Source: a virus
Taxonomy: Duplodnaviria > Caudoviricetes
IMG/VR virus record: IMGVR_UViG_3300032225_002102
Location: 65,292 to 129,291 of that record
Length of the DNA: 64,000 bases
Direction: 5' to 3' (one strand)
Part shown: in pieces, positions 1 through 64,000 of the stretch
Layout of the letters: the number at the start of each line of letters is the position of its first letter
Position numbering within the stretch: position 1 is the first letter of the stretch
Position numbers and translations under genes: made by a program
The notes under the pieces: model-generated
Told to the model about the DNA's origin: nothing
Databases searched by the model: none
What the model saw: the letters and a program-made list of their open reading frames with translations, nothing else

Positions 1-35
1 TACATAATGAACATCCAAATTTAAGATTTTCACAA

Positions 36-2079
36 GTGCTTCAACACATGGGATTATATCAATCAGGTATTTGGTTTTATAAAGAAGATGATATTGTTTT
101 AATAGAATTAGGTGTAGAACCAAGAGAAGTTCTTTATTGGGGTAATAATTTATCTAAGAATAACAACCGATTGAAGAAAACAAATTGGATGTTAATTAAA
201 GATATGGATACAGAACACATTAAAGCTGTATTGAGTAATAATTTTACCCATAATGTAACTTATATGAAATGTTTTATTAACGAACTTAAATTAAGAAAAG
301 ATGATGTATTATAATCAATATTTATTTGTGAGTTTATTGAAATTGTATGATCCTACATTTAATAATTTAGAATATGATATACAATACAAATTAGGATTAA
401 TGCAATACAAAGATTTTGAAGAATCAAGATTTGATGTATTTGATAAAACAGAGTATGAGTGTATAACAGATTATTTAAATGATTTATATGGAAATAGGTA
501 ATATTACAATTAATATTGTAGAGTTATGTTCAGAATTAGCTTCTAAAAAATTATTAGAGCATTATCAATTTTTTAATCCTGAAAAAACAGAATATGAAAT
601 TGAAGATATGATATCGTTTGAAATTAATAATGTTATTAGTTACAAAGAAGAAGCACAAGATATGTTTAATGATTTTTATGATGATTATTGGGATTTAATT
701 ATGTCTATATCATTATGAAATATGCAAGAAAATGTAGTATCTGTAATTCAGGAATGAATAGTGGATATGTTATAAATGGAGGAGAACAATACTATTGTTC
801 AAAAGAACATTTATACAAGGTTTATTCTCCTGCTGAATGGGATAATTTATATAAAGATAATGATTCTTATTGGACTGAATGGGATCCTAAAATAGATGCT
901 GAATATGAATTAATTAATGGTGAACTACAAGAAATATGAATCAGTTTGAAAAAACAAAAAAAAGTATTGATTTAATGTTTGCAGCAGCTGTACTAATAAA
1001 TACTGCTGCTGCTCACTTTAAAACAGATAATAATCTATACAAACATAAAACTAAGAGATTAATTAACGAACTGTATAATGAAAGTGTAAGACTTTTGAAA
1101 GAAAAAAATTTAATTAGAGAAGCTCTTAGTTCTGAAGAAAATGCAAAACAACATAGTTTAAAATACAATATAGAAGTAGATCCAGAATCAGCAGTAGAAA
1201 ATTTTGAAGATAATAATGATTTATTGGTTAAGTTAATAGCTATTTATATTAAAGCTGCTGATTATTCAAAAGTAATTGATACTATGATTATAGCTAATCA
1301 GTTATTAGAAAATAAAAAAGTTTATACAGAAGTAGAATTATTAAATAAACTTAAAACTGCTGTTAACGATCATTGCAATTATAAAATTAATGAAGAAAAT
1401 TTAAAAAAGTATTTATGAAAGTATTTAATTTTAAAACTTATGATGATTTCTTAGAAAGATTTGATGGAAAAATCTATTCTATTGCTAATGATTATGATAA
1501 TTACTTATGTGATCTACATGAAGAAGATATAGATGAATTTGTAAAAAGTAAAAAAATGAGTTATTTAGATGGAGATTATTATATAACACATCAAAATTAT
1601 AAACAAGATATTTTATCAGAAGCAATTTATATAAATATAAGATGAAAAAGGAAGAATTAATTGAAAAGTATCCTGATTTAGTTAAAAAAATAGCAATAGA
1701 ATTTTGTCATAAAGTTATTTTATTAGGAGATAAAGAAGAAGAATCTTTGTGGGAAGAGTATTTAACTGAAAATAAATTTGAACCAGAGTTTTTAATACAC
1801 TGTATCAGAATTAATGAAAAACAATTATGGTTATCCCCTTCTTTAAAAGAATTTCTTTATTTAGAGGGTTTTAATGTAATTAGTTATGAATCAGGTAAAG
1901 AATTAGGTGAAATAACAGCTGTATCTTATGATAAGGTATGGTATAATATAGGTGATGAAGTTTCATATAATCTTAAAGAATACATTATTGTTAAATTTGA
2001 TGGGGAAATTGTAATAATTAAAAGAAAAGATGATGAAAATTATATTTATGTACATATTTCTAATATAGGTAAAATTTAA
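36..2079 (+). CDS. Cluster of 7 short overlapping hypothetical phage genes (36-314, 301-501, 479-718, 688-939, 936-1418, 1415-1645, 1642-2079)
   Basis: Tightly coupled ORFs with ATGA-type overlaps. 688-939 has CxxC and 'GGEQYYCS'. No recognisable family. Confidence 0.7.
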
Positions 2080-2092
2080 ATAAAAAATAAAT

Positions 2093-3421
2093 GTGGAAAT
2101 ACTTAAACTAACAAAAGAAGATGAAGAAGAAATTTTAAAAATACCTTCTTCTAACATTAATGGTAGAAAAACATATTATCAAAAGTTAGTAGTTAATTAT
2201 TTTATTTTACATAAGAGAGTATTAGCTAATCTTTTTACGAGAGCAGGAAAATCTTATCTTACATTAGATGCTATTCAAAGATATAGAACTAAATATCAAG
2301 ATAAGATTTGTATTGTAGCTCCAAGTTCTAATATTATTGTTGATTGGAAGAAACTACTTAATCATATAGATAATATTGAGTACTATGTTATTAATTCTTA
2401 TACTATTGGAGATGTTAAAATTGATAAAAAGTATGGAATGTTTGTATTAGATGAAGCAGATGTTGCTCTTGGAGAAAGTTCCATTTGGTTTAGTACTACA
2501 ATACCTTCTACTCAATTTGATTATTTTTTAGCTTTATCTGGAACAATGGGTAAAGAAAAAATAGAAAAGCTACAATCTTTAGGTATAAATCATTCTTTTG
2601 AAATACCTCTTAAAACAGGTTATAAACTTGGAGTAGTTCCAGAATTTATTACTTATAATATTCCTGTTGAACTAACTAATAGTGAAAGAGAATCTTATAT
2701 AAAAGCAAATAACAACTATAATAATCAAATAGAATTCTTTAGTAAGTTTTCAGAAAGATCAACTGCTTATTTTATAAGTTGTATTTTACAGAATAAATCT
2801 TTGAAGTATGAAGGTAGATTTTTGAATAGAGATCAATTAATCTTTATAATGATGGATAAACTTCAAACTACTAAAGGTAATATCTTTATTAGAGCTAAAC
2901 TTTGGAGAGAAGCTATGATGGAAAGAACTAAAATTTTACATCACGCAGAAAACAAATTAAGAGCTGTAGAAAGCTTTTGTAGTTCAATTGAAGGTAATGC
3001 TTTAATCTTTGCATATAAAACAGATATAGCTGATTTATTAGCTGAAAAAATAGGTGGTAAATCACTTCATTCAAAGTTAACTGCTAAGAAAAGAGAATTA
3101 TTAAAAGAAGAATTTGCTAACAAAAAATTTAGATTCCTTACTACTTGTAAATCACTTGATAGAGGTTATACTGCTGATGTAGATTACATTATTAGTACTA
3201 CATTTGATAGTTCAATAGAAAGAAGTAATCAACGTACTGGAAGAGGAATGTTACTTACAAAAGAAAATGCAGATAAAGTACTTAGAATTATTAATTTTTA
3301 TGTAAATGATTTTCAACACGAAGGTAAAAAAGTAACTTCTTCCGATAGAAATTGGGTAGAAAAATCACAAATTGGACAAAGTTTTGTTGAATGGATTAAC
3401 AATGTAAATGAAATAAGATGA
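2093..3421 (+). CDS. Superfamily 2 (DExD-box) helicase
   Basis: Walker A-like TRAGKS, VLDEAD (motif II), LSGT (III), QRTGR (VI). Confidence 0.85.
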   Translation: MEILKLTKEDEEEILKIPSSNINGRKTYYQKLVVNYFILHKRVLANLFTRAGKSYLTLDAIQRYRTKYQDKICIVAPSSNIIVDWKKLLNHIDNIEYYVINSYTIGDVKIDKKYGMFVLDEADVALGESSIWFSTTIPSTQFDYFLALSGTMGKEKIEKLQSLGINHSFEIPLKTGYKLGVVPEFITYNIPVELTNSERESYIKANNNYNNQIEFFSKFSERSTAYFISCILQNKSLKYEGRFLNRDQLIFIMMDKLQTTKGNIFIRAKLWREAMMERTKILHHAENKLRAVESFCSSIEGNALIFAYKTDIADLLAEKIGGKSLHSKLTAKKRELLKEEFANKKFRFLTTCKSLDRGYTADVDYIISTTFDSSIERSNQRTGRGMLLTKENADKVLRIINFYVNDFQHEGKKVTSSDRNWVEKSQIGQSFVEWINNVNEIR

Positions 3422-3801
3422 AAAAGAAAATTTGCAGTTTGTGTAATTTAGAAACGTTTCTTTTTAAATCTAATCCAAAACTTTGTAAAACATGTTATCA
3501 GAAATCTTATAATAAACCTATTAATAAGGTTTCTGATAAACATAAAGAAACTTTGAAAGAGTATAAGCCTTTGAGAGAAGAGTTTCTAAAACAAAATCCT
3601 AATTGTCAACTAAAGCTACAAGGTTGCAGTTTTATAGCTACAACAGTGGAGCATCGTATGGGGAAAGCATATAAAGAATTGTATCTTGATAATTCAAAAT
3701 GGTTCGCATCATGTTTAAATTGTAATCAGCAAATCGAGAATCTTGGAAAGTTAGCTTATGAAAAAGGTTTAAAAATTCATAAAAATCAAATAAATGAATG
3801 A
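3418..3801 (+). CDS. HNH endonuclease-like Zn-binding protein
   Basis: N-terminal CxxC..CxxC, then CQLKLQGC..TVEH..ASCLNCN. Confidence 0.7.
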   Translation: MKKKICSLCNLETFLFKSNPKLCKTCYQKSYNKPINKVSDKHKETLKEYKPLREEFLKQNPNCQLKLQGCSFIATTVEHRMGKAYKELYLDNSKWFASCLNCNQQIENLGKLAYEKGLKIHKNQINE

Positions 3802-3834
3802 AATATCATTCACAAATAAGTAAAACAGTTAATA

Positions 3835-4116
3835 TTGTATGATAACTCATTCAAAATGCAAATAGAATTAACAGAAGCATTTAAACAGTTAAATCTTAAT
3901 AAGTATCCATCTTCTGTACATAAAGTTATTTTGTATATTTTATTAAATAAACCAGAAGATGATAATAGAGTTAAAATTAGAGTACGTGAATCTTATAGTA
4001 AAGTAGGTTTAACAATACCTACATTGGTATGTGCTATTAAAAAGTTAAGAGAAGTAGGATTTATAGAAAAAATTGGACAATCAGAATTTTTAATTAACTC
4101 AAAATATATAAAATAA
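3835..4116 (+). CDS. Small winged-HTH (RepL-like) DNA-binding protein
   Basis: GLTIPTLVCAIKKLREVGFIEKIG..FLIN winged-helix pattern. Confidence 0.55.
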   Translation: MYDNSFKMQIELTEAFKQLNLNKYPSSVHKVILYILLNKPEDDNRVKIRVRESYSKVGLTIPTLVCAIKKLREVGFIEKIGQSEFLINSKYIK

Positions 4117-4121
4117 TAACT

Positions 4122-4301
4122 ATGGAATCTGCTTTAGATGCTCTTAAACATCACTTTGCTACTACGACCAGAAAACAAAGAGAGAAAGCATGGGAAGAGA
4201 TAGAATCTCTTAATTTAGAGGGAGGTATTGTGAAAAAGTATATTGAACCTAATAAAATAGAATTATTAATTGAAATTGACAAATATTTAGAAAAAAAATG
4301 A
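4122..4301 (+). CDS. Hypothetical 59-aa protein (not in ORF track)
   Basis: ATG at 4122, MESALDALKHHF...YLEKK, ATGA overlap with 4298 ORF. Confidence 0.55.
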   Translation: MESALDALKHHFATTTRKQREKAWEEIESLNLEGGIVKKYIEPNKIELLIEIDKYLEKK

Positions 4302-4745
4302 AAATTATAGTAAATTTAACACATTCATTTCACTTTGAAGATTTAACTCAAATTGAAGAATTAATAAAAAGAGATGGTTATACTAACATTAGTATAGAAT
4401 CTACACCAGAAGTTTATCAGGAATATGCAGAAGAAATTGCATTTAAAACATTTTTAGATTTTAACTCACAAGAATTAGAAGAAGGATTATTAATAACTAC
4501 TGAAATAATATAATAAAAAAAACAAATTGAAAACAAAAAAACTTAGTTTTACACAAGAAGAAGCTTCTTTAGTTAGAAGAGCTATTTATTTTTATGAAAA
4601 CTCTACATTAAAAATAATTAAAGATTTTGAAAATAGAATGAATAAAGAACCAGATCTAAAGATATTATTGGAAAGATCTAAAAGAAGGTATAAAACTCTT
4701 AATTTAGTAGATAGAAAAATAATGAAAACTCCTGTTACAATTTAA
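4298..4745 (+). CDS. Two small hypothetical proteins (4298-4513, 4527-4745)
   Basis: ORF track, co-oriented. Confidence 0.55.
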
Positions 4746-4811
4746 TAAACAAAACAGTTAGAATTCTGTTATAAAAATTCAAAACCCCTTGTATGAAAAT
4801 TAGATTATATA

Positions 4812-5447
4812 GTGATTGATATTAAAAGAGTACTCAAATATTGCAAGAATTTAAATATTCAATTTGAAGATTTTCTATTTCTTTATACTCTTAGAGTAAG
4901 AAATGAAAATCGTAAAGATGAAGATTTCTTTGAACTCACTAACTGGTATTACCAAAATTTTCAATATGTGATGATTGGGGAAAAAGTAGTACCAGTTAAT
5001 TGGAAGTTAAGAGTAGAAAAGTTAATTGAACAAGGATTTATTGAAGCTTATCCTAACTGGTATAGTAAAAAGAAAGATAATGAGTTATTAGTTGATATTC
5101 ATTTATCTAAATTAGAACTAACAGATAAGTTTAATGAGAATCTTTTTACTAATGATGTAGAAGATTGGTGGAATGAATTTATTCTTATCTATTCTCCAAG
5201 TTATTATACCGTTAATAAAGATGGTAATAGAAGTTCGATTGAAGATGTAAAACGTAAATTTTGGGAAATTAGTAATTATGGTGATAAAGGTAAACTAATG
5301 AAAATGTTAGAAATTACTAAATATTATGTTGATACAACTCCATTAAAATTAGCAGTTTCTAATTTTCTTGATGAATTTTCTGAACGTGAAAGATTGTATG
5401 ATAATTGGGTTAAAACAACTTACAAATCAAATAGAATATTATACTGA
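4812..5447 (+). CDS. Putative replication initiator/helicase-loader-like protein
   Basis: wHTH-like LIEQGFIE, then WWNEFILIY segment; lies just upstream of the DnaB-like helicase. Confidence 0.4.
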   Translation: MIDIKRVLKYCKNLNIQFEDFLFLYTLRVRNENRKDEDFFELTNWYYQNFQYVMIGEKVVPVNWKLRVEKLIEQGFIEAYPNWYSKKKDNELLVDIHLSKLELTDKFNENLFTNDVEDWWNEFILIYSPSYYTVNKDGNRSSIEDVKRKFWEISNYGDKGKLMKMLEITKYYVDTTPLKLAVSNFLDEFSERERLYDNWVKTTYKSNRILY

Positions 5448-5601
5448 TGGATATAGACGAAAAAGTAAAACTAATCTGTAGAGATAATCAATATCTTTTA
5501 GATGAAATAGAAGTAAAAGAAATTATAAAATGTTGGAAAAAAGATAGAGATTCTTTAATCAAAGTTAAAGAAGTATTAATCACAATTTTAAAAGAATAAA
5601 T

Positions 5602-6714
5602 ATGAGTTACATAAAAGCATTAGAATATATTAAGAGTAGATTAGATAATAATATTACTTCTTATCCTATATCATTAGAAAAACTAAATGGGTTTCTTGGT
5701 GGTATAAGTGAAGAAGAAATGTATTTATTATTTGGTACAACAGGTTCTTCTAAAACTAAATTAGCAATTAAATTATTTGTTATTGATTTAGTTGAGTATT
5801 GTTTTCAAAATAAAGATAAAGATATTTTTATTTACTACATTACTTTGGAACTTTCAGCAGTAGAAATTTATCTAAACATATTTTGTCATTTATTACATAA
5901 AAAAACTGGAAAGTATTATTCCATAGGTTATTTTAAAAATAAAATGACAAAACGTAAGTTAGATTTAAGTGTATTTGAAGAGTTTAAACTTGTAGAAGAT
6001 TGGTTAAAAATATTAGATGATAAAGTAATGATACTTGATCATTTAAGAACACCAACTCAAATTTATGAAGGATTGAAAAAACAACTTGATACTGTTCATG
6101 GTAAATTAGAGAAAGACGGTTTAAGAGTAGTTTATAAGAAAAATAATCCTAAAAAGTTAATTGGTGTTATTATAGATACTATAAATGCTTTTAAAAATGA
6201 ACAAAAAATGAGTAAGTATGAAACTCTTGAATTATGGTGTTCTAACTACTGTAAACAAGAATTAAAGATGCTTTATAAGTGCTTTATTCTTAATTTGCAG
6301 CAAGCTGATAAAGCTTCCACGAGCACTATGTTTTCTTATAAAGGTGAAAGAGTAGAAGAAAAGTTTATACCTACTGTTGAGAATCTTCAACATAATAAAT
6401 CAACTTCAGATTCTCATACTTGTGTAATTAGTATATTTAATCCTTCAAGACATAAAATTGGTAGTTTTGAGAATTACGATATAAATACTATTGGAAATAA
6501 CTTCAGATGGTTAACTATTCTTAAAAGTTCTCATAGTGAAGAAAATGTTTCTACCGCTATTTATATTGATAATGCTCATTTAATTACAGAAGAATTAGAA
6601 TCTGCTGATAAAAATCCAACAGGATTATATAAACAGTTAAAGAATTATGGAATTGAAGATGAAAGACTAAAAGCACAAAACAAATTATTTGGAACTCAAC
6701 AAAAATTATTATGA
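5602..6714 (+). CDS. dnaB: DnaB-like (SF4) replicative helicase
   Basis: Walker A GTTGSSKT, YITLE, Walker B IIDT, LQQ, crAss-type C-terminal FNPSRH. Confidence 0.8.
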   Translation: MSYIKALEYIKSRLDNNITSYPISLEKLNGFLGGISEEEMYLLFGTTGSSKTKLAIKLFVIDLVEYCFQNKDKDIFIYYITLELSAVEIYLNIFCHLLHKKTGKYYSIGYFKNKMTKRKLDLSVFEEFKLVEDWLKILDDKVMILDHLRTPTQIYEGLKKQLDTVHGKLEKDGLRVVYKKNNPKKLIGVIIDTINAFKNEQKMSKYETLELWCSNYCKQELKMLYKCFILNLQQADKASTSTMFSYKGERVEEKFIPTVENLQHNKSTSDSHTCVISIFNPSRHKIGSFENYDINTIGNNFRWLTILKSSHSEENVSTAIYIDNAHLITEELESADKNPTGLYKQLKNYGIEDERLKAQNKLFGTQQKLL

Positions 6715-7115
6715 AATATTTCAAATTAAATCAAACAGTATATCATTATAATCATGGTAAGGGAGTAGTAATTAGTGTAGAAAATACTTCTCCTTATTCT
6801 ATTGTAGTAAAATTTAAATTCAATACTATATCTTTTACTAAAGATGGAAAACAATTTGAAACATCTCTCATAACTCTATCTCAAAATCCAATACCCAAAA
6901 TAGTAAATGTACCTTTAGAAGAAGAATATGTACCTTTTACTTTTGAAGATAATTTATTACGTAAACAAGTAATTAGTAAGGATAAATCTATTAAAGGTGT
7001 AATTACTTATCAAGATATAAAGAAAGTTCTAATAGGTGATTACACAGAATCGTATAGAGTTTTGTTTCAAGATTATACATTTGTAGATGGAAAACCTTGT
7101 GGAAAATTAGGTTAA
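6711..7115 (+). CDS. Hypothetical protein
   Basis: ORF ends in 'FVDGKPCG', a motif typical of Bacteroidota phage small proteins. Confidence 0.6.
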   Translation: MKYFKLNQTVYHYNHGKGVVISVENTSPYSIVVKFKFNTISFTKDGKQFETSLITLSQNPIPKIVNVPLEEEYVPFTFEDNLLRKQVISKDKSIKGVITYQDIKKVLIGDYTESYRVLFQDYTFVDGKPCGKLG

Positions 7116-7168
7116 ATGGTTAATTATTAGTAATTTAGTATATTATAAAACAAAAAACAAACAAAAAA

Positions 7169-9043
7169 ATGCAGTTAAGAAAAGCAACAAGACAAGCAGC
7201 AAAATTAAAAATTGGTTTTAGTGCAGTATCGGGTGCAGGTAAAGCACAACCACTTTATTCTAAAGTTTTAACAGATTTAGGGTTTGTTGAAATGAAAGAT
7301 ATAGTTGTTGGAACAAATGTTTTTACAGCTAATGGTACTTTAACAAAAATAGTAAATGTTTTTCCACAAGGAAAGAAAAAGATTTGGGAATTTACTTTAA
7401 GTGATAATACTAAAGTTCAATCTTGTGAAGAACATTTATGGAAAACAAGTACTATTTCAGAAAGAGTTAATAATTTAAATAAAGAAGGTAGTATTAAAAC
7501 TACTTTAGAAATAGTTAATTCTTTAAAAAAAGGAAAAAAAGCAAATCATTTTATAGAATTATGTAATCCAATCCAATTTAATAAAAAAGAGTTTATTATT
7601 TCTCCTTATATAATGGGAGTGCTTTTAGGAGATGGTTGTTTTAGATCAGAAAGTCTTTTTTTCACTTCAATAGATACTGAAATAGCTACTAATGTTAGTA
7701 GTTTATTACCTACAGGATTACAATTAAAAAAAAGAGGGATTAATTATGTAATTTCAAGAGAATTATTGAATGAATCTAATAATAGAAATCCTTTTATTGA
7801 AGAACTAAGATTTTTAAATTTAATGAGCAAGAGTTCATTTGATAAATTCATTCCTTCTGATTATCTTCATAGTTCTATAGAAGATAGAATTGAGCTTTTA
7901 CAAGGTTTAATTGATACAGATGGTTCAGTTTCTAATGATGGAGAAGTAGAATATACAACTACTTCTTATCAATTAAAAGAAGATATTAAATTTTTAGTTG
8001 AATCATTAGGTGGATATTGTTCAAGTATAAAAGAAAGAAAAACTAAGTATATCTACAAAGAAGAGGTTAAAGAAGGAAAATTATCTTACAGATTAAAAAT
8101 TATTCTTCCAAATACAATAACTCCTTGTAAATTAAAAAGAAAATTAAATAAAGTTTCTTCCTATACTAAATATTTTCCAATTAGAAATATAGTTGAAGCT
8201 GTTTATATTGGAGAAATAGAAGCTCAATGTATAGAAGTAGAAGATAATTCTCATTTGTATATTACAGATAATTTTATTGTTACTCATAATACTTATGGAG
8301 CTTTATTAGTAGCTCATGGATTAGTAGGAGATTGGAGTAAAATTGCAGTAATTGATACAGAAAATGGTTCTGCTGATTTATATTCTCATTTAGGAGATTA
8401 TAATGTACTTACTTTAAATTCATTTGCTCCAGAAAAATACATTGAAGCTATTACTGCTTGTGAAAAAGCAGGAATGGAATTAGTTATTATTGATTCTATT
8501 ACACACGAATGGGATTTCTTATTACAAGTTCATTCTAAAATGGAAGGTAATTCTTATACAAATTGGAATAAAATTACTCCAAGACATGATGCATTTAAAA
8601 ATAAAATTCTACAATCTCCATGTCATATATTTACTACAGTTAGGAGAAAAACAGAATATGAAATGCAAAATGTAGCAGGACGTACTTCTATTGTTAAACT
8701 TGGTACTAAAGAAGAAACTCGTTCTGGTTTTGAGTATGAATTAACAATTAATTTTGAAATTAACGAATCTCATTTAGCAAAAGCAGGAAAAGATAGAACA
8801 GGATTATTTGTTAACAGAGATGAATTTCAATTAAATGAAGAAGTAGGAGAAGAATTAAAAGATTGGTGTAATTCAGGAAATTCTGATTCAGAAACTTCAC
8901 TTCAAATTGGATTAGTTGATATTAATAATTCATCTTCTCTTGCAGAATTAAGTAATGTATTTAGTAAACATACTTCTTTACAATTGAATCCTGTATTTAA
9001 AGAAGCTGCCTCAGCTAAAAAGAAAGAATTTATTAAAGAATAA
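7169..9043 (+). CDS. AAA_24/Sak4-like P-loop ATPase interrupted by an intein (about 275-aa mature extein)
   Basis: SGAGK|T Walker A split by the intein; IAVIDTENGS; Walker B VIIDSITHEW; GKDRTGLF. Confidence 0.88.
   Translation: MQLRKATRQAAKLKIGFSAVSGAGKAQPLYSKVLTDLGFVEMKDIVVGTNVFTANGTLTKIVNVFPQGKKKIWEFTLSDNTKVQSCEEHLWKTSTISERVNNLNKEGSIKTTLEIVNSLKKGKKANHFIELCNPIQFNKKEFIISPYIMGVLLGDGCFRSESLFFTSIDTEIATNVSSLLPTGLQLKKRGINYVISRELLNESNNRNPFIEELRFLNLMSKSSFDKFIPSDYLHSSIEDRIELLQGLIDTDGSVSNDGEVEYTTTSYQLKEDIKFLVESLGGYCSSIKERKTKYIYKEEVKEGKLSYRLKIILPNTITPCKLKRKLNKVSSYTKYFPIRNIVEAVYIGEIEAQCIEVEDNSHLYITDNFIVTHNTYGALLVAHGLVGDWSKIAVIDTENGSADLYSHLGDYNVLTLNSFAPEKYIEAITACEKAGMELVIIDSITHEWDFLLQVHSKMEGNSYTNWNKITPRHDAFKNKILQSPCHIFTTVRRKTEYEMQNVAGRTSIVKLGTKEETRSGFEYELTINFEINESHLAKAGKDRTGLFVNRDEFQLNEEVGEELKDWCNSGNSDSETSLQIGLVDINNSSSLAELSNVFSKHTSLQLNPVFKEAASAKKKEFIKE
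7244..8290 (+). mobile_element. Class 3 intein (Ala1, WCT triad) with LAGLIDADG homing endonuclease, 349 aa
   Basis: Starts AQPLYSKV; block B CEEHLW; LAGLIDADG blocks MGVLLGDG and LQGLIDTDG; block F QCIEV; block G VTHN followed by +1 Thr. Confidence 0.92.
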
Positions 9044-9063
9044 AACTCCAAAAAATAAACAAA

Positions 9064-9100
9064 TACAGCTTCCTTTGAAAAGAGGAAGCTGTAACATTTT
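9064..9100 (+). terminator. Stem-loop / probable intrinsic terminator
   Basis: TACAGCTTCCT-TTGAAAAG-AGGAAGCTGTA followed by ACATTTT. Confidence 0.6.
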
Positions 9101-9114
9101 AAATCAAACAGAAA

Positions 9115-9962
9115 ATGAAAACAACAATTAAAAACAACTTTGGTACATTAAATCATGTAACAGAATTAATTCTTAATGCTGAAATTAAATTTGGTTCAAA
9201 TTACGAAGGAAAAATATGTGCTTTCTTTGAAACAGAATTAAGACCTGCTTCTTCTGAAAGAAAAATACTTTCTATTGTATATAGTGGACATTTAAACTCC
9301 AACAGTGGAATTTCTAAAACATTTGAACAACCATTTCAAATGACAAATAAAGCATTAGAAGTTTGGAAAATATTTGTTAAAGAAGTAGAAAAAGAATTAT
9401 TAGAATATATTAAAAATAATTAATCAACAAAAACAAAAACAATATGAAATTATCACAATTCAAAGTAATTCCTCAATCAAATGTACGTAAAGGTGAAGCA
9501 TCTTTAGAAAATCTTAAACCTTTATTTGTACCAGAAATAGTTAAACCAGATTTAACATTTAATACTGAAACTGAAAAGTTTACTATTGTATTAAAACTTA
9601 TTAAAGAACAATCAGAAAATGAAGGATTTACAGCTATTACAGATGGACTTAATACATACTTAATTCGTACTTCTGATACTGATGTAAATACTGAATTACA
9701 TCCTAAATTCTTTAGAGGTAATAAAACTCAATATGCTACTTCTGATTATCTTAGATTACTTACTAAAGATTTAGGAGATAGTTTATTTTTACACGAAACT
9801 AAGATTGAACATTATCAAGCATTTTTAGTTAGTTCTTCACAAGAAGCACCTTTTGGTAAAATAGAAGAAGTTATTCAAAATGAAATTTCATACAATGAGG
9901 ATGATTTAATTTCTATTGATGATTTATTTGATGAAAAAGTTGAAGAACCTTCATTATTTTAA
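9115..9962 (+). CDS. Two hypothetical proteins (9115-9423; 9444-9962 with acidic C-tail ending EEPSLF)
   Basis: ORF track; position in the recombination/replication cluster. Confidence 0.65.
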
Positions 9963-9972
9963 TATTTTTTAT

Positions 9973-9980
9973 TATCTTTG
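9973..9980 (+). promoter_or_regulatory. Bacteroidota sigma70-type -7 element (TATCTTTG)
   Basis: Matches TAnnTTTG; lies 4 nt before a structured leader. Confidence 0.6.
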
Positions 9981-9984
9981 TTAA

Positions 9985-10073
9985 TGTTCTCATCTCACAA
10001 AATAGAACAAAATTATTTTAAGCTACTTAGAAAAGTTGAGGTGAGATGCAACTTATTTTAGGTAGCTATTTTT
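9985..10073 (+). ncRNA. Structured leader RNA: two hairpins with complementary loops (kissing loop/pseudoknot)
   Basis: TGTTCT[CATCTCACAAAAT]AGAACA and an 18-bp stem 10021-10067 with loop AGGTGAGATG; CATCTCAC and GTGAGATG are exact reverse complements. Confidence 0.65.
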
Positions 10074-10096
10074 ATCATTTATAAATACAATATAAT

Positions 10097-10705
10097 ATGT
10101 TTATCGTTCCAGAACAAACTCAAAGTAAAGCAAAACGTTTAGGTGTTCCATCTATTCCAGAATTAGGTGTGGAAGTTACAATTACAAAATATGAATATTT
10201 TCCAGCAACAGGAAATCAATTAGAGAAAGCAGTACTTACATTTGAAAATGATGAAATACCTCATTACCACGATTTTATTGCTCCAAAAGAAACTCAAATT
10301 GGAATTCGTACTTCTGAAATTAAGAACTTTTCAAAAGAATGTGGAGTTTTATTACCAGAAAAGAAAGAATTTAATTCTTACAAAGAGTTTTGTGATTATT
10401 ATTTAGCTCCAACAGTTAGTACTGAAGGTAGAGTGAAGATTGTTTATTCTAAAAATGAAGTAGTATATAATCCACAAGATGAAGCTCTTATAGGTAAATC
10501 AGAGGAAGAAATTAAAAGATTACGTAAACCTTATACTAAAACAGGTAAAATGCCTTATTTCTTCCGTAAAGGAAATGATAAGAAATTTACTATTGTAAGT
10601 AAAGGTGATCAATGGGATGATTTTGTAGATTATACAACTATTGCTAAAACTCCAGATACAGACTTTGGAGTACCAGCAATCAATGTTGATGATTTAGCAT
10701 TTTAA
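10097..10705 (+). CDS. ssb: Putative single-stranded DNA-binding protein
   Basis: Beta-rich, SSB-like C-tail NVDDLAF, located between the Sak4-like ATPase and primase. Confidence 0.6.
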   Translation: MFIVPEQTQSKAKRLGVPSIPELGVEVTITKYEYFPATGNQLEKAVLTFENDEIPHYHDFIAPKETQIGIRTSEIKNFSKECGVLLPEKKEFNSYKEFCDYYLAPTVSTEGRVKIVYSKNEVVYNPQDEALIGKSEEEIKRLRKPYTKTGKMPYFFRKGNDKKFTIVSKGDQWDDFVDYTTIAKTPDTDFGVPAINVDDLAF

Positions 10706-10725
10706 TTGTTGTTTTTTGTTTGATT

Positions 10726-10759
10726 AGAAGGAAGTATTAGAAATAGTACTTCCTTTTTT
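10726..10759 (+). terminator. Intrinsic terminator
   Basis: AAGGAAGTATTA-GAAA-TAGTACTTCCTT followed by a T-run. Confidence 0.8.
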
Positions 10760-10771
10760 AATGTTTTAAAA

Positions 10772-11220
10772 ATGAAAAAGTTTGAGTATTTAAAAACAAC
10801 TAATTCAACAGAAGAAGAATTAAATAAATTAGGTAGTATTGGTTGGGAATTAATCAGTTGTAATTTAAAATATTTAAGATTTGATGATACAAGATATAGT
10901 AAATTAGAACTAATAGAATTAGATATTATATATACTTTTAAAAGAGAGATAAATTGAAAACAGTACTTGATTATTATTCTGTAGTAGATAGATATAGATT
11001 TATATCTGATATTATAAGTACAAAAGAAATAGAGTTTGAAAATAATATTGATTGTTTTGAACAATTTTATAGATTAAATAATAGTTTAAGGTATTGTAAC
11101 GGTAGTTATTATAAATTTCAAGATAACACAATAGAAAAAGATTATAAAGATTGGTTGAAATCAGATGATTATAAAAAGAAATCTTTTAATTTGTATTATG
11201 GAAATGGTACTGTAGATTAA
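10772..11220 (+). CDS. Two small proteins (10772-10957 DUF4177-like; 10954-11220 hypothetical)
   Basis: KFEY..ELNKLGSIGWELI..YTFKRE pattern in the first. Confidence 0.55.
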
Positions 11221-11228
11221 TTTTAATT

Positions 11229-12161
11229 ATGTTTATTATTCCTGAAAAGATTACAACAGAATATATATTAAGCAAGGTTTCACAAGAAGAAATATTTGAA
11301 AGATATGGTGTACCAGTTGTATCTCATAAGTTTATTTCACCTTTGAGAGAATCTAAATCAGAAACTTGCAGTTTTTTCTATAAAAATGGAGTTTTATATA
11401 TACACGATTTTGCTCGTGAAACTATAAATTGTTTTCATTTAGTAAAAGAAAAATTTCAATGTTCTTTCTTTGAAGCATTACTTATTATTGCAAATGATTT
11501 CGGTTTGCGAACAGCGAACATAGAAAGAAAACCTTTAATTAAAGAATATTCAATTGAAACTAAAGAGAAAGTAACTTATCAAATTTGTAAAAAAGATTTT
11601 ACTGAATCTGAATTAGAATTTTGGAATTTATTAGATTGGAAAGCAACTCAAGAACAACTTAATTTTTACGAAATATATTCTATTTCTGATTTATTTATAA
11701 ATAATAATCATTATAAAGGAAATTTAAAAAATGTATTTGCTTATAGATTAGATAAAAAAGATTTTCAAATATATTTTCCTGAATCAAAAGATAGAACTAA
11801 AAGATTTAGAACTTCTTGCTCTATTGGAATGTTTGGAAAACAATATTTAAGAAAAGAACCTGTTGTTATTTGTAAATCTTATAAAGATTTCTTCTATACT
11901 CGAATAAGTGGATTTAACTCTGTATGTGTTATTAGAGAAAACTATAAGTTTACGCAAGAAGAAATTACTTATTTAAAACGGTTTTCAGAAAAAATATATA
12001 TTTACTTTGATAATGATTCAACTGGATTAGAAAATGCTCTTAGAGAAGCTGAAAAGTGGAATTTAAAAGCAATATTTAATATAGAAGAAAAAGATTATTC
12101 GGATTACTGTAAAAAGTATGGTATTGTTAAAGCAAAAGAAATGTTAACTCAACTATTATGA
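11229..12161 (+). CDS. DNA primase (crAss-type, TOPRIM)
   Basis: SPLR..CSF..HDF N-terminal domain; KSYKD; YFDNDSTG; KDYSD. Confidence 0.85.
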   Translation: MFIIPEKITTEYILSKVSQEEIFERYGVPVVSHKFISPLRESKSETCSFFYKNGVLYIHDFARETINCFHLVKEKFQCSFFEALLIIANDFGLRTANIERKPLIKEYSIETKEKVTYQICKKDFTESELEFWNLLDWKATQEQLNFYEIYSISDLFINNNHYKGNLKNVFAYRLDKKDFQIYFPESKDRTKRFRTSCSIGMFGKQYLRKEPVVICKSYKDFFYTRISGFNSVCVIRENYKFTQEEITYLKRFSEKIYIYFDNDSTGLENALREAEKWNLKAIFNIEEKDYSDYCKKYGIVKAKEMLTQLL

Positions 12162-13214
12162 AACATATAAAACATTGGTATTTAGAATTATTACCTAACA
12201 AAACAGTTGTAATGGTAATTAAAACTTTTGAAGAAGGAGTAAAATATAAAATTGATCATCCTGGTATGATTGAAGTAGGAGAATCTAATAATATAGATGA
12301 ATGGAGAGAGTGTATAGTACAAGTACCTACTTGTAATGCTTTTTGGAAAGAAGAATTAACTTTTATGCAATATAGTAGTGTACAAAATAAAGATGAAATA
12401 AGAATTTATTATACTCCAGTTCCAGCTTCTTATTTATCTAAAGAACCAAATATTATTTATGATAAAGTTAATAAAATAGATAAAATTTTCACTCAGAAAA
12501 TTAAAAATGAGAATGATGAAAAAATAAAAAAAAGTTAAGAAAATATTAGATACTCTAAAATGAAATTAAAACTAACATCTAAAGTAAAAGAAGAAAAAAC
12601 ATTTAATTATGTTTTGCATACATTACATTTTACAGAAGTAAATATTTTAGATTATTTATTGATAAAAGATTTGTTTATTAACACAGATTGGGATACTTCT
12701 CCTTGGGATGAGTTAATGCAAAATGTAGAATCAGCAAGCATACCTCATATTAAGAATATTAAAAAAGATTCTTTTAATATTGAAATTGATGATTATTATG
12801 ATATTTTAGATTTATTACAACAATTTTTAACTGATAACGATTTACAATATGAAATTTAACGCAGAACAATTAGCAAAATTTGAATTAGAGTTAGTAGAAA
12901 AAGGTTATAAAAGATATAATCCTAAATACAGAAATGAAGATTATTCTTATTGGAAATCTTTTGGAATAACCTATGATGAAGATAATGATGAAATTATTCA
13001 ATATCAAATAGGTTTGTTAGTTTATGATTTTAGTAAGTATAATAATTTACCAGAATTTCAACAACCTTTTTCTATTAGTTATGAATTTATTTTAGGTAGA
13101 AATGATAAAATAGATAGAGTTGATTTATCTATATCTGATACTAAATTAACAGTTGAAGAATTTGAACAAGTATCATTAAACTTTTATAATAGTGTATGTA
13201 ATCAATGGATATGA
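12158..13214 (+). CDS. Three hypothetical proteins (12158-12538, 12560-12859, 12849-13214)
   Basis: ORF track, coupled. Confidence 0.6.
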
Positions 13215-13651
13215 GTTGGATATATCAAAATAAACCATTTACAGAAGTACCAGAAGGTTACATTGGATTCGTTTATAAAATCTCTTGTATTTCTCAATCT
13301 AATCAATATTATGGTTGGACATACTGGGGAATGAAGCAATTCTTTAGTACTACTACTAAAAGATTAGGAAAACGTGCTGTAGCTGCTTTACCTGATAAAA
13401 GAATGAGTAAGAAGGTAAAAACAACTAATGAGAGTAATTGGTTAAGTTATAATTCAAGTTCTAAAGAATTACAATCTTTAATTAAAAAGAATCCTACTCA
13501 TTTTAAAAAAGAAATAGTTGGATTATGTAAAACTAAGAAAATGATGAGTTACATGGAACTCGAATTATTAATTAAAAATGATGTTTTAAGAGATAATAAA
13601 AACTGGAATCAGAATGTGTTAAGTAAATTTTTCCGTAAAGATTTATTATAA
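13205..13651 (+). CDS. GIY-YIG-like nuclease (T4 endonuclease II-like)
   Basis: GFVYKI..YWGMKQF..ESNWLSYNSSSKEL..E..N. Confidence 0.7.
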   Translation: MDMSWIYQNKPFTEVPEGYIGFVYKISCISQSNQYYGWTYWGMKQFFSTTTKRLGKRAVAALPDKRMSKKVKTTNESNWLSYNSSSKELQSLIKKNPTHFKKEIVGLCKTKKMMSYMELELLIKNDVLRDNKNWNQNVLSKFFRKDLL

Positions 13652-13655
13652 ATAA

Positions 13656-13686
13656 TTTGTTTTTAAATTTAATTGTGGTATATTTG
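13656..13686 (+). promoter_or_regulatory. Bacteroidota sigma70-type promoter (-33 TTTG, -7 TATATTTG)
   Basis: TTTG 13656-59, 19-nt spacer, TATATTTG 13679-86. Confidence 0.75.
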
Positions 13687-13690
13687 TGGT

Positions 13691-13819
13691 ATGAAAGATT
13701 ATATAAAAGTACGAATTAATGAAGAACTTCATTTAAAATTAAAAGAAGAATCTTCGAAACTTGGATTGACTGTATCTTCTTACGTAAGATTAATTTTAAC
13801 TAAAACTACAAATATTTAA
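13691..13819 (+). CDS. Ribbon-helix-helix (CopG/Arc-like) protein, 42 aa (not in ORF track)
   Basis: MKDYIKVRINEELHLKLKEESSKLGLTVSSYVRLIL: beta-strand, helix, G-L-T-x-S, helix. Confidence 0.7.
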   Translation: MKDYIKVRINEELHLKLKEESSKLGLTVSSYVRLILTKTTNI

Positions 13820-13823
13820 AATC

Positions 13824-14582
13824 ATGTTACTTAACAATAATTATTATGTCTATTTTCATTATAAATTAGATACTAATGAAATTTTTTACATTGGTAAAGG
13901 TTTAAATAAAAGAGCTTTTTCTAAAAAAAGTAGAAATAAATATTGGAATAATGTAATAAATAAACATGGTTATAAAGTAGAAATTGTTGAACAAAATCTC
14001 ACAGAAGATGAAGCTTATGAAAAAGAGATTTTTTATATTGAAAAGTATAAAAAAGAAGGATTAAAATTAGTAAATTTAACAAACGGGGGTAAAGGTTGTT
14101 TAGGATTAAAAAATTCAAAAATAGGAGAATTTTCGAAATCAAAAAAAGGTATAAATCATTATAATTGTGGTAAGAAAAGATCAGACGTTTCTGATAGAAT
14201 AAAAGGTAAAAATCATCATAATTATGGTAAAATAGGAGAATTAAATTCTTGGTATGGTAGAAAACATAATGAAGAAACTAAATTGAAAATGAGTAAAAGT
14301 AAAAATGATCCTTTAAAAAAAGCTATTTATAGTGAAAACATGAAAAAATGTTGGACACAGGAAAGAAGAAAAAAAATTAGTTTAATTCATAAAGGTAAAA
14401 AAGGAATGGTGTTGGGAAAACACCCAGCAGCTAAAAAAATAATTAATAATGTTACTGGTATTATATATAATACAATAAAAGAAGCAGCTTTAGATTTAAA
14501 TTTAAATTATGGTACATTAAAAAATAGATTAAATCCTAATAATACTTTAAAAAATAATACAAATTTAGAATTTTATCTGTGA
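13824..14582 (+). CDS. Free-standing GIY-YIG homing endonuclease with NUMOD repeats
   Basis: YYVYFH..FYIGKG..RA; NLTNGG; NUMOD3 GRKHNEETKLKMS; C-terminal YNTIKEAA HTH. Confidence 0.85.
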   Translation: MLLNNNYYVYFHYKLDTNEIFYIGKGLNKRAFSKKSRNKYWNNVINKHGYKVEIVEQNLTEDEAYEKEIFYIEKYKKEGLKLVNLTNGGKGCLGLKNSKIGEFSKSKKGINHYNCGKKRSDVSDRIKGKNHHNYGKIGELNSWYGRKHNEETKLKMSKSKNDPLKKAIYSENMKKCWTQERRKKISLIHKGKKGMVLGKHPAAKKIINNVTGIIYNTIKEAALDLNLNYGTLKNRLNPNNTLKNNTNLEFYL

Positions 14583-14665
14583 ATGTTTAAACTTACCATA
14601 TTAATGAAAGTAATAGAAACAAGAGAATTTTTATGTGATGTGCTAAATTTAAACTATCAAATCAG

Positions 14666-15620
14666 TTGAACAAAATTACAGCTCATATAGAACAAACAAT
14701 TCATTCTTATAATAATTCATGGAATAGTGTATGGGATAAAAGACAACATTTAGAAGATTTAACTTCTGTTATATTTAAAGAAGTATTTGATATTTGTTGG
14801 AAACATTGTGATACCGATACCTTATATTTAATAATGGAAGATATTGATAAAATTAAAAAAGAAAATGATTTACCAATTTAAACAACTAAAGCAGTGTTAT
14901 ATACAGTAGAAGTACTAGAAAAAAAATTAAATGAGTTAGAACTTTTACTTTCTAACATTACACAGAATACAAATAAAGATCCTTATACTTTATCAAATGA
15001 TATTGGAGAATTAACTAATCTCCATTCTTCTTCAGTTAATCTTATGACTGCTGCTGAATATCATTATCATTTAAATATTAAAGATAAAGGAGAACGAGGT
15101 GCTTTATGTAGAGCTTTAAAAATGATGAGTGAAAGATTAAATAATAGTATAGGTAAAGCAATAGAATCTTATAGAAGTATGTTAAGTTTTGAAAAATTAG
15201 ATTATCAACATCAAACAAAAAATGGATAAAATATTTTTAGATTATAATACTTGCAAAAGATTAAAGAGTTTAGGTTTTAATGAAAGTTGTTTAGGTTATT
15301 ATCATAATAATAGTATAAATCCAGAAGTAGATTTATTTGTTACTGGTTTACTTAAACTTTATTCCGAAAATCAAAATATAACTTTAGCTTGTACTTATGA
15401 ACAATGCTTAAATTGGTTACGTGAAGAACATAATATCTTTGTAATATGTACTCAAGAATTTTATTCAGATGGTATTAACTATTTAGTACAAGTATTCAAA
15501 TATACACCAGAAAAAGAAAGATGTTATGAAGGTACAATGCTTTATGGAGATAATGGAGAATTTAAAAGTTATGAAGTTTCTCTTGAATTCGGATTGAATT
15601 TAGCAATAAAAATGATTTAG
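14666..15620 (+). CDS. Three hypothetical proteins (14666-14881, 14894-15229, 15222-15620)
   Basis: ORF track; the last has the LKSLGF..WLREEHNI pattern common in Bacteroidota phages. Confidence 0.6.
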
Positions 15621-15650
15621 ATTTATCATAAAAAAATTAAAAAACAAACA

Positions 15651-17660
15651 ATGATTTTAACAAAAGATGAAACTATTGAAAGTTTTTCAATAGGTAACAC
15701 TACAATTAAAGGTACAATTGATGCTAATAAAGTTGGAAAAATGTTTCAACTATTGAGTAATCTTTATAGTGATAAAGAAAGTATTGTATTACAGGAAATT
15801 ACTGCAAATGCTCAAGATTCTTACAAAAGGATAGGTAAAGAAGGAGAAGTAAATATTAAGTTTGATTCAACAGATAGAATTTTACATATCATAGATAAAG
15901 CAGAAGGAATATCTCCTTATGTATTTGAGAATTATATTACTAAGTTAGGTAGTTCAAGTAAAGAATTAGAAGATGATTCAGCAGGTATGTTAGGTATTGG
16001 ATTTTTCAGTGGTTGGTGTATTACAAATTGTGTTTATTTAACCACTGTTTACGAAAACGTAAAATACATATATTCGTGTACAAAGAGAGATTATGAAGAA
16101 CCAGAATTTAATTTGTTATTAGAAGAAGAAACAAATTTAGAAAATGGAACTGATTATTGGTTTTATTTACCTAAATCACAATACTCCTTTAAAGATACAG
16201 AAAAAGAAAAGTTTGAAAAAGCATTAAATAAGTTACGTTATTTTCATAATGTTACTGTTGAAGGATTGAAGTTTAATAATAATTACAATATCTATCAAGG
16301 TAAAACGTTTGTATTTAATGAAAGTTATTTTAATTCTCAATATGATAGAGATTATAAAGAATTAGAAATATGTTTTGGTAATACTCCTTACCCTATTAAT
16401 TGGGAAAAGATAGATATTCCTAAAATTTCTATTCCAGTAGCTTTAAAATTTGAACTTAATGAACCTTTGATGATTTTACCTTCAAGAGAAGCATTAGGTT
16501 GGAATAATATCACTATTGATGCAGTTAAGAATAAAATTATAGATTTTGTACAAGAAATATCTAGTATTTATAAAGAACAAACAAAACCATTTGATAATAT
16601 TTTAGATTATCTTGAAGCAAGAGATAATAAACAAAATATTAAAATTGGTAATTCTGTTATAAATATTAGTAGTTTAAAATTAGAATCTGATTTAAAGTAC
16701 AGTAAAATTGCTCATTTAGATATTAAAATCCCAACAGATAAAGATCATATATTTATAGAATTTGTTAAAACTTGGAATAAACTTTATAAAAAGAAAAGTA
16801 AACCTTATGTGTATGATAATGCAAAATTTTATTATTCTGAGCAAGGTTTAAAAAAGAGTAAAACTTCACAAATTGATTATGATTGTATATTAAATTATGT
16901 AACTCCTGCTTATGTAAATCATAGAGATTATTTTTATACTTCTCCTTTATTTGCAAATGGTTATCCTGATAATGCTTATGATCAAATTAGAGAGTTTTTA
17001 GGGTATGTAAGAGAAGATATTAAAGCTAGATTTTTAGATTATGATTCTATTGTTCCAGCTAAAAGAAATACTAATTTTGTAAAAAGAACAAATGAAGTTA
17101 TTTTAGCTGCTTTTAATGGAGACGTTAAAAAGTTAGATTATAATATTAGTAAGTTTATTGCTCCAAAGTATTTATTTCTTACTTCTGATTTAGAAGAGTA
17201 TAATGAAATATGTAAATATACTCAATCTTATTTTGGATTTACTAAAGATAGAAAAACATGTATTATAAATGTTATTTATACAGCTAAAAAGAACTATCAT
17301 CTTTTTAGTGGTTGTAACATTATAACTTTAGAAGAGTGGTTTAAATCTGATATGTTTACCAATGCTTTTAGAAGAAGTATTGATGCTTATAACTATAATC
17401 AATTGAATGGTTATCTTTTTAAAGAATGGTTAAATAAGTATAACAAACGCTTGTATTATATTCATAAGAATACTAAAACAAATTATAATAAAATAATTGT
17501 TGATAAAGGATTAGAATTAAAAATTGCATATACAGATAATTATATTGATTTAAGAAAACATTATGATATTTATATGAATATTGAAAACAACAAAATATAT
17601 GGAAAAGATAAAATTATTAATTTCTTACGTAAAAAACTAAATAAATGTCAGAATCAGTAA
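15651..17660 (+). CDS. rIIA: rIIA-like protein (N-terminal GHKL/HATPase domain)
   Basis: LYSD..QEITANAQDS, D.AEGIS, SSK, GMLGIG; PSREAL; followed by rIIB. Confidence 0.85.
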   Translation: MILTKDETIESFSIGNTTIKGTIDANKVGKMFQLLSNLYSDKESIVLQEITANAQDSYKRIGKEGEVNIKFDSTDRILHIIDKAEGISPYVFENYITKLGSSSKELEDDSAGMLGIGFFSGWCITNCVYLTTVYENVKYIYSCTKRDYEEPEFNLLLEEETNLENGTDYWFYLPKSQYSFKDTEKEKFEKALNKLRYFHNVTVEGLKFNNNYNIYQGKTFVFNESYFNSQYDRDYKELEICFGNTPYPINWEKIDIPKISIPVALKFELNEPLMILPSREALGWNNITIDAVKNKIIDFVQEISSIYKEQTKPFDNILDYLEARDNKQNIKIGNSVINISSLKLESDLKYSKIAHLDIKIPTDKDHIFIEFVKTWNKLYKKKSKPYVYDNAKFYYSEQGLKKSKTSQIDYDCILNYVTPAYVNHRDYFYTSPLFANGYPDNAYDQIREFLGYVREDIKARFLDYDSIVPAKRNTNFVKRTNEVILAAFNGDVKKLDYNISKFIAPKYLFLTSDLEEYNEICKYTQSYFGFTKDRKTCIINVIYTAKKNYHLFSGCNIITLEEWFKSDMFTNAFRRSIDAYNYNQLNGYLFKEWLNKYNKRLYYIHKNTKTNYNKIIVDKGLELKIAYTDNYIDLRKHYDIYMNIENNKIYGKDKIINFLRKKLNKCQNQ

Positions 17661-17774
17661 AAAGAGATTTATTACAAAAAGCATATTTAATTTTGGATAA
17701 AGCTCTTCAAGAAAAAAAAATAAAAGAAGTGCTAAAACAAATGGAAATAATTAATAATTTAAATATTAAATTAG

Positions 17775-19121
17775 ATGCTGACAATTAATGTTATTGGAAA
17801 AAACTGTAATATAGTTTTAGATGGTGTATTATACACAGTTATAACCTCAGAATCATTTGATTTAAAAAGGTTACAATCTTATGGATTAAAATACTATTAC
17901 AACTATAATCTATCAAAAGATTACTTTGATGAGTTTGGAGAGCATATTACAGAGCAAAGAAGAGATATTTTAAAGACTTATGCTGAATTATATAAGTTAA
18001 AAATTAAAAAATTAATCTTTAGCCAAATAGAAATTCAAAATAATGCTAAAACTGCTAAAGATTTTGAAAGAAAGCTTGAAAAAAGAAAGCTAGAAGAAGA
18101 AAAGTATAATCTTAAACGATTAAAAGATAATAAAGTAAAATCTTTTAGTAATTTTTCACAACTTGAAATAAGAAATAATGAAGTTTACTTAAAAGGTTTG
18201 AATTTTATTTTACCTGATGATTTCCTTAAAGTTATTCAAGAAGTTGAGAATCCTCAACCATATATTAACTTTATGTATAACCTTAGTTCTAATCCTAATG
18301 AATATGTTAGAAATAATGTGTTTACTTGGGTTAATAATAATCAGTTTAAGATTACTGAAAATGGTTATATTTATGGGGTAAGATGGGTTGTCAAAAAGAA
18401 TGATATTCCTGAACTTACTCAATTTGTACATTCTGAATATATTAGAAAGAAATTACAAAAGAAATCACCTAAGAATTATTCTGTTTATAGTTTAGAAGAA
18501 GAAAGTGATTATAGTATTAGGATTTATTATAATATTGTTGAAAATTCTAAAATAGCAACAGAAAAATTTCAATCTACAAATCATACTTTAATAGGTAATC
18601 TTTATGATTTATTCAATAAAGAAGAAGATTTAGAATTTACTGATAATTATACTCAAACTTTTAAAATTAAATTAGGAGAAGTTGTAAGTATGAATAGAGA
18701 AGATTGTGATGAATCTTCTACTGAATGTAGTAGAGGATTACATTTTATCTCAACAAATCATGCTATAAATAATAGTTTTGGAGATACTTTGATAAGTGTA
18801 CTTGTTAACCCAAGTATGATTGTATCAATTCCAAATGATAATTATCCTAAAATTAGATGTTGTGAATATTTTCCTTATTCTATCTTAGATATTTCTACAA
18901 TTGAAGAATTTAAAACATCTGATTTAGTAATAGATGATACTGATTTTGAATTGATTAATGTATCTAAGATTTATGATAGTTTGAGTTATAAAACTAACTT
19001 ATATAACTCATCTAATAGTAAAGAAAGATTACAAGAAATTAAATCAAAACTTCAATCTTTTAAAGTAAAACCCGTTGAACCTGAACAACTTGCTGTTGTA
19101 AACCGATTAATTAAACTATGA
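17775..19121 (+). CDS. rIIB: rIIB-like protein
   Basis: F..NL..NPN, ITENG, GEVVSM.R..CD, CSRGLH, VNP..IVSIP, K.RCCEY. Confidence 0.85.
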   Translation: MLTINVIGKNCNIVLDGVLYTVITSESFDLKRLQSYGLKYYYNYNLSKDYFDEFGEHITEQRRDILKTYAELYKLKIKKLIFSQIEIQNNAKTAKDFERKLEKRKLEEEKYNLKRLKDNKVKSFSNFSQLEIRNNEVYLKGLNFILPDDFLKVIQEVENPQPYINFMYNLSSNPNEYVRNNVFTWVNNNQFKITENGYIYGVRWVVKKNDIPELTQFVHSEYIRKKLQKKSPKNYSVYSLEEESDYSIRIYYNIVENSKIATEKFQSTNHTLIGNLYDLFNKEEDLEFTDNYTQTFKIKLGEVVSMNREDCDESSTECSRGLHFISTNHAINNSFGDTLISVLVNPSMIVSIPNDNYPKIRCCEYFPYSILDISTIEEFKTSDLVIDDTDFELINVSKIYDSLSYKTNLYNSSNSKERLQEIKSKLQSFKVKPVEPEQLAVVNRLIKL

Positions 19122-19339
19122 AATTTGAATTTAACGTATTAGTACCTCTTAAAACATTTTATGTAGGTGAATTAGAAATTGAAGCTGAAAATTATCAATC
19201 TGCATTAGATATTATTAAAAAACTATCTAAAGAAGAAATTGATGATAGAACTACAAATTGGGAAATAGATTTAACAAATATTGTTAGTATTTCTGATGAT
19301 TTGGAAGTTTATGATAAAGAAAATAATATTTTAAATTAA
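19118..19339 (+). CDS. Hypothetical protein (EAEN..A..I family)
   Basis: ORF track; resembles the interrupted ORF at 24145. Confidence 0.6.
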   Translation: MKFEFNVLVPLKTFYVGELEIEAENYQSALDIIKKLSKEEIDDRTTNWEIDLTNIVSISDDLEVYDKENNILN

Positions 19340-19354
19340 TCTTTAATTTTAACA

Positions 19355-19388
19355 GCTCCTATCAGAAATGGTAGGAGTTTTATTTTTT
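19355..19388 (+). terminator. Intrinsic terminator
   Basis: GCTCCTATCA-GAAA-TGGTAGGAGT followed by a T-run; implies the next ORF starts at 19389, not 19368. Confidence 0.75.
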
Positions 19389-19646
19389 ATGACAACATTA
19401 GAACAAGCAACAGAATGGTTGCAAGAGTATTTTCAAATAAATAAAATATATTTTCCTCTTAAAAAAATTAGAAAAGATTATTCATATTGGAAAAATGAAG
19501 TTTGTGAATGGGAATTAGATATATATTCTAAAGAATGTAAAATTGTTGTAAGTTATGATGAAAAATATAAAAATAAATTTTACAATTTTATAATTCCAAA
19601 TACAAAAGAAGAATTATTTACAGTTTTAAATATTTTAGAAAAATGA
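19389..19646 (+). CDS. Hypothetical protein
   Basis: MTTLEQATEWL start downstream of the terminator. Confidence 0.55.
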   Translation: MTTLEQATEWLQEYFQINKIYFPLKKIRKDYSYWKNEVCEWELDIYSKECKIVVSYDEKYKNKFYNFIIPNTKEELFTVLNILEK

Positions 19647-19837
19647 AATTATCAAAAACAAAATTAATTTTAATAGATAGTATTATTGAAAATTACGAGT
19701 TAAATTATTATGATTCACAAGATGTAATATTTGAATTATTAAGAGATTATTTACAAACAATGACAATTGCAAGATTAAATGATTTAAATGGGTATGTAGA
19801 AGAAAATGAAATTAATTAACTTTAAATAACTAAAACA

Positions 19838-20806
19838 TTGGCACACGAAGTAGAAGGTAAAATATACTCATTGAAACAAAAGAGTTGGCATGGTAATGAT
19901 ATTATATCACAAGATGTATTATCAAGTGCTGAAATTATTAAATTGGTTAACCTTGATTATAAGGTAGAAAAACAACCTATTTATTTAGCAAGTAGTTCGG
20001 AAATCCCAAACTACTATGCTAATGTAAGAATGGATACAGGAGCACCATTAGGTATAGTTAAGGATAAGTATCAAATAGTACAAAATACAGAAGCATTTGA
20101 GTTCTTTGATTCTGTAATAGGTAAAGATTATATTCAGTATGAAACAGCAGGTATATTGAAAGAAGGTAAGAAAGTATTTGTTGCTGCTAAGATGAAGAAC
20201 GGTATGAAAGTTAATGGTAAAGATGAACACGAACTTTATCTTATATTTGCAAATGATCATACTGGGTCTGCTCCTGTTAGAATTATGCTTTCAAACGTGA
20301 GAATTGTTTGCAACAATACATTTACCGCAGCTGTAAGTAATGCTAAAAGAGCAAATACTCATTTTGCAATCAAACATACTAAAAGTTATAAGAGTAAAAT
20401 AGATACTGCTGAACAAGTACTTAGATTAAGTAAGCAAACATTTGAACAACAAAAAGATTTCTTTGAAAAGATTAGTAAAGTTCAACTGAAAGATAATCAA
20501 GTTTCAGATTTAGCTTTGAAATTGATATGTAATTATGCAGAATTAGATAGTATTGGAACAGGTGCTGATATTAATGAAGTACTTTCAACAAGAAAATTTA
20601 ATACTTACAATAAGATTCTTAACTCTTATCATAATCCAAGCTCTCAACAATCTATTTTAGGTACAGGATATGGATTTCTAAATGGTGTAACTTATTTTAC
20701 TACACATGAGATGTATAAAGATAACGAAGATAGTATTAATGGACACTTATTTGGAGGTGCTTTAGATTTACAACAAAAAGCAGTTGATTTAATTTTAACG
20801 TATTAA
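19838..20806 (+). CDS. DUF932 family protein (TIGR03299-like)
   Basis: MAHE..WHG, VQN.EAFEFFD, ETAG.L..GK.VF, NDH.GS, RIVCNNT, IKHT. Confidence 0.88.
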   Translation: MAHEVEGKIYSLKQKSWHGNDIISQDVLSSAEIIKLVNLDYKVEKQPIYLASSSEIPNYYANVRMDTGAPLGIVKDKYQIVQNTEAFEFFDSVIGKDYIQYETAGILKEGKKVFVAAKMKNGMKVNGKDEHELYLIFANDHTGSAPVRIMLSNVRIVCNNTFTAAVSNAKRANTHFAIKHTKSYKSKIDTAEQVLRLSKQTFEQQKDFFEKISKVQLKDNQVSDLALKLICNYAELDSIGTGADINEVLSTRKFNTYNKILNSYHNPSSQQSILGTGYGFLNGVTYFTTHEMYKDNEDSINGHLFGGALDLQQKAVDLILTY

Positions 20807-20807
20807 T

Positions 20808-21500
20808 ATGAAGTTATTAAACAGTAACTATAAATTAAAAAAAGCATTAGATAAAGGTATAGTTCAAATGGGAGTAGAAATGCTCCCATTTACTTTTGGA
20901 GGTGGAGAAAATTTGTGTAAATTTGCAACTACTTCATGTATAAAAGTGTGTGTGCAACAAGCAGGATATAGTTCATTACCAGTAGTTTATAATGCAAGGT
21001 TAGCAAGAACTCAGTTATTTAATAAAGATAATGTAGAATTTTTACGATTGTTGATAAATGAAATTAATTACTACTCTGGAATATATTCTAATTTAACAAT
21101 TAGACCTAATGTATTTTCAGAAATTCAATGGAAAAATATTTATTATGAAGATAAAACTTTATTTGAACATTGTAAAAATGTAAACTTTATGGATTATGTA
21201 AAAAATCCTAAATCAGTATATTTAGATATTCCAAATTATTTTACATTGTATTCTGGACAAATAAATACTAAACACATCTGGTTAAAATTACTTAAAGATT
21301 CTAAACCTGTTGCATTAGTATTTAATAAAGTACCTTTAGAATATGAAGGATATGAAGTAGTAAATGGAGATCAAGATGATTATATTATAAGATATAAAGA
21401 TAAACCTGTAATTGTAGGGTTAAAATATAAACAAGTAATTAAAAAAGGTGTTAAAAACTCAGAACTATTAAAAAACAATAAACTTGTAATACAATTATGA
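20808..21500 (+). CDS. GP88-like phage protein
   Basis: NLC.FAT..C...C, RPNVFSEI.W, FMDY.K, VNGD..D, VGLKYK. Confidence 0.75.
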   Translation: MKLLNSNYKLKKALDKGIVQMGVEMLPFTFGGGENLCKFATTSCIKVCVQQAGYSSLPVVYNARLARTQLFNKDNVEFLRLLINEINYYSGIYSNLTIRPNVFSEIQWKNIYYEDKTLFEHCKNVNFMDYVKNPKSVYLDIPNYFTLYSGQINTKHIWLKLLKDSKPVALVFNKVPLEYEGYEVVNGDQDDYIIRYKDKPVIVGLKYKQVIKKGVKNSELLKNNKLVIQL

Positions 21501-23569
21501 AAGAAAATAATATATTATTAGCAGAATTTTTAGGATATACACAACCACATCCTAATTATCTAAATACATATTATTGGTATAAAGAAGGAGAACCACCACT
21601 AACTATTTTAATATTTGATAAAGATTGGAATTGGTTAATGAAAGTTATTAAAAAGATACTTAAGATATCATTAGAGAGAGATAATATGGAACAATATTAT
21701 GAAATAACAGATAGTATTCCTAGTTTAAGTACTACTTATGAAGAATGTATAAATTTTGTTAAACTGTATAATCAAAACAAAGATGGAAAGAATTTTAATT
21801 AAAAGAACTAAAACAAATTTAGAAGAAAAAGAAACTTTATCCTTTCATGGGATAGAGTTTCCTACTTATATAAAATGTTTTGAAAAGTTTTTTGATGATA
21901 AAGAAAAACTAAAATATAATCAACATGATAAGATAGAGATTGTTGATAAGCAAGTTAGAGAAGAGTATTTAAAATGGGAAGATAAACATATATACAAAAA
22001 ATGAACAAAGAATTAGAAGAAGCTGCTGTAAGAAAATATGGAACTTCTATATATGAGTATGAACAAATTGATGCCTTTATCGAAGGTGCTAAATGGCAAG
22101 CTGAAAGGATGTATAGTGAAGAAGATATGAGAGAAGTGTTGTTTCATGCATTATATACACCAAAAACAGATGGTTATATTGAAAAAACAATTGACGAAAT
22201 AGTTAGGGAAACAATGTCAACATTTAAAAAGAAATAAGATATGAAACAAGAAACACTTGAAGAAGCTGCTAATAGATACAATTCACAATTTATACAACAA
22301 AATGAATTTGCTATTGAAGATTTCATTAATGGTGCTAAATGGCAACAAGATAGAATGTATAGTGAGAAAGATATGAGAGAAGCAATAATTTTTGCTTTGG
22401 GTGGGATGTATGGTTATCAATGGGGTGAAGAAGGTGAAACAGAGAATCAAATAAACAAATATTTACAAGAATTTAAAAATAAATAAATATGACACCAAAT
22501 TACGTTTTTAAAGATAAAACAAAAAATGGTAAACCTAAAATTATAGATAACAATAAATTTGTTATTGCAACTGCTCCAGATTTTACCGAAAATTCCGAGG
22601 AAACTATTGAGAGACTTATATTATGTTATAATTTACTTTATAATTTCCCAATTCAAACGCTCAGAGAAATACCATCCTTTAATTACAAAGATTTTAAATA
22701 AACAACTTTAAATAACCAAACCAATGGAAGCAAATTTAAAAGCGAAGGTTTTAATCTATCAATTTTCAAATTGTGATAATGATGAAATGTATATTGGTAC
22801 TGCAAAAAAATGTGCAATTATATGCGTTGATGAGATACTAAATGCAAGCATGTCACACTTTGATGATTCTTATGTAATTTATTGGGAAGAAGTAAAATCA
22901 GAATTATTAAAATTATAAACCTTAAACAACTAAAACTATGGATTACTGTTTATCTGATGGAATACCTACCTATTAGGAAGAAGTAAGGTATGAAATAGCT
23001 CCGTGTTTGTCACAAATATATTACAATTTTGTGACAAATATAATATAATTTTTTAATTATATTTACATTATAAAATAATCTTAAATATTATGAAAGATAT
23101 ACTACATAGAGTAAAAGTTTCATTTTCTATTGCAAGCAATTTGATTATTAAGTTGCAAGACGAAAATGCTCAATTAAAATGTGCATTATTAGAAAATGAG
23201 TACATTCAAGAAAAAGGATTTAAATTTAATGAACAAGATATGATTGATTTTGCAGAATATGTAGCTTCATATTCAGATAAAAATAGAAATATTCATAATC
23301 AAATGCTTCATGCTAAATCCAAATATGATGGAGCTGAAAGAACAATTGATTTATTAGAAATTTGGTTAAAAGAATTAAAAAAAAATAATATGGACAGCAA
23401 GCAAAAAGCAAAAGAACTTATTGAAACGTTTACATTTAATTGTAGAGAATGTGATAATGCAAAACTATCAGCTTTATTTGCAGTTGATGAGATATTAGAT
23501 CTAGATACTGGAGATAGTTTAAATAAAAATTACTGGGAAGAAGTAAGACAAGAATTATTAGCAACTTAA
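21497..23569 (+). CDS. Cluster of small modular/paralogous hypothetical proteins (21497, 21756, 22001, 22241, 22489, 22724, 23090)
   Basis: Shared motifs LEEAA..GAKWQ..RMYSE.DMRE (22001, 22241) and KAK.LI..VDEIL..YWEEV (22724, C-terminus of 23090). Confidence 0.7.
23006..23038. promoter_or_regulatory. Perfect 11-bp inverted repeat (operator-like or hairpin)
   Basis: TTTGTCACAAA-N11-TTTGTGACAAA, intergenic. Confidence 0.45.
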
Positions 23570-23575
23570 AATAAA

Positions 23576-24091
23576 ATGAATAAAAACCCACTAGAAGTAA
23601 CTCAACAAAAAGAAACAGAATTAATTACTCAATTAGGTAATCATTTGTTAGAGAAAGGATTTAATGCAGATAATACAGTAATAGTATCAGTATCTGGAGA
23701 TTACTCTTGTATTGTAGGACAAATACTAAGGCATTCATTAAGCAGTAATGGAGAAATATGTGATGGATTTAGTATAGATGTACCTTATCCTGATGAAACA
23801 TGGAATGATACTTATATAACAGAGTTAAAGATTCTATTTAGGTTGTATGCTTATAAGTTAAAAGATAAGAATATATTATTAGTAGAAGCTGGTGTTATCA
23901 GAGGTAGTAACTATAAGTTTATAATAGATTATCTGAAAAACAATTTAGGTATAACTAATAACATTTTAACATTAGCACTATTTGAAAACTCTGGTTCTGT
24001 TTTTAAATCTGACTTTGTTGGAGAGTATTATGATGATAATACACAAGATTTAACTTTTTGGTGGGAAATGTATAATAAACATTGGAAATAA
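23576..24091 (+). CDS. Type I phosphoribosyltransferase-like protein
   Basis: PRPP-loop-like KNILLVEAGVIRGS; C-terminal FWWE. Confidence 0.6.
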   Translation: MNKNPLEVTQQKETELITQLGNHLLEKGFNADNTVIVSVSGDYSCIVGQILRHSLSSNGEICDGFSIDVPYPDETWNDTYITELKILFRLYAYKLKDKNILLVEAGVIRGSNYKFIIDYLKNNLGITNNILTLALFENSGSVFKSDFVGEYYDDNTQDLTFWWEMYNKHWK

Positions 24092-24144
24092 TATGAAATA
24101 AACAGCAAAAGAATACTATGAACAAACATTTAAAGTAAAATAAA

Positions 24145-24426
24145 ATGGAGAAATTTAAATATTCAATTCAAGGTAAAATAACAGTATGGGATGAAACTAC
24201 TTATACATTTCATGCTGAAAATAGAGAAAAAGCAGAAGAGATTATTAGACAAGTATCTCAAGAAGGTATATAGAATATTAAAGATGATAACTTACAATTG
24301 GAATTAGATAACTATGAATGGAAAATATTAGAAGATACAATAGGAGATTTAAATTCAGATTTACAACCTATTGAAATCTATGATGAGAGTGGAGAAATAA
24401 TTGAATCAACTTATAGAAGAATTTAA
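24145..24426 (+). pseudogene. 93-codon gene interrupted by one in-frame TAG (24271-24273)
   Basis: Open on both sides of the amber; ends immediately before the UDG ATG; resembles 19118-19339. Confidence 0.6.
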
Positions 24427-25278
24427 ATGTATTATTATCGTAGTGAAATTATTAACAATTATTGGGAAGTTCCTCTCTATGTTTGCAAGAGAGGACTTTC
24501 TTCTGGTTTAATATTAGTTGAACCAATTGATAAAAAAATGCAAACAATACCTAACTTTTTGTTAGAAGATTATATTAATGAAGATGATTCAGAATACAAA
24601 AAAGTATTTATCCCAAAAGAAAACGAGCTCTATACAATATCGGATTATGAAACTCGTTTATTATCTAGGTTTCATTATTCTTGGTTCAATATTCTTAGGG
24701 AATATTTACTTACAGATAATTTTAAGAATACAATAGCAGCTACAATTAAAGAAAGAAAAACTTCAGAAGTATTTCCAGAACCTACTCAAATCTTTTCAGC
24801 ATTTCTAACAGATTATCATTCAATTAAATGTTTATGGTTAGGATTATCTCCTTATTTTACCAAACAGAATGGAATTAATGATAGTAACGGTTTTGCATTT
24901 AGTACTTATAATAAGAATAAAACTGCAAGTTTAGAAGTACTTCAAGAAGGAATTAGAAAAGATATGAAATATGGTTTTAATTGGGTTTTAAAGAACGATT
25001 TATTTCATTTGAACCAACAGGGTGTAATGTTATTAAACTCTGCTCTAACAACCACTTCTGATGCTAATTCACATATACTTTTATGGAAAGAATTTATTCA
25101 ATATGTAATTGATAAGTTAGATGTTCCTGTAATAGCTTTTGGTAAAGTAGCACAATCATTTCAATTTAGAAATAAAGTGTTTAATGTATATCACCCTGCT
25201 TATTATGCTCGTTCTAAATCAGAACCAGATTATACCTGTTTTAGTAAATTAAATGAAACTTTAAATATTGAATACTAA
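24427..25278 (+). CDS. ung: Uracil-DNA glycosylase family 1-like, atypical active site
   Basis: VFP, GLSPY (canonical GQDPY), GFAFS, QGVMLLN..LT, SH...W, FG..AQ, HPA. Confidence 0.8.
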   Translation: MYYYRSEIINNYWEVPLYVCKRGLSSGLILVEPIDKKMQTIPNFLLEDYINEDDSEYKKVFIPKENELYTISDYETRLLSRFHYSWFNILREYLLTDNFKNTIAATIKERKTSEVFPEPTQIFSAFLTDYHSIKCLWLGLSPYFTKQNGINDSNGFAFSTYNKNKTASLEVLQEGIRKDMKYGFNWVLKNDLFHLNQQGVMLLNSALTTTSDANSHILLWKEFIQYVIDKLDVPVIAFGKVAQSFQFRNKVFNVYHPAYYARSKSEPDYTCFSKLNETLNIEY

Positions 25279-26034
25279 TGAAAATTATTGTAACAGATAA
25301 CAGTGATTCAAGAGTAATTATTTATAATATACCAGATAAGAGGATAGATTTATTAGTAAATGATGAAACTGATTTATCAGAAGTAGTAGAAGATTTATTA
25401 TCTGATTATCATAAACTATCAGAAATTAGTTGGATGCAACTAGAAGATGATTTTACTATAGAGAACATTGAACTTTAGAAAGGCAATATTAACAAAATTA
25501 AAACAACAAAATTTTGAGATTTCATCAAATTTATTGGATAAATATTATTACTTTTGGAAAAAAGAAACTAATTATCCTTATACTAAATTTGATGGATTTC
25601 TTGATTTTATTGAATTGAATGAAGTATTTGATGATTTTTGTGAAAAACTTAAAAAATATATAGAAAATGGATTATAGATTAATTATAGGAGCAATACTAA
25701 TTCTAACTGGTATTCTCATAGAGGTTGTATATTCTCCTCGATTAGAATTTGTAAAAGAAAAAATATTATTATTTTACAACTTACCTTTTAGTAATAAAAG
25801 AGTTTACAAAATACTGAAATGAACTATCAAGAAATAAAAAAATTTTTATCTAAGCAATTAGTAAATCCAAATATGGATAAAGAATTAGTTTCTAAACTTA
25901 TGAGTGTTATAACTTGGATTCAAAAAGATGAAGAAATAAAATCTAATAATTTTAGTAAATTTACAGATGAAGAATTAAAAGAAATAGGAATGAGATTACA
26001 TAAAAAATTTCAATCTGGATTAGAAATAAAATGA
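25278..26034 (+). CDS. Small hypothetical proteins (25278-25478, 25468-25677, 25819-26034)
   Basis: ORF track. Confidence 0.55.
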
Positions 26035-26436
26035 AAAAACCTTATCCAATTAATGGTATAGAACAAGATGTAATCTATGCTAGAAAAATTCTATGTATAT
26101 TAAAAAATAATACAAAACTTGTAAAATTTATTAAACAAAAAATGAATAAACGTTTTAGAAAATCATGGAGACAAGAATTAAAATCTTAATTAGTATTTTA
26201 ATAACTGTAACAGTAGTAGGTTATTTTTTCTTTAGAGAAATGAAAAATGATTATAATAAAGATTTAGAAGATTTTAAAGATGATATGGATAATGATAACA
26301 ATATTTAACAAAGTTTGTAACTATTTTGCTGAGTTGTATTATAGTATTTTTTTACATGACAATGAATGATCTAACTTTAAACTAATTATTTATTGAAATA
26401 CTTTAATAATATATGCTATTATTAAATAATATTTAG

Positions 26437-26444
26437 TATATTTG
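26437..26444 (+). promoter_or_regulatory. Bacteroidota -7 promoter element (TATATTTG) upstream of the BRO gene
   Basis: TAnnTTTG 20 nt before the ATG, in an AT-rich gap. Confidence 0.55.
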
Positions 26445-26464
26445 TATTTCAATTAAAATAAAAT

Positions 26465-27286
26465 ATGTTAGAAACATCAAAAATAATTGTACCTTTTAGT
26501 AATCAAGAATTAACTTCATTTAAATCAAGAAAAAAAGATGAACTTTGTTTTTTTGGACAAGAAGTTATTAAAGTAACAGAACATTCTAATCTTACACAAG
26601 CTTTAAAAGCAGCAGATTGTAAAGTAGAAGAAGATTTTATAGTTATAAAAAAGAAAAAACACCCAGAGATTTTTCAAGATCTTTTTGAATTATTGGAAGT
26701 GACTAATTCAAAATTAGTTGGTTTAGAAGCTAATTTACCAAAAAATATTTTGCAAAAAGCTAATAGAGCCAAATATACTTCTGAAATAACACTGGTTTAT
26801 GAAAGTGGATTTTGGAAATTAAGTTTAGCTAGCAAGTTGCCAAATGGTAAAGAATTACGTAAGTGGTTAGCAAATGAAGTTTTACCTAGTATTCGTAAAA
26901 CAGGTAAATTTATTTTAAGTACAATAGATACAAATACAATATTAGAATCTGCAAAAAGAGAAGTACAAATTCAAAAAAGTAAAGAAATAAATATTCATTT
27001 TTACGAATTAAAAGGACAACCTGAAGTTATAAAATACAATGCTTATAATTGCAAACAAGTAACTGGTATGTATCCCAATGAAGTTAAAACTCATTATAAT
27101 AGTAAAGAATCAGCAAAAGAAATATTAAGAAAAAGAAAACCTGAATTAGCTTCTACAATGTGTTTAAATGATTCTATTATGGTACAAGATAATGGAGTTA
27201 AATTATCAGATTTAAAAGAGTTTGATAAAATTGCAATTGCTTTATTTTGTGAAGCTGAAAAAATAGGTTTGAGATTTAAAGATTAA
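26465..27286 (+). CDS. BRO-N domain (antirepressor-like) protein
   Basis: VYESGFWKLSLASKLP...RKWLANEVLPSIRKTGKF. Confidence 0.85.
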   Translation: MLETSKIIVPFSNQELTSFKSRKKDELCFFGQEVIKVTEHSNLTQALKAADCKVEEDFIVIKKKKHPEIFQDLFELLEVTNSKLVGLEANLPKNILQKANRAKYTSEITLVYESGFWKLSLASKLPNGKELRKWLANEVLPSIRKTGKFILSTIDTNTILESAKREVQIQKSKEINIHFYELKGQPEVIKYNAYNCKQVTGMYPNEVKTHYNSKESAKEILRKRKPELASTMCLNDSIMVQDNGVKLSDLKEFDKIAIALFCEAEKIGLRFKD

Positions 27287-27298
27287 ACAATTAAAACA

Positions 27299-28834
27299 TT
27301 GAATGATTTAGATTACACTTATCTAAGAGCTTTACCCAACTATCTAATTGCTAATGAAAATTATGAAAAGATGAAAGGTAAAACTCTTAGATTATTAGTT
27401 ATACTTACAGGTTTAAAAACTTGGAAAAAGATTTTAGAAAAATGGAATGGTTTTAGTTTACATGAATTAATTTGGTTGGAATATGAAAGATAAAATATTA
27501 AAATGGTGGAATAGAAAATGGGGTGTTTGGGAAAAATATGAAAATATTTATAGTATTTCAAGATTTGGATATAAAGAGGAACTTATTTATATAAAATTAA
27601 AAAGAACCTCTGATGATGGTTTAATTGAATTTAAAATTATAAAATACTGATAAATAACATTGAACAAAAAGAAATGCTTAGTAGGACACTTCTAGAAAAA
27701 AACTAATTACCATCTCGCTGTTATCAACGAGATGGTTTAAAAACAAAACAGGATTAAACTATCTATAACTTGTGAACAAAAAATCAAATAAGCACAAAAC
27801 TAATAACAACAATACTTTGTTATCAGCTACTTTTCTTATCAACAAGGGATTTAAATTGGTAGAGGAAACACCGTTTGAAAATTTTGATATGCCTTACTAT
27901 GCGAAGGAAGGTGTAATACTTTTATTCAACACACCAGTAAATGAATGGAATAAAAGTAATTTCCTTGTAGGGAGTGCTGAAATGAGATGTGGAAAGTATT
28001 ATGCTGTTGTGTTTCGTTGGATAAAAGAGCAAAAAGATCTTATTGAAATTTACAAAGCAGTAAAAGGTAAGGATTTAGATAGTACCAACGAGATAGTTGC
28101 AAGAATTTAAAATTATAAAAGTATGATAACTAAAATATATACTAGAGGTAATTGGAAAAATATTAAACCAGAAACTCCTCCAAAAGATATGAGAGAAGTA
28201 ACCTCATTTGCTGTTACAAATCAATTAAGAAATTTAGTTAAGTTACAAGGTGGTTATTATGTTATTAATAATAAAGGACAATTTGAATTTTTAGGAAGAG
28301 CATTATATTTATTTAGTTTTCAAGATTATTATAATAAAGCAAAATGAAAAATAAAATTATAGTACAAATAATAACAATTCTTATGTTCAGTTTTTTCTTT
28401 TGGTATTTAATATTTGGATTTGTATCTAACGAATTTAATATTTGGAAGTGGGAAATAATAACAAGAGCATTTTATGTAATAATTAGTTATATAACATTTA
28501 TTAGTAAAACTTTGAAAGAGCTATGAAAAGTGAAGTAATATGTGTAAATGCAGAGTTTACACTTGATCAATTAACATTCTGGAAAAAACATGGAGTAGTT
28601 CACCCAGAATTAAATAAAATGTATTGTGTGAGAGATGTTATAGTTCATATAGATAATGCAGGAACAGGTGTATTATTAGAAGAAATTATTAATCCTAATG
28701 TTCCTATTAATACTTCATTTGGGGTAATTGAACGTGAAGTTTCTTGGAATTTAAACAGGTTTCGTGATTTACAGGGATTACCTTTACAGAAAGAAGAAAT
28801 AGAAATTAAACAAACAAATTATACTGAAATTTAA
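27299..28834 (+). CDS. Small hypothetical proteins (27299, 27483-27650 not in track, 27772, 28123, 28344 two-TM, 28523)
   Basis: ORF track plus manual translation. Confidence 0.55.
27709..27738 (+). terminator. Stem-loop
   Basis: ACCATCTCG-N10-CGAGATGGT, short T tail. Confidence 0.45.
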
Positions 28835-28861
28835 TTTTTAATAACAAAAACAAATAAAACA

Positions 28862-29644
28862 ATGAACTTAGAACAATTTGAACAAACAGTAGTACCTACA
28901 TTAAATCCTGATAAATACAGGATAACTGTAAAAGGATTTTTTAGAATGATTAAAGCACAATCTGTATATAAAACAGAATTTCCTTTTAATAATGAATATG
29001 AAAGATATTTTTTAATTGAGAATGGTGTTTACACTCTTTCTGATACTGCTAAAATGGATATTAATGAATCATTCAAATTAGAAGATAATTATAATGGTAT
29101 TACTTTTGAAAAAACAGAAAAAAGTTGTTATGTAAATGTACCCAAAAACAGATTTATTTTAGTAAATGAACAAGTTACAGATAATCTTATTGTAGTAGAA
29201 AAAGATAGAAGTACAAAAGAAGAAGTATTTGATTTAGAATATAATAATGAGTACTTAGTTGAAACAAATAAAACTATAGATACAATAAATACACTAGAAA
29301 CAACTAAAGATTTTTATAAGTTTGTAGCAAATACTTTAGATAATTGTAAGAACACGCTAATTAATAAAGGTAGAGAATATACTGAATCACATTGGTTAGA
29401 AAACTTTGAAGATGCTTGTAGATTTAAAGGATTAGAAATCAATAGTACTAATCTTATTAAAATACTAGATGGTTATAGATTAAAACATCAAGTTAGTATT
29501 GTGAAACTTCAGAAAGATATTGAAAATGGTAAGTATGTTAGTACTGATTTAATCAATGAGAAGTATGTTGATTTAATGAATTATAATCTTATTGAACAAG
29601 CAATTATTCTAAAATATAATCATATCAATAAAATTAGTTTTTAA
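28862..29644 (+). CDS. Protein with C-terminal DUF1599/nucleotide-modification-associated (MazG-fold-like) domain
   Basis: TLINKGREY..ENFE..KH..EKYVDLMNY. Confidence 0.55.
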   Translation: MNLEQFEQTVVPTLNPDKYRITVKGFFRMIKAQSVYKTEFPFNNEYERYFLIENGVYTLSDTAKMDINESFKLEDNYNGITFEKTEKSCYVNVPKNRFILVNEQVTDNLIVVEKDRSTKEEVFDLEYNNEYLVETNKTIDTINTLETTKDFYKFVANTLDNCKNTLINKGREYTESHWLENFEDACRFKGLEINSTNLIKILDGYRLKHQVSIVKLQKDIENGKYVSTDLINEKYVDLMNYNLIEQAIILKYNHINKISF

Positions 29645-30627
29645 TGAGCACATTTTTTATAACACTTGGAATACTAGAATTTATTTGGTTTGTATTTTTA
29701 ATCATGTATGGATTTTTTGAAGCACATTACAGGTATAAAAAATTTAAATATGATAAAATTAAATTGAATCATTATATTTCTAAAGTAATATTGAGTATAG
29801 AATTCATTAGTGTTTGGTTTGTAGGAGCAGTTCTTATACTTTGTGTAGCTGTTCCTGCTACTTTTTTTATGTTTATTTTTAACTTTATTGAAAAATTAAT
29901 TGAGAAATTATGAGAAGGAAAATATTAGTAACTTACTCTGTAAAGTATTGTAAAGAAATAGAATTAGAAGTTAATGAAAATATAAATAGTATATTTAAAG
30001 TTGATACTATTATAACAGCTGATGATTTTCCTACATCATTCACTAATTTAGAAGAACAACCTGAAATTTCTGATTTACCAATTCCTGTTTTAGCAGAAAG
30101 TGAAGGTAGATTTGATTTATTAGAAGTAGAATATATAGATGGTAGTTTTGAAGTTGAATCCTTTGAATTAATAGAAAAATGAAAAATTGTGATTATATAT
30201 TAGTAAAAATTGATGAGAGTGGTATTTGTATATTTAAACCTTATTACAAAGAAGATTTAGAAGATTGGTTTTTAACTAAAGGTGTAAAACAAGAAGAATG
30301 TTTATTCTTAGAAGATTTTGAAGAGTATGATACAGAGTATCCAGATGAGCTGATAAAGTATATTATCATTAAAGGTGAAATTGTTTTACCTAAAGAAGAA
30401 AAAGTTGTAACTAAATTAACGTTGTAAAAATGGATTCTGAAATTAGTAAAAAAGCATTTGAAATTATAAATGAGTTTGCTAAAGTTTTATTTTCAGATAA
30501 AAATAAAGTAGATATAAATAAAATAATTAAATTTAAAATAGTGAACGGAGTTTTAAAAATAAATGGAAAAGATAGTTATTATAAACAAATAAAAAATAAA
30601 AATGAAAATAGAACAGTATCAAATTGA
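29644..30627 (+). CDS. Small hypothetical proteins (29644 two-TM, 29910, 30179, 30430)
   Basis: ORF track. Confidence 0.55.
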
Positions 30628-31117
30628 AGCAAAACGTACCTGTCCTACATTAGGAAGTGATAAATTAGATTTAGCTCACATGGTTCTTGGAATTTTTAGT
30701 GAGTTTGAAGAATTTACACAAGCAGTTAATAATAATGATATGTTTAATAAATCTGAAGAATGTAGTGATATGATGTGGTATATATCAAATTATTGTACTT
30801 TTAGATTTATTAATTTAGATTTATTATGGTATGAAAAAGAATTTAATGGAGAAACGTTTATAATTAATGTTTCTATATTACAAGATTATGTAAAAAAATA
30901 TATTGCTTATAACAGAAACATTAATCCTGAAAAAGAAGAAGAAATATTAAAAGCTATTTTGTATAATATTTCTAAAATGTATGGAATGATTGATGTAGAA
31001 AAATCATTACAAAATAATATTGATAAACTTAAAGTAAGATTTCCAGATAAATTTTCTGAAGAATTAGCAAATAATAGAAATTTGACATTAGAAAGAAAAA
31101 AACTTGAACAATTATGA
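30602..31117 (+). CDS. mazG: MazG-like nucleotide pyrophosphohydrolase
   Basis: YQ..A.RT, HMVLGI.SE..E, EECSDMMWYI, NIDKLKVRFP. Confidence 0.8.
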   Translation: MKIEQYQIEAKRTCPTLGSDKLDLAHMVLGIFSEFEEFTQAVNNNDMFNKSEECSDMMWYISNYCTFRFINLDLLWYEKEFNGETFIINVSILQDYVKKYIAYNRNINPEKEEEILKAILYNISKMYGMIDVEKSLQNNIDKLKVRFPDKFSEELANNRNLTLERKKLEQL

Positions 31118-31275
31118 TAACTAAACTTAGTTCAAAACAATTAGAAGAGATTATTAAATTAGTTGGTAAAGCTTATCAAACTAATATTGATAAATCAGAA
31201 TTAGATTTTACTAGAGAAGCAAAAAATCAGGTAGCTACATATTTGCAATTACCTGATTTATTTAATTATGAATAA
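31114..31275 (+). CDS. Hypothetical 53-aa protein, last gene of the + arm (not in ORF track)
   Basis: ATGA overlap with mazG; MITKLSSKQLEEII...FNYE. Confidence 0.55.
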   Translation: MITKLSSKQLEEIIKLVGKAYQTNIDKSELDFTREAKNQVATYLQLPDLFNYE

Positions 31276-31278
31276 TTC

Positions 31279-33084
31279 TTACATCGAACTATCTGTTAAT
31301 CTTCTCCATTCTGTTCCATTATAATGACACATTTGATTAATTGTATTATTATAAACCTGCATACCTTTTGTAGGAGATGGAATAGCTAAAACTTGAGCTT
31401 GTGTCATTACAGGAGCAGGAATAGAAGCTTTATTTGTACCTCCAACAGTAAATAAAGAGTTAGCATTAGGAGTTAAAGTTCCAATTGCAAAATTACCTGT
31501 TGAATCAACTATAAATCTTACTGTTCCTGTTCCTGTAGATACAAAAATTGAATCACTTATTGTTTCATATCCTGTACCAGAAAATCCACCAATATAAATA
31601 TTATTTTGTCCTGTAGTTAAACTTTGTCCTGCTTGAAATCCTATAGCAACATTATTTTGAGCAGTAGTTATTGCATTTAAAGCAAAAGAACCTATTGCTG
31701 TATTATTAGTAGCAGTAGTTCCAAATTCAATTGTTTTATATCCTATTCCTGTATTTGAAGTACCACTTGAAATTATTTTTAAACTGTTTTTACCAATAGC
31801 TATATTTTTTGTACCAGTTGTAATACCAGTTAAACTACTTTCTCCTAAATAAGTATTTTCAAGTGTACTACTACCCCCAACTTTTACTACTGTATTTACA
31901 AGTAAATTACCTGTAATTGTACCACCACTAGTAGGTAAATATGTTGTAGTATCACTTGTTACATTTCCACTTAAATCAACTTTTAATAATCCTGATACAG
32001 TATTATCTAAAGTTAATGCTCCTGTAATTTTTGCAGTACCTACAACATGAAGTTTTGCACTAGGAGATGCTGTTCCAATACCAACATTACCACTTGAAGT
32101 AGCAAAATTTGCTCCTAAAGTATTAGAAATTGTTGGTAAAGTTGCTGTACCTGTACTTGTAGGATTGTTAATTGTTAAGTAAGTAGTTGAAGCATTTGTA
32201 ATACTTAAATAAGTACTTGAAGCACTTGTAGTACTTAAATATGTACTATTATCATAACTTATAGTACTACCAGTTGCTTTTACAAATCCTGTACCATTTA
32301 ATTGAGATTGTTTTGTATCAAGAGCTGTTTGTGTAGCAGTACTTATGGGTTTATTAGAATCACTTGTGTTATCTACTGATGATAATCCTACCATTGATTT
32401 ATCAATACCACTTACAGTTCCAGTGAAAGTTGGTGATGCAATATTTGCTTTTAAATTTAAAGCAGTTTGAGTTGCAGATGAGACTGGTTTATTTACATCA
32501 CTTGTATTATCTATATTTCCTAATCCAACTTTAGATTTATTTAGAGTAAAATCTCCTAATTTTACCCAAGTACCACTAGATAAACTAATGTAAGTTAAAT
32601 TATTTAAAACTGTAAGATTTGATTTTTGATAAACTGTACCATTTGTAGTATCAAAATAAATATCTCCAATATTAGCACCTGAAGATATAATATCTGTTAT
32701 ATCTCCTGCTCCTGTAAAATGTCTTACTCTACCTAATGAACTTAAATTTATTGTTACACCTGTACCTATAATAGCATTTGTTCCTCCTATTATAGTTAAA
32801 TCATTTGATGTAATATTTCCTTTTGATAATAAATTTTCTTTCAGATTTAGTGCAATTTGTGTTGCATTAGATACAGGTTTATTAAAATCTGATGTATTGT
32901 CTATAGCAGATAATCCCACATCTGTTTTACTTAATAAATTATATGTTGGATTACCATTAAGAACCTTTATTACAGAACCTTCTACACCTGGTAGCATATA
33001 ACTCAACTCTTTATAAGCATCTGTTTTTGCTATGCTATAAGGAGTAGTAGATTTCTTTAAATTCTTTTTTAAATCTAATCTCAT
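31279..33084 (-). CDS. Tail fibre/adhesin-like virion protein
   Basis: Three DNTSD..KP.S.ATQ.AL repeats, GNVGIGT, YadA-head-like N.AIG repeats, C-terminal P.MT..Q..AI..P..G..VY. Confidence 0.75.
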   Translation of the reverse strand: MRLDLKKNLKKSTTPYSIAKTDAYKELSYMLPGVEGSVIKVLNGNPTYNLLSKTDVGLSAIDNTSDFNKPVSNATQIALNLKENLLSKGNITSNDLTIIGGTNAIIGTGVTINLSSLGRVRHFTGAGDITDIISSGANIGDIYFDTTNGTVYQKSNLTVLNNLTYISLSSGTWVKLGDFTLNKSKVGLGNIDNTSDVNKPVSSATQTALNLKANIASPTFTGTVSGIDKSMVGLSSVDNTSDSNKPISTATQTALDTKQSQLNGTGFVKATGSTISYDNSTYLSTTSASSTYLSITNASTTYLTINNPTSTGTATLPTISNTLGANFATSSGNVGIGTASPSAKLHVVGTAKITGALTLDNTVSGLLKVDLSGNVTSDTTTYLPTSGGTITGNLLVNTVVKVGGSSTLENTYLGESSLTGITTGTKNIAIGKNSLKIISSGTSNTGIGYKTIEFGTTATNNTAIGSFALNAITTAQNNVAIGFQAGQSLTTGQNNIYIGGFSGTGYETISDSIFVSTGTGTVRFIVDSTGNFAIGTLTPNANSLFTVGGTNKASIPAPVMTQAQVLAIPSPTKGMQVYNNTINQMCHYNGTEWRRLTDSSM

Positions 33085-33089
33085 TTTTT

Positions 33090-33473
33090 TTATAATTTAT
33101 AATATTTTATTACTATTTCTGTATTACCTTCTTGATTTCCAGATACCGTAAAATTATCCATAAATGTAACTATAGAATTTTGAATGGTATATTCTGTTGG
33201 TTTTAATAATAAACCATTAAAATGCACTTCTACATCAAAATTATTATTTATTGTATTTGATAAAGTTACAGTATTTCCTGTACTTAATGAAAAACTATCA
33301 GTTACTAATACTCCTAGTTTTAAAGCACTATTAGGCATTAACACACTTCCTGTTGAATCTCCTACTGTAATAGTAAGAACTCCATTTACATATCTTCCAC
33401 TTACAGCAGTATTACAAGAACTACAATTACATTGTTGAGTACCTTTATTACATTTTACCATCTTGTTATACAA
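33090..33473 (-). CDS. Small beta-sandwich virion/tail accessory protein
   Basis: VHFNGLLL...EYT motif; Cys-rich N-terminus. Confidence 0.5.
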   Translation of the reverse strand: MYNKMVKCNKGTQQCNCSSCNTAVSGRYVNGVLTITVGDSTGSVLMPNSALKLGVLVTDSFSLSTGNTVTLSNTINNNFDVEVHFNGLLLKPTEYTIQNSIVTFMDNFTVSGNQEGNTEIVIKYYKL

Positions 33474-33546
33474 TTAACTTTATATAATTTATCTTTTAAT
33501 ACTACCCTACTTTGCTTTCTTTTTTTTTAGTAATATCAAATTCGTT

Positions 33547-33996
33547 TTATAATTTTGATATTAAAGATTCTAATTCTTTTCTTAATAAATAACCTATTAC
33601 TACTCCTATTCCAGCAAATAATAAAGGCTTCTTTTTTTGTTTTATTTTAAATTGTTTATAGTTTAAAATTTGTTTATTTTTTATTTCTATTTGAGAATAC
33701 AAATTTATAAATAATAAACTATCTTTGTTTTTAAGATTTTTGTATGAATTTAGTTGTTTTCTTGCAATCGAATCTGAATAATTGCATACTTGTAAATCTT
33801 TTAATGTAATCATATAAAGGGAATCACAAATACGTAATGCTTCTATTTCTTTATTTTTTGTTAAGATATTTTGTGACCAACATTGAATCTGAAAGATACT
33901 TAGTATCATTATCATTAATAATACCTTTTTCTTTAAATTTCTTTTTAATGATTTCATTTTTATCTTTTTTGTAATTTTGATAATTAACTTCTTCAA
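33547..33996 (-). CDS. Putative spanin-like membrane protein (likely start at MKSL)
   Basis: Signal-like N-terminus with QC, C-terminal TM segment, overlaps 33851-34213, downstream of endolysin. Confidence 0.45.
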   Translation of the reverse strand: MKKLIIKITKKIKMKSLKRNLKKKVLLMIMILSIFQIQCWSQNILTKNKEIEALRICDSLYMITLKDLQVCNYSDSIARKQLNSYKNLKNKDSLLFINLYSQIEIKNKQILNYKQFKIKQKKKPLLFAGIGVVIGYLLRKELESLISKL

Positions 33997-34213
33997 TAAT
34001 ATTACTTTGTTCTTTTATTTCGGATTCAATTTGAGTTTTTTCTTCTGTTAATTCAATTTCTTTTTTATGTAATACTAAACCTTTTTTTTCAAGTTCAGAA
34101 TTTATAATGTAAGTTTTAAATTGATTCCAATAATCTAAAATACCATTTACTGAAAGAATTAATACTAAAATTCCTATTATAATAAGATATGGTTTTTTCT
34201 TTATTGTTTCCAT
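33851..34213 (-). CDS. Putative i-spanin-like protein
   Basis: N-terminal TM plus coiled coil, directly after endolysin. Confidence 0.5.
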   Translation of the reverse strand: METIKKKPYLIIIGILVLILSVNGILDYWNQFKTYIINSELEKKGLVLHKKEIELTEEKTQIESEIKEQSNIIEEVNYQNYKKDKNEIIKKKFKEKGIINDNDTKYLSDSMLVTKYLNKK

Positions 34214-34770
34214 GATTTTAACATTTTTTTAACTAAATTATATTTTTTTAATCTATCTTCCATTCCATTTATTTTATGTGGAGATTCTAATTCTTGTATT
34301 CTTCCAGTATTTATAATACTACATACATTTGTAAAATCTCCAACATCTGCATATTTTTCTAAATTATTTTTTTCCCAATAAAAACAAGCTGATAATACTG
34401 CAAATTCAGGTTCAAGTAATTTTTTAGGATTTTTTACAAAATCTATGTTATATCCTAATTTTTTAGTCCATTGTGTAAATAAAGTGAAATTACTTTTTCC
34501 TGTAAGTTGAAAAATTCCCATACCTTTGTACTTTAAACCATCTCCTTTTTCAGTATTTCCTAAATCTTTACGAAATTCATATTGAACCCCCGAAGCAATT
34601 TCTTCCTTATAATATAAATTAGCTGTTTCATGTAAAACATTTGCTAAAAAACATAATAATCTATTTACAGTATTGATTTTAAATTGCTCTAAAAATTTAT
34701 TAAAGTACGGTATATACTCATCTCTATTTTTAATTCCTAATTTTTGAAAATCATCTTTATTAAATTCCAT
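34201..34770 (-). CDS. Glycoside hydrolase family 19 endolysin
   Basis: FLANVLHET, EEIASG..YE.R.DLGN, GDG.KYKG.G.FQLTGKSN, IN.G. Confidence 0.9.
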   Translation of the reverse strand: MEFNKDDFQKLGIKNRDEYIPYFNKFLEQFKINTVNRLLCFLANVLHETANLYYKEEIASGVQYEFRKDLGNTEKGDGLKYKGMGIFQLTGKSNFTLFTQWTKKLGYNIDFVKNPKKLLEPEFAVLSACFYWEKNNLEKYADVGDFTNVCSIINTGRIQELESPHKINGMEDRLKKYNLVKKMLKSWKQ

Positions 34771-35653
34771 TTTCTTTATAATTATATAAAAATATAAAAT
34801 CTGTGTTATTAGGAGTTACATTTCTTAATCTATTACTTAAACTTCCTTTATCCATATTTATATATTTTGCTGCTTCTTTTACAGTATTAAATATTTCTTT
34901 TGTTTTAATATTTATAACAGCTTTATTTGAATATTTTTTATTCATTTTTAATATTGACTGTTTTCTTTTTTCTAAATCATTATAATTTTCAAGAAACATT
35001 AATTTAGAAGGATTATAAGTTTCAAGTGATAATATTCTATTTAATTCTCTTCTACTTTTATTTAAATTTATAATAGAATTATTTGCTGTTTTGACATCTT
35101 TAAATACTTCTAAAGTTTCTATATTAATAACTTGTTTAGCATTAGGATGAAATATATTTAATCTTTCTTTAGCTTTTTCAGAAATTAATTTTTTAGTATG
35201 TTCTTTAAAAATTCTTTTACTTTTTAATTTCTTTTTTAAATTTTGTTTTTCAATTTTTAAATTTTTACTTATTTCATTTAATTTACATAAAACACTTTCT
35301 CCATTTTTATATTTTTCTTGATGAGTTTTTCTATTTTTTTCAATAGATTCAATAGAAGGAATTGCTTTTTTATCTTTTGTACTTACTAATATACAATTTA
35401 ACCCACTTTTTCCTATAACATTATAATACTCTTGCCAATATCTTTCACGTTCATTTAGTAAATTAATTTCACATTCTTCAAATATTTCAAATACATGATT
35501 TTCAATTCCATATTTTAAAATTGAATGACTTAATCTAACTTGTTTACCTAAATGATTAGCTTTATATTGTTTAAATCTTTTTTCAATATTAATAGATTGT
35601 CCAATATAAATTTTATTCGTAGGTGATGTAATTTTATAAATTCCACAAATCAT
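34760..35653 (-). CDS. GIY-YIG homing endonuclease inserted in the lysis cassette
   Basis: GIYKITSP..IYIGQS..R; NUMOD repeats; C-terminal FNTVKEAA HTH. Confidence 0.9.
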   Translation of the reverse strand: MICGIYKITSPTNKIYIGQSINIEKRFKQYKANHLGKQVRLSHSILKYGIENHVFEIFEECEINLLNERERYWQEYYNVIGKSGLNCILVSTKDKKAIPSIESIEKNRKTHQEKYKNGESVLCKLNEISKNLKIEKQNLKKKLKSKRIFKEHTKKLISEKAKERLNIFHPNAKQVINIETLEVFKDVKTANNSIINLNKSRRELNRILSLETYNPSKLMFLENYNDLEKRKQSILKMNKKYSNKAVINIKTKEIFNTVKEAAKYINMDKGSLSNRLRNVTPNNTDFIFLYNYKENGI

Positions 35654-35668
35654 ATTATATTTTTATTT

Positions 35669-35676
35669 CAAATATA
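35669..35676 (-). promoter_or_regulatory. Bacteroidota -7 promoter element (TATATTTG) for the GIY-YIG gene
   Basis: CAAATATA on the + strand, 15 nt before the ATG. Confidence 0.6.
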
Positions 35677-35699
35677 CAAAAAAATTTGTAAATTTCATA

Positions 35700-36315
35700 T
35701 CATTGCTTTATTGAATCTTTTATACTTATAATTTCATTTTTAAGTGTTATTAGAACAACATATTTTTTTTCTAAAGAATCTATAGATTTTAAAATATGTT
35801 TATCTCTTGAACACAATATAGACTTATCTAAATGTAAATTATAAGTATGAAGTTTAGGTACTTCTTTCTTCACTTGTCCTTTCGGATTTGAAGAAGAAGT
35901 ACCTAAAGTAAATACAAATAAACCAAATAAAATTTTAGTGAGTGTTTTCATCCTTAATTTCTTTTAAATCATTAATACCACTATTTACTTTTCTTTGTAG
36001 AGTTTGAATTTTCTTTTCAAAAAAATGATAAACAGAATCTCGCTCTTCATTGCTTTCAACATAAAATTTATTTAACTGTTCTTGTTGAATTTTACGATTA
36101 TTATCTAATTGAATTAAATAATCATTTTGTGCTTTAACTAATACTTCATCACAATTTTTTTTACTATTTTTTATTTGTTCTTTTAAATCTTGATTATCAG
36201 AATAAAGATAACCATTAATACTAACAAACAATATAATTGAAATGAAAAGATTCCTTTTTGCAGGTTCTAAATTAATTAGATCTTTTAAATCGGCAATAAG
36301 TTGTGTAAAATTCAT
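35700..36315 (-). CDS. Two membrane/secreted proteins of the lysis cassette (35935-36315 holin-like; 35700-35951 signal peptide)
   Basis: TM plus coiled coil; upstream of endolysin. Confidence 0.45.
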
Positions 36316-36345
36316 ATTTATAGTGGTTTAGTTAAAATTTAAGAG

Positions 36346-36516
36346 TTAATCTTTTTCTTCTAACTTCTCCTGTTTAATTTCTTCGGATTCTTTTTGTTCA
36401 ATTTCTTTAACAACTTCTTGTAATTGTAATTGAATTTTTTGAACAAATAATTGATGTTGTTCCATCAATTTAATTAAATCAAATGCTTTTGCTTTAAGTT
36501 CTGCTAATTGCTCCAT
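36346..36516 (-). CDS. 56-aa coiled-coil protein (not in ORF track)
   Basis: MEQLAELKAKAFDLIK...EEKD. Confidence 0.6.
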   Translation of the reverse strand: MEQLAELKAKAFDLIKLMEQHQLFVQKIQLQLQEVVKEIEQKESEEIKQEKLEEKD

Positions 36517-36546
36517 TGTATTATTGTTTTATATTAAAAAATTTGT

Positions 36547-37372
36547 TTACGAATTAATAACTGGTTCTGGTTCTACATCAATAAATTCATTTAAAACCAC
36601 TTCATCAACTTCTAAAACTAATGTTGATAATGACCCTCTAAATGTAAATTTACTTAAAGCTAAATTAACTAAATCAATATTAGCTTTAATTCTTTCATAG
36701 GTAAAAAATAAAGGAAGTAAATCTACTGGTATTGGTAAATTTTCAGCAGGTAATAAACTTCTTTCAATCATTATCCTTGTAGGATGAAATTCATTCGGTT
36801 CTAAAAATTCTCTATTTACAACACTATATACAGTTTGAATACAATCTGTATTTGTAATTTCACCTGTTTGTAAATCTTGAAAAGGAGATTTTAATCTTCC
36901 AAATTGATTTTGAAATACTAAAAAATTAGGAGAAGGTTTTAAATCTTCTGTTTGCTTAATTGGAATTGCTATAATACCAGCTTGTTGTAATTGTAACTTA
37001 TCTTCACTTGTCATATTCTATTGCTTTTAAACTATGGTTTTTATCTAAAAAATTTAATATAATTTCTACTACTATACCTATTTTACTTAATGTATTATCT
37101 ATTTTATTATAACCTATTATTTTACTAATTGTATCATCTTCATTTCCAAATAAATACTTACTATCTTTTGTAATTAAGGTAAAATTAAATAAATCTTTAC
37201 ATACTACATTTCCATATTGATCTATACTAATTGCAATTGTTCTAAATTGTAAATTTAAATTTTTAACTGCATCTTTAAAAGAGTTCTTATAAAAACTTTT
37301 AATAAAGGTAAAAATTATTCCTATTGGTGTTAAAATAAATGCTAAAAATAATGCTATTATATATAAAATCAT
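36547..37372 (-). CDS. Two tail-fibre-associated hypothetical proteins (36547-37014; 37004-37372 with N-terminal TM)
   Basis: The second has the ISIDQ.GN..FGN.D.TIS..G..LD.NH motif seen in phage late regions. Confidence 0.6.
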
Positions 37373-37438
37373 TATTTTTGTATTTTTATATTTTCAATTA
37401 TTAAATTTTATATACTGTTAAAATAATATTATTTTATC

Positions 37439-39850
37439 TTACCAAGTTGTTATTGCAGAGCGTTTCCAAGTATTAGTAGCCGTGCAGATGTAAATATAAC
37501 TTGCATCCACTCTTATTTCACCTAAAACTCCTGTTGCTGTTGCACTTGCAGGTGCTGTATTAAGTGCTGATAATTTAAATTGTGTTGCTTGTGATGTACC
37601 TTGCACATCTAACTTGTATCCTGCATCCGATGCAGAACTTCCAATTAATACATTTCCAGCTGTACTTACAGAAAGCCGTAATACTCCTGCTGTTTCATCA
37701 ACAATATTAAACTGTCCTGTACTACCATAATCACCTCTTGCACCTATACTAAATGAGCGAGTAGCATTAGATAAATAACATAATGCACCTGCTGTTGTAG
37801 TTGATGTTTGTATTAAAGCACCAACATATCCTGTACCAGCAATATTTAATTTTTGAGAAGGTGCTGTTGTTCCAATTCCTACATTTCCTTGAAAATATGA
37901 TTGTGCAGGTGAATCTATAAACAAAGCATAATTATTTGCTGCTGCTGTTATATTATAAACCCTTATACCATGATTAGTAGATGCCCCATCGGCATAAAAA
38001 TACCCTCCCATATTTATTGTGCCTCCAACTCCAACTGCGGTACCAGCTACTGCATAATTACTTCCAGTAGTTTTTGCATTTATACCTTGAAAAGCAATAT
38101 CATTTGTAGTTGAATATACATTTAATGATTGTGTACTTGGTACAGCACCTATTCCTACATTTCCATTAAATTGTGTAGTTCCTATTACTCTTGCTGTACC
38201 ATTTAAATCTAATTTATATCCTAAATCAGTTGTTGTTCCTATTCCTATATTTCCGCTTGAAAACATCATCATTTTTGAACTTCCATTTATTTGCCAATCA
38301 TAACCCCATGCACCAGACGTGCTAAACGTAGCATAAGGATAAGCAACTGAATATCTTCCGTAATTTCCTGCATAACCGCTTTGGTTATCTTTTGTATAAA
38401 TACTATTTGCATTAAATGACCCACTTACATCTAATTTATAAGCAGGTGCTGTTGTTCCAATTCCTACATTTCCATTTCCAAGCAAGCTCATTGCCGTAAC
38501 TCTTGTGCTTGAACCGTTTCCAATCTCAAAATTCATAGTTTGGTCAGTGGCTGTTCCAGACCAACTATTACTTATTGCATTTGTAAAAGTTGTCGGCACA
38601 TCAAAACGAGAAAATATAATGTTATTAAAACGATTAGCATAATTACTACTTGCAGAAGAAGTAGAAGATGTTTGTATAGTTCCAACCGTGTGTAAAATTG
38701 AAGATGGTGATGCTGTTCCTATTCCTACACTTCCACTGCTTGTAGCAAAGTTAGCACCCAAAGTATTTGCAATGGTTGGTGTAGTTAATGTTCCTGTTGC
38801 AGTAGGATTTGAAATAGGTAAGTAAGTTGATGCAGCAGTTGTGCTTGTTAGTTTTAAATCTAATGCCGTTTGTGTAGCTGTACTAATAGGTTTGGCTGCA
38901 TCAGTTGTATTATCAACTGACCCTAAACCAACCATACTTTTTGTAATACCTGAAATAGTTCCAGTAAAAGTTGGAGATGCTAAGGGTGCATAAATACTTG
39001 ATGCACTTGAAGTTGTTAAATATGTATTATTATCATAAGTTATTGTTGTACCTGATGCTTTTACAAAACCAGTACCATTTAATTGTATTTGTTTGGTATC
39101 TAATGCAGTTTGCATAGCTGTACTAACAGGTTTATTAGCATCGCTAGTATTATCTACATTCCCCAATCCAATAGCAGTTTTATCTAAAGTTTGAAATGTT
39201 TTATCACCTCGATAATACTGTGCAGTTGTACCTGCTGTAATAGTGTTTTCTTTAGCATTTAAAGCATTTTGTAAATCAGTTTGTGAACTTAGAGTACCTG
39301 CAATTAAACCCCATGATGTACCAGAAGAACTTGAAGCTGCTACCCATGTACGAACTCCAGATGTAGAACTACTTAAAATATAACCATTTACTGAAGGATT
39401 TCCTAAAGAATTTTCCTTATTATTTAATGCTGTTTGTGTAGCTGTTGATATAGGTTTTCCAGCATCTGATGTATTATCTACCAAAGATAATCCTATCATG
39501 CTTTTTGTAATTCCACTTACTGTTCCAGTAAATGTAGGATTATTTATAGGAGCATAAGTACTTGCAGCATTAGTTATTTTTAAATATTCAGTTAAAGCAG
39601 AACTTGTAATAAAAGAAACATCATTATTGAAATAACTTAAAGCTGTTGGAATATCCGTTATACCATAACCTGCAATTGTTGTAGGTTTTGATAATATTTG
39701 TGAAAAGCTAACACTTGATAAATATCCATTAGGATTACTTGCTAAATAAAAATTAGCAAAAGGTAATGTTATAGTATTTCCTTTAGTTATACTTAAATTA
39801 CTACCATTTAAACTTAATTCTTGAAAATCAAGATCATATCTTTGAGCCAT
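37439..39850 (-). CDS. Tail fibre / receptor-binding protein
   Basis: KPTTIAGYGITD, three VDNT.DA.KP.STA repeats, multiple G.VGIG modules, C-terminal G..GEIR.D..YIYICTATNTWKR. Confidence 0.8.
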   Translation of the reverse strand: MAQRYDLDFQELSLNGSNLSITKGNTITLPFANFYLASNPNGYLSSVSFSQILSKPTTIAGYGITDIPTALSYFNNDVSFITSSALTEYLKITNAASTYAPINNPTFTGTVSGITKSMIGLSLVDNTSDAGKPISTATQTALNNKENSLGNPSVNGYILSSSTSGVRTWVAASSSSGTSWGLIAGTLSSQTDLQNALNAKENTITAGTTAQYYRGDKTFQTLDKTAIGLGNVDNTSDANKPVSTAMQTALDTKQIQLNGTGFVKASGTTITYDNNTYLTTSSASSIYAPLASPTFTGTISGITKSMVGLGSVDNTTDAAKPISTATQTALDLKLTSTTAASTYLPISNPTATGTLTTPTIANTLGANFATSSGSVGIGTASPSSILHTVGTIQTSSTSSASSNYANRFNNIIFSRFDVPTTFTNAISNSWSGTATDQTMNFEIGNGSSTRVTAMSLLGNGNVGIGTTAPAYKLDVSGSFNANSIYTKDNQSGYAGNYGRYSVAYPYATFSTSGAWGYDWQINGSSKMMMFSSGNIGIGTTTDLGYKLDLNGTARVIGTTQFNGNVGIGAVPSTQSLNVYSTTNDIAFQGINAKTTGSNYAVAGTAVGVGGTINMGGYFYADGASTNHGIRVYNITAAANNYALFIDSPAQSYFQGNVGIGTTAPSQKLNIAGTGYVGALIQTSTTTAGALCYLSNATRSFSIGARGDYGSTGQFNIVDETAGVLRLSVSTAGNVLIGSSASDAGYKLDVQGTSQATQFKLSALNTAPASATATGVLGEIRVDASYIYICTATNTWKRSAITTW

Positions 39851-40236
39851 TATTTTATTGTTTTAATTGCTACTTTAGTTCCTATACTCAATCCAGTAAT
39901 AGTAATTGAATTTGTTAAAAAGGTAGTAGCAGTATAATCTGCTGAATAACCTTGTGGAGCAGAAGTTAATAATGTAGTTCCTACAGTAATATTTGCTGTA
40001 CCAAATATCACAACATAACTAACATAATGATATGTGTTTGCTGGAAGAGTTATTGTACCAGTATCAGAAACAACAAATAATTCGTTAACATTATAATTAA
40101 CAGTAGTTGCATCTACTTTACTTTTTAATGAATTTAATTGTGTAGAGATTGCACATAGTGCTTCTTTAGTTTTGCGTGTATTTTCTGCAAGTTCATTTTG
40201 AAACCGTTGTAAACCATCGTAACTGTTCATAACCAA
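39850..40236 (-). CDS. Small tail accessory protein
   Basis: Coiled coil plus beta-rich domain, coupled to the fibre gene. Confidence 0.5.
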   Translation of the reverse strand: MVMNSYDGLQRFQNELAENTRKTKEALCAISTQLNSLKSKVDATTVNYNVNELFVVSDTGTITLPANTYHYVSYVVIFGTANITVGTTLLTSAPQGYSADYTATTFLTNSITITGLSIGTKVAIKTIK

Positions 40237-40271
40237 TTTATATTTAAATTCGAGAATATTCTCCTAATAAC

Positions 40272-40330
40272 CAAAGTTATATAATAAAAAAATAAGGAAA
40301 AATAAATATCTTGAAATAAATATTTTTCCC
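40272..40330 (-). terminator. Terminator after the cargo operon, followed by a TAACTTTG -7 element
   Basis: Minus strand GGGAAAAATA...TATTTTTCCTTATTTTTTT; CAAAGTTA at 40272-79. Confidence 0.55.
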
Positions 40331-40350
40331 TATATAGCATTTATTGTTAA

Positions 40351-43300
40351 TTACTCTTCTCTATTTTCTGCAAACTGTTCAAGTTCTTCTTCACTTACTT
40401 TTGTTTGAGTAGAAGCAGAGTTTTTATTTAATAGTTTAGTGTAATTAAGTTGTTGATCTAAATCTCCAAATCTATATAGTTGGTAAAGAGGTGAGAATAC
40501 AGATTTCATTAGTTTTCTTTCTATCTTTAAATCTCCTTTCTCATATCCTGCACCTGATTTAGCATATCTATCATCAAATTTTAAATTAAAATCAAACCCA
40601 TCATCATAATTAATATCCCACCCAAATAGTTGTGAAAGTAATCCTGTATTAGTATCAAACTGTCTTGTTAAAGCAAATGGATCTTTTACTTTTCTTGCTA
40701 TATAATCTAAACTTGAACTTGGTGAAGAAACAAATAAAAATTGTCCTGTATCATTAGTATATCTTGCAGTAAATAATTCTAATGCTTTAAGTATTTCACT
40801 TTTTTCTTCTTCATCATCATCGTTTAAAGCATGAAGAAATAATCCTAATAATGTTGCTCCTACTAAAAAGGTTAACTCGGAAGAAGCTCTAATTAAAGCA
40901 ATTCTTTTATTTTCATAATTATCATATTCAGAATTACCATATAACCATTCGTTAAATTTTTCAGAATTTTTACTTAGATTAGAATAACTTATTCTATCTG
41001 CTACAAATCCTGCTTGTTTAGCAATTACTTCAAATAATCCATAACTTAATGCACCTATTCCTTTTTTAGATATAATTGTTTTTATGTATCCTTTTAAAGA
41101 ATTATCTTTTTTTATTCCTACACTTATTTCAGCTAATGCTTCATTAAATTTTGAAAATATATTTGTAACAAATTGTCTTTGATAACCATCATCTACAAAT
41201 TCACCTGCTAATCTAACAAATTCAGATTTACCATATCTTACTTTTAATGAAGGATAAATCCAGTTAGAAAACACCATTGCCATTGATAATAAAGAATCAC
41301 GTTGTATTTCAGATTTAGAATATTTAGAATATTGACCATGTGCTAAATAATTTGCTGCTTCTATATTCCCTAATACTTTTGTTAATATTTCTATTTGTGC
41401 TGCTTCATCATTTTGTGCAATACCTGCCTTTTCCCAATTAAACTCAAATATCTGACCATCTTTTTTTTCAATTATATCTCTTAAATTAGTATCTCCAACT
41501 TTAAATCCTTTTAAAATAGCTAACATTAATGGTACTTGATTAGCATGTTCTGCTAATGAAGTAGATAAAAATAAAGTATCATAACTTAATACTCTATTAG
41601 ATAAAGATTTAGGAATTACTTGTCCTCGTAAATCTACCATATCTCCTTTAATAGCATCAAAAAACCATATTAATTGTGTAATTTCACTTTGATCATTAAT
41701 ATTTGTTTTAGTAGAATCTATAATAAAGTTATGAGTATTTTTCCAATATTCTGTTCCTGCATCACTTAAAATCTTTTCTGATAAACCAAATTTTTTACCT
41801 TGAGCAAGTAAAAAGTTATTAGTTTTTCCTGTAAGTAAGTTAGAACCAGAAGCAATAATATTATTTGCTAATACTTGAAAATTAGCTAATGCTTTTAATG
41901 TGTTTGTTATTTGTCTAACTGATAAACCACCCAAATTATAATCTACTGAAGGATCTCCATATATAAAATTATTGCTAAATTGAACTAATGCTCTTGCTGA
42001 ATTTTCTCCTACTTTTCCAAATAATTTATTTTTTGCAGCTGCTAACATAGTTTTATTAGAAGCTTCAACATTTACTTTTCTTGATGGTATTCCAATTGCA
42101 GTATCTCCTGCAAATAATGTTTTTAAAGTTAAAATCATAGGTTCTAACTGCTTCTTTTTTTCATAAGCTGTAGTAGAGGAATCAAATAAATGTAATGCAA
42201 GAAATAAATTTTCTTCTGTATCTTCATAAGAAACAGGAGAAGTATTTGTTGGATAAATTGATTTATTTAATTGTCCTGAAAGATATTGTTTTACTCTATA
42301 ATGATCAGGTTCATCATCTCTCAATATTCTATTAAATCTATCTGCTCTTACCATTTTACCTTCATCATTTTTTATCATAATGATTTTAGTATTTTCTTCT
42401 TTAAATTTAAATCCTTCAACATATTTAATTGTAGAATTACCTAATGCAGAAAGTCTTTCTAAAGCTGTTTTAGGATCTTGTTTAGCTATATTGATTAAAT
42501 AATGTCTTAATCTTTCTGTACCTAATCTATCATTTGATTTTTTATAACCTTCAATTAATTGATTATAATATTTTTTCATATTATCATTTTTACTCATTTC
42601 CTCAGATAAAGATTCCCATTTAGAATTTTTATTTATTGGAACTTGTAAATTACCAGAATATTTAAATATAGATACTATATCTAGTTCTTTCCATGAAGGA
42701 TCATTTAAATCTATAATTTTATATTTAAACTCTTCTTCTTCTTTAATCTTTACTAATAATTCATTACCATTAGAAACATAATCTTTTAGATCTTGTAAAT
42801 CAAATGTTCCTTCTTCAATTAGTTTTTTTAATCCACCTTTATATAACTTTCTTTCGTAAGTATTAAACCTAAAATAAGTATTACCGTTTTCATTTAATAA
42901 TTCTTCTAATTTACTCCATTCAGTTGTTTTACTTAATAAAGTATCAATTGCATTATCTTTTGATTTTAAATTTCTATAAAAAAAATCACTATATAATTTC
43001 TTTTGAATATTATCTTTAACTTGTGAAGGAGCAGTTACATTTGGATTAAATTGATCTTTTATATAAGTTTCTCCTCTTGAATTAGTATAAGTAATATCTA
43101 ATGCATTAGTATAGTTTATGGTATCATAAATATCATTTATTTTATCTATATCACCTTCTCTTATTATTCTAAATATTTCATTTACCGTTTTAGGTAAATC
43201 CATTACAAAAAGTTTTTGTTTAATTACAAATTCTCCTTTATTATACTCTGTTACAAAAGCTTTTCCTCTTCTTATTTTATATTTATTAAAAACACCTTTT

Positions 43301-45192
43301 TTATTTTCTTCTAACTCTATAAAATTACCTAATGCAATATCTTCTTCAGTAGCTAATTCTAATTCATCATTTTCTCCTATATATTTAATTTCTTGTACAA
43401 ATTTTCCTTCCCATTCTTTTTTTTGTTCTGATTCAAGTGATATACCTGCATCTGCTAATCCTAAATTAGCTTTTTGTAATGCAATTCTATTTTCTGTTTC
43501 TCCTTTTAATAATTCTCTTTGAACTAATGTTGCTGTTAATCCTAATATTGCATCATCATATTGAGTAGCTTGTTCAAACCATCTATCTGTTAAATCTATG
43601 TCTCTATTTGCTTCTACAAGTAGTTTTCTAATTGTAGCTTTATCAGCATAATACATTGATTTATTTGAATTTAATTTATTTTTTTCTGCTAATAAAATTA
43701 TTTCATTAATAGAATCTTTTGGTACATTCCTTGTTTCTAATACTTTTCTAAAATGAGTAAAAAAATCATCTTCAGGTAATACTTCTATTCCATTAATTTG
43801 AAGTACTTTATCTGTTAATCCTGCTGCTTCAACTATCTTTATAATGCTAGGATCTGTATTATATAAAGATACTCTTAAATCTGATTCAAATATTTTTTCT
43901 TTTGTGTATAATTCTTTACTTTGTCTATCTAAAATTTCAGATATAAAGTCTAGTTGTAACTGATAAGATTCTTTTTTTAAATTAAAAATTGTTTCGTATG
44001 ATTCGTTTATTGTAGCTAAAATAGATTTAGATTCTCGTTTAGAATCACTTTGTATTTTTAATATTTTTTCAAATAAATTATTAACTTCTTTATTTTCATT
44101 AGTAAACTTATCTCTTATTTTAACAACTAAATCTTGTAAATCACCAATAGCTGTATCAGAAAAAATATCTTTTAACCATTCTCTATTTTCTTTTTTAGTG
44201 TTTTCTGGAAATTGCTCCTCAACTAATTCTAATAAACCCATTTCAAATTGATAAGTATTTGTATTTTCCCAACTTGATTTATTTTTATTTGTTTTTTCAT
44301 AAAATTCTTCTAAAAAAGAAAATATGTGTTGCAACTCACGAAATTCAGTAAAAAACTCTCCAATAAATTGTTGTTTTTTTGAAAAACTGTTTTTGTTTGT
44401 TTCTGATTCTAATTTTTTTACTGCTTTTTCAATATATTTAAATTTATAATTAATTTTACCTATTATATTATTAGCGGTAATAATCATTAAAGATAAATCT
44501 GAAATTCTTTCCATTGATTCATCTTTTTTAATTTTATCTGATAATATTTTTAAATAATTTAATTGTTTATAAAGTTCATCTCTAAATTTAAGATCTTTAT
44601 TATTTCCATATTGAGTAAAATTAAATTGAAATTCTTCTACATCTTTACTTAACTTATCTAGAACATCATTAAGTATTTCTCCTTGTTCTTCATCAGTAGC
44701 ATAAACATTAAAAATATTTTCATCTATATTAAATGGAGGTACTAAAAAACTTTCTAAAACAGATTGTAAATCTTCTGCACGTGTATCTTTAATTAATCTA
44801 TCTACATCTTCTGGAGTAGATTGACTTAAATTAGCATCTTCTAATACTCTAACATCAGTAATTACTACATTTTTAATAGTATTTGTTCCAATAGTAACAT
44901 CATCTACATAAACAGTTCCTATTAGTTTTGTTCTATTTAAATGATATTTTTTATTAATTTCATTTATAAATTTTAATTGCTCTTCATTCTTTTTTGGGTT
45001 TTGCGAAAGAAGTAATACTTTTATACCATCACGCATACCTGTAGTAAATAAACCAGAAGCATTTAATTTTGATTTTATATCAATATCAATTTCTTCTAGT
45101 TTAGCAATTGTATCATCCGAGATAGAATCTGGATTTTTATCATTTTCTGATTTTTGAAAATTCTGTAAATATGGTATTGTGCAAGTTGACAT
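40351..45192 (-). CDS. Large virion cargo/ejection protein (last of the crAss RNAP-associated set), C-terminal TM
   Basis: Synteny with RNAP; AANY.AHGQY segment; TM LTFLVGATLLGLFLHAL followed by DDDEEE; single Cys at position 4. Confidence 0.7.
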   Translation of the reverse strand: MSTCTIPYLQNFQKSENDKNPDSISDDTIAKLEEIDIDIKSKLNASGLFTTGMRDGIKVLLLSQNPKKNEEQLKFINEINKKYHLNRTKLIGTVYVDDVTIGTNTIKNVVITDVRVLEDANLSQSTPEDVDRLIKDTRAEDLQSVLESFLVPPFNIDENIFNVYATDEEQGEILNDVLDKLSKDVEEFQFNFTQYGNNKDLKFRDELYKQLNYLKILSDKIKKDESMERISDLSLMIITANNIIGKINYKFKYIEKAVKKLESETNKNSFSKKQQFIGEFFTEFRELQHIFSFLEEFYEKTNKNKSSWENTNTYQFEMGLLELVEEQFPENTKKENREWLKDIFSDTAIGDLQDLVVKIRDKFTNENKEVNNLFEKILKIQSDSKRESKSILATINESYETIFNLKKESYQLQLDFISEILDRQSKELYTKEKIFESDLRVSLYNTDPSIIKIVEAAGLTDKVLQINGIEVLPEDDFFTHFRKVLETRNVPKDSINEIILLAEKNKLNSNKSMYYADKATIRKLLVEANRDIDLTDRWFEQATQYDDAILGLTATLVQRELLKGETENRIALQKANLGLADAGISLESEQKKEWEGKFVQEIKYIGENDELELATEEDIALGNFIELEENKKGVFNKYKIRRGKAFVTEYNKGEFVIKQKLFVMDLPKTVNEIFRIIREGDIDKINDIYDTINYTNALDITYTNSRGETYIKDQFNPNVTAPSQVKDNIQKKLYSDFFYRNLKSKDNAIDTLLSKTTEWSKLEELLNENGNTYFRFNTYERKLYKGGLKKLIEEGTFDLQDLKDYVSNGNELLVKIKEEEEFKYKIIDLNDPSWKELDIVSIFKYSGNLQVPINKNSKWESLSEEMSKNDNMKKYYNQLIEGYKKSNDRLGTERLRHYLINIAKQDPKTALERLSALGNSTIKYVEGFKFKEENTKIIMIKNDEGKMVRADRFNRILRDDEPDHYRVKQYLSGQLNKSIYPTNTSPVSYEDTEENLFLALHLFDSSTTAYEKKKQLEPMILTLKTLFAGDTAIGIPSRKVNVEASNKTMLAAAKNKLFGKVGENSARALVQFSNNFIYGDPSVDYNLGGLSVRQITNTLKALANFQVLANNIIASGSNLLTGKTNNFLLAQGKKFGLSEKILSDAGTEYWKNTHNFIIDSTKTNINDQSEITQLIWFFDAIKGDMVDLRGQVIPKSLSNRVLSYDTLFLSTSLAEHANQVPLMLAILKGFKVGDTNLRDIIEKKDGQIFEFNWEKAGIAQNDEAAQIEILTKVLGNIEAANYLAHGQYSKYSKSEIQRDSLLSMAMVFSNWIYPSLKVRYGKSEFVRLAGEFVDDGYQRQFVTNIFSKFNEALAEISVGIKKDNSLKGYIKTIISKKGIGALSYGLFEVIAKQAGFVADRISYSNLSKNSEKFNEWLYGNSEYDNYENKRIALIRASSELTFLVGATLLGLFLHALNDDDEEEKSEILKALELFTARYTNDTGQFLFVSSPSSSLDYIARKVKDPFALTRQFDTNTGLLSQLFGWDINYDDGFDFNLKFDDRYAKSGAGYEKGDLKIERKLMKSVFSPLYQLYRFGDLDQQLNYTKLLNKNSASTQTKVSEEELEQFAENREE

Positions 45193-45193
45193 A

Positions 45194-46921
45194 TTATATA
45201 CAAGCTATGTTTATATTGTAATTACTCGGATCTATTGGTAATCTTTCTTCTTGATTTATTGAGATATTTAAATTATCATCTTTACTATAGTTTAAATTTC
45301 TATAACCTTCATAGTAAAAATTAAATTTATCTGATGAACTATATATAGGTTTAAAAGCTTTCCAGTCAATAAAATCTTTATCTCTTCCCATCATAAGTTT
45401 TGCTTTCATTATTTCTTTCCATAACTTAAAATAGTTCTCATGTTCTTCTTGATTTGGTGTTAATCTCACAAAAAAATCTATAACATATCCTGTATCTTTT
45501 ATCCAATCTCCTTGTTTATGATCTACAGTTTTAGTTTCTTCTATTATTTCAATTTCTTTTGTAAAAAAATTCTTTTTTCTATATGATACTGTTTCTGTAT
45601 GTTTTCCATCTTCACTATAAAATTCTCCATTTATTACTCCTTGTATTGTAAGACTTTCCATAGATTTATGTTCTCCCCCATAAAAATTGTTTATTATTTT
45701 ATAAGTGGGATATTTAGCTTTAAATTTTTTAAAAAAATCTTGTCTTTCAATAATAGGAAGAATTAATTCATTACTTTCTTCTTTAAAAGAATTTTGTTTT
45801 GATTCTATTAATTTTAAATCTTCTTTATTTATTTTTTCAAAAGGAATTACCCAATCTATATCATGTAAATTTTCTTTTTCTGTTCTATAAACAGTTCCTG
45901 CTTTTCTTAAAGCTAATGAGCCAGTAAGAACAATATTTAATTCTTTTTGTCCAAAATTAACTAATTCTTCAGCAAAAGAATCTGTTTTAATTGTAGGAGT
46001 ATATTGTTTTAATATTTGTGAATCTTTTAATTTATAATCAAAATAATCATAATTTTGATTTAAAATCTCATCGACAATAGATAATGATAAATTATTTAAT
46101 TTTTGTTTTTTCTTTATGTTATCTCTATTAAAATTTTCTAAAAATTTTTCCAACATTTTTACAATAGTATTCCATAAATCAAAATCATCTTTAGTCCAAG
46201 ATTTATCATTTATTTTTTGAAATTCTTGAGGATTATTATAATGGAGTATTATTTGTTCTTTTAAATAATCTATAATAACTAAATCTCTAATTTTATTTTT
46301 CCATACGGTTTTATCTTCTATAAATCCTTCTTTAGATTCAATTAAGTTACTATAATATTTAAATCTTTCAGAATATTTATCCCATTTACTTATAAGGTAT
46401 CTTAAATCACTTCTAATTTTATTATTTTTTTTACCTAGCATAGAATATGCAAAATATGCTACTTCAGGTAAAATACTATTACCTTTTTCATACGCAATAG
46501 ATTTAGTTATTAAATCAGAAGCGGAATAAGCATCTAATCCTAATTCTTCTTTTAAATTATTATACTCAGTATCTGTAATTCCAAAATCTTTTAGAAATCC
46601 ACTTTTTAATAAATTTTCTAGTTCATTTAAATTTTTACTTGAAACATCTGATTGTAATACTTTATTATTAATAGAATCAATTTCTGTAAAAACTTCAGTA
46701 TTAGGTATAGCTACATTATTTCTAACTTGGTATAAATTAACATCTTTACCAAGTTTATTTGAAGCTAATAGATCTAATTCTCTAATAGCTTTATAAAAAT
46801 CATTGTTTGATATTTCATAAGATTCTTCTAAAAATCCATGAGCAACAAGTTTGTTTTTTGTTGATATTTTAGAATTATTAGGTATTTTATTGTATGTTAT
46901 TTCACATTTGAATATGCTCAT
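45194..46921 (-). CDS. Virion cargo protein with Pol-beta-superfamily nucleotidyltransferase domain (likely start 46921, TAATG overlap)
   Basis: IVLTGSLAL...LHDIDW, third Asp in VIDFF, K..MGRDKDFID. Confidence 0.75.
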   Translation of the reverse strand: MSIFKCEITYNKIPNNSKISTKNKLVAHGFLEESYEISNNDFYKAIRELDLLASNKLGKDVNLYQVRNNVAIPNTEVFTEIDSINNKVLQSDVSSKNLNELENLLKSGFLKDFGITDTEYNNLKEELGLDAYSASDLITKSIAYEKGNSILPEVAYFAYSMLGKKNNKIRSDLRYLISKWDKYSERFKYYSNLIESKEGFIEDKTVWKNKIRDLVIIDYLKEQIILHYNNPQEFQKINDKSWTKDDFDLWNTIVKMLEKFLENFNRDNIKKKQKLNNLSLSIVDEILNQNYDYFDYKLKDSQILKQYTPTIKTDSFAEELVNFGQKELNIVLTGSLALRKAGTVYRTEKENLHDIDWVIPFEKINKEDLKLIESKQNSFKEESNELILPIIERQDFFKKFKAKYPTYKIINNFYGGEHKSMESLTIQGVINGEFYSEDGKHTETVSYRKKNFFTKEIEIIEETKTVDHKQGDWIKDTGYVIDFFVRLTPNQEEHENYFKLWKEIMKAKLMMGRDKDFIDWKAFKPIYSSSDKFNFYYEGYRNLNYSKDDNLNISINQEERLPIDPSNYNINIACI

Positions 46922-49900
46922 TATTGACAACCTTTAGTTTTTAAAATTTCTAATTCAGATTCTATTTGTTTTTTATTGTTTTTTAAATTATCATAAGGTG
47001 TTTGCCAAGTGTTAGGATAATTTAAAATAAATTCTTCAAGATTTACTACAGCTTTATCATCAGCAGTTTCTTCTCTATTAACCATTGCATAAGCTGCTCT
47101 TGCTAAAGTATCGTATGACATACCATCCTTTCTAATATATGCTCCATTAGTAGCAGTACTACGTTTGTTTTTATCAATTAAATTATCAAATGATTCAGGT
47201 TTTATTCTTCCACCATTTTTAAAATAACGATAAAAAATACCATCTGTTGTATCTAAAAACGTTTCTAATCTAGCTTCAACTTCTTGTAATTCTTGAAGTA
47301 ATTTTAATTGTTCTTGTGAAATATCACCTACTACTTCACTTTGAGTTCCTTGTATATTACTAGTTTCTGTACTTACTACTTTAAGTTCTTCTCTTACTTC
47401 CATTAATAACTTAGGAAATTCTTTACCCCATTTAGTTTTATCTTGGGTATGAGTAAGAGTAGCGTCTCCTGTTGCTAAAAGTTTAGTTAGAGCATTTGGA
47501 TTTTGTTTAAATGAAAGAGTAAGAATATTTTTCATTATTCCTGATGAATCTCTGTCCCACGTAGCTTGTGATAAATCAGTTATTTTTCTACCTAATGCTT
47601 TTGCTTGAGAACCTGAAGCATTTTTTAATTGTTCTACTATTTTAAGATTTTCTTTACTAGCAGGTGTATTTAATAAAACAGCATTAGTAAACCAAATTTT
47701 CATTGCTTGGAATGCTCCTTCAGGTGTTCTAAAAGTTTGATCTCCTATTGTTACAGGTCTTTCAGCAAAATTACTTAATTCAGCATTTTCTCCTGTACCT
47801 GCATAAATATTAATTTTATTACTTTTATCTACTACACTTGCTGGTTGAGCTTGATTAATATTTGGATTCTCCCATTTAGTTACATCTGGATTAATAGTAG
47901 AATCTGTATTTTTAAATCCTAATTTATTTAATTCATCATGTATCCAACCTTCTCCAAGTTTATTATAACCTTTACCTTTATCAATATAAGATTTACTATC
48001 TAACAATACAAATGCTCCTGAATTTAATGCTTTTACAATTTCTTGAAAAGCTTTATCTCTATTAGTAAAATCTTTTTCTGTATAAGAAGTTCCTCCATTA
48101 ATACTTGCAAAATACGTTTTACCAATTTCATAAACACTTGGATTTACAGGTGCATTTCTATTTTGGTATTGTTCTGCATAAAATTCTGTACTACTATTAT
48201 TTCTTCCAAATCCAATAAATCCACCATTAGCTCTTTCTGATTTAAAAGGTGCTTTTTCTGCATCAATTTGAACTTTTGTTTCTACTTTAAAAGGTTTGAA
48301 ATTAATATTTACGTTAGAATTCCAATCATATTCGTTAATCAAATAATCAAGTGCTGTTGCATGAGTAGCATAATTTTTTTCTTCATAATATCCAATAGGT
48401 CTGCCTTTAAGTTCACCATTTTTAATATTATTGATTATTAAATTTCTATATTCTGCTGTAGCACTTACTATATCATAATTATTTCCTGTAATTAACCAAT
48501 CTATAAATTTTTTAGTAGCTTTTATACCTTTTTCTTTTGCTGTTCCAGTTTCTTCTTTTATATCAAAAGGATTTCCTATTGTTACAGGTCTTTGAACTAC
48601 ACCATTAGATCTAAAATTTTCTGCAAATGATTTTGTACTATTACCTCTATAAGCTACAATTACTTGATCTCCGTAATTTGCTTTAAACTCAGGAAAAAAT
48701 TCACTCCAAAAAGTTTTACTATTATAAACTAATCCTAAATCTTTTGGTAATACAACATTTAAAGATTGTGTTTTCTTTTCTAATTTAGAATAAATTTCAT
48801 CTGTTATATTTTGAATTTCTTCATTTTGATTATTCATTCCTTCATTATAACCTTTATCAAAGTTAGGTGAATATCTATTAGAAAGCAAGTTTTTATAAAA
48901 TTGAATATATCCTGTTTTAGTACCTTCTTGTTCTAATTGATTAATTAAATCTTCTAATTTACTTCTATTTTCTTCTTCTGATTTAGTTGTATCTTTTTTA
49001 GAATTAACTTCTGTTGTAGCTGGAATTAATCCTGCATCTATTGTTAAATCAGTAATTGTAGAACCATAATAAGGTTCTCTCATATAAGTTATTATATTTG
49101 GATCTGGTAATTTACTAAAATCAAGTGTTCCTTCTATTAGTTCTTCATTTGTATTATAAATGCGATAATCATCTCCTGATTGAATAACTGTAAATATAAC
49201 TCTACCATCATTAGTTATTAATTCATATTTTTCAGCATTATCTATTTCACTTTCTATTTCTTTTATTGATAAAGAATAACTTTTTTTACCAATACTTACT
49301 TCAATTTTATTATTAGGAAATATTCTTTTATAAGAAGCTCCTCTATAATCTATATATTGTGGAAGTGTTAGTTTTAATCCATTTCCAGTATCTTTAGTAT
49401 CAACTCCTATTTTTGTATAATCTCTTTCTTCACCATTTTTATTTATTTCTAAATAAAGCGGTGGTTGATTAATTTGTAAAAGATTTGAATCTAATTCTAC
49501 TTTTACATTATTTTGAAATCTATATACTTTTAAAATTTCTGTATCTGGTGAATCTTTAATTTTTAATCTATGTTTTTTATTTTTAATATCAGAAAACCAT
49601 AATGATTTGAATTTTGCAGTCATTACACTTTCCTCTTTTTCTGAAAGTTCTTTAAGTTGTTTAAAATTATCTAATACTTTACTTATTTCTCTAAACATAA
49701 TAGTAGGAAATATTTTACTAATATTATATTGTCTAAATTGTAATCCATCTTTTAAAATAAAATAAGCAAATAAATCTTTAGCAAATTGTTTTTCTTTTTC
49801 ATTTGGAGAAGTGTACATTTCTAAAAATAAATTACGTATGTTATCTTGTTGTGCAGGATTTAATTTAGATAAAGAAGCTAATCTTAAACTATCAAGTGTT

Positions 49901-52900
49901 TCTGAATTTTTTAAAGTATTTACTTTTCCTTTTATACCAATAATATGTTTTAGTAAATCATAACCTTTTTTAGATTTATTTTCAAAAAATTTATCTAAAA
50001 AGTTTTCTTCTCCACTTAATGGATTTAGTCTATTAAAATTTAAAAAATCAATAATATAACTATTATTGGGATTTACATTCATTTTTAATAATTGAATAAT
50101 TAAAAACGAATTAACATCTTTTTCTATTTTAGACTGTAAATCAGTATCATCTTTTTTATTTGTATTAATTAATACTGCGTTTTTTAATTTTTTAGAAATA
50201 GATTCATATTCAATAAACATTTGACTTAGATTATCATTTACTAAATCCTCTGTAATTTTAACAAATGATTTAATATCTAAAGCTTTATCAGAATTTTTTA
50301 AAGATTCCCAATTAAAAAAATTTGTTGTATTTTTATCTGATATTTGTACTGTAACTTCATCTTTATTAATTAATCCTAATTCTACCGCAGTGGTTATTAC
50401 ATCTGTTAATTCACTTAAATTACCTTTAGTATATCCTTTTTTACCTTTAATGAGTTTAGCTAATTTAGAGATTTCTTTACTCATATCTCCTACTTTAAGG
50501 TATGTAGCTAATATATCTTTATCATCATTATATAAACTCTCAAATATTTTTTGTTCTGTTAAATTTACTTGATTAGTAATTTTTAAATTTTGTACTAATA
50601 CATTAAATTCTCTTTCTTCTTGTGTTAATTTTTTATTTTTTTCTGCTCTAGATTCTATTTTATTTTTACTTACTGAATCTTTATATTTTTTTACTATTTT
50701 AGAGTTTACAATAGCAATAGCTTCATCAAGTGAAAATTCTAAAGAAGTTAATAAATCTATTACATTTAAATCATCTCCTTTAATTCCGTGTCTTTTCAGT
50801 TGCTCTTCTTTTGCTTCATCAGTAGTTGTAGAAGTTAAAGTATTTTTTACACTAAATACTCTTTCTTGTAAATGATTAGTATAACCAAACTTTACAGGAT
50901 TTCCATTATAATTAAATTTAAATTTAGATGATAATGATAGTCCTATTCGATTAGCTACAATAGCTACCAAAGCTCCATTTACAACAATTCCAATACCCTG
51001 TCTTGCAATAATAGTACCTTGTTGATAATTAGAATGAGTAGATATACTATTGTGAGGAATGCTTTTATTTTTTTCAATATTTAATAAATCTGTTTCTTTT
51101 CCATTAATAATTCTTTGAAATGGATATACATCATAACCATTTAAAGTTGGTACTATTTTAACACTACCTTCTACTTCACCATTATTATAAATTTTTTCAA
51201 TCTCTTCTAAACTTTTAGATTTAGAATAAAATATTTTTGAATTTTCTTGTAAATCTTCAATTAAAGATAAATCCATAGAAATATCTCCTGTACCTCTTGC
51301 TGGATTTTTAACATCACCAAAGAGTACACTATCACTTGTTAGCATTGCTCTCTGCAAATCAAGTATTTTATTATTTAATACTGCATTATTTAAAGAGTTA
51401 TTTAAAAAATCATTTTTATGTACTTTTTTAAGAATTTTAGATTTTTCTTGAAACTCTTCTTTAGTAGAAATTAAATCAAATTGTTTTAAGGTTTCTTCAT
51501 AATATTTTTCTCTAATAAATTCTTTTTGAGATTCTAATAATAAATCTTTATCTTTTAATTCAAAATAAAAATTAACATTATTTAAAAAATCTTTGTTTTT
51601 TGTTTTATATTCTTCTATATTTTTATATATGTATTCAATTTGTTCATTTATAGATTTTCTTGTACTTTTATTTGCTTTTAATTCAGCAGTTAAATCTCTT
51701 GTATTTAAATCTTTTTTATCTTTATAAAAATCTTGAAAAGCATCAGATAATTCAAATTGTAAATTTTCTTTTTCTTGATATAAAATTTCTCTTTCTTCTT
51801 TATTTTTAGTTTCTTTTAATTTATCATAATAAGATTTAATTTCAGTTTGCAATTCTTTAATATTATCTGGTAGATTTTCAGATAAACCAGATAATCTATT
51901 AAATAATACAGTAGCTCTATCTAATAATTCTTGTTTTGAATTTTGTAATTCATTTATTTTATCAAATGCTCTATTTACTTCAGGTTTAAGTATTTCAAAA
52001 TAAGGTTTTAAATACTTTCTTTGTTCTTTTAAAAGTATTTTATTATTTTTAACATCTTCTAAAATTGTATTATAAACTGGATCATTTGTTAATTTTTCTT
52101 TTAAAGCTAATTTAGCTGCTTTAGAACTTTTAAAAATCCATTTTTTATAATCTTGAAATGTATCTTCATATTTTATAAATTCTCCATTTTCCCAATATCC
52201 TTCATATTGAGTAGAAAAAACTTTATCAATATCAAAGTCAGATCCTGCAATTTGAACAATTTCTTTAGGAACAACAATAGTATTACCTATTGTATCATCA
52301 AGAAAATCAACCCATTCAATATTAATTGAAGATTGTTTATCTTGTGAAGGAATACGCACACCTAAAGCAAATCTAATACTATCCATTATGGATGTTTGTT
52401 TACCATTTAATTTAGGCATCATTGCTTCTGATACCCAAGTATTAAATACGTAATTATCTCCTTGTTTAATATATGATTTTTTCATATATCGTAAAGAATC
52501 AGAAAAATATATTTCATCTCCATTTGCAATTCTTGCTTGCATTTCTGGAGATTCAAAATACATGTGAAATTCACTTTTTGATTTTGTTTTTGATTGCTTT
52601 ACTTTTTTTGATTTTGATTTTTCTTTTCTTTTTTGTTCTAAATACCAATCACGATGATCATAAATTAAATCTGATAAATCTTCTGGTTTATTCTCAATGA
52701 TTATTTGATCATATCCTTTTGTTTTATTATTGATAACTTCCCATGTATAATCTACTATTACACCATTTTCTTTAATTGGAATAAGTTTTTTTAGAACTCT
52801 AACTCCATGATCTGAAGCTAATACATAAGCATTACCAGCTACTTTATGAGATAGTACTCCTGTACTAAAATGTTTTACTACACTTTGAATCATTTTATCT

Positions 52901-55900
52901 TTATTCAAAGGAATATTAACATTATATAATGGTTCTTTAGTAATAGGATCTGTTGCTAAAAATTCATAATCTTGACCTGAACCTCCAGTAAGTTTTAATC
53001 CCTCTATTAATCCATCAAAAAAGTATTTATAATCAGGTATTTGTTTTATAACTTCTCCTTTTTCATTTTTTACTTGCTTAAATAATTCTTTAACTGCTAA
53101 TTCTTTACCATTAATATTTCTACTCTTTTTTAATTCTTCATAAAGTTTAACTAATTCATCAGCAGATAACTTTTCTTCTTTTGTTAATATTCCTCGTTTA
53201 TCAAATATTTTAATTGAAATATCTCCAGTTAATTCATTTGATAAGATTTCTATATTTTGAGTAGGTGTTGTAATTTTTACTTTACCTTGTGGATTTTGCA
53301 CTTGTTCTCCAAAATAATCAGCATCAATTGCATTAGCAAAAGTATATTTACTATTTAATTCATCTGCAAAATCAAAATCAGTATCTTTTTTAATTACATT
53401 ATTATTATCATCGAGTATTTCTTTAAATGGTAAAATATTATGTTGTGAAGTTTTTAATGCTGAAGGAGGTATAATAGTATCAATTTCATAAGCTTTTCCT
53501 CTATAAACCCATATAGATTCTTCTCCTTCAATTTGCATTTTACGATAACCATTTAAAAACATTCTTTGAGAATAGTTAATTAAATTTTTATCTAATAATC
53601 TTGGTTTCCATTCTTTAAATACTTTATTAGTATTATCCCAAATAATTTCTCTTGTATTACCTTCTGTTTGAAATGTTCTTCCATATTTATCTACTACAAT
53701 AATATTATTATCAAAAGTAAATTCATTTCCATTTACTGAAGTAGGTTGTATAATAGTTCCAACAGAAGTACTTTTAATTGTTAATGTTGGATTTAAACCT
53801 ACTTTAACAGCTTGTTCTCCATTAGCAGCAAGAGGTTTTAAAGCAGAAAGAAATGAATCTGAATTAACCATTTCATCCCACTCTTCAGGTGTTAAATCTA
53901 CACCTTGTTCTGTTTTATCTAAAAGATCTGATACTCTTTTTGTTAATTTAGTTGTTCCATGTAAAATCTTTCTTAATCCTTTTGGAGTGGATTTCATAGC
54001 TCCATCAGCATGTTTAATGTTTTTCTTATCGTTATCAGATACAGCTAAAGGTTCTTCAATAATAGCGTATGTTATTTGATCAATACTATCATAAATTCCT
54101 AATGATTCATTTTTAATACTTGTTTTAGTACTTAATGTAGCACCAGCAAACATACGACTTCTTTTATATGCTTCTGAAGAAGTTAATTTAAAATTAAAAT
54201 TATGAGAACCATATCTCATTCTATTAGCCATAGTACTACCTAACCAATAGTTAAATAAAGCAGTTTTTAATTTATTTTCTGTAGTTGCTTTTGGGTTAAA
54301 TAATTCAACATTAGTTGTATTTTTACCTAATGTATCATTTCCTTTTGATTTATCTCTAAAAGCATGAGGTAATTTATCTAATAAACCTTGTTTTTTTACC
54401 CATTGATACTCTTCTTCTAGAAATTTAGTAACAGTATTAAAATCAATATCATCAATATTTAATTCTTTACCTGTCAAAGCTGCAATTAATAGATCATTAT
54501 TTATAAAAGGTTCTACTTCAGGTGAAAACTTTAACCCTTTAAAACCCTCTTCACCTGCTTTATAATACTCCGTAGATACAATTATACCCTCAGTTTCTAC
54601 TTCAAGTTTTTCTCTAGTAAATTTTCCTACATTATATCCTTCATAAACATTTTGATATTCTTTTAATTTATATAAATCATTTCTTGTAATTTCATTACCA
54701 TCTGTTATTTTTAGTTCTTCTAATTGATTTTTAAGATTTAAATGATTTTCTTGTATTTTATCATATTCTGTTTTGATTAATTTAAAAACATGATTTTTTG
54801 CTTCTTCTGAAAGTTTTTTATTATTATAAGAATTTTTATCAAACGGAATCATCAAATAATCAATTTGTTTTGATGCTTCATTGTGTCCTAAAGATACAGG
54901 TACAAATAAATATTCTTTTCCGTTTATTGTTACACTTTTAGCATTTTCTGATAATAATATAAGATTTGTTAATGCATATTCTGCAGCACCCATATCATTC
55001 AATGCTAATATATTTTTTTCAGTATATTCTGAATCTTTCTCAATTAAAAATCCATCTTTTGTTTTATAAGAATAAGATTTAATTTGCGTTGTATCTAATG
55101 TAAGCAATTTAATCTGTTCCAATAATTTAGGTTCTAATACACCATTTATTGAAATCATATCATTTAATGGATTTTCTTCTTTAAAAGAATCTAATATTGT
55201 ACTTTTAATAACACTTCCATCAGTTTTAATAGCAATTACTCCTCCTTCTTTCATTTTTTTAAAATCTTTTTCAGATTTAAAACCTGATGCAAATTTTAAA
55301 GTAAAAGTTGGATTTTGATGAAGATAAATTGAATTGTTATTTCCATCTTTATAAGAAGTTTCAATTACTCTTTCATCATATTCTATATTACCATCAGCAA
55401 TAAAATTAAAGAATGAATTAAAATCTTTATCATCATTTGCTAATTTTGTATTTTCTGTTGTTAAATCATCCGCTTCATAAAATTCAACATAATCTGAACT
55501 TTCTTTAAGAAAATCATTAATAAATTTCATTTTAGCAAATAAAGTATCTAATACAAACTCTTGTTTATTTAAAAGTTTTGCATTTTTTCCTTTTATTAAA
55601 TCAGTAATAAAATTAAAAAGATATTCTCCACTTACATCTATACCTAATAAATTTAAAAGATTATTATATTCTGTTGCAATTCCAATTACATCTTGTTCTA
55701 ATTTAATTAATTTAATTTTGTTTTCTAATTTTATAAAACTATCATTAAATTCAGATTTATAAACTTCAAATTCTTTTTTAAATTGTAATTCACGATAATT
55801 AGAATTCCAAAAGTTTTTCTGATTATTTCTTTTTGAACTTGATTCTACATCAGATACTTTTGCCCATCCATTTTCAATATCTATTTCTGTACGATATACA

Positions 55901-57594
55901 CTTCGAGTAGCTAAGTTAAACCCTCTCAAAGATAATAAAAATCTTTGAACGTGTAATGGTTTAGCTTCAGTATTAAGTATCTCTGATAAAGGCTTATCTC
56001 CTGTTAATTGATTTATTATTTTCTTTTTATTTTCATCAGAAATATCAACTATAACATCTTTTAATAAAGCGTTAATAAATGTTCTAGTATTTTCATTATC
56101 TTGCCTACCTTTAATTTTTTGAACATTTTCATTGTATAATGAAAGTTCAATTAATTTGCTCAATCTTTCATTTTCATTATATGTATTAGATAATTTACGT
56201 ACAATAGCAGAATAAATCATTTTTTCATCTGCTATTTCAAGAATATCTATTTTAGTACCTACTACATCATTTTCATTTATTACATTTCCATCGAGATCTG
56301 TTACTATTGAATCTCTATCCATATAAGCAATAGTTTTTCCAGTATTATCAATAAATAAACTACTTTGTATTTTACCAGTAGTGTTCATTAATATTTGAAG
56401 TTCTTTACTTCTACTTTCTAAAGATTGTTGATTAGCATTTTCATCATAATTTTGTGTTTTACCTTTTTCATCTTCTTCATTTTCATCATTATCAAAAATA
56501 GTTTTATTAGCTTCAATTTGTTCTTGAATTTCTTCAGTTAAATTAGAATCCTTTTTTTCTAATAATTCTAATAAATCAACTAATGTATTTTGTTTTAATT
56601 CATCTTCTTCTAAATTTGCTTGTTGTTCAAGAAATTCAGAATATTTTTCAATAGCTAAATCAATTATTGAATCTTTATTGACTTCTATTCCTTCTGATTC
56701 ATATATGTTTTTAGCTAATACAGCTATTGATTTTTTCATTTGAGAAATCTCATCTGAAGGAATACTTTTGTTTTCTGAATTATAATATAATCTAAAAGAA
56801 GGAATTACATTATCATTATTATTTACAATCTTATTGTTTTTATATTCTCCTCTTGAAATTTTATCGAATAAAGCTAATATTTCTGTTTCGTTTGAGGTAA
56901 GATTAAATAAAGCTTTAATTTTTTCATATAATCTATGAAGTAATTCAGCTACTTTTTGTGCATTTTTACCTAAGAATGAAAGTTTCTTTGTTAAACTATT
57001 TATTCTGTTTTGTGAATATCTATTTGATTTACCTTCTGAATTATAATAATTTACAAAATCTTTTACTATTTCTTCTTCAAAAGCATATTGTTCTAATACT
57101 TCATTACTTATATTAGGAAATTTATTTTGTAATTCTTTAATGTACTCATTAAAAGATTTTTTTTCTGTTTTTAATCTTTGTGTAAGTAATTCTCTACCAG
57201 CATTATACATTAGTGATTTTTCATCATTATCCATTAATGTTTGAATAATAGCATGAAATGCTTCTTCTGCTAATTCGTTTTTACTAATTTTATCTCTAAA
57301 GAAAAATGTTTTTTTATAAAAAGCAGCAGTACCTTGAATATCAAATCCTTTAGATTTTAAAGCATTTAAAGTATCAAACTCATATTGATTTGCTGGTACT
57401 AATTTATCAAGAAAAGATTTAATTTGTTCAATTGAATAACTAGACGTTTGTTCACTTTCAGAATAACTTTCATAATCAGGTAAAAAATATCCATTTTGTA
57501 CAAATACTTTGTACATATTTTCTTTACCAATTGAATCAATCCATTTTTTAACATCAGGATGATTTATATTTAAACATAATGATTTATCAAACAT
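46921..57594 (-). CDS. Virion-packaged two-barrel RNA polymerase (crAss type) with degenerate zincin N-domain and C-terminal accessory domains including NADAR
   Basis: GVRIPSQ and GSDFDIDK (52225-52239, about aa 1786); ADGA; EEAFH; NADAR at 47383-47817. Confidence 0.92.
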   Translation of the reverse strand: MFDKSLCLNINHPDVKKWIDSIGKENMYKVFVQNGYFLPDYESYSESEQTSSYSIEQIKSFLDKLVPANQYEFDTLNALKSKGFDIQGTAAFYKKTFFFRDKISKNELAEEAFHAIIQTLMDNDEKSLMYNAGRELLTQRLKTEKKSFNEYIKELQNKFPNISNEVLEQYAFEEEIVKDFVNYYNSEGKSNRYSQNRINSLTKKLSFLGKNAQKVAELLHRLYEKIKALFNLTSNETEILALFDKISRGEYKNNKIVNNNDNVIPSFRLYYNSENKSIPSDEISQMKKSIAVLAKNIYESEGIEVNKDSIIDLAIEKYSEFLEQQANLEEDELKQNTLVDLLELLEKKDSNLTEEIQEQIEANKTIFDNDENEEDEKGKTQNYDENANQQSLESRSKELQILMNTTGKIQSSLFIDNTGKTIAYMDRDSIVTDLDGNVINENDVVGTKIDILEIADEKMIYSAIVRKLSNTYNENERLSKLIELSLYNENVQKIKGRQDNENTRTFINALLKDVIVDISDENKKKIINQLTGDKPLSEILNTEAKPLHVQRFLLSLRGFNLATRSVYRTEIDIENGWAKVSDVESSSKRNNQKNFWNSNYRELQFKKEFEVYKSEFNDSFIKLENKIKLIKLEQDVIGIATEYNNLLNLLGIDVSGEYLFNFITDLIKGKNAKLLNKQEFVLDTLFAKMKFINDFLKESSDYVEFYEADDLTTENTKLANDDKDFNSFFNFIADGNIEYDERVIETSYKDGNNNSIYLHQNPTFTLKFASGFKSEKDFKKMKEGGVIAIKTDGSVIKSTILDSFKEENPLNDMISINGVLEPKLLEQIKLLTLDTTQIKSYSYKTKDGFLIEKDSEYTEKNILALNDMGAAEYALTNLILLSENAKSVTINGKEYLFVPVSLGHNEASKQIDYLMIPFDKNSYNNKKLSEEAKNHVFKLIKTEYDKIQENHLNLKNQLEELKITDGNEITRNDLYKLKEYQNVYEGYNVGKFTREKLEVETEGIIVSTEYYKAGEEGFKGLKFSPEVEPFINNDLLIAALTGKELNIDDIDFNTVTKFLEEEYQWVKKQGLLDKLPHAFRDKSKGNDTLGKNTTNVELFNPKATTENKLKTALFNYWLGSTMANRMRYGSHNFNFKLTSSEAYKRSRMFAGATLSTKTSIKNESLGIYDSIDQITYAIIEEPLAVSDNDKKNIKHADGAMKSTPKGLRKILHGTTKLTKRVSDLLDKTEQGVDLTPEEWDEMVNSDSFLSALKPLAANGEQAVKVGLNPTLTIKSTSVGTIIQPTSVNGNEFTFDNNIIVVDKYGRTFQTEGNTREIIWDNTNKVFKEWKPRLLDKNLINYSQRMFLNGYRKMQIEGEESIWVYRGKAYEIDTIIPPSALKTSQHNILPFKEILDDNNNVIKKDTDFDFADELNSKYTFANAIDADYFGEQVQNPQGKVKITTPTQNIEILSNELTGDISIKIFDKRGILTKEEKLSADELVKLYEELKKSRNINGKELAVKELFKQVKNEKGEVIKQIPDYKYFFDGLIEGLKLTGGSGQDYEFLATDPITKEPLYNVNIPLNKDKMIQSVVKHFSTGVLSHKVAGNAYVLASDHGVRVLKKLIPIKENGVIVDYTWEVINNKTKGYDQIIIENKPEDLSDLIYDHRDWYLEQKRKEKSKSKKVKQSKTKSKSEFHMYFESPEMQARIANGDEIYFSDSLRYMKKSYIKQGDNYVFNTWVSEAMMPKLNGKQTSIMDSIRFALGVRIPSQDKQSSINIEWVDFLDDTIGNTIVVPKEIVQIAGSDFDIDKVFSTQYEGYWENGEFIKYEDTFQDYKKWIFKSSKAAKLALKEKLTNDPVYNTILEDVKNNKILLKEQRKYLKPYFEILKPEVNRAFDKINELQNSKQELLDRATVLFNRLSGLSENLPDNIKELQTEIKSYYDKLKETKNKEEREILYQEKENLQFELSDAFQDFYKDKKDLNTRDLTAELKANKSTRKSINEQIEYIYKNIEEYKTKNKDFLNNVNFYFELKDKDLLLESQKEFIREKYYEETLKQFDLISTKEEFQEKSKILKKVHKNDFLNNSLNNAVLNNKILDLQRAMLTSDSVLFGDVKNPARGTGDISMDLSLIEDLQENSKIFYSKSKSLEEIEKIYNNGEVEGSVKIVPTLNGYDVYPFQRIINGKETDLLNIEKNKSIPHNSISTHSNYQQGTIIARQGIGIVVNGALVAIVANRIGLSLSSKFKFNYNGNPVKFGYTNHLQERVFSVKNTLTSTTTDEAKEEQLKRHGIKGDDLNVIDLLTSLEFSLDEAIAIVNSKIVKKYKDSVSKNKIESRAEKNKKLTQEEREFNVLVQNLKITNQVNLTEQKIFESLYNDDKDILATYLKVGDMSKEISKLAKLIKGKKGYTKGNLSELTDVITTAVELGLINKDEVTVQISDKNTTNFFNWESLKNSDKALDIKSFVKITEDLVNDNLSQMFIEYESISKKLKNAVLINTNKKDDTDLQSKIEKDVNSFLIIQLLKMNVNPNNSYIIDFLNFNRLNPLSGEENFLDKFFENKSKKGYDLLKHIIGIKGKVNTLKNSETLDSLRLASLSKLNPAQQDNIRNLFLEMYTSPNEKEKQFAKDLFAYFILKDGLQFRQYNISKIFPTIMFREISKVLDNFKQLKELSEKEESVMTAKFKSLWFSDIKNKKHRLKIKDSPDTEILKVYRFQNNVKVELDSNLLQINQPPLYLEINKNGEERDYTKIGVDTKDTGNGLKLTLPQYIDYRGASYKRIFPNNKIEVSIGKKSYSLSIKEIESEIDNAEKYELITNDGRVIFTVIQSGDDYRIYNTNEELIEGTLDFSKLPDPNIITYMREPYYGSTITDLTIDAGLIPATTEVNSKKDTTKSEEENRSKLEDLINQLEQEGTKTGYIQFYKNLLSNRYSPNFDKGYNEGMNNQNEEIQNITDEIYSKLEKKTQSLNVVLPKDLGLVYNSKTFWSEFFPEFKANYGDQVIVAYRGNSTKSFAENFRSNGVVQRPVTIGNPFDIKEETGTAKEKGIKATKKFIDWLITGNNYDIVSATAEYRNLIINNIKNGELKGRPIGYYEEKNYATHATALDYLINEYDWNSNVNINFKPFKVETKVQIDAEKAPFKSERANGGFIGFGRNNSSTEFYAEQYQNRNAPVNPSVYEIGKTYFASINGGTSYTEKDFTNRDKAFQEIVKALNSGAFVLLDSKSYIDKGKGYNKLGEGWIHDELNKLGFKNTDSTINPDVTKWENPNINQAQPASVVDKSNKINIYAGTGENAELSNFAERPVTIGDQTFRTPEGAFQAMKIWFTNAVLLNTPASKENLKIVEQLKNASGSQAKALGRKITDLSQATWDRDSSGIMKNILTLSFKQNPNALTKLLATGDATLTHTQDKTKWGKEFPKLLMEVREELKVVSTETSNIQGTQSEVVGDISQEQLKLLQELQEVEARLETFLDTTDGIFYRYFKNGGRIKPESFDNLIDKNKRSTATNGAYIRKDGMSYDTLARAAYAMVNREETADDKAVVNLEEFILNYPNTWQTPYDNLKNNKKQIESELEILKTKGCQ

Positions 57595-57595
57595 A

Positions 57596-60500
57596 TTACT
57601 TACAGTTAATTGTATATTGTTTTGCTATTTCTTCTACTTCTTTATTATCTATTATTGCTCTAAAATTAGGAATATCTTTATCAGGATTTTCTGTTTTTTC
57701 TTCATAGTTTTTTACTGATATTGTATTAAAATATGATTTAAGATTATCTCTTAATTTTTTCTTTTCTAAAGCTTTAGTATCTGGTGATTTCAACTCTTCA
57801 AATTTACGTAAAATTTCTAATGTATCACTTTTATTTTTAAATTTATCTTGAAGATCACTCCATACAACACCTTCTTTACCAACACCTACATCACTTAAAC
57901 CTGTTAAATTATTCCAACCTAATATTTCTATTTTTTCAATATCTTTTTGTAAATCTTTTAATTCAGTTTCAACAATTTCTTCAAATTGATCTTTATATTT
58001 TAAATAGATTAATCTTTCTTCTAGACTTAAATTAAATTCTGCTTTAGTACCAGATTTTATTTCTAAGTAAAGTTTTATAGCAGTTTCTCTTTCAAATGGA
58101 TCAGGTTGTGCTTTTGATATATTCAATTCCATATCAACAAGATCTTTCATTTCTTGAGTTAAAGTAGCTGCTAAAAAAGTTTGATCTTCAGGGCTAATCC
58201 TTGTTAAATCTATATTTCTTTTTCGTATTTCTTTAAATAGTTCTATAGCTCGTTTTTTATTTGCTTCATTTTCTGCTAAACTATCAATAAAATCTTTTGC
58301 TGGAGCAGGTGGAGCAGGTTTTTTAACAGGATTTTTTGCTTTAGGGTTTTTTGTTACTTTCTTTGCTTTTGGTTTTACAGCTTTTTCAGGTATCAGTGAT
58401 CCTGGAATAATTGTTCCACCTTGCTTTTCTTTAAACTTTAATCTAAAACCAACATTTTGAAATACTGATGTTTCATTATTTACATTTGGAATTGAATAAG
58501 TACCATCTAATAATTTAGTAGGTGTAGCAGCTATTTTTTCTATAATTGAAAAATTATGAAGTTGTTTTAAAAATTTTGAATAAGGTAAAGTTTTATCTTT
58601 TTCTAGTTTCTCTTTAAAGCTTTTAGCTATAAAAGGTTGTCTATTAGGTTTAAATTTTCCAGATAATAAATCTGCCATTTCATCATAAGTTACATTATTT
58701 AAATAATAATCAACAGATGTTTTAACTCCATCTATATAATAAAACACTAAAAATTTAACACTATAAGATTTTTTTCCATCATCATCTTTTTCAAGAATAT
58801 CTATCTTAATACTATTACCTTCTTTATTTTTATCATAAGCAAAAAACAAATATTTATTTTTTATATTTTCAACAACACCTGTTGTTAATTCACGACTATC
58901 TTTATCAAAAAGTTCATTTTCTAAATTTAAATTGTTTTCAATATCTATAGCTCTAGCATTATATTTTCTTAATTCAATATGTTTAATAAATATTTCTCCT
59001 GATTCAGTACTAAATATAGTAAAGTAAGTACCTTTATCTATTAAAATATCATAAAATGTAGGAGTTTTTTCTTTTAATTGATCTAATTTATTTTTTATTT
59101 GTTGTTCATAGTATTCAAATTCTTTTATTGTAAATCCTTCAACATTTTCAGGAATTATTCTACCATCTTTTTCATCAATTTGAAATATAGGATTTTTCCA
59201 TTTACCAATATAGTTAAATGATAAATCTTCTGTAAATTTAGTCTCTCCAAATTTACCTTCTTTATTAGGATTCATTCCATTCGCATAAGGATCAAGTTCA
59301 TATAAAGATTTGAATGCATTTAACATTTTTGAATCTTCTGTATTATAAAGAGTATCGTATTTTTCTTTTTGTGTTTTTAGAATGTTTACAAAATCTGTAT
59401 AATTTTCTCTTAACTGTAATAGTGGTTGTGTTGTTGTTTTTTGAGTTATTTCATTATATACTTCTACTGATATTTCGTTTAATAATTTATATAATGTAGG
59501 ATCTAAAAAAGAATCAATTGCTTCTAATAAAAATACTGCAGTTGTATATTTAGATAATTTTGCAATTATTTCATCACGATTTGGTAAATCTTTAAATAGT
59601 TCTTCTTGATATGATAAAATAAAAGGTACATCTATATATAAATTTTCTGGAGATTGAACTAACATTAAATAATTACCTTTATCATCTGTAATTTCAATTC
59701 CATTTTCTGCTGTTTTTCTTGCTAAAGCTTTATCAAATTGAAGATTAACAATAGTTCCTCGAATATCTTTTTTAGGTAATATTTTATCTATTTTTCTTAA
59801 TTTTAAAGTATTTAAATCTATACTAGAATCAGGATTTGTTAGTTTATCTTGAATTAAATTAGAAATTAAACTTACATGAGTTTTAAAAACTTCTTCATTT
59901 TCTTCAATATATTCAACTTCATTATCTTTATTTGTAAAAATAATACTTTCTAAAATTTTTGATTTTATACTACCTTTTTTAGTATAATCTTCTATAGGAA
60001 TATTATCTTCTGGATTAGCAACTTTTTTAGCTTCTAAATCATTTAATAAAGGTTTTATAATTACATTGTATCTTCTATATATTTTATTATATTCTTTTAA
60101 TACTTTTTCTGATAATTTTTCTTTTAATAATTTCTCTTCGTCTATAATACCATCTTTTTTAAATTCATCAATATTAGGAATTATTTTTCTTAATTCTTTT
60201 AGTTCTTCTTCTCGTAAATAAGTTATTTCTTTTACTAACTCTTCTATTGTTTTATTAGAAGGAGTATTTTGTAATATTAATAATTCTTCATCAATATAAT
60301 TATTGTAAAGATACCTATTCGTACCATTTAGTAATTCTTCTACTGTAGCATCTAACGGTATTATTTCATCAACATCATTGTTTACTTCATCTTCATCAAG
60401 TCTTTTTTTCCATTTATCATATAAATCTTTTTCTATAACTTTATATATATCACTTTCAATAGTTGTTAAATCATCTGTTATCGCTATTAGATCTTTTAAA

Positions 60501-63500
60501 TTATTTAATCTAATTATTTTACGATCTATATCAGTTTCATTAGGTTTTATATTGTTTAAAACAACAACTAACTTATTATTCTCATCATATTTTAATTTAT
60601 ATATAAATGGTTCACTACCAAATTTTACCTTTGATGGAATTGGTTTAAACTTTTCTCTATCTTTAAAACTATCAAATTTACCTGTAAAGCTTTGTAATTT
60701 ATAAGTTATAGGAATAACAATAATATTTATATCAGGAACATATCCAAATGTATCTTTAAATAATCTTGAATAAGCGGTTTGTTGTTTTGTCCATTTTTCT
60801 TGATAAGATTCTCCATAACGTTTAGATTCTATACTATCAATTGTTGCTTTTGATGAATTTTCAGATTTAGTTTTAAAATCATATATATAAACTTTACCTT
60901 TACTATTTACAACAACCATATCTAATATTCCTGCAATACCATCCCATTCTCCATTTTTAAAATCAGAATGTACAAAAATATTATCTGTTATAAAAACAAG
61001 ATTATTATCTTTTAAATCTATTTGTATTTGTTTTTTTATAGCTAAAAATCTTGTTTTACTCCCTTCAAATAAATCTTTTACATCTATTTGTGATAGTTGA
61101 TTATAATCTTTTCTCTTTTTTAATTCATTTTCAAACTGTTCTTGAGTTAAATTAGGATTATTATAATATAATCTAGCAAAAGTATCAAAATAGTTACCAA
61201 CAACAACAGCGTTCATTAGATTAGTTACTGTATCTGTATTATCAAAAATATCACCTTTTTGAAAGAAGTTAGTAACTCTTTGATATAATTTACCTAAAAA
61301 AGAATAATGAGATTCTTTAACTTTTTCTGGTTTTGTTAACGTTGCTTTTATTAATGCTTCATCTATTAGAACTGCTTTTTTTCCATCTTCTATTAACTTA
61401 TTTATTTTGCTAATAGAATCTATTTGTTCTTTAGTTAATTTAGCATTTCCATTTAAACTATTATTAATATCTTCTTCGTTAGCTACATCATCTGCACTTT
61501 TAATTATTTTTTCTATTTTTGCTATTAAAAAATCAATATTTCCTTCGTTATTTTCTCTTAATTTACTTTTTTCTTTTTGATTTTTAAGTTCCTCTTTTAT
61601 TTTTATTAAATCATCTATATATTTTTTTAATTCTAAATATTTAGAATCATTTTTTAATACAGTAATATTTTTAAGTTTTCCATTTATTTCTATTATCTTT
61701 TTTTCAATTACTAGATTGCGTAAATACTCTTCTGAGCTTGGGATGTTATCAAGAATATTTTGTGCTATTTCAAAGATTTGATGGAGTAATTTTATATTTT
61801 CTTCCTGAACTTCATTTAAATCTTTTTCATCAATTTTAATTAATTTATTATATCGAGGTTTTAAATATTCAAGTGCTTTATTAATTTTTTCCAAATCATC
61901 TTGAGTTGGATTTAAACCAACATTTTCTAAACTATTTTTAAACGTTAATAAATCTTCTTTAAATTGTAAATCTTCTTCTGATCCTTTTTTCTTTAAATTA
62001 TTTTCTTTTTCTTTTATAAATTGTGCAATATTTTTATCAATTAAATCTTTATATTCTTGAAGTTCAGCATTTTTTAATTGAAGTTCTTTCATACCTTTTA
62101 TGATTTCATTATAAAATTCTGAATCTTTAGGTAATCCTGCTTCACTCGCTTTTTGAAAAAAATATTTTATCGCTTCATTTTGTTTATTAATTTCTTTCAA
62201 TCCCTCAAAAGAACTTTGAACTATCATTCCTTGAGTTTTATATTTATCAAGTACTTCCTTTAATTTTTCTGAATCAGAATAATTTTGTACTAAATTATTA
62301 TATGTTTCAAGATGATCAGCAAGATTACTTGAAAGTATTTGGTGATCTGTAAATGTGTTAAGTATTTTATCTAATTGGTTTTGTAAATTTAAAGTACTAT
62401 CATCTTGTATTAATTCTAATTGATTAAAAGAAGAAAGAACATTATTTATTAAATCAATTACTTCTTTAACATTCTCACCTTTAAACCCATTTACTTCTGT
62501 TTCTAATTCTGTAAGAGTATCTATTTGTGCTTGTGCTCTTTCAATTAGTTGTTGTGTTTGTTCATCTATTACAGTTTCTTCTCCCTCTTTTACAACAGGA
62601 GTTGCAATTCTAATATCTGATTCAAATTGATTTTTTCTTTGTTTAATTTGATTAAGTAAACCTTCACGATTAGTACCTTGTGTTGCTAACTCTAATGCAG
62701 CAGTAATGTTAGGAGCATTAAAAAGAATTGAGTTTTTAGATTCTAAATCTTTTTTACGTTCCATCATATTTTCAGACATATAACCATGAAAAGCAAACAC
62801 CTTTTTAGCATTTTCATAAAGATCATATTCTTCTGTACCTTTTTGATATTTATTACGGAAAGTAGATAGATTTCTTTTTACTGATTTTTCAACCTTATTT
62901 ACATCTTCAATTACTTTTGAAATATATTGTTGTTTAATTCCTGGAGTTATATTTTCTAATCCAGTCATTAATTTAAATTCATCATCAGTTACATCTTCTA
63001 AAGTAGAAGTTAATTGTTCTTTGAGAATATCACTTTGACCTCTCATTACCATTGGAGCAATAGTATGGAACTTAGTAATATCTTTTAATTTATCAAAAGT
63101 TACTACTGAATTAGTTTCCTCCATTAAACCAGCACCAGTATAAGCACCTCTAACAGCTTCTATTTTAGATTGTAAATCTCCTGTAATAGAGTTTAAATTA
63201 ATTGCTTTCTGAATATCTAAAAGATCTTTTTTACCTTCTTCAATTTGTGAAGTAGTATCAATTCTAAATTGAGAACCTTCTTTCCATTGTCCTGTTAATT
63301 TTTTATATTCTTCACCAAATGTAGTATTATTTTTTGGATCACTTGCTATCTTAGAAGCTTGATATGCTAATTTACTTGTATCTAATCCTTTACTAAAAAT
63401 AGATTGTCCAGTACCTCCCATGATACCTCCAATAATATTTTGTAATCCTTCAGTTGAAATTAACTGTTCTTTAGTTTTATAAAAACTATTTGCTAATCCA

Positions 63501-64000
63501 TATATAGTATCAGTTAATGTACCATCAATAACATCATTAGTACCTTTATTATAAATAGTATTATAATAATTATTAGTTGCTTTATCTACCCAAAATTGAT
63601 AACCTTCTTCTAATCCTTCATTCCATGTTATTGATTTTCCAGTAAAAATATTTTTAGCATAAGGTTGTCCTGTTTCAAGTGCTGTTTTCATTCCTTTTGT
63701 TACAGCATTTTTACTCCACCAATTAGAAGTTAATTGAAATGATTTTTCAAATCCATCTGCTGCTTTTCCAGTATATTTTAAACCTTTTGCTGCTGCTTGT
63801 TCAGATATGCTCATTACATCATCAAACTGCTTAAATATAGAGTTATTAAAAGGCATATTTGAAAATGTAAGTAAACCAAAGTTTAATAAGAATCTAGCAT
63901 CATGTGCTTGTTCTGCTACGTTTTTAATTTTATCTAAATCTGCTCCAGAAGGTAAATAACCATTTTTTTCTTTATATTCTTTAATTTTATCTAATGTAAA
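57596..64000 (-). CDS. Giant virion cargo/ejection protein with PD-(D/E)XK nuclease domain; 5'-truncated by the window
   Basis: Frame is open from 64000 (48 codons before the called ATG); EGLEEGYQ; GIAGILD...IYDFKT...QQTAY. Confidence 0.8.
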   Translation of the reverse strand, partial: FTLDKIKEYKEKNGYLPSGADLDKIKNVAEQAHDARFLLNFGLLTFSNMPFNNSIFKQFDDVMSISEQAAAKGLKYTGKAADGFEKSFQLTSNWWSKNAVTKGMKTALETGQPYAKNIFTGKSITWNEGLEEGYQFWVDKATNNYYNTIYNKGTNDVIDGTLTDTIYGLANSFYKTKEQLISTEGLQNIIGGIMGGTGQSIFSKGLDTSKLAYQASKIASDPKNNTTFGEEYKKLTGQWKEGSQFRIDTTSQIEEGKKDLLDIQKAINLNSITGDLQSKIEAVRGAYTGAGLMEETNSVVTFDKLKDITKFHTIAPMVMRGQSDILKEQLTSTLEDVTDDEFKLMTGLENITPGIKQQYISKVIEDVNKVEKSVKRNLSTFRNKYQKGTEEYDLYENAKKVFAFHGYMSENMMERKKDLESKNSILFNAPNITAALELATQGTNREGLLNQIKQRKNQFESDIRIATPVVKEGEETVIDEQTQQLIERAQAQIDTLTELETEVNGFKGENVKEVIDLINNVLSSFNQLELIQDDSTLNLQNQLDKILNTFTDHQILSSNLADHLETYNNLVQNYSDSEKLKEVLDKYKTQGMIVQSSFEGLKEINKQNEAIKYFFQKASEAGLPKDSEFYNEIIKGMKELQLKNAELQEYKDLIDKNIAQFIKEKENNLKKKGSEEDLQFKEDLLTFKNSLENVGLNPTQDDLEKINKALEYLKPRYNKLIKIDEKDLNEVQEENIKLLHQIFEIAQNILDNIPSSEEYLRNLVIEKKIIEINGKLKNITVLKNDSKYLELKKYIDDLIKIKEELKNQKEKSKLRENNEGNIDFLIAKIEKIIKSADDVANEEDINNSLNGNAKLTKEQIDSISKINKLIEDGKKAVLIDEALIKATLTKPEKVKESHYSFLGKLYQRVTNFFQKGDIFDNTDTVTNLMNAVVVGNYFDTFARLYYNNPNLTQEQFENELKKRKDYNQLSQIDVKDLFEGSKTRFLAIKKQIQIDLKDNNLVFITDNIFVHSDFKNGEWDGIAGILDMVVVNSKGKVYIYDFKTKSENSSKATIDSIESKRYGESYQEKWTKQQTAYSRLFKDTFGYVPDINIIVIPITYKLQSFTGKFDSFKDREKFKPIPSKVKFGSEPFIYKLKYDENNKLVVVLNNIKPNETDIDRKIIRLNNLKDLIAITDDLTTIESDIYKVIEKDLYDKWKKRLDEDEVNNDVDEIIPLDATVEELLNGTNRYLYNNYIDEELLILQNTPSNKTIEELVKEITYLREEELKELRKIIPNIDEFKKDGIIDEEKLLKEKLSEKVLKEYNKIYRRYNVIIKPLLNDLEAKKVANPEDNIPIEDYTKKGSIKSKILESIIFTNKDNEVEYIEENEEVFKTHVSLISNLIQDKLTNPDSSIDLNTLKLRKIDKILPKKDIRGTIVNLQFDKALARKTAENGIEITDDKGNYLMLVQSPENLYIDVPFILSYQEELFKDLPNRDEIIAKLSKYTTAVFLLEAIDSFLDPTLYKLLNEISVEVYNEITQKTTTQPLLQLRENYTDFVNILKTQKEKYDTLYNTEDSKMLNAFKSLYELDPYANGMNPNKEGKFGETKFTEDLSFNYIGKWKNPIFQIDEKDGRIIPENVEGFTIKEFEYYEQQIKNKLDQLKEKTPTFYDILIDKGTYFTIFSTESGEIFIKHIELRKYNARAIDIENNLNLENELFDKDSRELTTGVVENIKNKYLFFAYDKNKEGNSIKIDILEKDDDGKKSYSVKFLVFYYIDGVKTSVDYYLNNVTYDEMADLLSGKFKPNRQPFIAKSFKEKLEKDKTLPYSKFLKQLHNFSIIEKIAATPTKLLDGTYSIPNVNNETSVFQNVGFRLKFKEKQGGTIIPGSLIPEKAVKPKAKKVTKNPKAKNPVKKPAPPAPAKDFIDSLAENEANKKRAIELFKEIRKRNIDLTRISPEDQTFLAATLTQEMKDLVDMELNISKAQPDPFERETAIKLYLEIKSGTKAEFNLSLEERLIYLKYKDQFEEIVETELKDLQKDIEKIEILGWNNLTGLSDVGVGKEGVVWSDLQDKFKNKSDTLEILRKFEELKSPDTKALEKKKLRDNLKSYFNTISVKNYEEKTENPDKDIPNFRAIIDNKEVEEIAKQYTINCK

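Follow-up and report, generated by a model that had tools for sequence, protein, structure and literature searches.

A 64,000-nucleotide stretch of DNA from a crAss-like phage (hereafter the window) encodes four cargo proteins, P1 to P4, whose roughly 7,880 residues in the window contain six cysteines in total, each no more than seven residues from one of the termini that face the three junctions between them. The best reading of this pattern, to which we give a probability of about 0.6, is that disulfide clasps tether the cargo proteins of crassviruses into one linear chain.

Cysteine positions in the cargo block and its close relatives

The cargo genes are four abutting open-reading frames, all on the minus strand, and the junctions P1/P2, P2/P3 and P3/P4 read TAAtATG, TAATG and TAAtATG respectively (Table 1). 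The first-pass annotation had placed all six cysteines at gene-order junctions, and they lie at exactly the codons it named. The C-terminal cysteine is penultimate in P1, P2 and P3 alike (CK, CQ and CI), whilst the two outer ends, the N-terminus of P1 and the C-terminus of P4, have none, as had been predicted for free chain ends. The N-terminus of P1 lies beyond the contig end and was read from another assembly of the same phage, where the full-length protein (P0059) has 2,448 aa and a single, penultimate cysteine. Circularising the contig to complete P1 left the frame open (2,305 aa), yet the join is wrong, because P1 has 2,448 aa in the other assembly and the record, with a completeness rating of 87%, is classed as linear; the N-terminus is cysteine-free in both versions.

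Table 1. Cargo genes of the window, their cysteine codons and mapped elements
Feature	Position	Strand	Details
P1, A module, crAss001 gp47-like cargo protein	57596..64000	-	2,134 C-terminal aa; cut by window end
P1 penultimate Cys codon (..INCK)	57602..57604	-	ORF translation
P2, B module, virion RNA polymerase with C-terminal extension	46921..57594	-	3,557 aa
P2 Cys7 codon	57574..57576	-	ORF translation
P2 DFDID catalytic motif	52225..52239	-	aa 1786-1790
P2 NADAR domain in C-terminal extension	47419..47790	-	aa 3269-3392; Pfam PF08719, E 1.4e-11
P2 penultimate Cys codon, Cys3556 (..KGCQ)	46927..46929	-	ORF translation
P3, cassette protein in swappable slot, RNAP on one side, P4 on the other	45194..46921	-	575 aa, ATG start
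P3 N-terminal adaptor	46643..46921	-	aa 1-93
P3 Cys6 codon	46904..46906	-	ORF translation
P3 C-terminal tail	45197..45277	-	aa 549-575
P3 Cys574 codon	45200..45202	-	ORF translation
P4, D module, crAss001 gp49-like, last in chain	40351..45192	-	1,613 aa
P4 Cys4 codon, sole Cys of P4	45181..45183	-	ORF translation

The remaining 91 open-reading frames of the genome contain 355 cysteines in 27,995 residues (1.27%), a rate at which about 99 would be expected in the cargo block, where six are observed (0.08%; Poisson P about 1e-34). The probability that all six fall by chance in separate 8-residue stretches, one at each junction-facing end, is about 8e-16. Among the 91 other frames, 11 have a cysteine at residues 2-8 and eight have one in the last eight residues. 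Like the cysteine-suppressed ejection proteins of the Schitoviridae type, P1 to P4 have a cysteine content far below the proteome background.

The first-pass label of RNA polymerase for P2 is borne out by a single DFDID catalytic motif within the part that aligns with crassvirus RNAPs, by tblastn matches in 86 crass-type phage records and by BLASTP matches to crassvirus RNAPs (E 1e-8 to 4e-14). P1 matches crAss001 gp47 (BLASTP, E 2e-5), and P4 matches crAss001 gp49 (E 7e-8) and cr4_1 gp27 (E 8e-11); judged by this weak but reciprocal similarity, P1 and P4 are homologous to the A and D modules of crassvirus cargo. Pfam and PHROGs gave no match for P1, P3 or P4.

The same cysteine positions recur in close relatives. 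All eight P4 sequences (the window's included) have one cysteine only, at position 3-4, and all six P1 sequences (again including the window's) have a single terminal cysteine and no other. One relative (L014) repeats the full four-protein pattern, with an identical P2 N-terminus bearing Cys7, and in another (L013) the tail of P2 is the same as in the window, penultimate cysteine included. Two further relatives (L008 and L009) have a GIY-YIG homing-endonuclease gene and small open-reading frames without terminal cysteines between the chain genes, and the pattern persists around them. The exception is a protein in L009, upstream of a 2,260-aa link, in which the nearest cysteine lies 29 residues from the end.

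P3 occupies a slot that, from sequence comparison, is swappable in the clade of the window phage. Its N-terminal adaptor, carrying Cys6, and its C-terminal tail, carrying Cys574, are kept on either side of unrelated cores: the adaptor of ~90 aa and the tail of ~25 aa, with one cysteine each, bracket cores of 118-1,060 aa, some cassettes at this position containing ART-PolyVal. The adaptor stands at the head of at least 25 clusters with unrelated cores (118-2,541 aa), nearly all of them with exactly two cysteines, at position 6 and in the last 1-4 residues. Both P3 cysteines are invariant in an alignment of 40 homologues (42-57% identity), and three apparent P3 fragments (P0039, P0044 and P0045) keep only the cysteine of the intact end. 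An AlphaFold2 model of P3 has a confident core, and residues 1-19 and 550-575 fall below a pLDDT of 50, which is compatible with flexible tethers; the C-terminal tail is predicted to be flexible.

The 'NTase' label given to P3 earlier is plausible. Residues G334, S335, D354 and D356, which could represent the G-S ... D-x-D motif expected on an NTase fold, are invariant in the 40-sequence alignment, and VIA-align matched the model (aa ~298-545) to MenT1, URT1, Pol beta, CdnC, ANT(2'') and LnuA at middling Z (5.0-5.7); Foldseek matched the model to nothing in the PDB at E <= 0.001. The core is possibly a Pol-beta-type nucleotidyltransferase. Neither megablast nor tblastn matched P3 in the phage collection, and a pattern scan of viral contigs for it found nothing; P3 is specific to the clade of the window phage.

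Terminal cysteines and module fusions across Crassvirales

Paired terminal cysteines occur at the three junctions of the window and at more than 25 in its relatives and reference genomes. Across 12 reference crass-type genomes, the order-wide check that had been proposed in the first pass, terminal cysteines track whether the cargo modules are split or fused: a C-terminal/N-terminal pair marks each place where modules A, B and D are split into separate polypeptides, and the outer ends of the RNAP block have no cysteine in any genome. In Steigviridae (crAss001 and phi14:2) A has a C-terminal cysteine, B one at each end and D an N-terminal one. Intestiviridae (p-crAssphage, crAss002, cr3_1, cr8_1 and cr271_1) encode A with a C-terminal cysteine and a B-D fusion with an N-terminal cysteine, the C-terminal one being absent, whilst in Suoliviridae (cr4_1, cr118_1, cr52_1 and cr114_1) and Dulem virus 42 an A-B fusion ends in a cysteine and D begins with one. 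The cysteine lies at offsets of 0 to 8 residues from the terminus.

The B|D fusion site, mapped by BLASTP in p-crAssphage and crAss002, lies at about aa 2600-2800, and none of the four fusions listed has a cysteine at the site computed for these two phages. Internal cysteines are retained in some members (Cys1334 in crAss001 gp50 and 5-15 in the Intestiviridae fusions). We rejected the idea that those of the fused proteins are relics of junction pairs, as the B|D site is about 500 residues downstream of them. The A-B fusion of cr4_1 has one cysteine (2180) near the mapped end of A, possibly a single relic of such a pair. Three proteins remain as loose ends: the C1-like gp47 of p-crAssphage and gp30 of crAss002, each with a sole near-C-terminal cysteine that has no N-terminal partner, and cr52_1 gp32, with a sole Cys9.

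The first-pass annotation had made translational coupling and gene adjacency part of the mechanism. This did not stand: neither is required, because crAss001 gp47 is encoded on the strand opposite to gp50 and gp49, and because the cysteine pattern persists in relatives with intervening genes.

A proposed disulfide-linked chain and its alternatives

The one structural precedent comes from cyanopodophage A4 (Anabaena phage A-4L), where cryo-EM resolved a disulfide between gp27 Cys1715 and gp26 Cys5 (PNAS 2025, PMC12002296): the C-terminal helix of gp27 inserts into gp26 and is locked by this bond, which sits in the capsid as part of an ordered ring of the pre-ejectosome. In the A4 GenBank record, Cys1715 (C-2 of the 1,717-aa gp27) and Cys5 are the sole cysteines of their proteins. 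Of the disulfide-linked chain first proposed, the linkage itself is thus favoured by conserved junction-paired cysteines and by a precedent with the same signature, and the coupled translation is dropped.

In the chain that we favour, P1, P2, P3 (an exchangeable effector cassette) and P4 would be virion cargo purged of cysteine except at flexible tails facing the junctions. Neighbouring tails would first dock non-covalently, in the clade of the window through the ~90-aa adaptor and the ~25-aa tail, and in an oxidising milieu the two cysteines would then lock as an intermolecular disulfide, giving a linear covalent hetero-polymer P1-P2-P3-P4. With links a few residues from the termini, the polymer would be effectively unbranched and could cross the narrow tail channel partly unfolded; the absence of other cysteines would prevent wrong cross-links, including in the host periplasm. 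Disulfides probably form in crassvirus particles, although, the gut lumen being reducing, they may do so only on exposure to air; we infer that the chain leaves the particle as a single thread and that this helps to order ejection. Once in the reducing cytoplasm, the links would be broken, freeing the polymerase and the effectors. A phage thioredoxin as redox partner was sought in the genome of the window phage and none was found.

The strongest alternative is that the terminal elements serve assembly and not ejection. Docking of adaptor and tail would recruit the proteins at a fixed 1:1 ratio into the procapsid, the cysteine bond would be a later lock on the packed core, and ejection order would come from packing, not from a covalent thread. 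The position of the A4 bond, within an ordered ring inside the capsid (PMC12002296), fits this, as does the suggestion of the crAss001 authors that the cargo zones could hold, for example, six copies of each of three RNAP-associated proteins (PMC10172136), and the conserved 90-aa adaptor is far more than a cysteine tag. However, assembly gives no account of near-terminal cysteine placement or of the purge of all other cysteines, and disulfides could not drive assembly in a reducing cytoplasm. We regard it as rather unlikely to be the whole explanation, though it overlaps with the tethered chain and the two are not mutually exclusive.

Cysteines might also pair with partners other than the neighbour, two-cysteine proteins closing head to tail or homodimerising and single-cysteine proteins pairing mutually or with other virion parts. 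P2 and P3 do each have one cysteine at both ends, and the C1-like proteins of p-crAssphage and crAss002, and that of cr52_1, bear unpartnered terminal cysteines. The fusions argue otherwise: in the RNAP block, Intestiviridae have terminal cysteines only at the C-terminus of A and the N-terminus of the B-D fusion, and Suoliviridae only at the C-terminus of the A-B fusion and the N-terminus of D, so that each family keeps one junction pair and the A-B and B-D pairings are each singled out. Neighbour pairing was moreover seen directly in A4 (PMC12002296), and a protein closed into a loop would be harder to pass down the tail; we judge this alternative very improbable.

Another thiol chemistry (a metal bridge, another covalent bond, or attachment outside the cargo, for instance to the portal, muzzle or a host factor) seems very improbable to us. 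The natural habitat of crassviruses is anoxic, which lends this option some weight. Each site, however, has one cysteine, no conserved His/Cys neighbours are visible in the termini listed, and cysteines placed in this way form a disulfide in A4. Finally, low G+C composition, some signal in the nucleotides where genes meet, or plain chance might be suspected as the source of the pattern in a genome of 24% G+C whose genes abut with TAATG-type overlaps, but this is refuted by the cysteine content of the other proteins of the same genome, the depletion and placement statistics, the variable offsets, the invariant C6 and C574, and the persistence of the pattern where genes are separated or on opposite strands and in genomes that differ in code and composition.

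For podoviruses, how and in what sequence megadaltons of protein pass down a narrow tail is an open question, to which a conserved covalent tether between the virion RNAP and its partners would, if true, give a concrete answer; it would also account for the extreme cysteine avoidance of the cargo proteins. The terminal-cysteine rule offers an easy way to look for cargo proteins of uncultured crassviruses from sequence, and the exchangeable middle link points to a way in which these abundant gut phages could take new injected effectors on board. Much more tentatively, the coupling may be plug-and-play and general among crassviruses, so that any protein between an N-terminal adaptor and a C-terminal cysteine tail would be joined by disulfides at a set place in a covalent train of cargo. 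The train would enter the cell as a single thread before the DNA and be dismantled by the reducing cytoplasm of the host. The delivery order of polymerase and anti-host effectors would then be written in the terminal adaptors.

Comparison with known systems

Polyvalent proteins are injected, multi-domain proteins with exchangeable effector modules, reportedly described from phages and conjugative elements by Iyer, Burroughs, Anand, de Souza and Aravind in 2017. The cargo block resembles them in its exchangeable modules, with ART-PolyVal among the P3-slot cassettes and NADAR in P2. The module of the window phage is, however, a separate polypeptide, which would join the others through cysteine-bearing adaptors and not through a peptide bond.

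Homologous counterparts are known from cultured crassviruses. Homologues of A, B and D were detected by mass spectrometry in virions of crAss001 (PMC10172136) and phi14:2 (bioRxiv 10.1101/2020.03.07.982082); the phi14:2 block is gp078/gp077/gp076 in GenBank, gp077 being the 'gp66' RNAP of the latter study. These proteins and crAss001 gp47/gp50/gp49 are homologues of P1/P2/P4 with the same terminal cysteines, whereas in the window phage a fourth protein sits between B and D, and the RNAP is much longer (3,557 aa, with NADAR). The crAss001 reconstruction left the cargo unresolved, reported disulfides in the tail and gp57, and left ejection order to 'packing and interactions' (PMC10172136). Neither paper mentions terminal cysteines, and our literature search found no description of them in crassvirus cargo, the multi-link rule included. 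The first-pass remark that no description was known holds for that rule in crassviruses; it needs qualifying for the A4 disulfide of 2025 (PMC12002296) and for cysteine suppression in N4-like phages (PMC11445570).

In Schitoviridae, the products of the genome-ejection operon (N4 gp50 and DEV gp71-gp73) show cysteine suppression, which has been attributed to transit of the oxidising periplasm (PMC11445570). There too, very large ejected proteins, one of them a virion RNAP, have hardly any cysteine, yet the RNAP of N4-like phages is a single polypeptide and terminal cysteine pairs are not reported, whilst the window phage combines depletion with strictly kept terminal cysteines.

A4 offers the nearest likeness in mechanism. 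In both systems a sole or near-sole cysteine stands close to the C-terminus of one protein and to the N-terminus of the next; the A4 pair are large ejection proteins encoded by consecutive genes. BLASTP of the A4 ejection proteins against crass cargo gave no detectable homology (best E 0.09), and on sequence grounds the resemblance is one of mechanism, common descent not being demonstrable. The third and fourth A4 ejection proteins are cysteine-free or nearly so, and its single link joins two proteins and no RNA polymerase, the bond being presented as a local stabiliser of the ring and not as a general rule (PMC12002296). In the window phage, by contrast, the proposed links number three, one after the other, the middle component is exchangeable, and the signature tracks gene splits and fusions across the order.

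Cysteines of the cargo block

On the minus strand, 40351–64000 reads as four abutting open-reading frames encoding the giant cargo proteins P1 to P4, and their translation gives exactly six cysteines, at the codons named in the first-pass annotation, which was equally right about the abutting genes (stop/start junctions TAAtATG, TAATG and TAAtATG). As cysteine makes up 1.27% of the remaining genome (355 of 27,995 residues in 91 ORFs), ~99 would be expected in the cargo block (P ~1e-34 for the six observed), and the chance that all six sit in their own 8-residue junction window is ~8e-16.

Coordinates of the cargo genes and of other features discussed; those outside the window are on the named contig (C-n, n residues before the last residue)
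Feature	Coordinates	Strand	Details
P1, gp47-like	57596–64000	−	Continues past window end; Cys penultimate
P2, RNAP	46921–57594	−	3,557 aa; Cys7 and penultimate
NADAR domain of P2 (PF08719)	47419–47790	−	aa 3269–3392; E 1.4e-11
P3, swappable cassette protein	45194–46921	−	575 aa from ATG, the start also used by homologues; Cys6 and penultimate
P4, gp49-like	40351–45192	−	1,613 aa; Cys4
Protein downstream of cargo block	37439–39850	−	803 aa; 2 Cys
AAA_24 ATPase	7169–9043	+	624 aa
Cys-rich protein	3418–3801	+	127 aa; 8 Cys (6.3%)
ORFs upstream of P1 (genome G000, C1)	510–2915, 4111–6846, 15491–16927	−	801, 911, 478 aa; no Cys
Extra link (L008)	8957–9352		131 aa; Cys3 and C-1
cr4_1 gp26, A-B fusion (L005)	9999–23474		Cys2180
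p-crAssphage gp47, C1-like (L002)	4775–7348		Sole terminal Cys C-1
crAss002 gp30, C1-like (L004)	4926–6599		Sole terminal Cys C-7
cr52_1 gp32, C1-like (L012)	5734–7773		Sole terminal Cys at position 9

The window ends where the 129,291-bp IMG/VR record ends (rated linear, 87% complete), and the full P1 of the same phage was found in the protein collection as P0059, a 2,448 aa protein from a 131,562-bp assembly, whose sole cysteine is the penultimate residue. P4 has none beyond residue 4, thus both outer ends of the proposed chain are free of cysteine, as had been predicted. Joining the ends of the record into a circle keeps the frame open, but the join is wrong and the circle is not closed: over its first ~100 residues P0059 does not agree with what this contig encodes at its start. 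The three cysteine-free ORFs upstream of P1 are candidates for C1/C2-like channel-forming cargo without terminal clasps.

P1 matches crAss001 gp47 (BLASTP, E 2e-5), and P4 matches crAss001 gp49 (E 7e-8) and cr4_1 gp27 (E 8e-11). The RNAP label earlier given to P2 is borne out by one DFDID motif (aa 1786–1790) inside the single region with matches, which are to 86 crass-type phage records (tblastn) and nine reference RNAPs (BLASTP). The NADAR domain lies in the C-terminal extension of P2, and RNAP proteins of relatives list NADAR, DUF7831, His_Phos_1 or cpYpsA; the injected polymerase is therefore a polyvalent effector carrier too, and judging by its domain P2 could possibly reverse ADP-ribosylation. 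P3 has no matches beyond its own clade, and its AlphaFold2 model (mean pLDDT 79.5) gave no significant Foldseek match; aa ~298–545 of the model weakly resemble Pol-beta-type nucleotidyltransferases (Z 5.0–5.7), and G334, S335, D354 and D356 are invariant in a 40-sequence alignment. A nucleotidyltransferase identity for P3 is plausible.

Elsewhere in the window, the 127-aa protein is a probable zinc-ribbon protein, six of its cysteines being arranged as three CxxC pairs, and contrasts sharply with the largely cysteine-free cargo block. For the 803-aa protein directly downstream of the block, aa ~100–350 have matches to numerous PHROGs of tail fibres and minor tail proteins (best E 2e-32). In the AAA_24 ATPase a LAGLIDADG domain (aa 241–296) precedes the AAA_24 match (aa 390–545), an arrangement that suggests an intein or a fusion with a homing endonuclease.

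Conservation and exchange of the middle link

Searches with P3 matched 50 proteins, and all apparently full-length homologues have a cysteine at positions 3–6 and another in the last 1–7 residues, nearly all without others. When 40 of the 50 were aligned (42–57% identity), C6 and C574 were among only 39 invariant columns. Counting those of the window, all eight P4 sequences have one cysteine, at position 3–4, and all six P1 sequences have one, penultimate. The relative L014 repeats the full chain: its P1 homologue ends ..INCK, its P2 homologue carries Cys7 and C-4, the cassette Cys6 and C-4, and the P4 homologue Cys3. In L008 and L009 a GIY-YIG endonuclease gene and small ORFs lie between the chain genes; these interrupters lack terminal cysteines, and the chain proteins retain theirs despite them, one loose end being a protein of L009 whose nearest cysteine is 29 residues from its end.

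Several P3 "homologues" share only the first ~70–93 and the last ~25 residues with P3, their cores being different, and they lie in the same slot between RNAP and P4; examples are an ART-PolyVal protein (L013, 326 aa) and, in L014, a protein of 638 aa. With residues 1–95 of P3, which span the N-terminal adaptor, as the query against 1.8 billion representative proteins, 27 clusters of 51–2,541 aa were recovered, the match sitting at the very N-terminus in all but two. Nearly all complete adaptor-bearing members have exactly two cysteines, at position 6 and in the last 1–4 residues; for most of their cores no Pfam family matched, and ART-PolyVal occurs in two. Minimal links of 118–131 aa in relatives have little between their cysteine-bearing ends: one 118-aa member, P0065, is little beyond adaptor and tail, and L008 carries the extra 131-aa link. 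In the P3 model the cysteine-bearing ends (aa 1–19 and 550–575) fall below pLDDT 50.

Split and fused modules across Crassvirales

Across twelve reference genomes we compared the RNAP blocks, in which the gp47-like (A), RNAP (B) and gp49-like (D) modules are split or fused.

Terminal cysteines of RNAP-block proteins in twelve reference genomes
Genome	Family	Cysteines
crAss001	Steigviridae	gp47 sole Cys C-2; gp50 Cys5, Cys1334, C-8; gp49 sole Cys5
phi14:2	Steigviridae	gp078 sole Cys the last residue; gp077 only Cys3 and C-1; gp076 sole Cys3
p-crAssphage, crAss002 (if start is Met33), cr3_1, cr8_1, cr271_1	Intestiviridae	A ends with Cys C-0 or C-1; B-D fusion Cys3–5, no C-terminal Cys
cr4_1, cr118_1, cr52_1, cr114_1	Suoliviridae	A-B fusion no N-terminal Cys, Cys C-2 or C-3; D Cys3–6
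Dulem virus 42	Unclassified, TAG recoded	As Suoliviridae, with Cys the last residue of the fusion; D Cys3

Each split site examined bears a cysteine pair, one ambiguous case aside, and none was found at the mapped fusion sites; no cysteine occurs at the N-terminus of A or the C-terminus of D in any of the twelve. The junction pairs and cysteine-free outer ends anticipated from the window alone thus recur in the order. BLASTP mapping places the B/D fusion site at ~aa 2600–2800 in p-crAssphage and crAss002, and none of the four Intestiviridae fusions listed has a cysteine there. Since Intestiviridae isolate the A-B pair and Suoliviridae the B-D pair, parsimony argues for pairing between neighbours in the forms with three or four proteins. 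Gene adjacency and translational coupling, which the first-pass annotation had made part of the mechanism, drop out of it, because crAss001 gp47 is encoded on the strand opposite to gp50 and gp49. Some members have internal cysteines, an exception to the rule.

In cr4_1 gp26, Cys2180 lies almost exactly where the C-terminal cysteine of A maps, and may be a relic of a clasp. Within the RNAP block, the terminal cysteines of p-crAssphage gp47, crAss002 gp30 and cr52_1 gp32 lack an obvious partner.

Proposed disulfide clasps and known systems

The likeliest reading of these sequences, which we consider somewhat probable (roughly 0.6), is that the cargo termini form intermolecular disulfide clasps; A, B, the cassette and D would then be held end to end as a single linear chain in the particle. 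Placing cysteines at the ends would keep such a polymer unbranched, and removing the others would avoid wrong links, both of which fit a partly unfolded protein passing a narrow tail and the periplasm. The gut is anoxic, which is a caveat to the disulfide reading. Ejection as one thread, with release by cytoplasmic reduction, is a more tentative proposal; its main rival is that the termini act in assembly or stabilisation, as in the pre-ejectosome of cyanopodophage A4 (Anabaena phage A-4L).

The crAss001 atlas identifies gp45, gp46, gp47, gp49 and gp50 as virion cargo, and proposes their partial unfolding during ejection; the disulfides it describes are confined to the tail and gp57 (PMC10172136). 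A preprint on the phi14:2 RNAP reports the A, B and D homologues as virion-borne and, in some phages, fused, with no mention of cysteine or disulfide (bioRxiv 10.1101/2020.03.07.982082). We did not find in print a multi-link rule in Crassvirales, a cysteine rule following gene splits and fusions there, or an exchangeable link bracketed by adaptors. Already published are cysteine suppression in the ejected proteins of N4-like phages (PMC11445570) and a single such disulfide, in A4, whose proteins have no sequence similarity that we found to crass proteins. In crassviruses the clasps are predicted from sequence. The A4 disulfide has been observed structurally: the C-terminal helix of gp27 inserts into gp26 and is locked by a Cys1715-Cys5 disulfide (PNAS 2025, PMC12002296), and in the GenBank record these are the sole cysteines of each protein, at C-2 in the 1,717-aa gp27 and at position 5 in the 1,114-aa gp26.

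Follow-up and report, generated by a model that had tools for sequence, protein, structure and literature searches.

The 575-aa product of a gene in the giant-protein block of this phage (g575; 45194–46921, minus strand) suggests an exchangeable, cysteine-tipped link through which phages load interchangeable enzymes into an injected protein thread. It consists of an N-terminal adaptor, a helical domain, a nucleotidyltransferase (NTase) domain and a cysteine-bearing tail, and we regard it, with somewhat better than even confidence, as an accessory effector module of the packaged cargo block. Positions refer to the window, i.e. the whole 64,000-nt stretch analysed, and all features discussed lie on its minus strand.

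An initial annotation had placed a 575-aa gene between the RNA polymerase gene and the last cargo gene, and the gene is found there, starting with ATG at 46921, ending with the stop codon at 45194–45196 and sharing its strand and block with tail-fibre genes, endolysin genes and the cargo giants. The ATG was preferred over an upstream TTG at 46930 because an identical 575-aa protein (P0002) is already on record. Upstream lies g3557 (46921–57594; 3557 aa, Cys7 and Cys3556), whose stop codon overlaps the g575 start (TAATG). This giant virion-type protein is similar to gp50 of phage crAss001 around the catalytic motif (BLASTP) and carries DFDID at aa 1786; by this motif it is the two-barrel RNA polymerase, as was assumed at the outset. 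Near its C-terminus, a NADAR domain (aa 3269–3392; 47419–47790) matches Pfam PF08719 (E = 1.4e-11, 45.4 bits vs a cut-off of 35.1) and also phrog_1017. The first giant cargo protein, g2086 (57596–63856), has one cysteine, at position 2085 of 2086, and weak similarity to crAss001 gp47 (BLASTP); its frame is open as far as the end of the record, the window ending where the contig ends. Downstream of g575, the last giant, g1613 (40351–45192; 1613 aa, a single cysteine at aa 4), is colinear with crAss001 gp49 (BLASTP) and with the C-terminal parts of NTase-fused proteins of 2000–2100 aa. A search for related loci with g1613 alone returned nothing, and one with a four-sequence alignment returned one locus.

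About 180 homologues of g575 were found, and its NTase family is, as far as sequence searches reach, absent from domain databases. Single-sequence and profile searches of g575 gave no match in Pfam (E up to 1), PHROGs, PADLOC or PDB sequences, tblastn against 50,697 GenBank phage records gave 0 matches, and a profile of the NTase domain, run against 5.8 billion proteins (131–459 aa), recovered fragments from this phage family alone, none of the named small NTases being among them.

AlphaFold models (pLDDT 80 for full-length g575, 85 for the NTase domain alone) divide the protein into four parts. The adaptor (aa 1–93; 46643–46921), which contains Cys6, is flexible and of low confidence, with pLDDT < 50 for aa 1–40 and 54–95, and is retained when the core is exchanged. 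The helical N-domain that follows (aa 96–297; 46031–46636; pLDDT > 90) always occurs together with the NTase domain. It has weak structural matches (Z 4.5–4.8) to PprI and to the N-terminal domains of LF, EF and Certhrax, and its language-model neighbours carry LPD23 (score 0.96, a lead only), so that it is possibly LPD23-like or a degenerate zincin-like domain. An active zincin protease at this position was rejected: g575 lacks HExxH, the residues at the corresponding position, PEVAY, are not fully conserved, and the HEFxH motif of fused relatives lies after the NTase module rather than within it. The NTase domain itself (aa 298–549; 45275–46030) is supported by its model, structural matches and invariant columns, and in the model carries two insertions, a long beta-hairpin (aa 439–468) and a helical one (aa 366–403). 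The C-terminal tail (aa 550–575; 45194–45274, including the stop codon; pLDDT < 50) holds Cys574.

On the model and alignments, g575 carries a Pol-beta-type NTase fold with an intact set of catalytic residues, making it a putative enzyme, in line with the Pol-beta-like reading of the initial annotation. All of the motifs on which that reading was built are present, namely TGSLAL at aa 333 with GS at 334–335, HDID at 353–356, D482 as third aspartate, K508, GRDKD at 512–516 and D519. In an alignment of 20 sequences (42–56% identity to g575), G334, S335, H353, D354, D356, D482, K508, R513, K515, D516 and D519 are invariant, and the core of G334, S335, D354, D356 and D482 remains so across 44 sequences with identity down to 25%. 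The model places G334-S335 (hG[GS]) at the opening of a helix (334–341), D354-I-D356 ([DE]x[DE]) on a strand (354–359) and the third carboxylate, D482, on another (479–486).

The fold comparison proposed earlier for this region had a divided outcome. Foldseek against the PDB returned nothing with E < 0.001 for either the full or the domain model, whereas VIA-align of the domain model against 48,161 PDB chains put NTases at the top, sharing the alpha/beta core over 128–152 aligned residues. The best match is the Megavirus poly(A) polymerase (polyadenylate synthase; Z 7.8, 143 residues), followed by MenT1 (Z 7.6, 152/195 residues), LnuA (Z 7.1, 128/158 residues), TglT (Z 6.6), 4ok0 (Z 6.4) and ANT(2'') (Z 6.3); these scores are modest, all of them below Z 8, with unrelated complex-I subunits at Z 5–7 in the same lists. 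Language-model neighbours of the domain carry PF19244, PF10706, PF09970 and PF19502, and a few family members have weak Pfam matches to Polbeta and NTP_transf_2; no sequence method (Pfam, PHROGs, PADLOC, PDB or profile searches) tied the domain to any named NTase family. A narrower affinity to AbiEii/MenT-type toxins, which the initial annotation named among the carriers of this motif set, did not hold at the level of sequence families. The corresponding profile, PF08843 (DUF1814), was not among the 25 Pfam families most often matched by 44 family members, it had no match at E up to 10 when run against all six frames of the full phage record, and no AbiEi/MenA antitoxin gene lies beside g575, the neighbours being the RNA polymerase and the gp49-like giant. 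Motif IV at the C-terminus of AbiEii/MenT proteins is of the type K..A...R...RD..D. The invariant K508-x4-R513-x-K515-D516-x2-D519 of g575 is of similar character but different spacing.

With a poly(A) polymerase as best match, the model would be as compatible with a function in handling transcripts as with one directed against the host. In giant viruses and poxviruses, a poly(A) polymerase is packaged alongside the RNA polymerase; in the same way, the NTase of g575, tied or fused to the polymerase-associated proteins, could belong to an early transcription apparatus, tailing or otherwise modifying the earliest phage transcripts at their 3′ ends. This would agree with the phage clusters with PF19244 (Poly_A_pol_cat) among the language-model neighbours, and with the position of the module, which always lies directly after the polymerase or N-terminal in the polymerase-associated gp49-like protein. 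We nevertheless consider such a role unlikely. MenT1, LnuA and ANT(2'') were counted as tied with the poly(A) polymerase within 1 unit (Z 7.6, 7.1 and 6.3 vs 7.8), and the distribution of the module also speaks against it: it is missing from all three crAss001 cargo proteins (gp47, gp50 and gp49) and, by tblastn, from every GenBank phage record searched, and other cores take its place in related phages.

One such case is a relative (L001) whose DNA is 97% identical as far as the end of the polymerase gene and over the initial 280 nt of the slot gene. Similarity stops at 46642 and resumes at 45260, 22 codons before the stop, and the slot between holds, in the same adaptor frame, a 326-aa ART-PolyVal protein with an ADP-ribosyltransferase core. 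The MS.F.C adaptor is common to 19 proteins of 118–638 aa with exactly two cysteines apiece, whose cores are ART-PolyVal, HExxH-bearing (protease-like), NTase or unknown, or which have no core at all. Because crAss001 and the GenBank phage records lack the module and an ART-PolyVal core replaces it in the near-identical relative, the NTase module is, by gene content, accessory, and this free swapping of cores disfavours an essential transcription factor. Both the accessory status of the enzyme and the idea of a plug-in cargo system had been put forward in the initial annotation, together with a comparison of related phages for absence or replacement of the cassette; absence (crAss001) and core replacement (L001) both occur at this locus, and the common N-terminal adaptor and C-terminal Cys tail around differing cores support the plug-in idea.

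Whether g575 was 'inserted as an extra link' is another matter. In many phages, the last giant protein begins with the same two-domain module, and g575 plus g1613 are colinear with such fused proteins of ~2000–2450 aa. Insertion is therefore one valid reading, and g575 can equally be read, from its colinearity, as the split form of a fused NTase–gp49-like protein with a Cys pair at the junction. Relatives with the NTase module add further domains, i.e. ART-PolyVal, GNAT, AAA_33 or HExxH.

Across the four consecutive proteins of the giant block, six cysteines are found in 7831 aa, compared with 97 expected from the other ORFs of the window (1.23% Cys; Poisson P ~1e-33), and all six lie ≤7 residues from an end. 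Those of g575, Cys6 and Cys574, are its only ones, as first noted, and each of the three junctions in the window brings the C-terminal Cys of one protein to face the N-terminal Cys of the next. A lipoprotein signal as the role of the N-terminal Cys was rejected, since direct reading of the sequences revealed no hydrophobic leader before it. The initial annotation had read the terminal cysteines as tags, a rule that was kept in every related locus checked: 184 homologues of g575 contain 40 internal cysteines in 206,591 aa, almost all have a Cys in their last 1–7 residues, and gp47, gp50 and gp49 of crAss001 obey the same pattern, with Cys2339 in gp47, Cys5 and Cys2404 in gp50 and Cys5 in gp49. 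In Cellulophaga phage phi17:2, a 517-aa protein with a Cys tag at both ends lies between two singly tagged giants, all three being annotated as virion structural proteins.

These observations also bear on whether g575 might be an unpackaged cytoplasmic enzyme or a structural spacer, its cysteines serving metal binding, homodimerisation or folding. Disulfides are not expected to form readily in the host cytoplasm, and a single terminal Cys could also give homodimers. Moreover, no report of disulfides between crassvirus cargo proteins was found in the literature, the crAss001 structure reporting virion disulfides in tail and portal-vertex proteins only and leaving the word 'cysteine' unused (PMC10172136). 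Against this reading, all junctions of 6 metagenomic loci, 11 IMG/VR loci and 6 GenBank phages have a Cys pair, which is missing where the genes are fused, and neither the first nor the last cargo protein has a Cys at its outer end. The near absence of internal cysteines resembles the Cys suppression that is characteristic of proteins ejected by N4-like phages (PMC11445570), the orthologous giants gp47, gp50 and gp49 are virion proteins of crAss001 by mass spectrometry (PMC10172136), and a matching disulfide, gp27 Cys1715–gp26 Cys5, was observed by cryo-EM in the pre-ejectosome of phage A4 (PMC12002296). An unpackaged g575 thus appears quite improbable. Its putative membership of the cargo is supported by the lack of internal Cys, the fusions to gp49-like proteins, the virion proteins of crAss001 and the annotation in phi17:2.

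For g575 as a packaged accessory effector, the following course of events can be proposed. Its translation would be tightly coupled to the upstream polymerase gene and the downstream gp49-like gene, and the protein would be packed into the capsid with the other cargo proteins, with bonds joining Cys6 to polymerase Cys3556 and Cys574 to g1613 Cys4. At infection, the four proteins would leave the particle ahead of the DNA as one unbranched thread, which would fall apart in the reducing host cytoplasm. The freed g575 could then use NTP and Mg2+, held by D354, D356 and D482, to nucleotidylate a target such as a host RNA 3′ end or protein, weakening host defence or other host functions ahead of the first phage transcript. 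That the enzyme should act in the particle or on phage components instead, for example by nucleotidylating DNA ends or cargo proteins as protection or for priming, is very improbable. Terminal transferases and protein-AMPylating enzymes do occur among Pol-beta-fold enzymes, the cargo with which the domain travels is DNA-associated, and nucleic acid could be a ligand of the conserved helical N-domain; but the capsid interior has no NTP supply, and the cores with which the domain is interchangeable, ART and protease-like, are of the kind usual in polyvalent-protein effectors directed at the host.

A broader proposal, to which we give a little less than an even chance, is that the Cys-tipped adaptor and tail serve to load enzymes in general: whichever enzyme core lies between them would be tied into the injected thread by two disulfides and freed by cytoplasmic reduction. 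The slot after the polymerase would then be a hypervariable arsenal, occupied by an NTase, an ART, a protease-like core or nothing, its cores exchanged by recombination at the adaptor boundaries, and modules could be joined by a Cys pair or a peptide bond alike.

No phages are more abundant in the human gut than crassviruses, and the locus bears on how a protein load of about one megadalton passes their narrow tail and on what it does after arrival. The slot is defined by sharp recombination boundaries (46642 and 45260), closely related phages keep different enzymes in it, and its adaptor-only versions look like natural empty carriers. If the Cys tips do tie the links, ejection order would be set by gene order and cargo release by the redox state of the host, and the adaptor could serve to bring proteins of choice into phage particles and, with these, into Bacteroidota. 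The putative NTase is itself a candidate for a new host-takeover or counter-defence enzyme.

Several known systems can be compared with this arrangement. The polyvalent proteins of phages and conjugative elements (Iyer, Burroughs, Anand, de Souza, Aravind 2017, PMC5512222) are likewise unrelated enzymatic effectors that are encoded among virion genes and enter together with the DNA as infection begins, as we infer for g575, and N4-like virion RNA polymerase proteins are fused to ART, lysozyme, PBECR and MPTase domains (PMC5512222). Their several catalytic domains per polypeptide are paralleled by the relatives of g575 and by g3557 (polymerase plus NADAR), g575 itself having one clear catalytic domain. 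Here, however, the NTase belongs to a larger, unrelated family within a phage RNA-polymerase cargo block, and modules are joined by peptide bonds and apparently also by terminal Cys pairs between gene products; the polyvalent-protein paper mentions neither cysteine nor disulfide (PMC5512222).

Another counterpart is the cargo block of the Crassvirales as described for crAss001 (Bayfield et al. 2023, PMC10172136), in which gp47, gp50 and gp49 correspond to g2086, g3557 and g1613 (BLASTP), a polymerase with the DFDxD motif is flanked by two giants, and the terminal-Cys pattern is the same. The crAss001 cargo proteins are thought to be extruded partly unfolded (PMC10172136), and g065–g067 of phi14:2 (Drobysheva et al., bioRxiv 10.1101/2020.03.07.982082) form a comparable block. 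Fused polyprotein forms are also known. Unlike the cultured phages, which have three proteins and no NTase, the present phage adds a fourth, small and enzyme-bearing link.

With the MenT/AbiEii and LnuA/ANT(2'') NTases (PDB 8an4, 6j7n, 6y56, 4wh5, 4xje), the g575 domain shares 128–152 superposable residues (Z 6.3–7.6), the hG[GS], DxD and third-Asp motifs, and the arrangement of an NTase core with, C-terminal to it, a helical part bearing a conserved Lys/Arg/Asp motif. It differs in that a sequence relationship is not detectable, in its beta-hairpin and helical insertions and in its fusion to a 200-aa helical domain and Cys-tipped tails.

As for the links themselves, the pre-ejectosome of cyanopodophage A4 (PNAS 2025, PMC12002296) offers a parallel, a Cys in the C-terminal region of one ejection protein being bonded to Cys5 of the next; the bond was seen by cryo-EM in A4, and its geometry matches the one predicted for every junction of the present block. 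It is a single link in the compact pentameric assembly of an unrelated podophage, and was not described as a general rule, a chain of at least three proteins or a slot for exchangeable enzymes. Finally, the ejection proteins of the Schitoviridae (N4 gp50, DEV gp71; PMC11445570) are likewise giants, including a virion RNA polymerase, that are almost free of Cys, yet where N4-like proteins occur without any Cys, the proteins described here carry one at each end that faces a neighbour.

The 575-aa gene g575 lies on the minus strand at 45194-46921 (ATG at 46921, stop at 45194-45196), the ATG being favoured over an upstream TTG because a public collection contains an identical 575-aa protein (P0002). 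Its translation bears out the gene, coordinates and motifs of the initial annotation (TGSLAL at aa 333, HDID at 353-356, GRDKD at 512-516), including cysteines at the two ends only (Cys6 and Cys574). The gene belongs to a tightly coupled minus-strand row of four, running from the first giant g2086 (57596-63856) through g3557 (46921-57594) and g575 to g1613 (40351-45192), with junctions TAAtATG, TAATG (one base common to stop and start) and TAAtATG. By BLASTP, the giants correspond to gp47 (g2086), gp50 (g3557) and gp49 (g1613) of the cultured crassvirus crAss001, and since g3557 carries DFDID at aa 1786, it is a two-barrel RNA polymerase, as the annotation had it. The window is the final 64 kb of the 129-kb IMG/VR virus record; upstream of its first ATG (63857-64000), g2086 remains an open frame up to the end of both window and 129,291-base record, and the true N-terminus of this first cargo protein may lie beyond it.

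Neither as single sequence nor as profile did g575 match Pfam, PHROGs, PADLOC or PDB sequences. Despite this, its homologues indicate a large family: exhaustive HMMER over 1.84 billion representatives gave 181 matches, 50 of them below 1e-30. In a 20-sequence alignment (members 42-56% identical to g575), G334, S335, H353, D354, D356, D482, K508, R513, K515, D516 and D519 are invariant, and G334, S335, D354, D356 and D482 are unchanged across 44 sequences with identity down to 25%. A few family members match Pfam Polbeta and NTP_transf_2 weakly, and language-model neighbours of the nucleotidyltransferase (NTase) domain carry PF19244, PF10706, PF09970 and PF19502.

AlphaFold2, fed with the 20-sequence alignment, returned a confident full-length model of mean pLDDT 80 (>90 over aa 96-549) that is disordered at both ends (aa 1-40, 54-95 and 550-575) and comprises a mostly helical part (aa 96-297) and, over aa 298-549, an alpha/beta domain. 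In the latter, a helix starts at GS, the next strand holds DID and a later strand D482, an order that in the model reads as the layout of a Pol-beta-type NTase. Folded alone, aa 296-552 reached pLDDT 85. Foldseek of the models against the PDB, a check proposed at the outset, found nothing significant, whereas comparison with 48,161 PDB chains tops out with NTases at Z 6.3-7.8: Megavirus poly(A) polymerase (Z 7.8, 143 residues aligned), MenT1 (7.6, 152/195), LnuA (7.1, 128/158), TglT (6.6, 150/290), Helicobacter NTase 4ok0 (6.4, 139/225) and ANT(2'') (6.3, 142/175), modest scores given that a complex-I subunit reaches Z 6.9 in the same list. The case therefore rests on three lines combined, namely the structural matches, the invariant catalytic residues and the independent language-model neighbours, which together make an active NTase fold a very probable prediction. 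Fold and invariant residues thus uphold the Pol-beta-like motif set; the suggested AbiEii/MenT kinship does not stand, as g575 is no member by sequence and has no antitoxin partner gene. The predicted enzyme is best placed in a new NTase family. The helical domain lacks HExxH. In structure it weakly matches PprI and the N-terminal domains of LF, EF and Certhrax (Z 4.5-4.8), and its language-model neighbours carry the polyvalent-protein domain LPD23; both are leads.

The most interesting part of the locus is the exchangeable, Cys-tipped slot between the polymerase gene and the last giant gene. A closely related locus, L001, is 96-98% identical in DNA as far as the polymerase gene runs and on into the slot gene for its first 280 nt. 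Similarity ends at 46642, restarts at 45260 (22 codons upstream of the stop) and runs on through the g1613 orthologue. Between these near-identical flanks, L001 encodes an ART-PolyVal ADP-ribosyltransferase core (PF18760), a replaced cassette of the kind for which a comparison of related phages had been proposed. The exchanged piece, aa 94-553 of g575, is precisely the folded part of the model. With the NTase module also missing from the crAss001 cargo proteins and from all 50,697 GenBank phage records searched by tblastn, its proposed accessory nature is supported. The N-terminal MS.F.C adaptor is common to 19 proteins of 118-638 aa with exactly two Cys apiece, whose cores are ART-PolyVal (4), HExxH (3) or NTase (2), some being little more than adaptor and tail and the rest unassigned. 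The g575 core is 56-61% identical to cores behind a MATCPNKN-type adaptor vs 55% to the same-adaptor P0003; being about equally near to both, it suggests that cores and adaptors have separate histories. As a pattern, the exchangeable slot is well supported; the disulfide chemistry is putative.

The idea of an extra link inserted into the operon holds only in that g575 is a separate polypeptide here; rather than a unique insertion, the module is the split form of a common fusion. In many phages, the two-domain NTase module forms the N-terminal part of a ~2000-2450-aa protein with an N-terminal Cys only, and the C-terminal third of g1613 is colinear with the C-terminal region of these fusion proteins (e.g. 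aa 1044-1567 with P0053 aa 1568-2017). g575 and g1613, 2188 aa together, thus equal one protein elsewhere, a Cys pair replacing the peptide bond. Eleven IMG/VR loci comprise four stand-alone links, five fusions and two TGA-interrupted genes, and the module is widespread within one part of the crAss-like phages. Both interrupted NTase genes (L015, UViG_3300031951_000081, 6830-6832; L016, UViG_3300032116_000194) have one in-frame TGA, exactly at a Trp kept in all relatives (K-W-T) and with the frame intact beyond, which looks like TGA-to-Trp recoding rather than a broken gene. Fused 2000-2500-aa proteins (P0053, P0059, P0061, P0063, P0075 and others) carry an HEFxH zincin motif ~80-90 aa past the module; g1613 and crAss001 gp49 have no HExxH, and gp47 has HEAFH at aa 2157, suggesting a protease module that shifts between chain members.

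The four proteins of the row contain six Cys in 7831 aa, vs 97 predicted from the rest of the window (P about 1e-33). Internal Cys number 40 in 206,591 aa of 184 homologues, 91 of which are tagged with Cys at each end and 62 only at the N-end, the latter group including 43 of the 55 homologues of at least 1700 aa. Cys order is constant in the loci examined: first protein C-end only, middle both ends, last N-end only. It holds in five metagenomic loci and the IMG/VR loci, in crAss001, DAC15, Flavobacterium phage Fpv1, CrAssphage LMMB and cr108_1, and in crAss002 provided the polymerase starts at an internal MSC. The annotated start of crAss002 gp33 (L010, MN917146; 15088-15200) puts the first Cys at aa 35; the internal Met followed by Ser-Cys suggests a true start ~32 codons downstream, which fits the rule. 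Cellulophaga phage phi17:2 (NC_021798; 20996-34500), a Lightbulbvirus and not a crassvirus, follows it too: a both-end-tagged 517-aa protein, gp038 (Cys4 and Cys516), sits between gp039 (single Cys, the last residue) and gp036 (single Cys3), both annotated as virion structural proteins (NC_021798). Residues 220-424 of gp036 weakly match the g575-family helical N-domain (E = 1.6e-7). Where genes are fused, the junction Cys pair is absent. In locus L006 (8957-10011), polymerase and ART+NTase link are separated by a 131-aa mini-link tagged with Cys at either end, together with a GIY-YIG homing endonuclease gene that lacks end Cys; after the ART+NTase link comes a Cys-free 93-aa ORF. Tags mark chain members only.

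Several further features accompany the row. A NADAR domain (PF08719; 47419-47790, minus strand; aa 3269-3392, E = 1.4e-11) lies near the C-terminus of g3557, immediately ahead of its Cys tag. The L001 polymerase orthologue also has NADAR, followed directly by the ART-PolyVal link, and GenBank annotates the crass-like polymerase gene cr126_1 as DUF1768; the g3557 domain could be an injected enzyme reversing ADP-ribosylation. Homing-endonuclease-like genes (phrog_314) lie in the replication block (13824-14582, plus) and beside the endolysin gene (34760-35653, minus), and rIIA-like and rIIB-like genes (phrog_612, phrog_609; 15651-19121, plus) sit in this crAss-like genome of 24.5% G+C.

The initial interpretation is largely sound once the split fusion and the new NTase family are taken into account. 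That g575 is packaged and ejected is a likely prediction; gp47, gp49 and gp50 are carried in crAss001 particles, which have disulfides in tail and portal-vertex proteins (PMC10172136). The crassvirus literature searched makes no mention of the terminal cysteines, and ejected proteins of N4-like phages are Cys-depleted (PMC11445570). In cyanopodophage A4, cryo-EM resolved a disulfide between gp27 Cys1715 and gp26 Cys5 among packed ejection proteins (PMC12002296), and a putative disulfide tie of g575 into the chain is somewhat favoured. We lean slightly towards a host-directed effector as its function. A transcript-handling enzyme is an unlikely alternative because the NTase core is freely exchanged with ART and protease-like cores, which favours the host-directed, arsenal-type role. 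Such a role resembles that of the polyvalent proteins, among which Pol-beta NTases were found in conjugative-element versions only (Iyer et al. 2017, PMC5512222); g575 would therefore extend the theme to the RNA-polymerase cargo block of a phage.
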